A stretch of 64,000 nucleotides of DNA, taken from assembly GCA_050575255.1 (NCBI GenBank), contig JBNZDD010013691.1, positions 6,137,982 to 6,201,981 of the forward strand, written 5' to 3'. The DNA comes from Harriotta raleighana (lineage: Eukaryota). Position numbers and translations under genes: made by a program. The notes beneath the pieces were generated by a model that was not told where the DNA came from, did not search any database, and saw nothing but the letters and a program-made list of their open reading frames with translations. Below, one piece after another: positions 1 to 64,000 of the stretch. Every line of letters begins with the position of its first letter. Position 1 is the first letter of the stretch.

Positions 1-345
1 GAGGTAGTGGCGGATTCTAGCAATGTTGTGGAGGTGATGGAAGGCTGTGTCAGTCATGGAGTGGATGTGGGGCAGGAAAGATAGTTCGGAGTCGAACAAG
101 ATGCCCAAATTCCTGATTGGCTTCAAGAGGTGGAGTGAACAGCCTTGGATGCTGATGTTGTCAGCGCCTGAGGTGTGGAGGCGCTTGCGTGAGCCAATCA
201 GGAGGGCTTCCGTCTTGTTGACTTTGAGCTGTAGGAAGTTTGCCCTTGTCCAGGACTCGATGTTGGTCAGACACGCAGTCAGGACGCAAGTAGTCCTGGA
301 GTCGAGAGTGGAAACAGAGAGGTGGAGTTGGGTGGAAGCTTGCAT
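1..345 (-). mobile_element. L2-type LINE RT fragment
   Basis: Reverse strand encodes an RT segment of the form CLTNIESW..ANFLQLKVNKTEALLIGS. Confidence 0.75.
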
Positions 346-827
346 GTTTGGATAACACTCCTTAATACAAACCCTCACTGAAAATTTATAAGAGAGAATG
401 AAAACATCTACTTAAGCTGTTTTATTGAGGACGAATAACTTCCATGATGTATCTGATTGTTAATTTTTAGTCGTATCCTTACTCTCTAGATGATTGCTTC
501 AATGCAGAATAAGCAAGTTAGAGTAGGCAAGTAATTAATTGGTAGATGTACTCACTTTTTGAAAGGAACAATTACATTCCAATGTTCAAGACATAAAAAC
601 AATAGACCGTTGATATTTGAAAACATGCAAGATACACACACTGACACAAACCAAAATTATACACAATATTTCAAGTTTATTCCAGAATAAATTTCAATTG
701 CACAAGCCATATGTGGTTCTGAACTCTTCGATAGTGGTTTCTAAATGCTGTGCTGTCTATGAGTTTTTGATAAAGCTAAAAAAAACTTCACAAATAAGAT
801 AAGAATTTTTCATTTTGTATCCATTAG

Positions 828-977
828 ACTGCTCAGTTGCGGTCCATTCATCTGGAATTAATTGCTGCTCAATCTATTGTGGAGGATGCAAACAATCTGG
901 AACAAGCAAGCAAGAAAAGTGCTTCAGATCTTGACAAAAATGTCGTGGTTATGGCAGAGAAAATGGGTCAGATCAAG
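828..977 (+). pseudogene. Laminin alpha-like coiled-coil exon (open, phase 0-0)
   Basis: Acceptor ttttgtatccattag, donor AAG/gtcagt. 50 codons: TAQLRSIHLELIAAQSIVEDANNLEQASKKSASDLDKNVVVMAEKMGQIK. Heptad pattern; resembles the remembered LAMA2 segment EATDKIREANRLFAVNQKNMTALEKKKEAVESGKRQIE. Confidence 0.75.
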
Positions 978-1337
978 GTCAGTTTCAAGATATAGAAAGA
1001 ATTAGTATGAAATATAAGTTCAATCGAGCCAGAATTGTGGCTTCAACACTGTTGTAATAAAGTGGGATTGAATTGTAGATTTATTCTCAATAGACAAACC
1101 ACAATGAATGAAAGTGCAGCTTGCTTATTATGTTGTGGTGACTTTGAGCTCAGGGGAATGTAACCAAAAAATAAATTGTGCAATCCTTGCATTTGATATA
1201 GTGCCTATCACATCAAAAGATCTCAAAGGGCTTCATAAGTAATTGTTGTCTTGGGTAGTGGACTGTATATTTGTAGGCAACTGCAGTGTCAATTTACGCA
1301 CAGCAATGAACAGGAATCAAGTGAATGACCAATTTAT

Positions 1338-1900
1338 TGTAGAGTATTGTGTGCAGTTTTGGTCTCCTTATTTAAAAAAGGACATACTTGCCTTAGAGGG
1401 GGTGCAGCATAGATTCACTAGGTTAGTTCCTGGGATGAGGGGAGTGACCTATGAGGATAGGTTGAATAAACTAGGGCTTTATTCTAGAGTACAGAAGAAT
1501 TAGGGGGGATCTTATTGAAACATATAAAATTCTTAAAGGGCTAGATAAAGTAGACACTGAGGAATTGTTTCCCCTGGTAGGAGAATCTATAACCAGGGGT
1601 CACAGTCTTAAAATTAAGGGGCAGACTTTTAAAACAGAGTTGAGGAAACATTTCTTCACTCAGAGGGTAGTGAATTTATGGAATTCACTACCCCAGAAGG
1701 CTGTAGATGCTCAGTCGTTGAAGATTTTCAAGGTTGAGACTAATAGATTTTTGAAAAATAGAGGGATTAGGGGATATGGGGATACGGCAAGTAATTGCGT
1801 TAGGTCAGAAGATCAGAAGATCAGCCATAATCTTATTGAATGGCGGGGCAGGCTCGGAGGATCAAATGGCCAACTCCTGCTCCTAATTCTTATGTTCTTA
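1338..1900 (+). mobile_element. CR1 LINE 3' fragment
   Basis: EYCVQFWSPYLKKDILALEGVQHRFTRLVPGM...TRGHSLKIKG..FKTELRKHFFTQRVVNLWNSLP, then a 3' UTR ending ttcttatgttctta. Confidence 0.9.
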
Positions 1901-2088
1901 TCTGGAGGAGTGTTGCCCAGGAAACAGAAGAAATCCGCTTCTCCTTCTCTTTTCAAATCGTGCATAGTCTTTAATAATCACTTGAAAGGCAGATGAGGCC
2001 CTTGATTTATTGCCTTGTCTCTTTCAGAGGACAATACTTATGATGCAGAACTCCTCTCAGCACTATGTGGTGGGAAAATATCCTAATA

Positions 2089-2470
2089 CAGTAAAAGCTT
2101 GTTTATGTAGCACCCAACCGGAACGCTCAACCAACCGTATCTCCCAATAGAATTCACCATTCCGGGAAATGAATCTCATAAAGGAGCCATCCGGGACACT
2201 CGCGAGTATGCTTATTTTGCGTATGCGAGCAATGCGTGCACATGCGCACTTATTAAACTTAGAGAACCCTGGAATTTTTATTTTACTGAGTGTGCTGGAA
2301 TGCTTTGTTGGTAAGTATCCATGCAATATTCTGTTATTATTCAGTCTATTATTAATATGGTATCTTTTAAAATAAGTTAATTTTTTGTGTAAGATTTTCA
2401 GCAACTTGCATCATATTTGAATAAAAAACGTCAACGGTCCTGAGGATGCCGGATAAACAAGCTTTTACTG
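2089..2470. mobile_element. Tigger/pogo-like MITE, family A
   Basis: TIRs cagtaaaagcttgtttat...ataaacaagcttttactg, flanked by TA on both sides. Confidence 0.85.
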
Positions 2471-4340
2471 TATATATGCCGAAGAAATTCGCCAAACACT
2501 TCAAAGCCTGTGGTAAACAGATCTGCATTTTCCCAGCCCAATGCACATTAATGTCTATATTTGGTCAAAGCCAAATGATCTTTATTGCTTCAACGCTGTC
2601 TTTTGGATCCATTGCTAGAATTGAGCAAAATCATCACCTCTAATCGTCCGTGTGCTTTTCTCCTGTCATTCATTACAGTTGTAAATTAATGTGTAACCCT
2701 AAAATTAACATATCATGGGGGATAAAAGATTATTACAATTGAGTAACTTCCTCAGAAATTATATTGAAAGTAAAAACTAATTTAATAAAATTCACACCAA
2801 AATATTTGCAAAACCATGAAAGAAATATCTTGTTATGAGTATATTGAGTATCAATATAAAACCTCTTTCAAAATCTATTAAGTGATCCATGCATAGTCAT
2901 TAGTAGTTTATGTAAAGAGGTGATTGATCAGAAGATGGCAAACCCATATACCTGTGGAATGATTTTCGTGTTACCTGCTCAGTTGATAAACAATTGCTTT
3001 TCAGTCAGAAGATTGTGGGTTCAAGCTCCATATTAGGACTTCTTAAGATCTTAAGCTAAACTCGAGTGCATTGTTGGAGGAGTGCCGCAATTTCAGAGCA
3101 TCTTAATGATGTGATAAGAGGATGGTAACATGGATATTCTTTTCCTTTCTCTCAGTGTCCTGCCAACAATTCTCCAAATAAAATTGGTTACTCACTTCAC
3201 ATGGTTGTATTAAAATAGTTGCCATATCTTCCGACAGAAGCAATACAATTACAACAAAATTACATTTGGATATATTACACTGTACAGAAAATCCTGTAAA
3301 GCACATTAAGACACTTTGATGATGCATATATCAAATATATCAAGATGTTATATCAAATATAAAAATTATTATATACTTTCCAGTCAGCGTGGGCTCACTG
3401 TAAGGGAAATCGGGAAATTTTCGAGTACACACATAATTGGCTCCTGATATTTTATCACCACAGAGCTTGACATTTGAGTGGGTGATAGATCATACCAGCC
3501 GAACATTGCTCAGAGCCTAGGCTCGGTGATGAGTGATACATACGATAGACAATTCCTGCCACCCTGTTTAAGCTCTGACAAAAGCTTTAAAGGTTTTGTG
3601 CAAAATTGATGCCCCCACAAATCAATGTCCCCACAAATTGGTGCCTTCAATACACCTGACAATCCCTTTCAGGGAGACAGTCAGCCACTGCTTCCGCTTT
3701 TAAGTGCTTCTTGTATCCTTTCCATTGCTTATATTTTTTATATTGATCTCACACTATTGTTTCTACTGCAGTCAGCATCCCTTGAAATGGTGTTATGTTC
3801 TGTTATGAGTAAAACTATTTATCCTGTGGACAAGATTTTGTACTATAATTTTCACAGATTCAACAACAACAAAAATACTGGCTAGTGTCTGTCGAGCAGA
3901 CAGATGGAGTGGGTTAGGAGGATTTAAGAAGGGTGCAGGTTCAGTATAATTTTAATGGGTTCAGTATAATTTGAACTTTTTAAAGTTTCATTTACAAATT
4001 GCTTTTCATCCAAATTCTGGCCTCAGCAACAAACATTTTGCTTTTCTTTTCATTTTGATTCATACTTTTTTCAGAAGGTTCTTAAAATGGAGTCTTCCAA
4101 AGACAGTCACAATTTGGTAAACTTGATACAGGAGTCAAAGTAATGGTAAATGTTATACAGCTTCCTCAGTGCAGATTAAACATAAATGGGGAATGGATTG
4201 TAATACTACTATTTGGATGGCGCCTTTCACGTCGGGAGGACTTATACCAAATAAACACATACCAAATAAACATATACCAAACAAGCATGATTACACTACT
4301 GGTAACTTTAAATTATAACAATAATCCTTGCTTTGATATA

Positions 4341-4605
4341 CAGTAAAAGCTTGTTTATCTGGCATCCTCAGGACCTGAATGGTGCCGGTTAATTAAATAT
4401 GCCGGATATTCGAGCGGCAAGTTGACGAAAATAATAAGTGCGCATGCGCACACATTGCACATATGCGCAAAGTGGGCACACCTGTCAGTGTCCCGGATGG
4501 CTCCGGTATGAGATCTGTTTGCTGGAATGATGAATTGTATTGGGAGATAACGGTTGGGATTGAGTGTTCCGATTGGTTGGGTCCCAGATAAACAAGCTTT
4601 TACTG
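4341..4605. mobile_element. MITE family A copy (internally deleted, opposite orientation) inserted in a SINE tail
   Basis: Same TIRs; internal sequence is the reverse complement of the 2089-2470 copy. Confidence 0.85.
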
Positions 4606-5149
4606 GAGTACAGTAGCGCTTTATTGAGAGGTCTCAAAGTGCTTCACAGCGGATTGACTGTATATTTTGTGGGTGAAATGCAGCAGCCAATTGTGCACAG
4701 CAGTGCTCCACAAACATTCCTGGATTGAGTTTTAAATGTTTTTAAATATAGCTCTATATATAACTTTCTCCCTCACATTTTCTGAACCTGTCTGAAAGGT
4801 GCTGATTGGGGAAGAGAAAAGGGGCATCATTACCTGTATGATTAATCTATGTCCTCTATACTGTGGTCACTAGTTGAAATACTTTAGACCTCCTCCGTTT
4901 TATAGCCCAGAGATATAAAATTATAGCTTGCTCTCACATTGCTCTTGGTTGAGCGACTGTGGAGAATGGCAGTATTCGAGTGGATAATTATTCTCTCTCA
5001 CCTGGAACAAATTCTCATGTACAGAGTCTTCCTTTCAAAAATTTGTTCTCAGGACATACTTGTGTTTGATTTCCGTGAGCAAATTATTTCAATGATCCTT
5101 TGGTCCATCGTGCAGGCAATGGGTACCTTGGTACATGCATTGCACTTTA

Positions 5150-5277
5150 AGAATCCTGTAGCTCAGTGGTTAGAGCACTTGCCTTGCAAGCGAGAGACTG
5201 GGTTTGATTCCTGGCAGCACTAATCTTTGAGCAATGTGCATTGCACTCTATCAAATGTAAGGATTATTATTTATTAA
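5150..5277 (+). mobile_element. tRNA-derived SINE, internally deleted
   Basis: A box tagctcagtgg, B-box-like ggtttgattcc, tail ggattattattt. Confidence 0.7.
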
Positions 5278-8010
5278 ATGGCAGTGGTTTTGCCCTTCTG
5301 ATAATCAAGACTCTCAGTAGGGTGTGGGTGAGGGAGAACAGAACTCTCTGCTTTGCTGTTATGGTATGTTATGATGTGTCCTGTAAATAGCAGTTCAAAG
5401 TTGTCTCCCAGAGTTAAACAGCAGCTTCACGAAGTTGAAATAAGGTATGGGCTCCAAATATTTTCAGCCAGACATAAACTTCACTATTATTTATATGTGT
5501 GGTGGGTGGGGTGTTTAACAGTATATTTCAGCGATGTTCTTTAAATAAGGAACTGGGCATGTTAGAAATACTACAATTCTGATCTTGTGGTATTTGAAAA
5601 AACAATTGGTTAAGTTAGAAAGGCCCTTTGCAGTGTGTTTATTAATGTTACCCAATTAGTCTATTTCTTGATAGGCTAGTTTTAGAATTACCTCTAATAT
5701 TATTCCATTAATCTTGTGTGATTTCCTTTGAAAACGCAAATCCAGAATTCTTACTAGACACTCACTAATGAAAAATTGCCTAAATTGGTACAAATGTAAA
5801 ATGTTGCATTATACAGAGAATATTGTCCTTGAAATTGCCTGTGTCACATTAGTAATCCCTTTGGTGATGTTCATTGTAGAAGCCACGGATTACCGCACTG
5901 AATACCAGTTTTAGGTAATTAGTAGCGTAAAAGTAAATTGAGGATTCAAAGTACAGTTTGACTTTTTGCTCTTAAACCTTGATGCCATATGCTAAGAATA
6001 TTGAAATTAATTTCAGTCTCAAGGTGAGAATTCATTACATTTTTTAAAATTCTGATCTGAATCAGGCTTTGATCCTCTCTAGAATATCTCCCTACGTTTG
6101 TGAGGTCACGTTTCAAATATGGTTGGATTTTCATCCTGAGAAACGTTTGAAAAAGTATTAACTTTCAGTTGAACACATTGTTGTGGCACGGAGACCACTG
6201 TATCATCAGGAATTGAATGCCAACCCTCCATCATCTCTCCTTTTCCTCCCCATTCAACACATCATTTTGCATCACTTACAGGCAAAGTAGGCCTATCTTG
6301 CTGCTGTGATTTAAACAAAAAAGGATAGATTCCTTGTGGTCTGATGGCAGGCCACAAGGAATCAACCAACTATGTAACCCACAAAAATAGGAAATAAAAA
6401 ATGTACCCAGCTGCAGAGAGGAGTGACATGCTGACAGCAGCGTACAGCTGTGTAATAAAATGATAAATGTGGGGTGACATTTGCATTTGTTCTTAATGCA
6501 TTCCTTGTGCTGATTATAACATGTCCTGAACCACTGCATATTTCTTCCTGTTCTTGAATTATTGCAATTATACCAATTATTGTCAATCAGCTGTCAGTCG
6601 ACTGTCAATCAGCGCAGACTCTCCCTTAAATCCCATGGTGTTAGCTGCCTATTGCTGGGTACCATCTTGACATGGCTTCTGACATGCACATTTCCACTCC
6701 TATTTGTCCATTATACAGGCAGATGTTATTTAATATAGAGGAAAATAGCTTAACTTGTTGGTTTAGTTGGTTTCCTGTCCAGGAGTGTTGAAATGCTTTT
6801 GAACGGAACAGCAATAGCTCTCCCCCCTTCCCACAGCAAAATAAAACAACAGTAGATATATTTCTAAAATCCTTTTGGGGGAGCCCACTCTATCAGAAAA
6901 TCTATTTCGAGAGAGATTTGTTTTAAGGACTGAAAATCATGTGTCCTTAGACTGGTTAGGGGGATTACTGTTGTGACACTGGTTCTTACTTGGTGGAAAC
7001 TTGTCCATCTGGCGAAAGTGAAATTTAATCATCTTTGCAGTGTTTTGTGACCATCTGTGACTGAACTTCAGGTCAGCTGAAGAAAGCCACTGTATGAGCT
7101 ACTCAATCTTACTGTCAATCCATTCAAGAGAGAATCTGGAAGTTTGTTGAAGTCTGGTGTTTCAAGCTATTTGAATAAGTCTTTTTTGCTTGTTGGAGCC
7201 TTGTATTTCAATGCAGTAGTTCTGCCTTCACAAATTCTGGGCTCGAATCTGCAGAGTTTACAAATTAAGGTCCTTGAAAACTCTGAAAACTGTGTTGTAG
7301 CAACTTATTTTTCCAATGAGAAAATATGGGTAGTTAGTAGACAAAAGATGCTATATAATTTACAGATGAGTAATACCGCAATTATTCTTACTCCATCTTT
7401 GGTCAGAATAGCAACAACAAATTGAATTTATATAGCGGCCTTCATGCAGGAGAGTATCCTGGAGCACTGAATGCCAAGAGAGGCAAAATAAAGACAGGGA
7501 GGTAACAACAGGCGTGATGGAAGAGTCCAAGATTTTTAGTTGCAGAATTACAGAATCTTGGGGAGGTTTGGTGCTCAGCCATATATTAACTCAGAAGCAC
7601 TCTGAAAATAACTCAGCAGTGGTTATTTAAAGTGGTTAGAGGAGTGGTTGGAGTCCTGTAGATCAGTGGTTGGAGCACTTGCCTAAGCAAGCGAGAAACC
7701 TGGGTTCAGTCCCCGGCATTTTTGGGACAAAAATGGCAGCCAATTCCTCACAACAGTGCCACACCAACAGTCATTGATTTTTCTGTTGTCATTTCTATTG
7801 TCCTAGTTTTTGTCAAACTGACCCCAGATGAAGAAAAAACAGCATAACATGACTTGGCCTCAGCCAAATGACTTTAGAACAAGATCGTCAACCGTAGCAG
7901 TGCAATTTGACTTAATGTGTTGATCTGCATTGTATTCTGCAGTTTTGTTTTGGAAAAAATACTGTTACTTATCAACTTTAGAGTGCAGGAGTTTATTTTT
8001 TCTCTTGCAG

Positions 8011-8164
8011 AGCAATATACTGTAATATTAATCCAACATTTGGTTGATAACATGACTGATATGACTACAAATACATCACAGATACTTCAAGTTGCAAGCC
8101 ACAATATGCAGCGAATAAATAACAGGATTCAAGAGCATTCAACTTGTGTTCTTGGATAAAGGAG
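8011..8164 (+). pseudogene. Laminin alpha-like coiled-coil exon with stop or frameshift near its 3' end
   Basis: Acceptor tttttttctcttgcag, donor GAG/gtaaac. Translation QYTVILIQHLVDNMTDMTTNTSQILQVASHNMQRINNRIQEHSTCVLG* (TAA 8157-8159) resembles NTLKEGNDILDEANRLADEINSIID of laminin alpha. Confidence 0.65.
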
Positions 8165-8359
8165 GTAAACAACATAAATACTGCATTGCACTGAATTTAA
8201 TCACTAAAGCGAGTGAGTGTGTTCGGTGTTGTGAGGGGGATGTTAAATTGATCAAAGCAAGAGCTGATCAGTGTTTTATGAATTTGAATCCTGCAATTAT
8301 GGATAGGATATTTGTGGTACCTTCTTGGTACCACAATTATTCAGAACTGTGAAACTCGT

Positions 8360-8770
8360 GTCCTCCCTCACCCCAGGATTTGGGAGCTTTATTGGCTCCC
8401 CCTCCCACAGAGGATCGACTTCAAGATCCTCATCCTCTTTGTTAAAGACCTTCACTGTTTTATTTCTCCCCATCTCTGTGACCTACTAAAATCTTACCAA
8501 CCTGCCTGTTCCCTTCATTTGACATGGATTGGCTTGCTCTAGTATCTGTTGTCAGGCTTTCACTCTTAAGCCGTTACCCTCCATCGCGGAATCCCTTCGC
8601 CTCACCACCACTTCCCATCTCTCCTTCATAGCCTGTCTCCTTCATTGACCGTCGCTTTGGTCATCTTCCCATTCACTTGATTCCAACCCCAAGCCCAGGT
8701 GCAAACCCTTGACTGTTCAGCATTTTGGGATGTCCATGTGAAAGGTGCTATATAATTGCAATTTGGTGTT
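8360..8770 (+). mobile_element. L2 LINE 3' fragment
   Basis: LYWLPLPQRIDFKILIL motif followed by the L2 tail gtgaaaggtgctatata. Confidence 0.8.
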
Positions 8771-9485
8771 GATTATTTTCGGAGAATATTTTTATTCTGC
8801 TTTTTCAATTTTGACAGAGAGGCAGATTGAATTTGTTCTGAGATTGTTACCTTCGTTTTCTACCTATTTGTTAAGCACTATATGTAGCATTTATTTCAGA
8901 AATTTTAATTTGTTAGGTGCTCATGATTGTTGCCATGAATTACTGACTTACAGGTAATCATTTAGCATCAACATTCCAGTTCTGAAAGNACTTACAGGTA
9001 GTCATTTAGCATCAACATTCCAGTTCTGAAAGATGCATTTCTCTTTGTACANGTAATCATTTAGCATCAACATTCCAGTTCTGAAAGATGCATTTCTCTT
9101 TGTACATTACTATTCAGAACTGAATGCCTTGAGCAGGTCATTTATGAGGCAGAATGTATTTCTAGCCCATTGTTGGTAATAAATTGACAAAATTGTTATG
9201 CTGAGAAAAGAAAATGAACATAGTATATTGGAAATGCAGTGTATAGTGTGAATGTAATACATCAAAACCATTGTATTTATTGCAACAAAATACATTCTGA
9301 TTCCCAGTCATACTGAGTCAAATTTATAAGCAAATTTAGAAAAACACAATTGAAAATAAAGGAAAACATGCAAACAATATTTGAGTGGTAGAGCATCTGT
9401 TATGTTAAACAAAGAATTGATTTGGGAACATATTAACCAGAGCTATCTACTGTCCATATCATGCAATTCTCCTGACTATAATAAT

Positions 9486-9993
9486 NNNNNNNNNNNNNNN
9501 NNNNNNNNNNNNNNNNNNNNNNNNNNNNNNNNNNNNNNNNNNNNNNNNNNNNNNNNNNNNNNNNNNNNNNNNNNNNNNNNNNNNNNNNNNNNNNNNNNNN
9601 NNNNNNNNNNNNNNNNNNNNNNNNNNNNNNNNNNNNNNNNNNNNNNNNNNNNNNNNNNNNNNNNNNNNNNNNNNNNNNNNNNNNNNNNNNNNNNNNNNNN
9701 NNNNNNNNNNNNNNNNNNNNNNNNNNNNNNNNNNNNNNNNNNNNNNNNNNNNNNNNNNNNNNNNNNNNNNNNNNNNNNNNNNNNNNNNNNNNNNNNNNNN
9801 NNNNNNNNNNNNNNNNNNNNNNNNNNNNNNNNNNNNNNNNNNNNNNNNNNNNNNNNNNNNNNNNNNNNNNNNNNNNNNNNNNNNNNNNNNNNNNNNNNNN
9901 NNNNNNNNNNNNNNNNNNNNNNNNNNNNNNNNNNNNNNNNNNNNNNNNNNNNNNNNNNNNNNNNNNNNNNNNNNNNNNNNNNNNNNNNNNNNN
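9486..9993. other. Assembly gap (508 N)
   Basis: Run of N flanked by AAT/ATT microsatellite. Confidence 1.
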
Positions 9994-10109
9994 ATTATTA
10001 TTATTATTATTATACATTTATTGATCACTGTAACTTGTAATAGTTAATTAGTTGATTGTACCTTTTAATGCTGGATTAGTTGAATGGAATGTGAGACTGT
10101 GGTCTAATT

Positions 10110-10280
10110 ATAGCCCTCCCTACTCTCTCCATCCAAACCTAACTTTCTCTTGCCACCCCCCCCTCCCGCCTCCCACCCACTCCGTCCCTCTCCCTCGCTC
10201 AGGTCCCGACCTGACTGTTCAGCGCCTTGGGAAATCGTCCCGACGTGAAAGGCACTCTATAAATGTAATGTTGTTGTCTA
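10110..10280 (+). mobile_element. L2 LINE 3' UTR tail
   Basis: ctgactgttcagcgccttggga...cgacgtgaaaggcactctataaatgtaatgttgttg. Confidence 0.8.
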
Positions 10281-10539
10281 TTGACAGGTTAGTGTTAGCT
10301 TATGGATAATACATTGTTTTGACTGAGATCAGCTAAATCAGCACACGCCAGTGCTCAAACTTGCAACACTTGGAATCGATTAATTTGGAAAGGCCCAGTG
10401 CTGCCCCAGGAAGAAATAGTAATACTATAGTATGAGAGCTATTTCTCATTTTCAAATGTGGCAGTCGTTTATCGTACATTCTGTCAGTAACAGTCTGCGA
10501 AGGTGAACATGCATTTTCAAACAGAAGTCTGATCACAAA

Positions 10540-10795
10540 CTCACTTTTCAGTTTGCCGGGTGTCTGACACATGCGGAAACCCGGCTGAGATTTTCATGCA
10601 TCCCTCCTACCCATGGATGTATATCCCAGAGTTATATTATTGTAATGGAATGCACCTTCTCTTCCTGGACGAACGCTTCCTGCTTATTTAATTCCAGAAA
10701 ATGTTAGGTGCAGGTTTTCAAGAGCCAAGCTTTGGGGACCCCAGAGTGTGCGTTGGTACTGTGGACCCAGTAAGAGAAGATTCATTGGGTGCACT
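10540..10795 (+). repeat. Unclassified old interspersed repeat (other copies at ~33490, ~43760, ~48230, ~53130, ~63480)
   Basis: Shared blocks tgtctgacacat..gaaaccc, ggaatgcac..tctc and caagagccaa..tttgg..acccagagtgtg. Confidence 0.65.
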
Positions 10796-11129
10796 TGAGG
10801 CTTGTTAATCATAGAACAATGTTAATTATACTTATCATAAACAGCACATTATGTGTATGTCTGATGAGCACACAGTGGTGATCCGGTGGCCTTTACGACT
10901 CCTTGCTCCATTACAACATTCTGTATTACCTTCTAAAGCTGATGGACATGAGATAAAGCATCAGCAGGAGAGCAAGGAAACAAACTTTAAGATGTCCAAT
11001 TTAACCCTGAGGTGAAGTAATGACTGATACAAATCTTATACAATTAATAAAGTTTTATTCATTCAAATTGGTCATGGTTATCGTTAGTTAAAAGAATACA
11101 ACAGAATAAGTCTTACGTATCTATGTAGA

Positions 11130-11700
11130 GTTCACAACGATTAAGTTCGGCCAAACCAAATGTTGCGGAAGAGATGGAGGAGTATTGTCCAATTTCTTGT
11201 CCAATTCAATGTCCACTGTTGCGTAGTTTGAGTGCTACTAAAATTGTGGACAGTTATCTAAACCTTAGTCTTGATTTTCCATCTTTTGAAGCTGGAATAA
11301 CATTTGTAACTCCCAAGTTCCAGCTCCGTGCCTCTTCTGATTCTCTTACCGAATTGATCTATCTTTATTCTGTTTGTTGATGAACTTTCACCCACTTTTG
11401 CAAGATGGTTTCTTTGTCTGTAGTTTTACCTTTGGAAGAAAATGAAGTAAACCCCCATCCTCCTCAAGCTGCTTTGCAGCGAGAGATATGGACAACATCT
11501 AGGCATTCTTCCACAAACTGCTTGTTTCTCAGCCTTGAATAGTCAGGTATCTGAAGCTGTAGCCTTTTCTTTCTCCAGGCCATTGTTCATAGATCTATCC
11601 TCAAGGACCTGATTGCTCATTATCTCAGAGCATTGAATATTTTCCCAGGAAACTATGGAATGTATTCAGAAGCTGACCTCAACCAGTCCAGCAAAACTAT
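11130..11700 (-). mobile_element. Degenerate BEL/Pao LTR-retrotransposon integrase C-terminal remnant
   Basis: Reverse-strand QKWVKVHQQ...SVRESEEARSWNLGVTNVIPASKDGKSR (11257-11401) fits BEL ..KW......L..GD.V......R..W.LG.V..V.P..DG..R. Confidence 0.45.
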
Positions 11701-11744
11701 GTTTAACCCCTACTAAGCTAGTCATTATTAAAGGATTATGAATA

Positions 11745-12040
11745 TTGATAATAATAATCCATGCATTTGATATAGCATTTTTCACATCTTCTAGTCGTCT
11801 CAAAGTGCTTCACAGAATGTACTCCATAGTGAATTGACTGTATATTTGTGGGCGAAAAGCAACAGGCATTTTGCGCACAGTAGTGTCCCACAAACAATTG
11901 TGAATTGTGTGACCACATTTTGTTTTGAGGGATAATTATTAGGCATGTGGAGTATGGAAACTTACCCAAGATTTCGCCCTGCCGGAATTGAACCCAGGTC
12001 TGTTACTTGTAAGGTGAGTGCTCTAACCACTGAGCTGCAG
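11745..12040 (-). mobile_element. tRNA-derived SINE
   Basis: Reverse complement of gctcagtggttagagcactcacc...gggttcaattcc, with an ATT tail. Confidence 0.85.
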
Positions 12041-12431
12041 TTCTCAGATAATGGAGAGGTCCAGAATTAGTGCCAGTTAGTGCAGAGATTGAGGTCATAC
12101 ATTGAGAGGGAAGTCGGGTGTGAAGGAGAGTGGAACCAGTATACCAGTAGAAACACTATTCTCCTTTTGATTGGTGACATTGGATATTCAATGTCCACCT
12201 GAACAGCCTAAATTGTAAGAGGAATGTAGAGAGACTTCATTGTGCATTTATCCTTTCTGTTGGTGGTGTCTGAATCTTTCATGATTAGAGTGGATGCCTG
12301 AAGTGGAAAATATCCCTTAACCAAGCAATGAATTCCATCATCTCAAAAAGCACAAATATTAATTGAGAAATTCACAAGGTTTTTGTGGGAGGGAGGTACA
12401 TTTTCTAAAAATATATTGTAATCTTACAGTA

Positions 12432-12824
12432 CAGTAAAAGCTTTGTTATCCGGCATCCTCGGGAACTGACCGTTGCCGGTTAATTAAATCTGCTGGATAT
12501 TCGAGTGGCAAGTTGCCAAAAATCCTACACAAATTGAACTTATTTTAAAACATATCATATTACTAATAGACTAAATAATAACAGAATATTGTATGGATAC
12601 TTACGAATAAAGCATTCCAGCACACTTGGCAAAATGATTGGTAAAATAAAAATTAATATCATTTATTAAGTGCGCATGAGTGCACATACGCAAGGTGATC
12701 GCACCGCGAGTGTCCCGGATGGCTCCGGTATGAGATCCGGTTGCTGGAATGGTGAATTGTATTGGGAGATACCGTTTGTTGAGCGTTCTGGTTGGTTCGG
12801 TGCCAGATAACCATGCTTTTACTG
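12432..12824. mobile_element. MITE family A copy
   Basis: TIRs cagtaaaagc...gcttttactg with TA flanks; body homologous to 2089-2470. Confidence 0.85.
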
Positions 12825-13804
12825 TACTATCATTTTATGTTGGTTGAAACATTTACAACGTATCATTGGAAAAGGAATAGTCCAAGATTAGTCTATGAGC
12901 CTTAGTCACAATTTCCACTCAAAATCATAGTGATATAAAAGCCTTATTTTATTTTTGACATTATATTTCTTTAAAGTATCGGTTACATGCAATTCTGATA
13001 TAGGCAGTAATTAGCTATTTGTAGGAGGATGGAGGCATACCAGGAAAACAAACTTGGGCCGAGGGTTTTTAACAAAAATGGCTGAGTATGTTTTAGATAA
13101 GGAAGCTTCTTCCTTCTTTTACAAAGCTCCCCTCCTCTCTCCAGGAACCAGTTCTAAACTAGTGCTAATTCATTTGCAGGTTACTGATGCCAAATTAGCA
13201 ATTAGGACTGGAATTTCAAACAATCCCAATTGGAGTCCAGGCCTTATTAACTGAAGGATGCTATATTGGAGGTGCTGTATTGTTGTTGTTGCTACTAGTT
13301 TGAGGCACATTTTTTTGGGGGAAAATAGATACTCTTTTACCCAAAAGTGGAACGCATATAAGTTACAGGGTTAATCCTCCTGTCACACAGTCCTTTACTT
13401 GTTGAAAGAGAGTGCTTAAAGGTATATTAAAGTGAACTGAATCCATTCAGGCCCCTTATGGTGCCATTGAAATGGAGATGTTAAGGTTTTAAATGATCGC
13501 CAAAAAAAAGCTCAGGCGTCCAACAGACTGTCAAAAACATCTGACACTTTAAGTACTTTTATGTTCATATTTGTTCAGCAAACCTTCAAATGTTAGTCCC
13601 GTCCTCTCTTGAAGACACAGCCTCTGGCGAGGATGAGCTTGAACCATACCAACTTGGTATGTCGCCCAAGCAGCTGTTCGTATGTGTATCCAGTCGCATG
13701 TTGAGAGGCTATTTAATTTTTGGGGGGTTATTTGGGTGTCTGACACATGCCACACTTAATAAAAATAATCCTTGCATTTGATATCGGNAGACACCCATTA
13801 CCAC

Positions 13805-14215
13805 ACTTAATAAAAATAATCCTTGCATTTGATATCGGGCCTTATCGCATCACCAAGATGTTTCAAAGCGCTTCACAGAATATACTGTAAAGTGGATTCA
13901 CTATGTATTTTGCAAGTGAAATTCAACAGCCCAATTTGCACACAGCAATATATCAAAAACAGTCATGGAGTGAGTGATTAATTTTATTTGGGGTATTGTT
14001 GGAACAAATCACTGGTGGAAACTCGCTTTTCTTTTTGAATCATGCCATGGGATCTTTAAGGTGCACCTGAACAGGAAGACAAGAACTCAGTTTAATGTCT
14101 CATCTGAAAGATGGCACTTCCAACAATGCAACACATCCCAGCACTGCATTGGAGTATCATCTTAGACTATGTGATTCCAAGTCCCGATGTGTGGCTTCAA
14201 CGTACAACCTTCTAA
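13805..14215 (-). mobile_element. Deu-domain-type SINE
   Basis: Core gccatgggatctttaa..cacctgaacagg..cagtttaatgtctcatctgaaagatggcac, plus the shared L2-like tail. Confidence 0.75.
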
Positions 14216-14327
14216 GTTCCCAGCATGAAGATACTGCTCCAGATAAAATTGATCATTCACTTGATGGTTAATTATGGGACCTTGCTATATATCGGTTGGT
14301 ATGGTTACCTACAGATACAGTCCAGAC

Positions 14328-14800
14328 AAGTGGCTTCCAAACTTAGAATAGTGGTTCCCCCACCCTAACTCAGCAACATTTTTGTTGCACCCCCCCTCCT
14401 TCACACACGGCTCCACCCACTCGGGTCCTCGGCTTGGGGTGCTTTGGCCATCTTAGGCGGTGACTGAGATTAATCAAAGTTGCCTTACCGCTTCCCGTCC
14501 AGTAGAGGAGCAGTAGAGGATTATTTTGTTTCCTATTGGACGGGAACAGGACCAGTTAATGGTGGCTCCAGGGCGATTGACAGCCTGAAATCCCTAATGA
14601 ATTAGTGGGTACCCCACCCATTTATAAGAGGCTCTAGCTATCAATCAATACAATTTGACTCCTCCCAATCCCTCCCCCACCACCCCTTGTTTCTTTCTTG
14701 CTTTTCTGCTCTTTCACTGAATGAACAGCCCAGGGGAATGGTAATTTGTCTCCTCCCAACTTCATCCCAGGGCCGCATGTGGCTGAATGGAGCCACTTGA
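14328..14800. mobile_element. Possible hAT (Charlie-like) non-autonomous element; related start at 47845
   Basis: agtggcttccaaactt...ccctaactcag occurs at 14329 and 47846 and resembles hAT termini. The right end is unclear. Confidence 0.35.
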
Positions 14801-15029
14801 GTCACAGAGTGAGTACACTCAGCAGCGACCAGTGCGGTGTTTTTTCTGGAATCATCGGATTGTTGTTTGAATTATCCGCCATGTTTAAAAGAGGTGAAAA
14901 TACAAACAAATCAAATTGCTTTATTTACACTGTGTCCAAGGTTAACCAGTGTCCAGCTAAAGTGGTTTCCACTGTATATATTTTATATATACCTATAATA
15001 TATCTACGTACATATGTACATATATGCCA

Positions 15030-15190
15030 ATTCACAGCGTCTCTGAAGTTGAATTGCAGCAAAGATCTGAGCACCAGGAAGCATATTGGTGTTGATGTCA
15101 TTGGAACCTGCAGGATTTGCTATAATATTTATAAATCCTTTCGCATCTATCGCATGTTGATATTTTGTTACTGGTGCTTTTCTCTGAAGG
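15030..15190 (-). mobile_element. Probable Crypton tyrosine-recombinase fragment, copy 1
   Basis: KAPVTKYQHAIDAK...GAQIFAAIQLQRRCE resembles Crypton K..I...DL..LY......P.GL...VWF.I.L.F.RRG.E; homologous to 18496-18640. Confidence 0.4.
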
Positions 15191-15764
15191 AACATGTACA
15201 ACATAAAAAATTATTGGCAATAGCAATAGGCCCCATACGTGTTGGAGTTAATGCAAGAAAATATGGCTACTATGTGGTGGAATGAGCACTGCAGTGTTGC
15301 TCAGCCCAAACAGGCTACTAAGGTAGTTTGATCTTCAATATTACATTTATATATCTTAGCGTGTTTTTCACTAAATATGTCCACTAAAGTTGCAGAAGCC
15401 TCTATATGTCTTATCAGAAGACTGTGTGAAATCAGTTTGTGCATTGAAAGTTAGAGAATAAAATTCAGTATAAATGTGAACAGTGATTTGTCATTCAAAA
15501 CACATGGTTCATGTGTGGATGCACTACGTATGTTTCTTGGGAACATTTTAAAACATTTCACACTTGATAATATTTAATTCCATTAAATGGTCTCTTCTTA
15601 TTTAATATTTACACCCAAGTGTTTATGCATCATAAATTGCCTGAAATATATTGCAATTGTAATGGAACAGATGGTGCTTTGAAATATTAACCAGTGAATG
15701 AATTTAAATGTTGTTAGTTAAATGTGCCAGAAACACAAACCATTCATTTCCTAATTTCATATAG

Positions 15765-16291
15765 CTTTCCATCCTCCACAGGCTGCAGGTATTCCAGAAC
15801 TCTGTGGCCCATGTCCTCTATCATTACAAACTCCCTGACCCTATCTTTCCCATCATTAACCGATTCCATTGGCTCCCCATCATCCAGAGTATCCAATTCA
15901 AGATCCTGGTCCTCACATTTAAAGCCCTCCATAACGTCGCCCCATCCTACATCTGTGACCTCCTATCCCCTTACCTACCTCCCCGACCCTCCATTCAGCA
16001 GGCTCTGGCCTGCTCCACGTCCCCTGACCCACCCGCCCAACCATTGGCGGGCGATCCTTCAGTCACTTTGAAGGCTCTGGAACTCCATCCCTCAGTCACT
16101 CCGTCTCACCCCCTCCCAGGCCTCCTTCAAGTCTGGCCTCAAGACTCTCCACTTCGATGGACCCATTGGCAACTCCTCTCCCCTCCCCGCCGCTGAACCC
16201 CCCAGCTCGGGTCTGACACAGTATCTGTCCAGCGCCTTGGGACGTCCTCCTGACGTGAAAGGCGCTATACAAATGTAATTTTGTTGTTGTG
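15765..16291 (+). mobile_element. L2 LINE 3' fragment
   Basis: FHWLPIIQSIQFKILVLTFKALH motif; tail aaggcgctatacaaatgtaattttgttgttg. Confidence 0.9.
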
Positions 16292-16574
16292 TTTCATCGA
16301 TGATAACTTTTCATCTTTCTTCAACTACACTATTTTCAACCTGTTGATTTATTTTATTTCCTCACTGCAGTTTTGCTTATTTCCTGAATTGCACTGTTAA
16401 TATGGGAGGTGTTTTTGAAAATTGTAGATGATGGTCAGACTGCTGTTAATTAACAGAACCTGAACAGCAGCAACGTTGACCTAAAAACAGCCAGTGAGAT
16501 ACAATGTCCTCAATGAACATTTGTCAAAGTGTTACATGACCTTTCAAACTGGCGTTAAATAATTGATAAAGACT

Positions 16575-17915
16575 TTTCTACTTGGCAAAATACGCTTTCT
16601 GGGGTTAACTCCTGGCTCCCCTCCAACGACATCATTAACCTCCCGTTATCCATCGGCACTGTTCCCATCACCGTAAAAACAGCTGTAATCACTCCGTCCA
16701 GAAAAAATCTTCCCTGACCCATTGCTTCTCTCCAGTTACCACCCAGGGTATTCTCTGCCACCTTGTCCTCCTCAAACTCTCTACCACCTTCAACACTGTT
16801 GACCACTCTTAGCACAATCAACACAGACCTGCCCTTGCCTGGTGTGATTCATGCCTCTCCCACCATCGCCAGTAACGGCTTCTCTTCCATCCCCCACACT
16901 GTCACGTGGTGATCCCCAGGGCTCTGTCCTTGGTCCCCTACTTTTCAATAACCATATGCTCCCGCTTGGTGACATCATTCGCAGACATGGGGTCAACTTC
17001 CACATGTATGCGAATGACACCCAACTCTATCATTCTGCTTCTACCCGAAATTCCAGGACCATTGCTGTCCTGGCAGACTTCAAGAGCTAACTTTCTGCAG
17101 TTGAATGTCAACAAGAACCGAGGCTTGGGCAAGCAACTTCGCACCTCATGCACTGGCAGTATCAAACTCTATGGTCACACACTCCACCTCAGAAAGCCAA
17201 ATCAGGAAAGCTAGGTGTATTGTTCAATCCTCAACTGTCTTTCCTCCCTCACATTTATGCCTTGACCCACTCTGCCTTCCCTCACCTCCGCAACATTGCC
17301 AAACTCTGCCACTACTTCATCCCTCAGCCCATTGAAACCCTCATTCACGCCTTCATAACATCCCGATTTGACTACACCAATGCCCTGCTTTTCCAATTCC
17401 TCCCTTCACAGGTTGCAGATAATTCAGAACTCTGTAGCCCGTGTCCTCTACTGCTCCAAACTCCTCGACTTTATCTCCCCCAATCTCATCCGACTGCATT
17501 GACTTCCCATCGTTCAGAGCATTCAATTCAAGATCCTGTTCCTCACCTCTAAAGCCCTACATGGCCTAGCACCACTGTATCTCTGTTACCTCCAAATGCC
17601 CATGAACCTGTCCACTCCTTCCGCTCAGCGGGCACTGGCCTGCTCCATGCCCCCAGACCCACTCGTCCCATTATCTTGGCGAGCCTTCAGCCACTCTGCC
17701 CCAAACGTTTGGAATTCAATCCCACATTCCCTGCACCTTGCCCCTTCCCTGGATTGCTTCAAATCACACCCTAAGATCCTCCTCTTAGACCATGCCATCG
17801 TTTGCCCTCCTTCCCCTTGCTTCCCACTAACCTCCCAAGCTTGAGTCTTAAACACTGTGCAGTGCCTTGGAACATCCTCCGACTTGAAAGGCGCCAAACA
17901 TATGTATTTTGTTGT
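16575..17915 (+). mobile_element. L2 LINE with degenerate RT core
   Basis: [13 protein letters not shown]...[14 protein letters not shown] and HAFITSRFDYTNALL, ending in the L2 tail. Confidence 0.92.
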
Positions 17916-18049
17916 TTTATTGCTTGTTTGAGTTTCTTTATAAGACTGGTGTTTAAGTGTGTGTATTGAGTCTGACTTGTGAGATTTTCAAAAGGATTTA
18001 GGATTAGTAAATCATGTAGATAACTAGATGTACTACAAGCTAACTTACT

Positions 18050-18640
18050 GGAAATCCATTCAAAATCTGATGCTAATTCCTGGAATGAGGGGGATGAGTT
18101 AATTTGGATTTTATAGAAACCTATAAGATTATTAAAGGGTGCAACAAAGTAGATAGTGGGAGCTTGTTTTCCCTGGTTGGAGAATCTAAATCCTGGGGTC
18201 ACAGTCTTAAAGTTAGGGGTCAATCCTTTAACACTGAGTTGAGAAAAAACTTCTTCACTCAGAGGGTGTTGGTTGTATGGAATTATTTACCCCAAAGGGC
18301 TGTTGATGCTCAGTCCTTGAACATATTCAAGACTGAGTTAGATAGATTTCTCATTTATAAAGGGATTAAAGGGTATGGGGATAAGGCAGGTATTTGGAGT
18401 TAGAGTAGAATATCAGCCATGATTGAATGGCGGGGCAGGCTCGATGGGGGCGAATGGCCTAATCCTGCACCTATTTCTTATGTTCTTAATTCCCAACGTC
18501 TCTGAAGTTGAATTGTAGCAAATGGAAGATCATAACACCAGACAGGATATTGTTGTTGATTGTCATCGGAATCTGCAAGATTTGCTATAGAATTTATAAA
18601 TCCTTTTCATCTATTGCACGTTGATGCGGTATTACCCAGC
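18050..18640 (-). mobile_element. Probable Crypton fragment, copy 2, interrupted by a CR1
   Basis: 18496-18640 is homologous to 15030-15190. The reading appears to continue left of the CR1 as SFQELASD. Confidence 0.35.
18113..18488 (+). mobile_element. CR1 LINE 3' fragment
   Basis: IETYKIIKG...GHSLKVRGQSFNTELRKNFFTQRV; tail tttcttatgttctta. Confidence 0.9.
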
Positions 18641-19014
18641 CCACATGGGCTAGTGAGTCAGATTGATCTGCATTAGTAATGTACACATTTTATTTAGGAA
18701 GTCAACTGAGTAGAAATGTATTTGAAACATGTTTGCACAAAGATGTAGTTTTGGTGGATTCAGCTGCTATTAGCAAACAGAACAGCTTGCAGCACCGACA
18801 GGGCAGATTTGAAACAGAGGGTCGAGCAACCAATGACGTAGAAGTGATTCAGAGAGAAGAGCTGTCAGCTAAATGTTCACAGTTTGTTAAAGTTTATGGT
18901 GCTTAACTTGGCAATTTATAAATGGACGACTCATAAATAAGTGTTTTTCAAAACGTCCTCGATAATGTTAGTGAAATAATTCATCATAAAAACTTAGAAA
19001 TCAGATGTTCACTG

Positions 19015-19385
19015 AAGTCCCATAGCTCAGTTGTTAGAGAACTCGCCTTGCAAGTGAGAGACCTGGGTTCAATTTCCAGCAGGGCGAAACATTCAGCAAG
19101 TTTCCTTCTTCCACATGCCTCTGTTTACCCAGCAGTATTTACAGATGTTAGTAGATTGGCAGATCAATTTTCTGGCAGTAATAATTCCTTCCAAAAAATA
19201 ATAAATTAGTCACTCAATCAACAGCTGTTTGTGGAACATTGTTGTGCACAATTAACTACGATCTTTCACCTGCCAAGTATGCAGTCAATTCACTTTGCAG
19301 TGTATTCTGTTAAGTGTTTGCGGCATCTAGAAGTGATAAGAGGCTATATCAAATGCAAGGCTTATTGTTTCTATTATAATTATTA
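19015..19385 (+). mobile_element. tRNA-derived SINE (long subfamily)
   Basis: tagctcagttgttagag...ggttcaatttc head, atgcctctgtttacccagcag insert and L2-like tail. Confidence 0.8.
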
Positions 19386-20129
19386 GAAGGTTGTTATCTC
19401 TTGTTAGCTTTTTCTAAGAATTACATGCAGTTATGGTGATATTTCAACATTAGAATCATGCTATAAGACATCCCCTATAAGACAGATTTACTATAAAATA
19501 GTTGTCCTGTGGACCTTCTATTTGGTTTGAGGTCTAGTTTCAAGAGTGCTACTGGAAACAGGAAAATTTCATGAAGTTATTAGCTAGAGATGGAAAATGT
19601 GTCAGCTTTTGGGTGTAAATCAGCAATAAAACATGAAAAGGAATGATCTAATGGGGATAACTTTGCACTCGAGCAGTCAGGTCCAGGTTTGAATCCTATT
19701 TTGCTTGAGCTGATTATGGAAAAGGCAGATATTGAGATGTTACAATTGACTTCAAAGACCCTAGATTATGGAGAGGGAGGGAAAAATCATTAGACTTCCT
19801 GATAACCATCGTGCTGGAGTGGATGTTGTGGGGGATAGGATCAGATTTCACTGTGGTCATATTGCATAAAATATAAGAAAAATTATAGTACGGTATTCCA
19901 ATGATTTATTGGTGAAACTTATTTCATAGAAAAACCATAACAAAATTTATGCTAATTTTATTTGCTTTTACTGGCTGAACAGATGTTTGACTTTCCCAAA
20001 GGCAGACTTACATTGCTATGTTAAATTCCCCTTTAGAAAATGCAGAATGTCAATAATATCACAGAAAGATCAATTTCTTTTTGAGTTGGAAGTCAAATGT
20101 TTGACATTCTGAAAGATTATCCTTACAGA

Positions 20130-20480
20130 TAGAGATGTTTAAAAATATAAGGTGGAATGTCAAGATAAACATGGAATACGTTGTTTCCACAGGTTGGTGA
20201 TTCCATAACAAAACAGCACAAATATAAGATACAAACAGATTTAAGGAAGAATTTTTTTTTGCAGAGAGTGGTGAGAATATGGACCTCATTGCCAGAATTT
20301 ATGGTTCCATCAGAAATTATCAATGCATTTAAGAGGAACCTTCATGCATGTATGAAGGGAATAAAGATCTATAGTGGTAGACTAGGGAAGGGGGATTAGG
20401 ATGGATGGATAGATTCTCATGTGGAGTGTAAATATTGCCATAGGTCAGTTCTGCTAAAAAGCTTGTTTCAGTGTTGTAGA
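20130..20480 (+). mobile_element. Old CR1 3' fragment
   Basis: TDLRKNFFLQRVVRIWTSLP motif. Confidence 0.75.
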
Positions 20481-20730
20481 CTCCAATGTACTACATAATA
20501 AAATTTGGCCCTTTAGTCCCATGAACTCAGTCTTTTGCTTTTAAGTGATGTAAAATTAGCTCATTTTTCATTTGATAACTTAAGAAAATATGTGAGTGCT
20601 GTTAGCATCAAAACAGTAACAGTGTTGCACCGTTGTACAATATAGCATTGCACTGTTTGCTCATGATTGTATTGTAATCATTTCATAACCCATTGCTATT
20701 TGTGCTCCATCAAAACAATGTTTACAAAAG

Positions 20731-20870
20731 AGATCCTTGAGATTCACATAACTCAGTTTTCAGGCTATTAAATGCAAGATGGTGAGCTCATTTGAACATG
20801 ACTTATTGGTACAGAGCTGAGGATTTGGGACTTGAGTGATAGATTCACCAGTTGAATGATTAATGTTAAG
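20731..20870 (+). pseudogene. Degenerate candidate first MAM-domain exon
   Basis: ILEIHITQFSGY*MQDGELI*T*LIG resembles the MAM start C.FE....CGY.QD..D..W.R if the stops replaced Trp/Arg codons. Donor AAG/gtattc lies 184 nt upstream of a clear MAM exon. The 5' boundary is uncertain. Confidence 0.4.
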
Positions 20871-21054
20871 GTATTCTGTAGGCACTCTTAATAGTGTACA
20901 AGAGAGCCCCTGCTATCATCAGCTTTTGGAAACCAACGTGATAGAGAAATGTTGTGACATGTGTAAACACTGCATAAGATGCTCAAACATAATCCAGGAA
21001 CTAATGAGTGTTGTATTATTGAATAGTTACTTTGTGCTCTCTTCCCACGAAAAG

Positions 21055-21230
21055 ATCCTATGTGTACGTAGAAACCACAGGCCTGAAAGAAAATCGAAAG
21101 GCATATTTAGTATCTCCAGTGCTCCTTGGTACCCAACGTCCATGTTTCAGCTTTTATTTCCACATGCACAGCTCATTTCATGGCAGCATAATGGGACTTC
21201 TCGCTGTACATGTGATCTCTGCTACTGAAG
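21055..21230 (+). pseudogene. MAM-domain central exon (open)
   Basis: SYVYVETTGLKENRKAYLVSPVLLGTQRPCFSFYFHMHSSFHGSIMGLLAVHVISATE matches MAM G.Y.Y.E.S......A.L.SP......C.SF.YHM.G...G.L.V.V. Donor GAAG/gtaaga; the acceptor (cccacgaaaag) is weak. Confidence 0.85.
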
Positions 21231-21550
21231 GTAAGAAGAGCTAGGAAAATATCACCAGATTTACCCTGCTATTAGCCCTTTCAGAAATCCCAGGGGTTGA
21301 TATTTATCTGTGAGCTTTTACATCATGCCTTGGTTTTTTTAAGAAAATCATTTTTTTTCTTGATTTAGCACATTTCATGTCAACAGTGTCTCAAAGCACC
21401 AAATATTATATATTGCAAAGTTAGTGACTGTATTTTGTAGGCAAATGGGACAGCCAAATCGCGCATGGCAGGAAATCTCCCTTCTCCTTCGAATAGAGCC
21501 ATGGGATATCTCCCGTCCACCAGAACAAACGGGACCTTAGCGTAACATTT

Positions 21551-21870
21551 GGAGCTCCCATAACAACTGTAGAGCACTCGCCTTACAAGCATGAGACCTG
21601 TGTTTGAATTCAAGCAGATCAGGGCGAAATCTTGGGCAAGTTTCCTCACTCCACACGCCTAATAATAATCCATCCCAAAAAAACACATCAATAAAAATTG
21701 GTCATTTCAATCCACGACTGTTTGTGGAACACTGCTGTGCGCAATTGGCTGCCGCGTTTTGCCCACAAATATACAGTCAATTCACTTTACAGTATGTTCT
21801 GTGAAATGCTTTGTGATGTCGATAAGATGTGAAAAACGCTATATCCAAATGCAAGGATTATTATTATTAT
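21551..21870 (+). mobile_element. tRNA-derived SINE inserted in an older Deu-type SINE
   Basis: Near-identical to 39383-39711; TAACAT on both flanks. Confidence 0.9.
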
Positions 21871-21919
21871 AACATCTGATATGAAGAAAAATACTTGAAC
21901 AATCCTATGGGATAGGATT

Positions 21920-22280
21920 GGGGTCCTGCAGCTCTGGGGTTAGAGCATGACCCTCGCAAGTAATAGACCTGGGTTCAATTCCCAGTAAGGCGAAACATTG
22001 GGCAAATTTCCTAACACCACATGCCTCTATTTATCTAGCAGAAAGTAGGAACTCGGATCGCTTTTCGGGGGGAATAATTTATTTAAAAAGAAATAATAAC
22101 AATAATTTGATTGCTCCATCCAAGACGGTTTGTAGGACATTGCTGTGCATGATTGGCTGTCACGTTTCACCCACAATCGCCCACAATGAATTCAGTTTAC
22201 TGTATCTTCTGTGCAGCACTTTGAGACATCTCGAAGATGTGATAAGGGACTATATCAAATGCAAGGATTATTATTATAAA
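21920..22280 (+). mobile_element. tRNA-derived SINE (long subfamily)
   Basis: Head gttagagc...gggttcaattcc; tail aaatgcaaggattattattat. Confidence 0.8.
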
Positions 22281-23595
22281 TGCATTATTATAAATGCAGC
22301 ACTGCATTAGACTGTATCTTACACTGGGAGTATGAAGTCCCAACACGGGACTTGAACCACAACCTTCACAACCTACTACCACTGAGCTAATCTAACACAC
22401 TGGTTGTTGAACAGATTGTAAACAAAAATATGAGATCGTCTTTCATCTCTCAAGGAATTCATAGATAATTTATACTATGTTTGCTTCCCTGCAATGGGTG
22501 ATATTTAATTGCATGGTGTAGAATTTTCTCATGAATAAATGGAGTTCAATGAATATTAGTATCATAGAGGGTAGGTTAATGATTGTAATTGCTGGGGTGA
22601 AAATTCTCATGAAAGTGATCCTAGGAATATTTGTAGTCGATTTAATTTTTATTAACCAAAATTAAAGTGCTTATTTCGGTATTTACGGTCAATATTTTTC
22701 CTAAACTGGGCATTCAGGGATAGAAATTAAGTGTGTGTGATGTGCTAATTAACACAACTTGGCACTACCTGGATGCAGTGCTATGTTTTATATTGTAAAA
22801 ATGATTATATTATTAATCGCAGCATCACATGCCACATTTTTCACCCTCCACTGTTTGTTAAAATGTGAGAGTGGAGGGTTGGGAAGGTGCTATGTATTGT
22901 GTGTGCCCAACGTGGGGCACAAACAATGCATAGAACTCACGGAGATAGTGATGTGGAGAGGACCACAGGAATCTCACCAGCTGGAGAGTGAGGAATGGAA
23001 AGAGTGTTGAAAACCACCAACACAGCTAGCTACTAAAGTGGAGAAACAATGATAACTTGCATTTATATAGTATCCTTCATGCGGGTTAGTGTCTCAAAAC
23101 ATTTAACAGTGCTGTTTCCTGACAAAGAGCCAACGGGAGGCAGTTAAAGAGAAGAAACACACGCCAGAGGTACTGCAGGCCTGAATATCTTGCAGAAGAG
23201 AGGTCCAAGGGTTGGAACTTTGCTATTTCATAAAAAGGATTTGCTGTTAATCCAGGTAAGAAAAGCTTGGAGCAGGCATTAAAGACATTTCCCACTGAGA
23301 GTTGTTTACTATTTGTTGTCAATTAAAATTGGTAATTAAAATTCTTGCAAAGTTCTTGGTTGATTTCATAAGTAATGTAGGATTAGGAGTAGACAATCAG
23401 TCTGTTGAGTCTCCTGTACTATTTTATTTGTCCACAGAGTGGCATTTGAGAAAGAGCATTGAGACTTCTTCTTGACATGAAAGGGGCAATATTAAATGCA
23501 AGGATCATTATTATTTTTCTATTGCAGTTAAATCCAATCTATGATTCATGCACTTTCTTTATGAAACGAAAACCTTGGAGCAGGAATTGGGTGGT

Positions 23596-24055
23596 TGAAT
23601 CGAATTCAAGAGGATCGAATTCAAGATATTCATCCTCATATTCAAGACCACTCACGGCCTTGCCCCCGCCTATCTCTCTGACCTGCTATCTTCCTATCAG
23701 CCTGCCCGCACCCTCCATTCAGCAGACTCAGGCCTGCTCCGTGTCCACCGCCCTAACCGCCCAACCATTGGTGGCCGGGCTTTCAGCCTCTCTGCCCCTA
23801 TACTTTGGAACTCCATCCCACAGTCCTTCCGCCTTGCTTCCACCCTTTCCTCCTTCAAGGCCGGTCTCAAGACCTTCCTCTTCGACCGCGCCTTTGGCTC
23901 CCCCACTGACTCTTCCCCTCTCCCACCCTCTTTCCCCCTCCCCCTATCCCCGACCCTCCCCCGCTGCTCGGGTCCTGATCTGACTGTTCAGCGCTTTGGG
24001 ACGTCCCCCCGACGTGAAAGGCGCTATACAAATGTAATTTTGTTGTTGTTGTTGT
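23596..24055 (+). mobile_element. Young L2 LINE 3' fragment
   Basis: CpG-retaining copy; tail cgacgtgaaaggcgctatacaaatgtaattttgttgttgttgttg. Confidence 0.9.
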
Positions 24056-26074
24056 GGCAGACAGGCTAGATTGGCAGAATCGTATGCAGTGTGAAGTGAC
24101 CACCTCGACAAGTGGAGGCAATACATTTGCATGTCATGACTGTGGCATCCTTTGCCCCTCCAACCTTCAATGTGAAGGTTGGATCCCAAGCTATTATGTA
24201 AATAGAAATGGAATCCTTCAGCAGAGTATGGCTCATGTTATAGAATGCCAGCTTAACTCAACAAAAGTTTTTTAACAATAATTTTATAATTATATTGTGT
24301 CTTTTAAGTTGAGAGAACTTCTCAAAAAGTGTCCCCAAACCAATGTTTCCTTGACAAAGTGTCACTTTGGTGCCAAGCCAGTTGTGTTCAGTACCTTGGG
24401 ACATCCTCCTGATATGAAAGGCATTATGTAAATGTACATTAAATGTACTTGACTGAATTATCAAAAACATGCTAATTAACACATCACAGGTCAGAATATT
24501 CACCCCTATTATTAAAAATAAAAAAGATAAAAGGCCAGTTGGTACATTTTTTATTGCTTGGACATGGTAGTTACCAAACAATTCCAAAAGCTAATGTGCA
24601 AATATGTCAACCAGACTCAGAAAATCTTTCTAATGAGAGAATGCATCTCATCAATTCAGAACGCAGTGCAGCAGCAGCGTGGAAAGATTGCAGGCTGCAC
24701 TTTAGCTGATTAAAAGTAGAGTGGTAATGAAGCAGAGCATTCAAGCATAAAGTAAATATCTCACATAAGTCCTCTTATAATCATTACGATGCAATAACAA
24801 GCAGCATTGCATCATGCCAGCACCAGTTCTACATTCTGGTGTTTGAAAGAAATGTTGTCATAAAATGTTCACCATTAATGCAATTCTTTCTCCAATTGCC
24901 CCCAGAATCCTACCTTGAAGTCCCATGGGGCTGTTATTTCTATCTTTGCTTTATTCCAGCCTTCACCGTTATTTCCATACTCCTGCCAGATTGGTAACCT
25001 AAGATGAGAGTCCAATTCATTGCTGGAGAGTGGCTTATTGTCAGATGAGACATTAAACTGTGGTCCCGTCTGCCTGATCAAGTGGGTGTTAAGGATCCAG
25101 AGGCACTATTCAAAAGATAGGGAGTTTCTTCCAATGTCCTGGCCAACAATCCCACGAAATAAAATTGGTCATTCACTTTATACTTTTTGTGGCACATTGC
25201 TAATATACTACAGTGAAGATCTGGGGCTATGCTCTCAACATCAAAGGCTTCTGTGCCAAATACAAGGATTAAAAATTTATGAATAATAGTTATAACAATA
25301 TTGAATTTGGTGCAAAATAGCCATGGATTAAAATGACCAATTTTATCTGAGGGATTGTTGGTCAGGGCACCAAAACCTTGTTTCAACATTTCATTGAAGG
25401 ACAGCACCTCAGAAAATACAGCTCTTTCCTTGTTCCTGTATTGGAGTGCCACTTTGATAGTATTAGTAAACAGAGTTACTGTTTTTGCAATTATTGCTAA
25501 CTATCCTTTCCTTGGATGGCATGAAATGCTTTGAATATATAATTTGTAGTTAGGTGCAACTGCCAAATTAAACACAGTGCTATCCTACAAACAGCCATGG
25601 AGCCAGTGATCACTTTACTAAAGGAATTGTTGGCCAAGTCACCAATACTATTCGATTTCAGTACTGACGTGAATGACACTGTATAAATGTATATTTATTG
25701 TCATGGGCTCTTTGATGTCCATCTTAAAGGTAGATGAGACATTGATTTATGCCCTGAATTCACTTTGACCGCCCTCAGACTTGATTTGAACACTGGTTTG
25801 AAATACAGGAATAAAAGTTGGGCTCGGTTATTTTCCCTGTGCATTTCTTCATTTGAACATTTTTTGATATGATGAGTATTATTTTACATAATCATATAGT
25901 TTACAGTACTGCCTCAGATTACAGTATTTGGATATAATAGAATTGAGGTAAGAAGTGTGAAATGTATTAAAATGTGAGTAAGATACTAAAATTATCTTTC
26001 AGTTCTAAGTATCATAGTCTAATTTTAATACAGATTCTATTCTTGCCTATGTTCTTGCCTATCTTTCCATTCAC

Positions 26075-26835
26075 ATGGCTCTTACCTCCTCCACCTTCCC
26101 GGCCTGCCCATAAAACATATGCGCAACTTAGGCATCCGGTTCGACCCCCAACCGTCATTCCTCTCTCACATCCGGTCCCTCACCAGCACCACTTTCTTCC
26201 ACCTCCGACGCCCATCTCCACCAATATCTCACCCCAAAAGCCATTGAAACCCTTGTCCACGCCTTTGTCACCTCTCGGCTGGACTATTGCAATGCCCTCC
26301 TCTCTGTTCTCCCTTCCTCCACAATCCAGAGTTCGGCTTATCCAGAACTCTGCCACTCGCTTTCTCATCCACACCAAACTTCACTCCCCCATTACCCCAG
26401 TCCTTGCCAGACTTCACTGGCTTCCTATCCCAGAGAGGATTGATTTCAAGATCCTCACCCTCGTCTTCAAATCCCTCCACTTCTTTGCACTTCCCTACCT
26501 CTCTGACCTCCTCTCTCCTCAAACCAGCACCCGTTGCCTTCGCTCCACCGAGTCTGGCTTCCTCCATGTCCCCCAAATCCTCCGCTCCACCCTCGGCTGC
26601 CGTGCCTTCAGCCACTATGCCCCAAGCCTCTGGAATTCCCTTCCTCACTCCTTCCGCTTCACCCCCTCTTTTTCCATTTCCAGGTCCCAGCTGAACAACT
26701 TTCTCTTTGACCGCGCCTTTGGTCACCTTTCTTCCCCAGCCCCTGGCTCAGTCCTGGGATCTGCTATTGTGAAGCACTCTGAGATGCTGTCCAGCATGGA
26801 GGGCGCTATATAAATCAAAGTTGTTGATGTTGTTA
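26075..26835 (+). mobile_element. L2 LINE 3' fragment
   Basis: LIQNSATRFL...PITPVLARLHWLPIPERIDFKILTLVFKSLH...RAFSHYAPSLWNSLP. Confidence 0.92.
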
Positions 26836-29434
26836 TGTATACATATCAGTATTGCTTTCCTTAATTTCACAGTTTCCTGCTGTTTTCCTCCCTTTAACAT
26901 CCAAACTATATACAACCAAGAAATACTGGAGATATGCTGTGCTTTAATAGCTGTTTAATAGCTTCTGCTGCAAAATCGCAAAAACTCCAGCACATAGCAG
27001 AGTATCAGAACTTCCAGGGAATCAGCCTTTGATTCACAAAAAAAACCTTTATGTGCATTTCTGAATGTTTTATTAATACAGTTGGATTGTGCATAACAGC
27101 ACATAAAAATAAGAGGAATACTGTTGTAATCATAACTTTGAAGCTAGATGGATAAAGATGAGCAAAAATGTTATGCTTATGGATCCCCACTCATCTGAGT
27201 ACAGTAATAGAGACGCTGCATTTTTTTTTAACTTCAGTAGCACTCCTAGAGCCAGCTTGGTGTCAAAACCCAAGCCTATCTAGGCCTTTCATTCTGATTC
27301 ATGTATGGAATCTAAAAATGATGTAGGCATTTCTAAATACTGTATTATTTTATAGTACTGAGATAGCCAGCCACCCGAGCTACCTCTCACATAGAGCCTC
27401 CATTACAACTCTTTATTGTTTTATTAATATTACTGTTGATAAATTTTATTCTACAATTGTATAAGGACAAAAAAGACACTTTAAAAGAGAATTGGTTTCT
27501 GTCTGTCCAGTGTTATTTTCCATAATAATATTGCTCACTATTTCTTATGCCCCCAATCTCCAGCTCCATCATCTACTTAGGTTATTTCATCTCAAAAGTG
27601 TAAATACTTTCCCCTGTAGTGCTTTACAGACCTTAAATACACCATCCGATGCAGTTTTCTTCTGCATCCATAGGATGCAGATTTTTTAAAGAAAAATCCT
27701 GAAAATTAAATTGTTTCTTTAATCATGGCTGTTTGTGGGACATTATTGTGCAGAATTGGCTGCCACATTAGCCCACAAAATAAATAATCACTACACTTTT
27801 AAGTATTTCCTGTTAAACCTTTGAGACAGCCTCCTAATGTGAAAGACACTGTATGAAATGTATGAATTATTGCTATCATTGCACACATATATAAAAATCA
27901 TGCGGGTGCAGTTTTTGTTGATTTCATGTGGAAATGTGAAAAGCCACAAAAATCATCCTAATTTATACTTGAGAGTTTTGTTTAGAACTCAGAATCAAGG
28001 AATAACAAGAATGGGACTTGCTGTGTGGGATTGGCATTAGATCTTAGGTGAGGAAAAAGTCTGGCACTGAACAGCAATTAAAAACTGAGGCTATGAGAGA
28101 TTTGGATGGAACTTGGTTGGCCTTGTTTAATCCAGTAGAAAACATTTGCTGAGAATTTCATGCTATATTTATACTTCTCTAATAAATATAGATATAAGTC
28201 ATTTGCTTATTTTTTTTTTACATAAGTATTAAGTTACCAATATCATGCTGAATTTATGTTTAATATTCATTATCACTTTCATTGACGCTGACAATTACAT
28301 TAAAAATGAAAGTGTGATTGATCGCAAAAAGGTTTGCATGAACAAAGATGATAATTAATGACTGGAAAAGATTATCAGGAAGGGTGGTTGAGACCAGGAC
28401 ACTGGGCTCAATTAACAATGTATATATATTATATATATATAATTCTGTAATGGGAAGAAGTTAGGGTGAGAATTCTGCTAGAATGAGATCAGATGAGTCT
28501 TCTTCATCTAAACTAATCTTTGGTCCATTTCATCTGATTTCTCCATGATAGCATTTGGCTATTCCTGAGAGAGTGAACAAATTTAGTCTCCTTGGATGAT
28601 TCTCATTTGATTTCAAACCAAGATGATTTGTTGGGTTGCAATATAAATACTGTAGTAGGTACACATGATCGAGTACCTGTTTGAAATTTTGCAAGAATAT
28701 AATGTGATAGGAATTAGAGTAGAAGAAACAAAGTTGACCAACTTTTCTCTGAAGTTAAGAAATGACTGGAGGCAAAGGCTGGAATCAATTTTGCTAGTAT
28801 AGCAACCCACTGGCTTTAACTCTACATTTTCAGTCAGTGGAAGAGTGTATGTGGATCTTTTTGTATCTGACACAAAGTTTGCCTCATGGTGGTGGAGGAA
28901 AAGGAGTGATGAAAAAAAATCCTGAGCGGCATATGCAATCTGACCTGCTGGGATTTCTGTCTACATTAAACTCCAAAAGATCAATAATTTTGATGTTTTC
29001 AAGAGTCGGTTATAGCTCTGATGAGTTTCCTTGGGCAAAGCTTGATGGAAATGTTGATGCATCCACTTACCATCACAGTTCCTGTTGTTCACAAGGTCTC
29101 AATATGAACTAAATTACACTGTTCATAAAACAGTTTATTTTTCTGCATTTCTTCACGCTGAGACATATTGAGGGGTTGGTTACAAAGAGCAGTTTAAATA
29201 CTTTATAATAATCCTTATAATTGATATAGGTCCTTTTACGTCACAGGATATATATTTTAAAATATTGTGACTATTTTTTAAATGAACGTGCACAAGATTG
29301 ATAGTTTGAAGGGTAATGATTCAGCTTTCTCAGGGAAATGAATAATATGATTAAATGTTTAGTATGGCTTGTTATTTAAGCACAACTAGGTGTCACTTTG
29401 ACTTTAGGCTATGCATTGCAATTATCTGTCGCAG

Positions 29435-29534
29435 ACGGCGAAAGGATAGAGGTATCCATTATTTACAATCAATATGTATAATTGCATCAAATTGGTCTGA
29501 ACATTCAAGCATTTCCAGATGTTCAGTTCCTGAG
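29435..29534 (+). pseudogene. Degenerate candidate third MAM exon
   Basis: Acceptor tctgtcgcag, donor GAG/gtacaa. Phase-1 reading DGERIEVSIIYNQYV*LHQIGLNIQAFPDVQF resembles MAM ..NQG..W.Q..V.I......F. Contains TAA 29479-29481, and its length is 1 nt off the phase needed to join the next exon. Confidence 0.45.
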
Positions 29535-30769
29535 GTACAATTTTTAATGGTTCATATTAACAAGTTCAGTTATATTTACTCTCCAAAGAAATCCAATTTA
29601 AATGCAGCTAAATTTCAGTTGTTACAAAATAAGTTCAAAGAGTCTGAATTTGGACCAAATTGGTGTTCATCCCCAGCGTCCAATAATCTCAATCATTGTT
29701 TCATGGAGTTGAAGGCCAGGTTTTAATTACTGAAGCAGCCTGAGATTAGTTAATTTGGCCTCTGTTGCCTTGAACATTAGATGAGTCTTTACCACCAGTA
29801 ATTGTTCCTTGTTTCAGTTTTTTTTTGTTCTTTCCAACCCACCCACCCACCCACACACACTTATTAGTACTTTGTATCCTCTCAGATAGAATAGATTGAC
29901 ACAGCCTTTAATTGGATTTTCTCAATTCACACAAAAGAAAGCACAGATTTTGTGCCTCACTGGTCAAAATTTCAAATTAAAATTGAAAGATTCAAATTGC
30001 CATTCTTGTGTCTATGATTGACAACTTGAAATAAAGAGGTCCAGAATCTGCAGTATTTTCCATTTGCTAGAAATAAATGTGACACCTGTCTCCATTTTAA
30101 GATCAGGGGAGGGGTGAGAGAGCAGAAACAGATTTAGATCCAAATCTAATATTAAGGACAGTTTCCAGTCTACAAAATCTATTCCCAAAGATAATGAACA
30201 TAATAAAGTTAACATCTTTAGGATTATTTTAGTTTGACTTTATGTTTTTCTGCTTTTAGACTTTTAGCCCCTGAGCTCTGGAACTCCATGCCTCTATCCT
30301 TCCATCTTGCCCCCTCTTTATTATTCTTAAATTACCACCTGTAAACCTGCTTCTTTGACCGCACCTATGGTCACTTCACTGTCCCTCTGAATCTATATAT
30401 CAGTGTATAGATCTTGACATCTAAATAAGGTGAGGAGGCTGCTCTCTGCCTGCAGAGGCAGGCACAGTTTAAATTCTGTTTGCAGCAGAAATGACTGCAA
30501 CAATGCATCATGTTAATTAGTAATTAAAAGGAAATGTAATCTGTGTGACGCCACGGGTACTCTGCTGGAAAATTAGAAGCGAGCCATCCAATATTTTATC
30601 TATTTTTGTTGATGATTATTCAACAGGAATTAACATTGTTGTTAAAATACTCAAGCATCTTTTCACTAGCAGTGTTTTTTTTATATTCCATTGAGATAAT
30701 GGTGACATCCAAATATCTAGTTCATCAGGCAACATCTTCTATTGATCCACACCCAAACTAGTGGTTGGC

Positions 30770-31130
30770 ATTAGGAGGGGTGGAGGGTGGGAAAGGTAGG
30801 GGCAAAAGGGTGACCACAGACACAGTCAAAGAGGAGGGTCTTGAGATAGGTCTTGACGAAGATGGGGTGTGGGGTGTGTGAGTTGTAGGGGGAATGAGGC
30901 AGAGTGAATGTGTGATGGATAGTCAGAGAATGAAAGCAGAGAAGCTGAAGGCCTGCCTGCCAATGATGGAGTGGGCCAGACGGGGGAATGTGAAGCAGGC
31001 CGGAATTCATTGAGCAGAGGGACGGACACTTTGGTTAAAGTTATGAGGCCACAGCAGAAGGTAGGAGCAAGGCTCTGAAGGGCTTTGAAAGTGAGAACCA
31101 GGAACTTAAACTGTATCCTCTATATGATAA
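30770..31130 (-). mobile_element. L2 LINE fragment
   Basis: Reverse strand shows KTYLKTLLFD and a FKF LVLTFKAL-type motif. Confidence 0.7.
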
Positions 31131-31572
31131 GATGCAGAATACCTTTTCACACAAAATGTACAGACAATGTACTTACAGTATATTGTACTCAGTAATTTGA
31201 GATACCTCAAAGACGTTATAAGGCACTATGTGAAATGCCAGGATTATTATTCTTATATTGGAGGGTATGAGGAATGAACAGGAAAGTAGGATTAGACATT
31301 TATACATGTGGCATTTATATTGTGGCTTTCTTGCAGGGAGAATGTCTCAAAATGCTTGAAGATACTGGATTGATTCCATTCTGGAGTCCCTCTGACTTGC
31401 TTCCTCCCGTTCCACTTTCTATCGCTTGCTTGGACTACTACGTTGAATGCATTTTCGACCAACATTCCCCTCCCCACTACCCTTGGGTCCTACCTGCACC
31501 AGGGTATCTAGCAGTATTGTGGAATGTTTTTACAATAGGAAAGGTACTATTGAAATGCAAATTTGTAATGTA

Positions 31573-31747
31573 CAGGCATCCCCCAATGGGGTTGCTTTCC
31601 TGGAAGATGGTATTCAAATCGAAACGTCTTAAGTCAAAAAGGGGTTTCCTATGAGGTCCTATTATATAACCCGAGATGTTTTCGGACCTTAAACCACACT
31701 AAATAACACACAAAAAAAAAGAAGTGTAGTAAATCGGGGAATACCTG
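31573..31747. mobile_element. Short Tigger-like MITE
   Basis: TA-caggcatccccc...ggggaatacctg-TA inverted termini. Confidence 0.65.
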
Positions 31748-32479
31748 TACAGTGATGCTTTGACATAAAGTAACATATAGTGCGGTATAAAATGCAAGAA
31801 TATTTTTATTATTATCAATACCTCTTGAACATTTCCTGCAATTTCTGTTGTAAGTTTCCCAGTGTTTTCTCTTGTCATGAGTCGTCCCTTATACACTCTG
31901 CCCCACCATCAGAGGTTGCAATTGCAGCCACTATGTCCCCAAATTCTGGATCACTCTCCCACAAACTTTCTGCTTTTCCCCAACCCCTTTTCAATTCCTA
32001 CATGAAAACCTTCCTCTTCGACCATGCTTACGGCCAAAATCCATCCAAAGCTCTGAGTCAGGTTCTGTATCACTGTTAAGCACTCAGCAATGCCATCTGG
32101 AATATAGCAGTGCAAGTTATTGTTGTTGAGTCAAAAATTTTTTTCACAAAACAGCTCTTAATTAGTAATATTGTGAAAAAAAAAGGGGAATCTTGTCATT
32201 TCAAATGTAAAAATTTATGTGGCCTAACATTTGGTTTATAGTTCCTTAACATGCTGTTGAATAGGAAATCAAAGTGCTTCAAAGAATTTGCTGTAAAATG
32301 TAGTGGCTGTAGTTATAATCAGTTCTGGTGTAAGCTGTATGTTCTGATCTATTGGACACAATTCAGTAAAGAGATGGCATAAACCTCCCAAAAACCAGCA
32401 CAAAATAAAAATCATAATCCTTTCATTTGATATAGTGCTTTATAACATCATGAATCAGATTAATAATAATAATAAATAA

Positions 32480-33330
32480 GCTTATAGGAGGAGTTGAACA
32501 TGCTTGGGAATTGGGCAGATTGGTGACAGTTGAAATTCAATGTGGAGAAATATGAACTACTTTACAAGGGGACAAAATATCTTGGAAGGGACTTTTATTT
32601 TGAAGGGAAGGAATATACTTTGTATGAAAAATAAAAAAGCACCTGGGGATCCTGATTGACAATACATTGAAGCTCTCCAAACAATGCTCTGTGGCAGTGA
32701 ATGAACAAACCAGATGTTGGGATTTAACAAAAGATCAATAACAAGCCGAAATAGCGGGGTATTTCTGCCACTACATAAATCATTGGTGAGACCATACTTA
32801 GAGTGTACAGTGTGGCTGCCAAAGTACAAAAAGAATATTGGAGAAATCGAGAAAATACAGAGTAGGGCAACCAAATTGATTGAGAAAGTGGAAGGACTGG
32901 ACTATGAAGAGCAGCTAAATAAATTGGGCATGTTCACGCTGGAAAAGAAAAGATTGAGAGGCAATATGATTGCTGACTTTAAGATTCTGTAGTAGCTTGA
33001 CAATATAAATCATGACAAACCATTTCAATCCATTCGGAATAATAGAATCAGAGTACCATAGACTATGATTCAATAATTCAGAACAAATCTATACAAATCT
33101 GTTTCAGTGAGCAAGTGGTGAATATGTAGGACAGATTCCCTAAGGAGATGGTTGAAGCAGGAAGTGTTGATTTTTGAAACACAGATTAGATAGTTTATTT
33201 TAGGAAATAACATTATGGGATACAGTGCATCGGTAGTTTGGGAGATATGTGCATGCGACCGCCAGGAAGGTTGAAGGCGAACTAGATGGACCTTGGTTTT
33301 CTTGCATCTAGCATTTCTTATGTTCTTATT
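32480..33330 (+). mobile_element. CR1 LINE 3' part
   Basis: MLGF...LPLHKSLVRPYLEC...IEKIQSRATKLI...LEKKRLRGNMI; tail tttcttatgttctta. Confidence 0.88.
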
Positions 33331-33729
33331 AAATGGGTGGTAAATAGGTTTAAGCAAACCAAAGTAAAATTAAATTGGTTTAAGTAAAACATTGGATTAC
33401 TTATCATCTAAATCCGCTACGAGACTCTGGAGAGAATTAGTGGGCTTAAATGACGATAATAATAAACCTTGTATTTTTTTTTGATAACCCAAATGTCCGA
33501 CACATATGAAAACCCATCTCCATGCTTAAGAGTATCCGAACAACACTGAGAATTTCATGTGTCTAATCTACACATAGAAATTCCAGAGTAAGATTTTTGG
33601 AATGGAATGCACACTATCTCCCTGTAGGAATACATCTTGCTTACCTAATTCTGGAAATTATTAGTGCAGCTTGGCAAGAGCCAAAGTTTGGTGATCCAAG
33701 GGTGTGTGTTGGGGTACTGCTGGAGTCTA

Positions 33730-34140
33730 ATTAACGTAGTGTCTCTCATGTGTTCGAGATATCTGAAAATGCTTCACAGCATTTACTACAAAATAATAGT
33801 GCAGTAATTGCAAATTTTGTAAATGGATGCAGCAGCTCGTTTGTACACAGCAATGACCAACAAAACTACACCATGAAAGATCAATTTTATTTGGGGGATT
33901 TTGTCTAGGACACCGGGAGGATCTCATTTCTATTTTTGAATAGTACTGTGGGACCTTTAACATCCACTTCAACACACAGACGAGATCTCAGTTTAACGTC
34001 TCATCTGAAGAACAGCCACCAACAATGCATCCCACTGTATTGAGGCATCAGCTTAGTCTATATGATTTTAAAAGCTCATCATAAGGTTTGAACCCATAGT
34101 ATTTTGACTCAGAAGAAGAATGCTATGAACTGAGCCGGGC
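33730..34140 (-). mobile_element. Deu-domain-type SINE
   Basis: gggacctttaacatccac..cagtttaacgtctcatctgaag core, with a tRNA-like head at the right end. Confidence 0.75.
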
Positions 34141-34955
34141 TTACACAAATAATATTTGAAGAGTAAATTATATAGGCAAATGACTGCATTGGTGATCAGG
34201 GTGTATTAGAGATGGTGAGCAATGGCATGGTACAAAATGGTACTTAGCCACATGTTCTATTCTGATCTTGTGTGCATATAATAATGTCATGTGTTTTGTT
34301 CCATAACTTGTAATATACAATAAATATTTTCTTCATTAAATGATAGTTGCCTGCAGCTTAGTTTCCATTTTATTGCAGTTAATTATTCCTTGCATAATTA
34401 TCAGGATCTTAGACAACAAAAGAATCATTCATTCTCGGAATAAATTAATTTTAGATTTACAAAGGCCAAATACCCTGTTCATTACAAGATTCTGCGTTGT
34501 AAATTGCTTTAATTCACACAGCTGTTGTTTGTCTTGGAAGTGAGGAAGATCCTGTAAATTGTGTATCTGGCTGGCTTAGTTGATGGTTCTTTCTCCTTGG
34601 GATAAGAAGACTGTGGGTTCAAACCCAATGTTAGGACTTGGATTTATCTAATTTAGGCTGATACTCCAACACAGTGCTGCACCAGTCTACCTGTAGACAT
34701 TAAAGATGCTATGGCATTGTTCAAAGAGAATGGAGTTTCTCCCAATTTCATGGCAATCAATTCTCTGGTTAGAATTATTATCACTCTTGAAGGATGGTGA
34801 GACATTGCTGTGTGCAAATTGGCTGCCCTGTTCGCCTACACTCTGCAATAAATCCTGTGAAGCAATATGTAATAATATTCTCAAGTATCACTATTATTAT
34901 TTTGTTAATTGCAAGTGTAATGATTTTTGTAAAAATTTCTTCTTCATTTTTGCAG

Positions 34956-35043
34956 ATCATTCTGGAGGGCTACTTTGAAAACTCGATGACCAGTCAAGCA
35001 AACATTGCCATAGGTGATTTAAACTACAGAGAGAGGCAATGTG
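34956..35043 (+). pseudogene. MAM-domain C-terminal exon (open, phase 0-1)
   Basis: Acceptor cttcatttttgcag, donor TGTG/gtgaga. IILEGYFENSMTSQANIAIGDLNYRERQC matches MAM IVFEG.......GDIAIDDI......C. Confidence 0.85.
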
Positions 35044-35941
35044 GTGAGATTAAATTTTGTGCTATTCTTCTGAGTTCATAGAAACAGTTCATGCAATGAT
35101 CAAATAATTAATTGATGTCCCAGTTATTTCTAATGCACAAATTGAGCAAATGCTGATATTCTGTACAATTTATGTTGCTTTTACTTTGATGATCAGGAAA
35201 CTAAAACAATCATACTGGGGATACTGCAGCAGCCATGAGCTCTGATGCTCTATTGTAGTAGCTGTTTTTCTCTTTATTCCAAGAAAGACCAGGGGCAATT
35301 CCATGCACCCACATCTGAGACCCAAAACACAGAGAATGTAAACTTCTAAAGACATGTTCTCAGGCAAGCACAAAACGCAGATGGAACACAATGATATATA
35401 CACTTGGGCAGAATGTTAGCGAGTATTTTTACTCTTCATTAGAGTTAACTACAAAGTTAAGACTGAATTCAACGATTTGCAAATACAGTAGATAGGTGTT
35501 GAAATGCTACATATAAATAGAGTAAATGTGGGCCCAGATGAAATTTCACTCTCCTTGCCTGATCTTAACTGTAAGTCCATTTGTCTTACAATTTAACATT
35601 GCTCAGAATCATGGCAAGGTCTTAAATTCAGTCTTAATTTGGATTTGGGTTTTCCACAGTTCTTGAAAGCAATGGCACTGTTTTCCAAACAGAACAATTG
35701 AGGAAAAATCTTTAAATTACAGTAATGTTAAATCCAGAGCTAGTTACAATTGAATTAAGAAAACATTATCTTCATGAAAGGTTTTGAGAATAGGGAAGGT
35801 GCTGCCCCAGCACAAATGATTGAGAAGATTAAATAAGGGATAGATTTTTAAAAATACTGCAGTATACTGCAATTGTATTTTGGCAATTATTCTATGTTTG
35901 AAAATGTAAAACCACAGTACAGTATTTTCACAACTATAATA

Positions 35942-36357
35942 CAGATAGATCCTGCTTAACGTCACCTCGGTTAATGTTTTATCGTTATTACGTTGCTGAT
36001 ACATTGGGAACATATATTCACATTGCAACATCCGCTATTAAATTGTCCACTAGTGGATTAAAAAGGGGCATGACAGCGCTAGTGAATGAGCCAGCCCGGT
36101 AGCAAGGGAGAGAGCCGGCCGGCAGCGAGTGAGACTGGCAGCGAGTGAGTGAGACCATCAGCGAGTAAGTGAGCCGGGCAGGCAGTCAGGAAGCGAGTAT
36201 AATGTTTTTTTAGAAGATTTTGACGAAAAATGTCCAAAAGAACCTAACTTCACTTTTTACATTAATTCTTTTGGGAATAATGTATTCGCTTAACGTAGTT
36301 TCAGTTAAAGTTGCACTTTACAAGAACCAAACTATGACATTAAACTGAGTCTACCTG
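35942..36357. mobile_element. Tigger-like MITE, family B
   Basis: TA-cagatagatcctgcttaacg...ttaaactgagtctacctg-TA; internal gcgagtgag repeats. Confidence 0.75.
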
Positions 36358-38095
36358 TACGCTGGATCCATTGATGTTCTAACAATGGAGTAATGCATAC
36401 TGTGGATAGAAATATTTGTGGATTTTCTATTAGCTTCCAGATGGATAGATGTGTTGATGGATGGATGGTTGAATGGGTGGAGAGACTGATCAATTGATTG
36501 CTTGATTGCCTTGCTTACTCACTCGCTTGCTTGCTTATTTGTTTGATGTAAGGATAAATGGGTGGGTGGGTCGATTGGTGAAGCAGACTCATCAGGCTGA
36601 ATGGCTACTCCTGTTTTTATAATACTCATGAAACTCTTTTAACTCCCAACACCAGATGACAGGTGTTTAAAAAATGAAAATTCTCCTTTAAAGCCCGCCT
36701 TTCCTTTGCAGCAAAGATATTTTGCAAAATTTCATAATATTCCTTTCATATACTCTTCAGGATACCTCTTAAAAGGGACAGTATTCTCTTTTGTTGACCC
36801 CTCAAGTCTGTATGAGGAATCAAAGCAAATTACCTTTTTAAAAATGCGTCACCTATCTCAGAATATTAGGCAGCTTCTTTAGAAATAGATATCTTGAATT
36901 ACTACAAGGATGCGATCAGCAGCTGAATAAAAATAACAATGGATCCTGACAGCACAGTTGTTATTTATTCAGGAATGGGAATATAAATAGCATTCTAGTT
37001 GCATCACATTCAAACTCACCACTGTGGCTTTTACCGATCAATCTGGAGGTTTGAGATACCAACCACATCACATTGCTGCAATTCAAACCTATCCTTTTGC
37101 ATGGCCTTCATATTTCTGGACACAACTTATGATGATTGACTTTCCTTGTACGTGGAACTGCAGGAAAATACCTGTTAGCAAATTTAAGGCTTTTCGCCAA
37201 ATTCGGATCTATACTAAGATTCAAGGCATTGTTGTAAGACTGAGTCTGGTTGGGGCTAAGATAATCGACTCGTTTAAAAATAACAGTAGCTTGATGCTGT
37301 GATGGGAAAACAACAACAATAACAATCCTTGCATTTGATACAGCGCTTTTCACGTCTTCTAGACATCTCAAAACAGTAGGGTAAGTATTCTGGAAGAATG
37401 AGATGAATTAGACCTAAAGACTTTCTGCATTCCAAGCAATGAGTGATGTTGTGAACTGCTTAGCTGATGTAATTCAGATTTGATTCACTTGCCCACTGCT
37501 GTACTGAAGCATCCTTGAATGACCAACTTAAAGACCAACAGTTATACCAATTTTATCATTAATCAACAAAACATGTACTGTACACAAGTCTGAAGAACTC
37601 ACATAACAGACACCATTGTTTGTACATGGTTTACACAAGAGATCCCAGCAACAAAATTCTCTGTACAACTTCAAACAATCTAAGAGATAACATTTCTAAT
37701 TTTATGTCATTCTCCTAGCTTAATTCTGACCAGAAGTCAGATTTCTGATCCTTCAAATTAATAGTAAGAGTAAAGAAATAATTGCTGCAGCCCAGCTTTT
37801 TAACTTTGCAATCAAATGGTACATTTCATATTGTTATACTCCTGGCATATTTGTGTAGGATTTAGCTGGTAGTGATCTTTCATCATATTAAAATTAATAC
37901 AGAAAATCACATCAATGTTCTATTGCTGAAAAAAAACTAATCAAATAGAAAACTTTCATTATAAAATTTTCTGCACCAGATATCTGGCAGCATTCTTTGT
38001 TATTCCACACATAGTTTTGGGATTTAGATCATTACCAGAAGGTCAATGCACAATTACAATTAATCTCTAAATTCATAGTGACTTTTTGATCACAG

Positions 38096-38265
38096 TGAAT
38101 GAAAGATTTACTGGATCAAAACTCCACACAGTTTATGTACACGGTTGCTGAATATTCGAGGAGCTTGATGTGGGAGAGGAAATGGGCTAGTGTTCTGGAC
38201 GATCTGCAGGCTATGGAGCAAAGAGTTATGAAGGCCGACAAGCAGGATGTTGGCAAAGTCGAGCA
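38096..38265 (+). pseudogene. Laminin alpha-like coiled-coil exon, disabled at its start and truncated by a SINE
   Basis: Acceptor actttttgatcacag, then TGA followed by MKDLLDQNSTQFMYTVAEYSRSLMWERKWASVLDDLQAMEQRVMKADKQ. Resembles laminin alpha ELNDKIDDLSQ...EKVSQAESH. Runs straight into an antisense SINE tail (aataataatctttgcatttgatatag). Confidence 0.55.
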
Positions 38266-38874
38266 GAATAATAATCTTTGCATTTGATATAGTGCCTTAT
38301 CACATCAACAATATGGCTGAAGGAGCTTCACAGGGTTTACTGTGTATTTTGTAGCTGAACATAGCAGCTATTTTGCACAAAGCAATCTCCCCAAGTCAGC
38401 CATTAAGTGAGTAATTTGTTTTATTCTGACACTAGAGTTTCAATACCTTGGGCATCCTCCCGATGTGTAAGGTTCACTAAAAATGTAATTTTGTTGTTGC
38501 TGTATTTGGGGGATCATTGGCCATGTTACCAGGAGAAACACCCTTTTCTTTTCAAAAAGTGCCTTGATATCATTACGATCCATCTGGACAGGCAGACAGG
38601 AAAAAAAACGGTGGAATTTTCCACGTTTTTTTGACATACTACAATGATTTCAGAATGAGGGATAACATTGTGCTTTAAGAATTGTCCCTCTCATAGGAGG
38701 TCCAACTGTGTTTATCTGCGTCTGAAAAACTCTATCTGACCAATAATATTTCTAGTCAAATTGCTTCTACAACTGTTTTTTCCTATTTGGATATCAACAT
38801 TTTTGGCAATTTTAACATTGTCATCCACGTTCAGTAGTGGATATTATTTTCAGTAGCCTTGTTCCATATGGGTG

Positions 38875-39247
38875 GAGTCTTGTAGCATATAGGTTAGATT
38901 ATTTGAACCTGTGTTTGATTCACGGAGAGGACGAAACCCTAGGCAAGTTTCCTTACTTCACGTGGGTCTGTTTACCTAGCACTAATAGGTAAGAGCACTA
39001 TTACTTCTGAAAAGCAATCAGCCAATCAACTAACAACCATTAGGAGGATTGTTTCCAGTGGTAATAATTCCTTCCAAAAAATAACCCATGACTGTTTTGT
39101 GGGAATTGCTATACTCAATTGGCTACCAGGTTTCACCTACAAAATATATAGTCAATTTACTTCACAGTATACTCTATGAAGTTGTTGGGACATCTCACCA
39201 AAGTGATAAGATGCTGTATCAAATGCAAGGATTATTATTATTATTAC
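38875..39247 (+). mobile_element. tRNA-derived SINE (long subfamily)
   Basis: Degenerate head, ggcaagtttccttacttc core and ATT tail. Confidence 0.75.
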
Positions 39248-39382
39248 TTTGTCTTTTCCACATTATTTCATTTCTTTTGTCTTTCTACTTTTACCATTTT
39301 ACACTATAAGTGCCCCTGCCCTGTTTCTTCTTCCTCTGTCTTTCTAAACAGAATCATCCAGTTACGAGATAATCTCCACCCA

Positions 39383-39711
39383 GGAGCTCCTGTAGCCTAG
39401 TGGTTAGAGCACTTGCCTTACAAGCATGAGACCTGTGTTCGAATCCAGGCAGATCAGGGCGAAACCTTGGGCAAGTTTCCTTACTCCACATGCCTAATAA
39501 TAATCCCTCCAAAAAAAACACAATAATAAAATTGGTCATTTCAATCCACGACTGTTTGTGGGACACTGCTGTGCGCAATTGGCTGCCGCTTTACGCCCAC
39601 AAATATACAGTCAATTCACTTTACAATATATTCTGTGAAGTGCTTTGGGACGTCGATAAGATGTGAAAAGCGCTATATCAAATGCAGGGATTATTATTAT
39701 TATTATTATTA
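39383..39711 (+). mobile_element. Full-length young tRNA-derived SINE
   Basis: Pol III A box tagcctagtgg, B box gttcgaatcc (39437-39446), 3' tail gtgaaaagcgctatatcaaatgcagggattattatt. Confidence 0.92.
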
Positions 39712-41347
39712 CACTAGATTTAGACCGAGGTTGACTGAATAAAAGATTGAGAAGTTACTTTACGATACTCTGGTCGCTTGTTGGTTTAACAAACATGGAG
39801 TGATGAGTTTGAAGAAAAGCAGGGTAACATAGGATAACTATCAGTTTGAAGAATCTGTCATAAAGGAAAATATTCTTTTTGAACACATTTTGAGCCACAA
39901 TGCTCATTTTGTGAAATGTTAAGGCAGATCAACAAGGAATTAAACCTGTCCTACCTGATCCTTGTTCACTCCTCAATCACCTGAGCTGCCTAAAAGATAA
40001 AGAGTGCATTTTCACACTTATGCCAGGAAGCAAACTCGAGACAGTAAACCCCGTGAAAGACAATGACAGTCACAAGATAACAAAATAATTTCTTGCCACA
40101 TTCACCCACTCTTGACCTCACAGAGTAAATAATTCATAATATGCCATTGAGCTATTATTTATTCGTGCATTTATTCAGTACTGAACGATAATTTGTTTGT
40201 TTCAGCAATTCATGTGTCTTGATTCATTTTCACCAAACTGGAGTCCACTGAATCCGTTATTATTTTTATGGAAAGTGGCAACTGGAAGTATATTGATTCA
40301 ACAAGCCAGCTAGCCACCTGTGAACATGATGTTGTCACTGATATTACTCACATTATTTGTTGCACAGAATACTAAGCTTGATGAATGGTTGTACTCATCA
40401 GACTTGTAGACGCAGAATTGTCTCTCACCATTCAAGAAAATTATTGGGGTTTCATCAAATGTAAACCTTTCATAATATTTTTCTGCAGTTTCTCCAATTG
40501 TCCCATGATCAGCAATAATGAATATCGCTGGGGATTTTATTTGTTTGCAGCATTGGCACTGTTTGGTGTCATTCTTGGACTGCATGCAGAACCATTTTTC
40601 AATACATTGTCGACAGTTCAATTCAACATTGCTGGTGAGAGTATTGGACTCTGGGGTGAATGAAAAGTAAATTAAGGAATTATGCATTTGCATTTTAAAA
40701 ATAAATTATTTGCTGCTGTTTCAATTGCACAGATTATCACTGCTTTTTCAGCAGCTGACATAATTGTAAAACCAACATTATGTTTAAAAGTGTCCAGTCT
40801 GAAAGTTCCTCATATATATGCACCTACATATGGAAATGTTCCTGTGCCTGAAATGGAATGTGGATTCTCTCCTCGGAAGCCCTCTGCTTCCCAAATCATT
40901 GTATTATTGTGCATTTTAATGTTCAGTTTTGTCAGTTAACGTAAACTACATTGCTCTTGTGTCATGCAGAATGACAGTTTTTTTAGGTCCCTGTTCTGCA
41001 ATTTTCTTGGAAGCAATTGTGAAGGGCAGAAGTTATTCCTGAACAATAGGAGGGATAGGAAAGCTGGAGGGGTTTCTATATGTGTAAGGGAGATTAAGGC
41101 AGTTGAGCCAGCAGTGCAGGATCAATCACTGTATAAAATCCACTGGTTAGATGTGCTCAATGGGAAAGGTTGGACTAAACTGGAACTGCCCAAATGGAAA
41201 GATATTAGTAGAGAACTGGTGGAGATGTCTTGAAGATATGATAAGGCGCTATATCAAAAGTAAGGATTATTATCATAAAGTTGTTTGTTGGCTGGAACCT
41301 AATTTCAATATATTGACACATCAATGTAGGTACTGTACAATGGTCTT

Positions 41348-42558
41348 CAGTTAACCCTCGTCGAAGGCGACTTTATCGATAGTGAATTCAAGTATATGCG
41401 ATGAAACAAAAGCATCACTTTTTTGAGCAGCATTCGTAAAACTTGTGTATACGCGCTGTTTGGCCGGCCCCCGATTGCATGTACATGGGTGAAGATGCCG
41501 ATAGCTCCTGACTAAATCTGATGATTCCTCGGGTGGCTGGTCTCACNACTGTTTGGCCGGCCCCCGGTTGCATGTACATGGGTGAAGACGCCGATAGCTC
41601 CTGACTAAATCTGATGATTCCTCGGGTGGCTGGTCTCACAGGCATGCGTATTTTTGACAAGGCGGGCAGATCCTGACTATATCCGAAGCCTTTCGCGCAT
41701 GCATTCTGGGTAAATAGAATAACGCTTTGGCCTTGGAGAATCTTCTTGCATTGCATGGTAAATAGAAGAGACACACAGAGAAAGACGGGGATCGTACAGC
41801 AATGTAGGCCAATCTACTTTGTTGTTTTATTGCTTTTTTTTTGTTGCTTTACTGCTTTGTTATCACTTTATTTTAGTAATAAAGCGATAACAAAGCCACT
41901 GTCTCCTTTCTGTGTCCCCAGCACTCTGCCCTCCGAGCGGCTCGCTGCCCCCCATCTCTCCGAGTCCCCCTCCCACCCTGCCTCCGAGCAGCTCGCTGCC
42001 CTGCACCTCCCCGAGTCCNTCTCTCCGAGTCCCCCTCCCACTCTGCCTCCGAGCAGCTCGCTGCCCTGCACCTCCCCGAGTCCCCTCGCGCCTCTGATCG
42101 GCTCTCTCTCCTGCACCTCCGCGAATCCCCCACCGCCGCTGAGCGACTCGCTGACCCGCACCTCCCCGAGTCCCCCCATGCATCCAAGCGCTTCTCTGTT
42201 CCCTCCACCCCCCACCTGCCCGCCACTCCCCCGATTTCTCTCTGCCTCCCTCCCGGGCTGCCCTGATTTGTCCACTTCCTGGGTGGTAGGAGAGACAAGA
42301 GCAGGAATAGTGGGGGTGAGGAGGGGGGGGAGCAACAAGAGTGGGGAGAGGTATGCGGAGCGAGGAGCAGGCCAGCCAGCTGTAGCCTGCCTCAGTAGGT
42401 ACCTTGCATCGGATGTGCTGGAAGCTTGAGGTGGGTCGCCTACGACTGGATTCCTCTAACTCCCCCTTTTCCCATTACTTGTTAAGCTTACGCAACGTGA
42501 TTTTATTGAGTGCACAGTTTTCCAGGAACGTAAACCCGCAATCGATGCGGGTTAACTG
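41348..42558. mobile_element. Tigger-like non-autonomous DNA transposon, family C, with internal GC-rich tandem repeat
   Basis: TIRs cagttaaccc.cg.cg...cgatgcgggttaactg-TA; ~50-bp units ctccgagcagctcgctgccctgcacctccccgagtccc at 41925-42180. Confidence 0.75.
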
Positions 42559-42793
42559 TAATATTTAATCCCCAGTGAAAATGCTTGAAGCCATAATTCT
42601 GTGCTGAGAGAATGTTTCATATGTGTGTGGGGTGGGTGGGATGGGGGCTGATGTTTTAAAAAAATTAAATGCATTTTCAGGAATGACTGTAGGAATTCTA
42701 TCATTCTTTCTCATTTGGTCTTTCCATAGATGAGAGGACAAGCGCCTTATAAAAAAAACTTATCATTTTAAAATATTTACATTTATTTCCCAG

Positions 42794-43038
42794 GATTTTT
42801 GTGGTGGCTGAGCAACATAGCAAAGATGCTATTAATGTCATGGAGACATTTAGCAACATTACCAAAATGATGGAAGCATCATTGACAGCCATCCAGACAG
42901 CAAACACAACTATTCAGGAGGCTAGGACACTGTTCAGGAATGACGCCTTAGCTGTTCTTGAAGAGAAGGCATCAGACAATTTTAACACAGCAGTGACTCT
43001 TAAAGATCATTTGGAACAGGCTCAGACAAAGTTTGAAG
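42794..43038 (+). pseudogene. Laminin alpha-like coiled-coil exon (open, phase 2-1)
   Basis: Acceptor atttatttcccag, donor GAAG/gtacaa. IFVVAEQHSKDAINVMETFSNITKMMEASLTAIQTANTTIQEARTLFRNDALAVLEEKASDNFNTAVTLKDHLEQAQTKFE aligns without gaps to the remembered LAMA2 ILDEAKNISFNATAAFKAYSNIKDYIDEAEKVAKEAKDLAHEATKL. Confidence 0.85.
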
Positions 43039-43444
43039 GTACAATTGAAATTTGTCTGGAACATGTTAGTATACATATGAAAACTTAGATCAATGCTTAA
43101 GAATGAACGAAACAACAGAATATGAGAATATTTAGAGCTATAAAGGGCAATTTCAGGACAGATACTATTAAATGTTTTTTTTACTCAGAGGCTGGGATTC
43201 CTTCATTGGGGTGGCAGATTGTGACAGGGATACATCCCACTGAGGTCTTTTTAAACCTGCAAGTCAAAGCCTTAATTAATAGGGTGGTACAAAGATGGTC
43301 CTTGCTGGACAATCTTGCTGGAAGTTTGACAAACAGTGCCTTCAATAGCAAGCTTTGCAATTATTCCTGGTTGTCCCAACATACACTCTAGGGGCTCCTT
43401 ATCTTGCCAGATTATGTACAATATTCTCTGGTATTCTCAGCAGT

Positions 43445-43762
43445 CTCTAGGCTGCTCCGCGTCCACCACCCTAACAGCCCAATCATCCATGGCTGGGTTT
43501 TCAGCCTCTCTACCTCCACACTCTGGAACTACATCCCGCAATCCCTTCACCTTACTTCCTCCCTTTCCTCCTTCAAGGCCGGTCTCAAGACCTTCCTCTT
43601 CGACCATGCCTTCGGCTTCTCTCCTAACTCTTCCCCCTCTCCTACTCTCCTTCCGCTTTCCTAATGCTCCACCCCTTCTCAGGTCCTGACCTGATTGTTC
43701 AGCACCTTGGAACGTCCTCCCGATGTGAAAGGCACTCTATCAATGTAATTTTGTTATTGTTA
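43445..43762 (+). mobile_element. L2 LINE 3' fragment
   Basis: LWNYIPQSLHLTSSLSSFKAGLKTFLFD followed by the L2 tail. Confidence 0.88.
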
Positions 43763-44007
43763 GTATTATGTTAGCAGGATGGATCCCTCCAGGGAGAGAG
43801 TGGACATCCTATTCCAACCACAGGAGTTTGTCTGTATAGATGGGATGCCTTGAATACTCTGTTGGAACTCTTAGGCATTGTTATGGGTTTCCACATATGT
43901 TAGACACGCGGATAACCAAAACAAAAAATCTAAATTTTCTTCTTGAGATAGAAACCTCATCAAGTAGAGCAGAGTGAGTGTAAACTGGTGTAAGAAGATA
44001 GGAGGTT

Positions 44008-44715
44008 ACAACAACAAAAAATTACACTTGCATAACATCTTTCACGTCGGGAGGACATCCCAAAGCGCTGAACAGTCAGGTTGGGATCCAAGCGGGGGGG
44101 CAGGGTCGGGGGTAGGGGGAGGGTGAAGGAGAGTGGGAGAGGGGGAAGAGTCACGATGGTAGCCAAAGCTGCGGGCGAAGAGGAAGGTCTTGAGACTGGC
44201 CTTGAAGGAGGCAAGGGAGGAAGCAAGGCAGAGAGACTGCGGGATGGAGTTCCATGGTGTGAGGGCTGAAAGCTCGGCCACTGATGGTTGGATGGTTAGG
44301 GCGGTGGACGCGGAGCAGGCCTGAGTCTGCTGAATGGAGAGTGCGGGCAGGCTGATAGGGAAACAGCAGGTCAGAGAGATAGGTGGGGGCAAGGCCATGA
44401 GTGGCCTTGAAAATGAGGATGAGAATCTTGATTTTGATCCTCTGGGTGATGGGAGCCAATGGAGCCGGGCGAGGGTGGGGGTAATGTGGTTGTGGAGCTT
44501 GGTGCATTCGAGGAAATGAGCTGCAGAGTTCTGGATGATCTGCAGCTTGTGAAGCAAAGATCTGGGAAGGGCTATAAAGAGGGAGTTTCCATAGCGGAGC
44601 CTTGATGTGATGAATGCATGGACAAGGGTTTTGGTAGCCTGAGGGGTGAGACAGTGCCTAAGTCTGGTCATGGACCGGATGTGAGGGAGGAAGGACAGTT
44701 CAGGGTCGAACAAGA
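44008..44715 (-). mobile_element. L2 LINE 3' fragment
   Basis: LVHAFITSRL.YGNSL...LQIIQNSAAH...ITPTLARLHWLP on the reverse strand. Confidence 0.92.
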
Positions 44716-45764
44716 CATTTAACAAGAAATAAGAACAATTATGAAACAAAAAGTTCTTTAACGTGTTTTGAAACCCGCAACGTGATTCGTAGAAATCGTT
44801 TGAAGTTTTGAAAACTGCTTGAAATGGCAGCTGATAATGTCATCATACTCTATGGCTACTCACTGTGTCCTGCAATTAATTGGTTTCCTCAGAGGATTTG
44901 AGATAATTAACACAAAAGCACTGTGCGTTTTATATCTTTTCAAGCTTTCTGCATTACATTTGGCTTCACGACTTGTATCCATTACATGTAAACACACAAC
45001 CAAAAGTCTTCTACATAATTAGAATTTTTTGCCACAAACTCAATTACACATGACCCCATTATTAGAAATGATTTGAAGCTGGTTGAAAGAACCTCAGAAG
45101 ATTCATAATTGTTTGAAACATCATCCCTCTTATTATAAACCTTAAAATAATGATTATACTGTATAAGCTCTTGTACGTTATCTTGTTTCCTAAATTGTAT
45201 AATAATAATTCTTACGTACTGTATAAGAATAATCCCTACATGTGATGTAATGCTGTTCATGTCTCAAAATGCCTTACAGGATAAACTGTAAAGTCTTGTG
45301 TTTGAAGTTTGTAAGTGAATGAAAGTGACAACCAATGTGTACAAACAATGTCCCACAAACAGCTGTGAAGTGAATGACACCCAGCGTTTCACATACCCCT
45401 CCATACCACTGTATAGTCCCTGGCATGCACACAGCCCCACACCCCAGACACATAGCAAAACCCCACAGCACACGTACACACAGCCCTTACAGATTTGAGG
45501 GGTGGAGGTGGAGTGGTGGTGTAAAGTGACCTTGTGTAGAGTGGGGAGTTCCCCCACTACACAAGCCCATGGCTGTCTCCCCCAACTACACAAAGACACA
45601 CACACACACACAGCTGCAGGCTAGTGACATTCTGTAATTGAACTAAACAGTGGAACTGAAGTGCAATTCTAGTCCTACTTGTGTACAAAGTATTAACCCA
45701 TTGATTCTCCCCTCCCCAAAGGCACGTAACTCACTCTCTGCTCTATCCCCTCCCCTTCTCTCAT

Positions 45765-46120
45765 AGCATAGTGGTTAGTTCACTCTCCTCTCAAGGGAGA
45801 GGACCCAGGTCCAATTCGATTCCCAGGCAGGTAAGGGTGAAACCTTACACAAGTTTGTTTATACACATATCTCTGTTTATCTACCAAGTAGGAACAATGT
45901 TGTTAGTTTTCACCCATCCTTCCACACTGCCACACAGCCTGCTGCACTTTTCTGGGGGTTATAATCCCTTTACAAAATTATAATTTTGGTTACTCAAACC
46001 GTGACTGTTTGGGACAATGCTGTATGCAATTGCCTGCCACGTTTCGCTCACAAAATGTACAGTCAATTCGCTTCACAGTGTATCCTATGAAATATGTTGA
46101 GACATCTTGATGATTTGATA
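45765..46120 (+). mobile_element. tRNA-derived SINE (long subfamily)
   Basis: tagcatagtggttag head and body homologous to the 19015 copy. Confidence 0.7.
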
Positions 46121-46700
46121 ACAACAAAATAATAACAAAATTTCACTTGTATAGCGCTTTTCACCTCAGGAGAATATCCCAAGGAGCTGGACAGTCCTTG
46201 TTTCAGATCTGCTTGGGTCGGGGACTGGGAGAGTTGAGAGAACGGGGGGGATTTGGGGTGATGGATGGGACTGTTGAAGAGAAGAGTCTTGAGGCGGGAC
46301 TTGAAGGAAGCCAGGGAAGGAGCGAGGCAGAGGGTCTGCGGGATGGAGTTCCAGCTGTTGGGGACAGAGTGGCTGAAGGCTCACCTGCCAATGGTGGGGC
46401 AGATGTGTCGGGGGACTAAGCAGAGGGAGTGGGCAGGTTGGTAGGGTGTTAGGAGGTTGCAGATGTAGGTTGGGGTGAGGCCGTTGAGGGCTTTGAAAGT
46501 GAGCACCAGGTTCTTGAATTGGATCCTCTGAGAGATGGGGAGCCAATGGAGTCAGGCGAAGATGGGGGAGATGAGGTAATGAAGCTTGTAACAGGAGAGG
46601 TCACAGGCCGCAGAATTCTGGATTATTTGCAAACTGTAGAAGGAGGAATTGGGAAGGCCAACAAGAAGGGCATTTGCGAAGTTGAGCTGGTATATAATAA
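46120..46700 (-). mobile_element. L2 LINE 3' fragment
   Basis: Reverse-strand HWLPISQRIQFK motif and L2 tail. Confidence 0.85.
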
Positions 46701-46844
46701 AGCCACTGTATCAAATGAAAGGAATACAGTATTATTATTTTGTTTATACTATTTTATTTCTTCATCTATTTTACTATGTTTAATGAAGGGAAGAAAACTT
46801 AATTGCTTGTTTCATTTTGTTTCTCCTATTTTGTGTACTCTCCC

Positions 46845-47425
46845 TCCCGCATCATGCTCCGTGACCACATCACTCCAACCTTCACCCATCTCCTCTGGCT
46901 CCCCATCCCCCAGAGGATCGAATTCAAGATGCTCGTCCTCAATTTCAAGGCTATTCACGGCCTTGCCCCCACCTATCTCTCTGACCTATCTCTCTCTCTA
47001 TCAGCCTGCCCGGCTCCTCCGTTCAGTGGGCTCTGGCCTACTCCATGTCCTCAGCCCGAACCGCCTCACCAGCAGTGGCTGGGTTTTCAGCCTCTTTGCC
47101 CCCACACTCTGGTACTCCATCCTGCAATCCCTTTGCCTCGCTTCCTGCCTTTTCTCCTTCAAGACGGGTCTCAAGAATTTTGTCTTCAACCATGCCTTCT
47201 GCTGCCCTCCTAATTCTCCCCGCTTTTCTACTCTCCTTCTCACTGGCCCTACCCTGTCTTTTGCCCCCCTGCTCAGGTCCCAACCTAACTGTTCAGTGCC
47301 TTGGGACGTCTNACTGGCCCTACCTTGTCTCTTGCCCCCCTGCTCAGGTCCCAACCTAACTGTTCAGCCTTGGGACGTCTTCCCGACACGAAAGGAACTC
47401 TATAAATGTAATTTTGTTGTTATTG
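46845..47425 (+). mobile_element. L2 LINE 3' fragment
   Basis: DHITPTFTHLLWLPIPQRIEFKMLVL motif and L2 tail. Confidence 0.88.
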
Positions 47426-48497
47426 TTAATGAAATTGGATACTTATTCCAAGGCTGTTTGTAGGGCATTGTTGCGTGGAAAACTGGCTGCCGGGTTTACT
47501 GTATATCCTGTGAAGCATTATGAGACATCTCGATGAATGATAAAGTGTTGTTGCAAATGCAAGGATTATTATTAGAATGTTATTTTTCCCCTTTTTTCTA
47601 ACTAGCTATCTTATCCCCACATTTCAAGGTAGACACTGTCACTTAATGCCCTTCATGAACCAGTATGATGATGCAACAATACAAGATAATGAAAGAAAAA
47701 GAGCTTGTATTTTTATAGCAACAAATTTATGGCATTCTGTTATATTTAGATATCTCAAAGGGCTTCACTGGTAAATACTGACCCATGTTAAAAACTGCAA
47801 ACACCACACAAATTGTCAGGACTTGGAACTCACATAGCCTAAGGCAGTGGCTTCCAAACTTTAAATAACAGCGCAACCCACTTCCCCTAACTCAGTAGCA
47901 TTTGAATAGCAATGACCACCTATCAATCAGGCTGATCCATATCTCCCACTCAACTTACTCTACCATCATGGCCGGGCTTTTACCTTTCTACTCCCACCCT
48001 TTGGAACTCCATTCCACAATTCCTTTGCCTTGCTCCCTCCCTTGCCTCCATCAAGGCACGACACAGGACCCTCGTTTTTAATTGGGCCTTTAGCCGCCGT
48101 CCTGCTTCTCTGTCCTCCCTCACCCCAACTCTACTTCCCCATGCTTGTATCCTAATCTCCGATGGTGAAAGGAGCTTCACAAATACAATTTTATTTGTAT
48201 TGTAACTTTCTCAGTTTACGTATTCAAGGTGTTCTCTCCATGGAGAGTGTATGCACTCCATTCCACACAAGGGAAATGTCCATGCCTATGTTGTCCATGC
48301 CATGCTCAGTAGTTTGAATCACCCTTAGACATGTTGATCATATTGGTAGACACTTGGCTGACCAAAAGCAGATATGTCCGATTGACTTGTTTAGCTATGG
48401 TGAACACTGAAACTGAGCTATAAAAGATGGCACTTTGTTGTCCATCAGTCATCAGTCTGATGAGACAAGATATGAGCTTTATAAGAATCTACAACCA

Positions 48498-49390
48498 TAG
48501 TAAAACCTTGTTTATCCATGACTCAAATAACCGGAAAACCCGTTCAACCTCCATCTCAAAAAAAAAGTCCCGATTCGATTAACCGGAAGTTATCCGGCAA
48601 ATAGTAATGATGCATTTAATATCGGGTCTAAACTCGTTCCTGCTCCTTTTAAAAGTTTTTTTTTTATTCTCGTTCAGATGAGTGCTGCCGTTGCGAAGTT
48701 AAGTCTACGTAATAAATACTGATGCAGGTAGCGGCCAGAGAGAGAGAGGGCATGAGGGAGGGAGCTGGGGGTGGGGAAATGGAGAGATGGAGGAAACAGG
48801 GAGAGAGAGAGGGGGAGAGAGAGGGATGGGGGGGAATGGTGAGATGGAGGAAAGGGAGATAGAGGGAGGGAGAGAGAGAGGGAGCTGGGTGAATGGAGAG
48901 ATAGAGGAAAGGGAAAGAGAGAGAGAGAGTAATGGGGGAAAGCATAATGGAGTGAGAGAGAGAGAGAGAGAGTGATCCAGGCAGGTTGATGCAGAGAGCG
49001 AGAGAGAGGGAGAGAGAGAGAGAGGAAAATGGGTGGGGGTGAGGGTTGTGGACAAAATTTATATGATGGATTCAGATTGAATATCTTTGAGGGTGTGTGT
49101 CTGTGTGTGTCTGTCTGTCTGTGTGTGCTGGCCGCTAGTCGGGTCTAAACTCACTGGTACTCCTTTTAAAAGTCGCTTTTATTTACCTCAGTCGAATCAG
49201 TGCTGCCGTTGCGAAGTTAAGCAAAAATAATAAAGTACTAATACAATATTCTGTTATTATTTAATCTATTATTAATATGGTATGTGTTAAAATAATTTTT
49301 AATTTAAAAAAATATATATTTTTAAAAAACACGTTCAACCAGAAATCTATTTAACTGCCACTGGAGTGCCGGATAAACAAGGTTTTACTG
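48498..49390. mobile_element. Long MITE related to family A, with internal direct repeat and GA/GT microsatellite
   Basis: TIRs agtaaaaccttgtttatcc...ggataaacaaggttttactg-TA. An ~80-bp direct repeat at 48622-48703 and 49140-49221 flanks a GA-rich tract. Confidence 0.75.
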
Positions 49391-50194
49391 TATAATACAT
49401 TGGGATCTCTCATATGCTGGTTGTTGAAAAATCGCAATCTTTTACGTGAAATCTTTATTATGGAGGGAAATGTTCAGTTCTGTACATGGTGACTCACAGT
49501 GAGGATAGCTGGGTAAGGAGTCACGGATCAGTAGTCCATGAGATGGAACTGAGCATTGAATCACAGAGCAAAGATAGGGAAGATATGAGCTTAGAAGAAA
49601 AGCTGGTTTTCAGCCCAAACCTGGGAATGGTCAATTCCAAGATGGAGAGCAGAAGAAATCCAGTCAGAGTTAAGAAAAGAAAAACTTGAGAGCAGAATTT
49701 GTAAGTGAACATGCCACCCAATTTATGCAACACAAAGTTTGACAAGCAGTCAAAAACCAAGTAATCAATTTATTAGTTGTTGCAAAATTTGATAAGCAAA
49801 AGTAGTGAGCTCTTTTTTCCCACTCCCACTTGGATATGTCTATGGTTGGCATGTACAGCTAGACAAGTCCGCATTCTTCACTGTTTTTTCTAGTTATGAA
49901 TCGAGCAGTTGCTTCCCAATCTTCAGTGTCTCATTTTACTGTAGTTGATAGTGGAGTGTCTCCAAATCTTTAGAGATTCTTGTGATGAACTTTGGCAGCT
50001 GTTCATTCCATTTACTTATCATCCTTCTTTATTCCAATTCTATTTGAAAGAAAGCCCTTCTTTGAAACAACATTTTGACCTGAATCTAATCCCAGTTCTT
50101 TACACTTTGAAATGGTAGCTTCACTTCTTTCTCCTCTGCCTCTGTGAAAAAAAGGAAGTGATGTAGTCATCAATGGCACGCGTGTATATTTGAA

Positions 50195-50625
50195 TTATTA
50201 TTATTTGTAATAATAACACCTTATCAATCATATTATCCAGATGTCTAAAACACTCCTTAGAATATACTATAAAGTGGATTGATTGTGTATTGTGAATCAT
50301 GACAGCCAGTTGTGCACAGCAATGTCCCAAAACAGCCATGGAGTAAGTGACCAATTTTATTTGGGGAATTTGTGGGCCAGGCCCCAGGATAATCTCCCTT
50401 CTCTTTCTGAATAGTGCTATGGGATCTTTAACGTCCATCTGAAGAAGCAGATGGAACCTCAGTATAATATCTCATCCAAAATATGGTATTTCCAACAAAG
50501 TAATACTCCCCCAGCACTGCATTGGAACATCCTCTTAGACTATGTTATCCCAAGTCCTAACAAGGGGCTTGAAACCACAACCTTCTGACTCAGGAGCAGG
50601 AGTGACACTGTGACAGGCTGACATT
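50195..50625 (-). mobile_element. Deu-domain-type SINE
   Basis: gctatgggatctttaacgtccatctgaag core; head cttgaaaccacaaccttctgactcag. Confidence 0.75.
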
Positions 50626-50749
50626 CATCAGTGAAGGTATCAAGAAGAGCAGAATATTTAGTTGGAAGATGGGGAGCACTTCAAGAAGTTTCACTTCTTG
50701 CGACTGACTTGATTTTGAGTTAGATTGAGTTCAAGATTTTCACCCTTAT

Positions 50750-51570
50750 GTGTATAAAATGATATGTGGATTTGACAGGCTGAAAAATGAGCAACTGTTT
50801 CCTCTGGCAAGAGAATTGGGAGCTGGAGGCTGTAATCTTACTGGAGGCTAAACCGTTTAAAAGTATAAAAAGGAAAAAAAAATGATGCAACAGGTGTTGG
50901 GAGTGTGGATTCCACTTGCTGAAGAGGCAGTGGAGGCAGAGTCAGTGGAATTTAGAAGTGGGGAAATAAAATGAATGCTTGATACCCAGGGGATCAAGAG
51001 ATATAAGCAGGGGGCCGGGAGGTGGAATTGAGTTGTGGATTGTCCACAATCGTGGAATGTTAGGATAGACTTGATGGAACGAATAGTCTATTCCTGTGAT
51101 CCTAACCTTTAATTCCCTCCTTAATCTTGCCCTACCTCAAAATCTACCACTTTCCACCCAGTGGGTTCAGTTTGCTTCACGTCCCACAACCCACCTGCCG
51201 TACCATTGGCCCCCACAAGGGCTTTCAGTGTATTTTCCCCCACCCTCTGGAGCTCCACATGTTGTCCCTTCAACTTGCTCCTTCCTTCACAGCATCAACA
51301 TCTACCTTGTGACTTTCTTTGACTGTGAAAGGTCCAGTACAGAGATTAGGAGGATTTTTTTTTCAAAGAGCAGTGAGAGTTGTTCGCACAGGAACTTTGT
51401 GCACATTCAATAAAGACTGAACACATGGATCAGAGAGAATAATATTTTGGGCTATGGAGAAAACACTGGAATATGGAACTAGAAATCAGATAGGCACTCG
51501 TGTGGAGTATTAACAGTGGATGGACTCGATGCGCCCAATTGCCTGTTTCTGAGCTGTATCTTCTCTGAAC
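50750..51570 (+). mobile_element. Cluster of old CR1 and L2 3' fragments
   Basis: CR1-type 3' UTRs at 50750-51095 and 51330-51570 with an L2 piece between them. Confidence 0.6.
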
Positions 51571-52369
51571 CTATAAAACCTTCTGACTCCGAGGTGAGAA
51601 TGCGAACAACTGAGTAGGCGGGAGCAGATTGAAGGCTTTAATAACCCAATCTTTTGAGAGGAGATAGACTTCACACTCTGACCTTGCTAATGATAAATCA
51701 GTAGGTGCGAATGGCGTTAGTTCTGAGTTTCTATAAGCTTCTCACGGATGGTGGGATACAGAGAATGGACATAACCATAGATTGGAGCTGCCCACCGAGA
51801 ACTCTCTCTAAGGCACACACTCCATCAGTGTTCCAGAGTGCAATTGTGACCTTTCTCCAAAGATCACTGGCCTCCACCACCAGCTTGAGTGCAAACTTTA
51901 GCACATTCTCTCTATGTGAAGAGTATTCTCTAAATGTAAATTAGAATTTGTATTGTATTTTGAGAGATGGCATTTACCAGTGTAAAATATATCCTGTGTA
52001 CAATACCAAATTGGAAATGAAAAAGAAAAGGCATTGCAGGAACAGTACACAATAGGGGTGAAAATGTAATAATACATTATTTTTCAGCAGCAAATTCAAT
52101 GCAACGGCCAATTGAGAAAAAAAAACTACTTCCTTAAGCTTTGAATTTACCTCTGTGCAATCTATCATTGGTTTCCATCCAGATTTTAGTGTACAATCTA
52201 TACAATTTTTTTCATTTAAGTTTGGTCTATTCTATTCTAACCATAGAAATTTACAGCACAGAAGTCCATTCAGCACATTATGCCTGTGCTGGCTCCATTA
52301 AGAACAATCCTTTCAGGTCTATTTTCCCATACTCCTGCAGTTTATTCTAAACTGAGAAAGTAAACCTAG

Positions 52370-52660
52370 AACAACACAACAACAAACAAACAAACAACAA
52401 AAGTACATTTATAGAGTGCCTTACACACGAGGAAGTGATCCCAAGGAGCAGAACTGTCAGGGGTTGGGGCCATAGCAGAGGGAGGGGCAGGGTAGGGAAG
52501 AGGGGAGGGAGGGAGCCGGGAGGGCTGTAGAAAGCATGATTGAAAACGAGGGTCTTGAGACTGGCCTTGAAGGAGGCAAGGGAGGAAGAGAGGAGGACGG
52601 ACTGCTCGATGGAGTTCCAGAGTGCGGGGAAAGAGAGGCTGAAAACCCAGCCACCGAATA
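52370..52660 (-). mobile_element. L2 LINE 3' fragment
   Basis: Reverse complement of the L2 tail and of a FKASLKTL-type motif. Confidence 0.82.
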
Positions 52661-53792
52661 CTCTCTGAATCTATGAGGAATAGACAAAAGGATACAGGTT
52701 TAGGGTAGCAAAGGACAATTTCAAGACAAGGTGATATGCCTGGCAGTGGAATGTCAGAATTGAGTGGCGGTCTTGATAGTTCAGTTGCCAAACCAGGCAG
52801 GTCCAGGTGGTTTGCCCAGAAAATATGCAGTCAATTCACTTTACAGTATATTCTGTGAAGCGCTTTGAGATATCATGAAGAAGGGATAAGATGCTACATA
52901 GAAAAATGCAAGGATTAACACCTGTTAAAATCATTGGCCAATGAGCCAGACTGGCTGTGCATAGCCAGTCTGTCTCATCAGCGGGACCTGGAAGGGCAGA
53001 CCAGTCACTTATCCCCTTCAGCTCATGCTAACCCTGCAACCAAAGTTCTGATGGGTAGGATGGTCCTATCTAGACAAGAGGCAGAAAAATCCTCCCAGAA
53101 CGCAATATCAATGATAATCTGTGCAGTTTTAGTTGGTTAGACTTCATTAGCACCCAACACACTCTGGGGTTCCCAAGCCTTGACTCTTGGCAATCTGTGC
53201 TATCTTTTCTGGAGTTAGGAAAGCATTCTATTCCAACACCCTATCTCTGGGATTACGATATGTAGGTCAGATGCAGGAAAATCTCACTTTAATTTAGTGA
53301 TGGATTTCATCATCTGTCAGACACCTAATTGACGAACAAAAAGACAGTAGCCAGGGAATATTTTATAGCTTAGGAAGAGAGGAAAAAATTAACAATTGAA
53401 ACAGGTAACCAGAAAACAAGACTGAAGCCAAGACACATGTAAGAATTTACTTTGTTCTTGGATATGAGGATGGATATTCTTGACAGATGAGTTCATATGG
53501 GGAGAAGGTCTTCTGCATCCAAACCAATCTTGTGATTAAAATTTCTGTTTTAAGAACAGAAAATGTGCAATACATCGACTGGAATCGAAAAGGGAAAGAT
53601 ATCTAAAAAGTGAAAGATACAGCTTTTCATTCAGCACCAGTACCAAAATGCTGCTGTTTCTCTCAGTTTTATGTGTTTGATTCATCTGATGTGCATTTTC
53701 AAATTTTTTTGATTTTATTTTTGATTTCCCAACATTCGGCAGTGTTTTGTATTCTCTTTGCAATTACTTTCACTGTTGTTTTCTGTGTTCAG

Positions 53793-53925
53793 GAATCAAT
53801 GATTTTTCACAACGTTTGGAGATTTTGAAATCCAATTTGCCTGAAAGGGAAAGACAACTTCAACATAATGTTAAATAAATGAAGACTTTGACTAGCAGCA
53901 ATAATAATAATGAGAATGATATTCC
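53793..53925 (+). pseudogene. Laminin alpha-like coiled-coil exon with in-frame stop
   Basis: Acceptor gttttctgtgttcag; phase 1 matches the donor at 43038. Reads GINDFSQRLEILKSNLPERERQLQHNVK*MKTLTSSNNNNENDIP with TAA at 53876-53878. The 3' end is uncertain. Confidence 0.65.
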
Positions 53926-55184
53926 GGTCAAGTTAAACTTGCCTTACACCTCTTCTGCTTGAAGAAGCAATGCTTGAATCAAATTGTATTTAACCCACTG
54001 TGAATCACACTCAAGCTTGACGCCAAGTGGTTTCACGGATAGCCAAATCCCTTATCCATGCCTTTATCATTTCCCGGCAGGAATATTTCAATGCCCTCCT
54101 CGCTGGATTCCCCAGCTCCACCATACCCAAAATCAAATTAATTGAAATCTCCACCACCCACATACTCATCTGCATAAAACTCCAAAACCATCACACCAGC
54201 CCTTGCAAGGCTCCGCCGACTCCCAATTTACAAACAGATCAATTTCAATACACCCTCAAAGGGCAAAATACTGCAGATCCTGGAAATATGAAATATAAAC
54301 AGAAGTTGCTGGGAACACTGACAAAAAAGGTCATTGAGTCATTGGCCAGAACTGCTAAATTTCAGTACAAAATGGCTTTACTGGCTAAAACTGGATGAAA
54401 TTTATAACCTAATGTAGGGATCTTACATTGGACTACAATTTCCATAGTTCATCTGAAGGATTAATGGATTTTCGTTTAATGTTATTGATGTGTCATTTGA
54501 ATATGCAGTTCTTGAATAGTACATTGAGATTGTAATGTTTGCCCATAAAAGTAGCAGTTATACTATTTTAATTTATGACCTGTAAAATAATAATGTAATA
54601 AAGCACTATATTCAAATATAAGGAGTATTATTATTACTATTACTAATAACATATATTATGTGATCATCTCGAGTGTTGATTATCATGTCACTGAAAATTG
54701 TGACTCAAAGCAGTCTTTCATTGCTGACTGGAACACTGAATTAGCATCCCCCTCCTGACTGCTGCACAATGATTTTCCCAAAAGTGCTTACTGTGGAGAG
54801 CTTTAAATTGTTGAGGGATTTTGATAGAGAGAGATTTTCTATTGGCTGGTGAGTCAGTGGCAAGAGGGCATCAAATTAAAACAAAGCTAATGGGAGATCA
54901 GGAGGATTTTATTTTACACAGAGTTGTTAAGATGTAGAATGCCCGGCTGGCGTACAGTGATGAATCATATCCAGTTTTCAAGAGAGAAGTAGATTGTTAT
55001 CTAAAAAATAATATTTTTTAGGGTTAAAGGGTACAGACAGATAAGTGTAACTAATAGATTGTTCTTGACTTTGGCCGATGCAATTATGCTATGCTTTATC
55101 AAATAGATTTATTGTAGCTACAACAACAAAATTACCCTTGTACAGCACCTTTCATGTCAGGAGGATGTCCCAAGGCTCTGAAGG

Positions 55185-55488
55185 CACTCACTGGTTAGAG
55201 CACTTGCCTCGCAAGCGAAAAAACTGGGTTTGATTTAGCGACAGGGCGAAACCTTGGGCAAGTTTCCTTATTCCACATGCCTGATAATAATCCCTGAAGA
55301 AAAAAATGAAAACAATAATTTGGTCATTCAACCCACGACTGTGTTGGGAACACTGCTGTGTACAATTGGCCGCTGCAGTTCGCTCACAAATATACAATCA
55401 ATTCACTTTACAGTATTCTGTGAAGTGCATTCAGACATCTAGAAGGCATGTAAAACATTATATCAAATGCAAGGATTATTATTATTAC
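55185..55488 (+). mobile_element. tRNA-derived SINE
   Basis: Homologous to 39383-39711. Confidence 0.85.
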
Positions 55489-58294
55489 ATTATAAGTAGT
55501 TGTTTTACATAAATAGCAATACAACATGAATAGTTGCTTCAGTAAAGTGCGACCACGGTACATAAAATGCTCAGCATAGCTAGAATGAGTCATACAATCT
55601 GGCAGTAGGCATATTGAGGTGCCATAATAGACACATATCAGATAATTCTCACTTTTGTACGGTCCTACTGATTTTTACAAAGTGAAGAAATAGGATCTCA
55701 TACATATATTATGCATATCATATGAATTAAAATGTATTCAATTTAGAATTTCCAGGCATGCTTTCTTGTTTGATAATATCTTGAATTTATGAATGAATTA
55801 CTGGTTAATATCCTGTTTCGTAGGTATTTGAGAATGTGTTCAAATGTACAAATATTCTACTGTTTTGATATGCTAATTATCTCCTTGATCTTTGTTGTAC
55901 GGGTACAAACAAATGCATCCATATGGCTGGGCCTGAAGAAAGCAGACATTCCAGCTGGCACAGCTACAACAACCACAACAACTTACATTTATTTAATGCC
56001 CTTTAGACAGGATGGTGTCTCGGAACATTTAACAACGATGGGATAGGACACCAAGCAAGGAAGAGAGGGGAGGTGGGTATAGATACATTCGAAGAGATGG
56101 ATTTGAAGTGGATCTTAAAGATAGATAGAGACAGGGTGGTAGAGGGGCAGCCTAAAAAGATAGCAACCGGAGCAGACAGCAACAATGAGAAGTTCAGGAA
56201 ATTGAAAGATAAAAAAATGCAAATTCTCTAGTTCCTGTGGGTTGTGGTCCTCTTAGAAATGACACTGACGATTGCAAATGCCCTTCTTCGCTTTGTGCTG
56301 CTCATGCCACTATGTGTTTGAGTATGGAGCCCATTCTGAGCTCATCACCATAGTTCAACCCTTCAGGGGTTTCAGCTGCTGCTACAAGATAATCGGAATC
56401 AGCTATTTTGCTTCCAACACTAGTTCTTCTGTGAGCAGTTCTGAAAGGTGTTTAGGAAGACAACCCTGCAAAGAGGCTTCTGAGAGTCGAGCAGTGCTAA
56501 TAAAATGCTACTTTTTTCTCTCTTTTAATCAGGCCTTGGAACGAGTGCCTAAGTAGCAATGTTTGTAAATGGATGTAAGAATCTTGGGTTATTTGACTGG
56601 CATGCTTTCAGTCTGGGCATGTTTCAATTATTACCTGATAAGATTTATCTTACAGGATGACGTGGCTCAAAACAGAATTACTGCTGATTTAATGCTTGGC
56701 TTCAACAGCTTACCAGAGACCACCTTCTTTCCATTCTGCACATCTTATCGTGTCAATGTTCTGATTTATTAACATGGTACTCAGCATATGTTTACTTTAT
56801 TAATTCTGCTTTCGGGCTGTGTAACTTAAACTATGTTAAGTCACAACTTGTTTGAACATCTTGTGCGAGTTATGAAGCTGACTGCTTAAGCTGATGCATT
56901 CTCTATTGACTTGTGCATGTGGAAATGATTGCAAAATGTGATGGTTATTGGCAAGGATGTTTTGCGGAGGCTGTTTGCCAAGCCTGGAAGTGACAGCAAG
57001 ATACCGTGTCTGAGCAAAACAATGTACTCTGGTTGCTATCTGGCATATTTTTGTTTGTGCAAATGTCAACCATGATTAAACCTTGCAGAAACGTTAGAAT
57101 GTTGACTTTTGAGCACTTGCTTTGTTTCAAAGCAGCTTTTAGACTGAATATAAGAGGTGCATTTTGTATTGTGTAGGAGGAGTTAAATACAGGTACATAT
57201 TGTGGAAATGGCTCAATGTGCTAAGTGTTGCTCCGTATTTATTTCACTGTAAAAGTGTAACGATCCACAAGCAAGTGGCATGACTTTATAGAACTTGATA
57301 GGTAATTGATCACAGAATGTAAACTATGCAACAATATTCTTACTTGGTTCCAACTGTTGAAATTTCTATAATTCATTTTTCGTGTTGGAATTTCTCCTCT
57401 CACATACTCTCCTGTATTGCATGTATCTTTAAGGACCTAATTGGCAATTGAATATGGATGATTCAAGGATAAAAGGATTCTAGGAAAGTGACTAAGCCGA
57501 AAGAGTTTGTAAAGTTGGATTTAAAGGACTGAGTGAACCTACATTGTGTTTTGGATTCAATAACATGACATGGTATCAGAAGTGAAAACAGAACCTGGAG
57601 TGAAGTTGACTATGAGAGGCATAATGCAGAGAAACAGAATTAAATTCCATGCCAAGGTATGTGCAGATACCAAAATCACTGAGTTGGTTGGAAATTTAAG
57701 ACATAATTGGCAATAGTTTGAAAGAGACATTAACATTTTTGGACTGGCCGGAAACATAATAGCAGTCTACTATATTTTTGAATGTAGCAGGCGAGGAAAC
57801 AAACAAATATTTGCAACCAAAGAAAGAGAGGTGAATATGCCATTGTTGGTGATAATGAATATTATGATGGAAAGATGTGGTAGAAAAATTGATGTGCTAA
57901 TTGACTAACTTAAGATTGGAGCAAGAAAGCAGGGACCCACAGAATCATTCCATCTATACTTTGTGGTACTGCGAAAAAAGTACAACTATGGAGCATTAAG
58001 AGATGAACTGATATGCGACCAGATCATGGTTTGCATAAAAGTTTAAGAGGAAAGCTTTTGAAAAAAAGAGATCCGACATTAGAATCGACAAAATTGAAAT
58101 AGTGGGCAGAGTAGAGATAGAAGTGATACAGAAAGGGAGACAATACAGAATAAAATTCTACACCTTAAAAATAGAAGCTGATACTTTATTATGATTGGAA
58201 GATATAATAAAAATGGGAATGTTAAAAAGAATTGGCAATGTGAAAATAAAGGAAAGTGAACCAAAGGAGGGGGAAGAACTAATAGGACAATATA

Positions 58295-59110
58295 AATAAC
58301 AACAACACAATTACATTTGAAGAGCATCTTTCATGTCGGGAAGACATCCCAAGATGCTGAACAGTCATGGGTCAGGACCAATCATGGGGTGGAGGACAAG
58401 GTTAGGATGAGGAAGGGAAGAGAGATAGGAGACATGATCAAAAGACATAGTAGAAAGGGAGGGTCTTGAAGGAGGCATGAGAGGGAGTAAGTCAGAGGGA
58501 TTGTGGGATAGAGTTCCAAAGGGTTGGGACAGAGAGGCTTAGCTTGCTGAATGGAGGGACCAGACAGCTTAATAGTGGGTCAGCAGATCAGAGAGGTAAG
58601 AGAGGGCAAAGGACGTGGGAGCCTTGAAAGTGAGGATAAGGATTTGAATTCCAACCTGTGAGGGATTGTGGTAGGGAGAGTGGGTGGAGATGAGCGACAT
58701 TGCCGGTGATAGGGTCACAGAGGCTGGTGTGGAAAAGTTTGGGATGATTTGCAGCTTGTGGAGAGAAGCATTGGGGAGGCTGAAAAGGAGATAGTTTCCA
58801 TAGTCCAGCCTTGATTTGACAAATGCATATATGAGGGTTTTGGCAGCCTGAGAGGTGAGTTCAATAGCGGAGTCAGGCAATGTTGCAGAAGTAGTGGAAG
58901 ACAGATCTGGTCATGGCATTACTATTAGGGAGAAAGGACTTTTGAGGGTCGAACAAGCCGCCCAGCTATCTGAATGGCTTGGTGAGGTGAAGTGTACATG
59001 CATAGATGCTGATCTGCCAATGCCTGAGGTGTGGAGACTCTGGCACGAGCCAATTAGGGGGGCCTCAGTCTTGCTGATGTTCAGCGGTTGAAAATTGTTA
59101 TTCAGCTATC
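58295..59110 (-). mobile_element. L2 LINE inserted in the Gypsy element
   Basis: AAKTLIYAFVKSRLDYGNYLL on the reverse strand; tail at 58295. Confidence 0.88.
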
Positions 59111-59610
59111 AAGAAGAACACCAGAGGCAATGCAAAAAAGATTGCAAGAAAAATTTAGACCACGGATACAGTGACAAAGATATTAGAATACGAAATGGTA
59201 AGATCTATGGAAAGAAAAAACTTCCAAAAAAAACAAGAAACTGAATTGTTTTGGAGGAAATACTTAAAAATGGAAGGCTAGATCAGGAAAAGTTTGGGGG
59301 AAAGATGAGAACCCTAGATCCTATTGGGTAAAACATGAAAAAGGAAAGATACGAAGACAAACATCATGAGAGATCAAACAAAGAACAATAAAGAAAATAC
59401 AGAAGAAAAACAAAAAGCAGAAGGAAGAGGAAAGAGTGGCAGAAACTGTGAGAACAACTACATCTGGAAGAGAAATAGTAAGACTTCAAAGAATGATAGA
59501 ACAAGATTGAAAGAAATGAGAAAAACTAAAAAGAAGGAAGATGTTTCTTATTGCTTTAACAAACTAAGTGACATTTGAATATGGATGATGCAAGGGTCAC
59601 TTTCTGGGAA

Positions 59611-59918
59611 AATAATAATATAATCCTTGCATTTGTTATAGAGCTTTTCATATCTTCCAGACGTCTCAAAGCGCTTCACAGAATATACTGTAAAATGAAT
59701 TGACTCTATACTTCTGAGCAAAACACAGCAACCAATTGTGCACAGCAGTGTCGCACAAACAGTTGTGAGTTGAAATGGCCAATTTTTTATTATTAGTTTT
59801 TTTGAGGGATTATTATTAGGCATGTGGAGTAAGGAAACTTGCCTAAGGTTTTGCCCTGATCTGCCTAGATTCGAACCACAGATCTCACACACTTGTAAGA
59901 CAAGGCAACTGACTGAGC
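59611..59918 (-). mobile_element. tRNA-derived SINE inserted in the 3' LTR
   Basis: Reverse complement of the 39383 SINE; absent from the 5' LTR. Confidence 0.88.
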
Positions 59919-60729
59919 AGATTTGAAAGAGGTTGATTTGGAAAGTTGGAATTAAAGAACCAATGGAATCTACATTGTGTTTTGGATTAAATAACATTAC
60001 ATCCTGAAAGTTTGAATTGTTTGTCCGCTCTACTGGGGCTGTCAATTATCCAGCACAAGCCAGGAAATAAACCTTCACCACAATAATCTAGGACAACAGT
60101 ACTTGGAAAGTAGGACCTGGAGCAGCCCTTTGAGCCTGATTCTGAAAATTATTATATTTTGACAATGTTTTACCAATCTAATCCAATTTCCCTGCCTTTT
60201 CTAGAGATTCCTTACTTCTCAAGCAGCTATCTATCTACAGTATATCTCACTTGAACAATGCCTTTTAATCTCTATTTATGGTCTTTTGAGTGAGTGCATA
60301 CTAAACTCTTGACAAATCTTTGTGCAAGGGAATGTTTTTACATGACCAAAGTGAGCTAAGATTTTATCAATGTCAAATGCTGCTCAATGTGACTTTTATA
60401 ATTTTACAATTTCTTGCTTGCTATTTTTGGTAGAAATTAAAATTTTGCTTACTGAAAAGAGCACCAAAACTCATTTAATGTAATTTGAGATAATCTTATG
60501 GCCTCATCCATCACTTCTCTTTCCTCGGTTCTCCAATCAGGTCTCAACCAAACCAGATTAATTGAACCCGTAAAATTTATGTGATCTTAAGATCAGATCT
60601 TATATGATAGTTGAACAAGGTTTCAGATCCTCAAAACCTGTTGCAGGGGAATTTAGGAATTTTCATTTTAGCTAAAATGGCGAGCTGATGGGGCCAATGT
60701 GTTGAGATAGAGAAATTAAAGTCTAATGA

Positions 60730-61610
60730 ACCAACAACAAAATTACATTTGTGTAGCACCTTTCACATTGTGAGGACATCCCAAGGCCCTAGACATACAG
60801 TATTTTGGGGATAGGGATTGGAGAGAGTGGAAGGCATGGGGAAAAGGTGGTTGATCAAAAGCACAGTTGAGAGGCCTTGAGGTGGATCTTTGAAGGAGGC
60901 AAGGAATGGGACGAGGTGGAGGGACTGCAGGATGGAGTTCCAGAGGGTGGGAGCAGAATGGCTAAAGACCTGCTGCCAACGATGGGGCAGGCGAGGTGGG
61001 GGATGTGAAGCAGACCAGAACCCACTGAGCAGAGAGGCCGAGCAGATTGGTAGTGGGTTAGGAAGTTACAGAGGAAGGGCAGCAAGGCCATGGCTCTTCA
61101 ACTGTATTGATTGTTTGATGGGGAGCCAATGGAGTCGAGTGAGGGTGAAGGTGATATGGTAAAGGACCCTACTGCAAGAGAGGATGTGAGCTACAGGATT
61201 CTGGATGATCTACAGTCTTTGGTGGGAGGTGTTGTGGAGGCCAACAATCAAGGAGTTTGCATCATCAAGTCTGGATGTTATGAATGCATCTATAAGATTT
61301 TTGATGGCTGGCAGGGGGAGGCAGTGGCAGAGCCAAGGTGAAGGAAGAGAAGCATGGCATGGATGTAGGGTAGAAAGGATATTTGAGGGTTGAACAAGAT
61401 GCTAGGATTCCAGACCGGCTTAGTGAGATGGAGTGAGCATCCATAGATGGTGATGATGTCACTAAGAGGGATCATATAGATGTTGAAGAGAAGGGGACCA
61501 AGGACTGAACCCTAAGGAATTCCTCATGAGGCAGTGTGGGGACTAGAGAAGAAATTGTTTGTGGAGATAGATTAGAGGCAGTGTGAGAGATACAAACTGA
61601 ACCAAATCAA
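60730..61610 (-). mobile_element. L2 LINE fragment
   Basis: Reverse strand shows [19 protein letters not shown] through to the L2 tail. Confidence 0.85.
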
Positions 61611-62071
61611 ACAAAATATATTGTTTGAAAAAAGAACATCATATAGAGGTGCAAAGAACAACCTGAAGCTTTTTTGCTGAATTATATGCTATTCTTCTAT
61701 AATTTAAGCACTTTTGCAATTTTATGGAACACTGTGGCTTAGTTTATTCAAAGATCAAGAGGTGCTTTGTTTCCACAGGGGCTTTTTTTAAATCTAGAAT
61801 CACATCCAGTAATATCAAAAGCATGAAATAAAAAAATAAATAGAGGCACCAAACTCAATGCAATCTGCAGGGAAGCTTCCTCAGCATAGTAAATTGGAAC
61901 CTTATACAGTACTTGTACATACATTAAGTGGTGATTGATGAACAAGTCTGTTTTTAACAGGGACTTGTCGACAGGGTAGGCAGTGCCTACCTTATGAAAA
62001 TGAAAAAAACTTAAAATGATATATGATTATTTAATGGTTTATAATTTTATATTTATATTCAACTTGAATAG

Positions 62072-62217
62072 ATACAACAGCTGCTGCACCAACATGCCAA
62101 CAATTTACAAGTGTGAGCAGGATATAATTCAGATTATTATTTCAAATTGTCCAAGGGCCCTGATCAAATCCACATTTTCAAAGAGAGCAAAGTCTCTGAG
62201 GAATTCAAAGATTTTAT
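62072..62217 (+). pseudogene. Candidate exon spanning the coiled-coil end and start of LG1
   Basis: Acceptor atattcaacttgaatag. IQQLLHQHANNLQV*AGYNSDYYFKLSKGPDQIHIFKESKVSEEFK resembles the laminin alpha junction IKELI.QAR..AN.I.V...F.G......L.........SL.F. TGA at 62114-62116; donor uncertain. Confidence 0.4.
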
Positions 62218-62434
62218 GTACAACATATTGCATGAACAATATATACCATTCTCAAATGAGTCAAATTTGATAGCATTTTGCACGGCTCTGCTCAACATCA
62301 TACTACCTCAACTCTTTGTGAAGTTTTTCATTTTACTTATATATCCTTTGCTCCCATCAATGTCTTCACTCATGTGGATCTAAACTACTCAACGTCCCTG
62401 GGCTCTTCCGCAAATTTACAGAACCAGTGTGCAA

Positions 62435-63110
62435 TCTAGGTGTTCTGTTCTACGCCTTGCTGCCCTTCCTTCTCCACATCAAGTCCCTGACCAGGAACAC
62501 TTTCTTTCAACTCCACCACATTGCCTGCCTCAGACCATACCTTACCCCAAATGCAGCCTAACCCCTCATGCATGTGTTTGTCACCTCCCGCCTTGATTAT
62601 TCCAACACACTCCTTGCTGGTTTCCCTAGCTCCACTATTCCAAAAATCCAGCTCATTCAGAACTTTGCAGCCCACACACCGACCCAGACCTAACTCCATA
62701 CCCCCATTTCACCAGTTCTGGCCAGGCTCCACTGGCTCCCCATCACCAAACAGATTAACATCAAGATCCTTATACTCATGCTCAAATCCACTCACTCCCT
62801 GGCACCTCCGTCCCTCTCTGACTCCTCACTTTCCAATCCGTCACCCATTGCCTCCACTCAATTGGCACCAGCCTGCTGCTCGCCCTCAGATCATCTGCAC
62901 CTTCATTGGATGACTTGCTTTCAGCCACTACGCCCCTAAAACTCTGGAACACTCTTCCTCAATCCTTCCGCTTTGTCCCATCCCATCTGAAATCTTTCCT
63001 CTACAACACTGCTTACAGCCATCTCCCCAGCTCAGATTCAGGCTACACCACTGTTAAGCACCATGAGATCCTACTTAGAGGATGGTATATAACTGCAAGT
63101 CATTGTCTTT
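62435..63110 (+). mobile_element. L2 LINE 3' fragment
   Basis: FVTSRLDYSN.LL, LHWLPI and LWNTLP motifs. Confidence 0.85.
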
Positions 63111-63854
63111 GTTTATCACTGCAGAGTTTTATTTAATGCAATCTTTTTGAAAAAGGGAATAGATTTTGTGAAATTCCCTGCTGTAGTTTAAATATTGTAC
63201 AGTACATAATTTATGTAACATGAATTTTATTTTTATCTGCTGCTCATTTTGACCTTGAAATTAAAACGAGAATAACATCAGAATAGACACAAAGCTTTAA
63301 TACCCTAAATTCTGGTGAAATGGTTATTAGAGATCACCAAATTATGGTAGAATGCCGGCTATCTAGTCCGCTTACCAATTAATCGCATGTCTGCATATCC
63401 ACATCAAGATTCAATCTGGTTCTAAATGGAGAAACAGTGGCAAGTTTACCAGACACTGTTTTCAATAGAAAGCTTTGTGATTTCAGCTAGTTCAACTCCA
63501 GCAGTGCCCAAATACAAACTCTGGGGTCCTAAACCTTAGCCCTTGCCAAACTGCTTAGTACATGCTTCATATAAATGCTTTGATATACAGCCTTTAGGAA
63601 GGGTGCTATATAAATGTAAGTTATTGTTGTGATACAACACAACAACAACAAAATTACATTTGTATAGTGCCTATATAGTGATAGTCTCTAATAATAAGTA
63701 ACTAGACAGCTTGCCTCCAGGGAGTGAATATTATATTCTGGGCAAGGCAATTTCCCATGTGTAGATAACTTGCATGGAACTCTGAATCTGATTTGGATAC
63801 ACTTAAGCATGATCACTGCACATGTCAAATACTTTGCCTACCAAACGTAAATAC

Positions 63855-64000
63855 TACACTGTTGGAGGTGCCACCCTTTAGATGAGACATTAAACTAAGG
63901 CCCTGTCCACCTGTTCAGTTGGCCTCAAAATAATCCATTGCACTATTAGCGAAGGGGAGGGCATTTCTCCCAATCATTAATCCCATTGATAACATTTGTC
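63855..64000 (+). mobile_element. Deu-domain-type SINE fragment
   Basis: ggaggtgcc...tagatgagacattaaac.aaggccctgtccacctgttcag. Confidence 0.7.

Follow-up and report, generated by a model that had tools for sequence, protein, structure and literature searches.

Remains of an extra laminin gene, with pieces of a MAM domain in its rod region, in Harriotta raleighana

Can a laminin chain, a part of the basement-membrane scaffold, carry a MAM adhesion domain within its coiled-coil rod? The question is raised by a 64,000-nucleotide stretch of Harriotta raleighana contig JBNZDD010013691.1 (the window), in which a sequence-only reading had seen a divergent laminin alpha paralogue whose rod was interrupted by a MAM domain. 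We found here the remains of a single-copy laminin-chain gene, with 26 exons located, in the SLC44-LINGO interval. The gene extends 5' of the window, where three further exons of the rod lie at -16598 to -5420 and 14 of the short arm at -75767 to -24933; negative coordinates are positions before the window start and positive ones follow the window numbering. Since five other laminin alpha loci are present in the same genome, all reading open, the locus is an extra laminin gene on top of the genome's five alpha-chain genes. The laminins of vertebrates are regarded as a closed set, with five alpha chains in mammals, all bearing terminal LG domains (PMC5338690). Our preferred reading, to which we give a probability of roughly 0.55, is that the locus is a dead remnant of an additional alpha-type chain that branches deeply and whose rod likely carried one looped-out MAM knob.

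The coiled-coil rod

The rod comprises nine exons encoding about 525 residues and begins with a CxxC exon. This compares with 519-559 residues in the five alpha rods as assembled here, and with the ~550-600 residues of C-terminal coiled coil that follow the last LE of a laminin chain. Two of the rod exons, of 263 nt (152+111) and 245 nt (142+103), exactly equal alpha3 exon pairs, the latter (42794-43038) corresponding to alpha3 rod exons 8+9 in length and phase; gamma1 and beta have no match to either. An exact gamma1 match is seen for one rod exon, of 150 nt and phase 0-0.

An alpha3/5 rod profile was run over 5184 six-frame chunks within about 100 kb. Rod exons of this locus made up six of its seven best distinct matches, at 1.8-6.8 bits, none of them individually significant. 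The joined rod scored 25.8 bits on an alpha profile and 31.2 bits on a beta profile. These values exceeded residue shuffles (p 0.007 for alpha, 0.003 for beta), but did not exceed controls in which exons were reversed or their order was permuted (alpha p 0.88). Neither Pfam Laminin_I nor Laminin_II matched any rod exon, and single-exon alignments against 11 rods were mostly non-significant. Taken alone, the rod sequence does not separate alpha from beta.

The exons at 828, 8011, 38096, 42794 and 53793, originally described as heptad-rich, are helical and AG/GT- or acceptor-bounded, but those at 8011, 38096 and 53793 are not open (Table 1). In exon 8011 the phase-0 frame has stops, the helical middle is open only in another frame, and every frame joining the splice phases of the exon contains a stop. 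Exon 42794 had been aligned without gaps to LAMA2. It was the top match of the alpha-rod profile among 11138 chunks (7.0 bits, E 1.2), and in that very register, but the alignment is statistically weak (score 41; z 0.6 versus this genome's alpha2 rod, z 2.4 versus alpha3). A possible exon at 62072 was rejected, as its frame stops after 17 codons and no profile matches it; the next rod exon actually lies at 64281-64469.

Table 1. Coordinates of rod exons, MAM exons and the assembly gap, in window numbering
Feature	Position	Strand	Description
Rod exon	828..977	+	150 nt, phase 0-0, open; alpha3/5 rod profile 4.6 bits
Last rod exon before MAM	8011..8164	+	154 nt, GT donor; broken
Assembly gap	9486..9993	.	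508 N; could conceal the absent first MAM exon
MAM exon 2	21055..21230	+	Profile positions about 41-98, open, phase-1 donor; acceptor uncertain
MAM exon 3	24914..24998	-	85 nt, phase 2-0, inverted; profile 13.0 bits, tblastn E 0.003
MAM exon 4	34956..35043	+	88 nt, phase 0-1, open, 9.1 bits; its end coincides with the final cysteine of the domain
First rod exon after MAM	38096..38258	+	Frameshift at start; 3' end cut by repeat (~38259)
Rod exon	42794..43038	+	245 nt, phase 2-1, open; single genomic copy
Rod exon	53793..53926	+	In-frame TAA at 53876-53878; donor uncertain
Rod exon just past window	64281..64469	+	189 nt, phase 1-1, open

MAM domain pieces within the rod

MAM profile positions about 46-159 (PF00629, a domain of ~160 residues) are present over three exons, one of them inverted. 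As had been claimed, the pieces are located between rod exons 8011-8164 and 38096-38258, and the last of them ends in a phase-1 intron. The identity of the domain also held up in the Pfam comparison, where 21023-21241 scored 29.6 bits against a cut-off of 26.4; a MAM profile gave 29.9 bits on the middle exon. What did not survive is the set of four same-strand exons. Exons 2 and 4 are on the plus strand, but exon 3 is on the minus strand and exon 1 (positions about 1-45) was not found, so there are no four such exons. Over the interval -30 to +95 kb (4998 chunks), the best candidate for exon 1 reached 8.2 bits, while true MAM N-thirds from the training set score at least 18.4 bits. Stretches near 19538, 28048, 28355 and 33122 were rejected as MAM pieces. 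With its phase of 2-0, exon 3 does not join exon 2 in phase. A dispersed repeat (25018-25201) abuts the acceptor side of exon 3, and the repeat pairs around it are only 72-88% identical, with no convincing inversion breakpoints. Given the absent exon 1 and the inversion of exon 3, no spliced rod-MAM-rod product can be constructed from the assembly.

One explanation for this disorder is that the MAM exons are a separate nested or transposed gene fragment that lies in a 30-kb laminin intron and was never part of the chain. The inverted exon and the missing first exon are in keeping with such an origin, as are the phases of exons 2 and 3, which do not join, the frameshift that the downstream rod exon needs from phase 1, and the absence of MAM from all 121 laminins compared. 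We nevertheless consider it quite improbable, as exons 2 and 4 share the strand and order of the host gene, and the phase-1-compatible donor of exon 8011 is matched by the phase-1 end of exon 4. Exon 8011 also exceeds alpha rod exon 6 by 37 nt and can have a phase-1 end, which would suit a linker leading into a phase-1 module, and no further domain exon came to notice from 8164 to 38096.

If, as we prefer, the MAM domain belonged to the chain, it would have been inserted as a phase-1-bounded cassette at the alpha rod exon 6/7 boundary. The intact ancestor would have been secreted, its rod zipped with one beta and one gamma chain, and the MAM module may have bulged from the trimer like the beta-chain knob, offering a protein-binding site on the long arm. 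Beta chains also have a globular break in the coiled coil, encoded in this genome's beta models by a knob exon that we take to be the L-beta knob. That knob is a short cysteine-rich loop, whereas MAM has ~160 residues. Were this reconstruction true, the laminin long arm would tolerate a large folded insert of about that size and could bear a binding site of its own.

Decay of the locus

Half of the located exons (13/26) are broken by stops, frameshifts, dead splice sites, repeat insertions or inversion, the stops including those at -73051, -52904 and 53876. Internal stops were found at 2 of 11 aligned exon loci here. Across ten paralogues the count is 2 of 214, and each of these two paralogue stops looks like intron read-through. 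As read in the assembly, the gene has no open spliced frame. It could be argued that the gene is intact and that the lesions are assembly errors, since the assembly shows local duplications around single N positions and a 3.4-kb tandem repeat of one exon. This is hardly credible given that 13 of 26 exons are affected by five kinds of lesion, that the stops and repeat insertions are located away from N positions, and that ten paralogues and the adjoining LINGO frame of 633 codons are open in the same assembly.

Rod exon 42794-43038 has only one genomic copy, and a second copy of the gene was not found in this genome. As the LINGO frame and the five other alpha loci are open, we regard the locus as a single-copy pseudogene. 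The gathered lesions make it likely that no protein is produced from the locus in this genome. A later loss of function would have led to the stops, frameshifts, repeat insertions, deletions and inversion seen here.

Chain class and possible ancestry

The 14 upstream exons encode a laminin short arm of the order LE-LF-LE-L4-LE, which is the alpha3/5 order. Tandem LE repeats with LF and L4 inserts, as expected of a laminin chain, were recognised by Pfam laminin EGF, by Laminin_B and by the LF start: laminin EGF matched all eight upstream frames tested, six of them above cut-off, and one L4 piece passed the Laminin_B cut-off (22.7 bits). All 14 query pieces chained in order onto invertebrate alpha3/5 chains, which gave the best chain score among 29 targets (1378, versus 1330 for a coral beta/gamma-like chain, 993-1285 for beta, 1123 for alpha1 and 876 or less for gamma). 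LE2 bears the long insert of alpha chains, which beta, gamma and the coral beta/gamma-like chain lack or have in a shorter form, and it scored 97-125 against four of the genome's own alpha chains versus 48-78 against its own beta and gamma chains. The LF-start piece had its top score, 65, with alpha3/5-type targets (maximum of the shuffles 57), alpha1 was the best match of one L4 exon among 130 targets, and the post-L4 exon phases (2-1, 1-0, 0-1, 1-1, 1-0) are those of alpha5.

The gene thus has in common with alpha3B/alpha5 and the invertebrate alpha3/5 chains (LanA/epi-1 type) the LE-LF-LE-L4-LE-rod order, the LE2 insert, the LF-start motif, and the post-L4 and rod exon phases. In four LE blocks its identity to the closest invertebrate alpha3/5 chains is 38-45%. 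It differs from alpha3/5 chains in having about six fewer LE found before LF, MAM within the rod and no LG or LN exons found, in being a pseudogene, and in falling outside vertebrate alpha5. Three pre-L4 exons and the 125-nt L4 exon are alike in phase and sequence to those of alpha1/alpha2, but the gene has an LF-type insert where alpha1/2 carry L4a. Beta chains are without L4, and their rod exon phases differ.

Inspection of the flanks, which the sequence-only reading had called for, thus yielded LE exons upstream but no LG exons. Five LG domains follow the rod of an alpha chain; none was found on this scaffold. Of the 155 non-repeat frames at least 36 aa long at 62-90 kb, 150 were compared with Pfam and none matched LG, and LG profiles reached 7.4 bits at best at this locus, whereas alpha1/alpha2 LG exons score up to 75 bits. 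The LN exons were equally undetected from -130 to -76 kb, both in 138 non-repeat frames of 46 aa or more and with profiles, the last strand of the domain alone being visible, at -75767. Since LN exons must have existed, the missing LG does not show primary absence; as LG may have been lost after pseudogenisation, we use the term alpha-type rather than alpha chain. Had LG already been absent from the ancestor, its main contact would have been the MAM knob and not an LG foot. Three weak minus-strand LN-like matches (-77.4, -76.9 and -61.1 kb) were rejected as out of order, with E values of 0.1-4.

Beta/gamma-like laminins are defined by LF and L4 in one short arm and by the lack of LG. They are reportedly the subject of work by Fahey and Degnan in 2012, cited in PMC3516229, which describes their structure as shared with beta and gamma chains. 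The gene could be a decayed vertebrate member of this class (LN-LE-LF-LE-L4-LE-rod, no LG), reported absent from vertebrates, with a MAM insert. It too has LF and L4 in one short arm with no LG found, five LE found before LF, a number as in beta and beta/gamma-like chains, and a short LE1 ending. The same short-arm plan, with five LE before LF and then L4, is seen in coral P0169, a partial protein that we assign to the class by its domain order. P0169 ranks 3rd of 130 for LE1, which resembles its own, and 2nd for LE4, but only 98, 124, 91 and 73 of 130 for LE2, LE5+LF, L4 and the post-L4 pieces, respectively. Against P0169, the gene has an alpha-like LE2 insert and LF/L4 with an alpha3/5-type LF start, and the partial P0169 is without MAM.

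Phylogenetic placement was assessed with 21 taxa, 12 of 33 rows having been left out (three alpha3 with mis-extracted blocks and nine redundant). In the best tree, from 643 LE columns, the gene was sister to P0169 with weak support (0.57 and 53.8). AU tests gave p values of 0.75 for this placement, 0.64 for sister to all alpha chains and 0.24 for sister to alpha3/5; a recent copy of vertebrate alpha5 was rejected (p 0.042), and grouping with alpha1/2 was borderline rejected (p 0.052). In a FastTree analysis without netrin-G the LE1-LE2 block joined P0169 at 0.91, though LE2 is alpha-like. The gene and P0169, the latter a single partial protein, are both long branches and may attract. The trees would place the gene outside vertebrate alpha5, either at the alpha-chain base or beside the coral chain.

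A second decayed locus in the same genome (C13702:850-863 kb) ranked P0169 first of 130 on two pieces. In an L4-region tree it took the position sister to P0169 (61.5/70), while the gene described here fell among alpha chains with weak support. The C13702 locus therefore appears to fit a beta/gamma-like chain better, and in view of it we hold that class to be an unlikely origin for the gene described here. We call the gene alpha-type because of its rod exon sizes and phases, its alpha-type LE2 insert and its alpha3/5-type LF start; alpha-type exon phases combined with the insert are a signature derived from this genome's paralogues. The original idea of a divergent extra laminin alpha paralogue is thus supported in part: the extra laminin and its alpha affinity stand on short-arm features and exon phases, but not on rod sequence.

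It is conceivable, if doubtful, that jawed vertebrates had a third ancient LG-less alpha-type lineage with a MAM domain in its coiled coil, working in some cartilaginous fishes and dead here, which together with the C13702 relic may mark lost laminin trimers. If so, this would be one more gene loss in basement-membrane history. As the gene is a fossil here, its value is that of a pointer, the SLC44-LINGO interval telling where a living orthologue may be.

The literature searches brought up no account of a laminin whose rod carries MAM; the 2012 paper of Fahey and Degnan and the supplement of PMC3516229 lay outside their scope and may bear on novelty. Protein searches yielded no close orthologue. 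With a rod exon, none of 50 candidates, all of at most 2000 aa, matched, and an LE exon gave one weevil beta chain. A search with an LE alignment gave 1028 proteins of 2030-5000 aa, with no MAM among the 120 listed. A PDB sequence search with a rod exon gave no significant match, and the atlas gave nothing for a rod exon and generic clusters only for MAM. MAM exon 2, searched against 1.84 billion representatives, matched 151 proteins; none of the 150 listed matched laminin exons, and identity to these 150 was 27-45%.

A broken laminin gene with MAM exons between its rod exons

Inspection of the window from its sequence alone had suggested a laminin alpha-like gene with rod exons at 828, 8011, 38096, 42794, 53793 and possibly 62072 (exons are named by their start in window numbering, negative coordinates lying upstream). 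The first five are present, helical and heptad-like, but 62072 is not supported as an exon. When 5184 local chunks were compared with an alpha3/5 rod profile, six of the seven top matches were rod exons of this gene, including -16598 and 64281, with a maximum of 6.8 bits; the rod is of normal length. MAM exons are located between these rod exons. The MAM domain is genuine, with exon 2 above the Pfam cut-off, but incomplete: of the four same-strand exons proposed by the sequence-only reading, exons 2 and 4 are present, while exon 3 lies on the minus strand and exon 1 was not found using a dedicated profile (best score 8.2 bits versus at least 18.4 bits for true first thirds). A 508-N gap sits in the intron expected to hold exon 1. 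As had been claimed, the domain ends at a phase-1 intron, exon 4 closing it in that phase.

The gene is very probably dead in this genome. Among the exons located, 13 of 26 are broken (4 of 8 inside the window). Stop codons interrupt the reading frame at -73051, -52904 and 53876; exons -67632, -63158, -54039, -52967, -37214, 8011 and 38096 carry frameshifts; the acceptors at -53313 and -40905 lack AG; and repeats interrupt exons -42517 and 38096. The inverted MAM exon 3 is counted among these lesions. Using equally distant invertebrate queries, internal stops were found in 2 of 11 exon loci of this gene versus 2 of 214 in ten paralogues, and both paralogue stops are apparently read-through into introns. 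Besides several beta, gamma and netrin loci, the same genome has five alpha-laminin loci, which are labelled alpha1-5 by their sequence and the order of their domains; it is therefore the genome of a jawed vertebrate, presumably a cartilaginous fish. Each of the five alpha loci yielded an open chain of rod exons (59 exons in total, with one alpha4 exon not located), although this openness is partly circular since the exons were selected as open. No close second genomic copy of the 42794 exon or of MAM exon 2 was found.

None of the 121 laminins among the matches listed carried a MAM domain (908 further matches lay beyond these), and protein searches with the MAM and rod exons gave no close match. 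A literature search that covered the beta/gamma-like chains in part returned no description of a laminin with MAM in its rod. The gene is a genuine laminin variant, preserved in this genome solely as a pseudogene, and a laminin of this architecture is apparently undescribed so far.

Short tandem duplications around a single N were observed at 8945-9106, 41456-41640, 41955-42087 and 47238-47380 in the window and at 6981-7056 of the upstream segment L007; these look like assembly artefacts, and one of them splits the LE4-LE5 exon. A broken LE exon is also present twice in L007, at -67632 and -64258, about 3.4 kb apart and identical over the stretch shown; the pair is either a true duplication in tandem or a repeat created by the assembly.

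Features located in and around the window and on a second scaffold of the assembly (window numbering unless a segment or scaffold is named)
Feature	Position	Strand	Details
SLC44-family choline transporter gene	L012:2954 to L011:4039 (about -117 to -106 kb)	same as laminin gene	six frames match Pfam Choline_transpo
CxxC rod-start exon	-16598		263 nt, phase 1-0
Two tentative rod exons	-5871 and -5579		
MAM exon 3	24998-24914	minus	repeat at acceptor side
Final rod exon located	64281-64469		189 nt
LINGO-family gene	93350-95248 (L023-L024)	minus	single open frame, 633 codons
Second decayed laminin locus, LE-LE-L4-LE	G000:C13702:850500-862500 (L143-L144)		stops in at least two exons

Short arm and chain type

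Upstream of the window, 14 short-arm exons (-75767 to -24933) lead into the CxxC rod-start exon and encode the end of LN, LE1, LE2, three more LE, the start of LF, four LE, two L4 pieces and an LE array. No LN body, further LF exon or LG exon was found by Pfam in 138 upstream and 150 downstream frames, nor by profile searches, whose controls picked up LG exons of alpha1 and alpha2 with scores as high as 75 bits and LN exons with scores as high as 97 bits. Since the undetected LN must once have existed, the missing LG is not readable as a primary absence.

The rod scored 25.8 bits against an alpha, 31.2 against a beta and 9.4 against a gamma profile, which does not decide the chain type; the scores beat residue shuffles (alpha, beta) but not clearly reversed exons or permuted order. 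Gene structure leans towards alpha. Two rod exons, one of 263 nt with phase 1-0 and one of 245 nt with phase 2-1, correspond exactly to alpha3 exons 1+2 and 8+9, respectively, and neither has a match in beta or gamma1; alpha exon 11 (183 nt) is close to the 189-nt rod exon. The pre-L4 exons resemble those of alpha1/2, and the post-L4 exons follow the phases of alpha5. The insert in LE2 is of the alpha type, and alpha3/5 chains are the nearest match to the LF start. Exon 828, in contrast, is like a 150-nt phase 0-0 exon of gamma1.

Invertebrate alpha3/5 chains, on which the 14 short-arm query pieces align as an ordered chain, gave the top three scores among 29 targets (best 1378). Close behind was P0169 (1330), a partial coral laminin (LN-5LE-LF-LE-L4-LE) assigned by domain order to the beta/gamma-like class; beta chains scored 993-1285, alpha1 1123, alpha2 1029, the genome's own alpha3 model 906 and gamma at most 876. 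A tree built from 643 LE columns for 21 taxa put this gene, as a long branch, between the beta/gamma group and the alpha chains, and positions as sister to P0169 (AU p = 0.75) or to all alpha chains (0.64) both fit. Placement with vertebrate alpha5 (0.042) or gamma (0.041) was rejected, alpha1/2 was borderline (0.052) and beta compatible (0.09). Because decay lengthens the branch, the true depth of the lineage may be overstated.

We took seriously the possibility that the gene belongs to the beta/gamma-like type because this class is stated to be absent from vertebrates (PMC3516229). However, a second broken laminin locus, on scaffold C13702, matches P0169 better over L4 and the LE after it. 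P0169 ranked first of 130 targets for two of its seven pieces (L4, 81 versus 60; post-L4 LE, 117 versus 105), and this locus, rather than the window gene, holds the position sister to P0169 in the 219-column tree of that region (support 61.5/70). Judged from these matches, the C13702 locus may be a vertebrate relic of the beta/gamma-like type. Since it is the better match to P0169, the window gene more probably represents a separate, deep alpha-type lineage. A netrin-G-type LN exon also lies on C13702, 2.7 Mb from the decayed locus.

Proposed ancestor and genomic setting

MAM domains bind proteins, and laminin beta chains carry a knob. The intact ancestor would have been a secreted chain pairing with beta and gamma chains through its rod. 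Its MAM cassette would have been inserted, with a short linker, at the position corresponding to the junction of alpha exons 6 and 7; exon 8011 exceeds alpha exon 6 by 37 nt. Given the predicted rod-MAM-rod splicing, the MAM domain would have formed a knob that looped out of the coil and offered a binding site. General roles of the laminin rod, LN and LG are given in PMC5338690.

Within the 1.10-Gb assembly, the window (G000:C13691:6137982-6201981) was examined together with flanks of 200 kb on the upstream and 186 kb on the downstream side. The gene's neighbours are an SLC44 transporter, whose end lies near -106 kb, and a LINGO gene (+93 to +95 kb), which we take to be LINGO2 and whose frame has a LINGO ectodomain as its best PDB match (E = 9e-42). 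Dispersed repeats, including reverse-transcriptase LINE fragments, make up about one third of the window, and an upstream intron (L005, -48220 to -47243) contains a frame of 326 codons that is presumably integrase-like.
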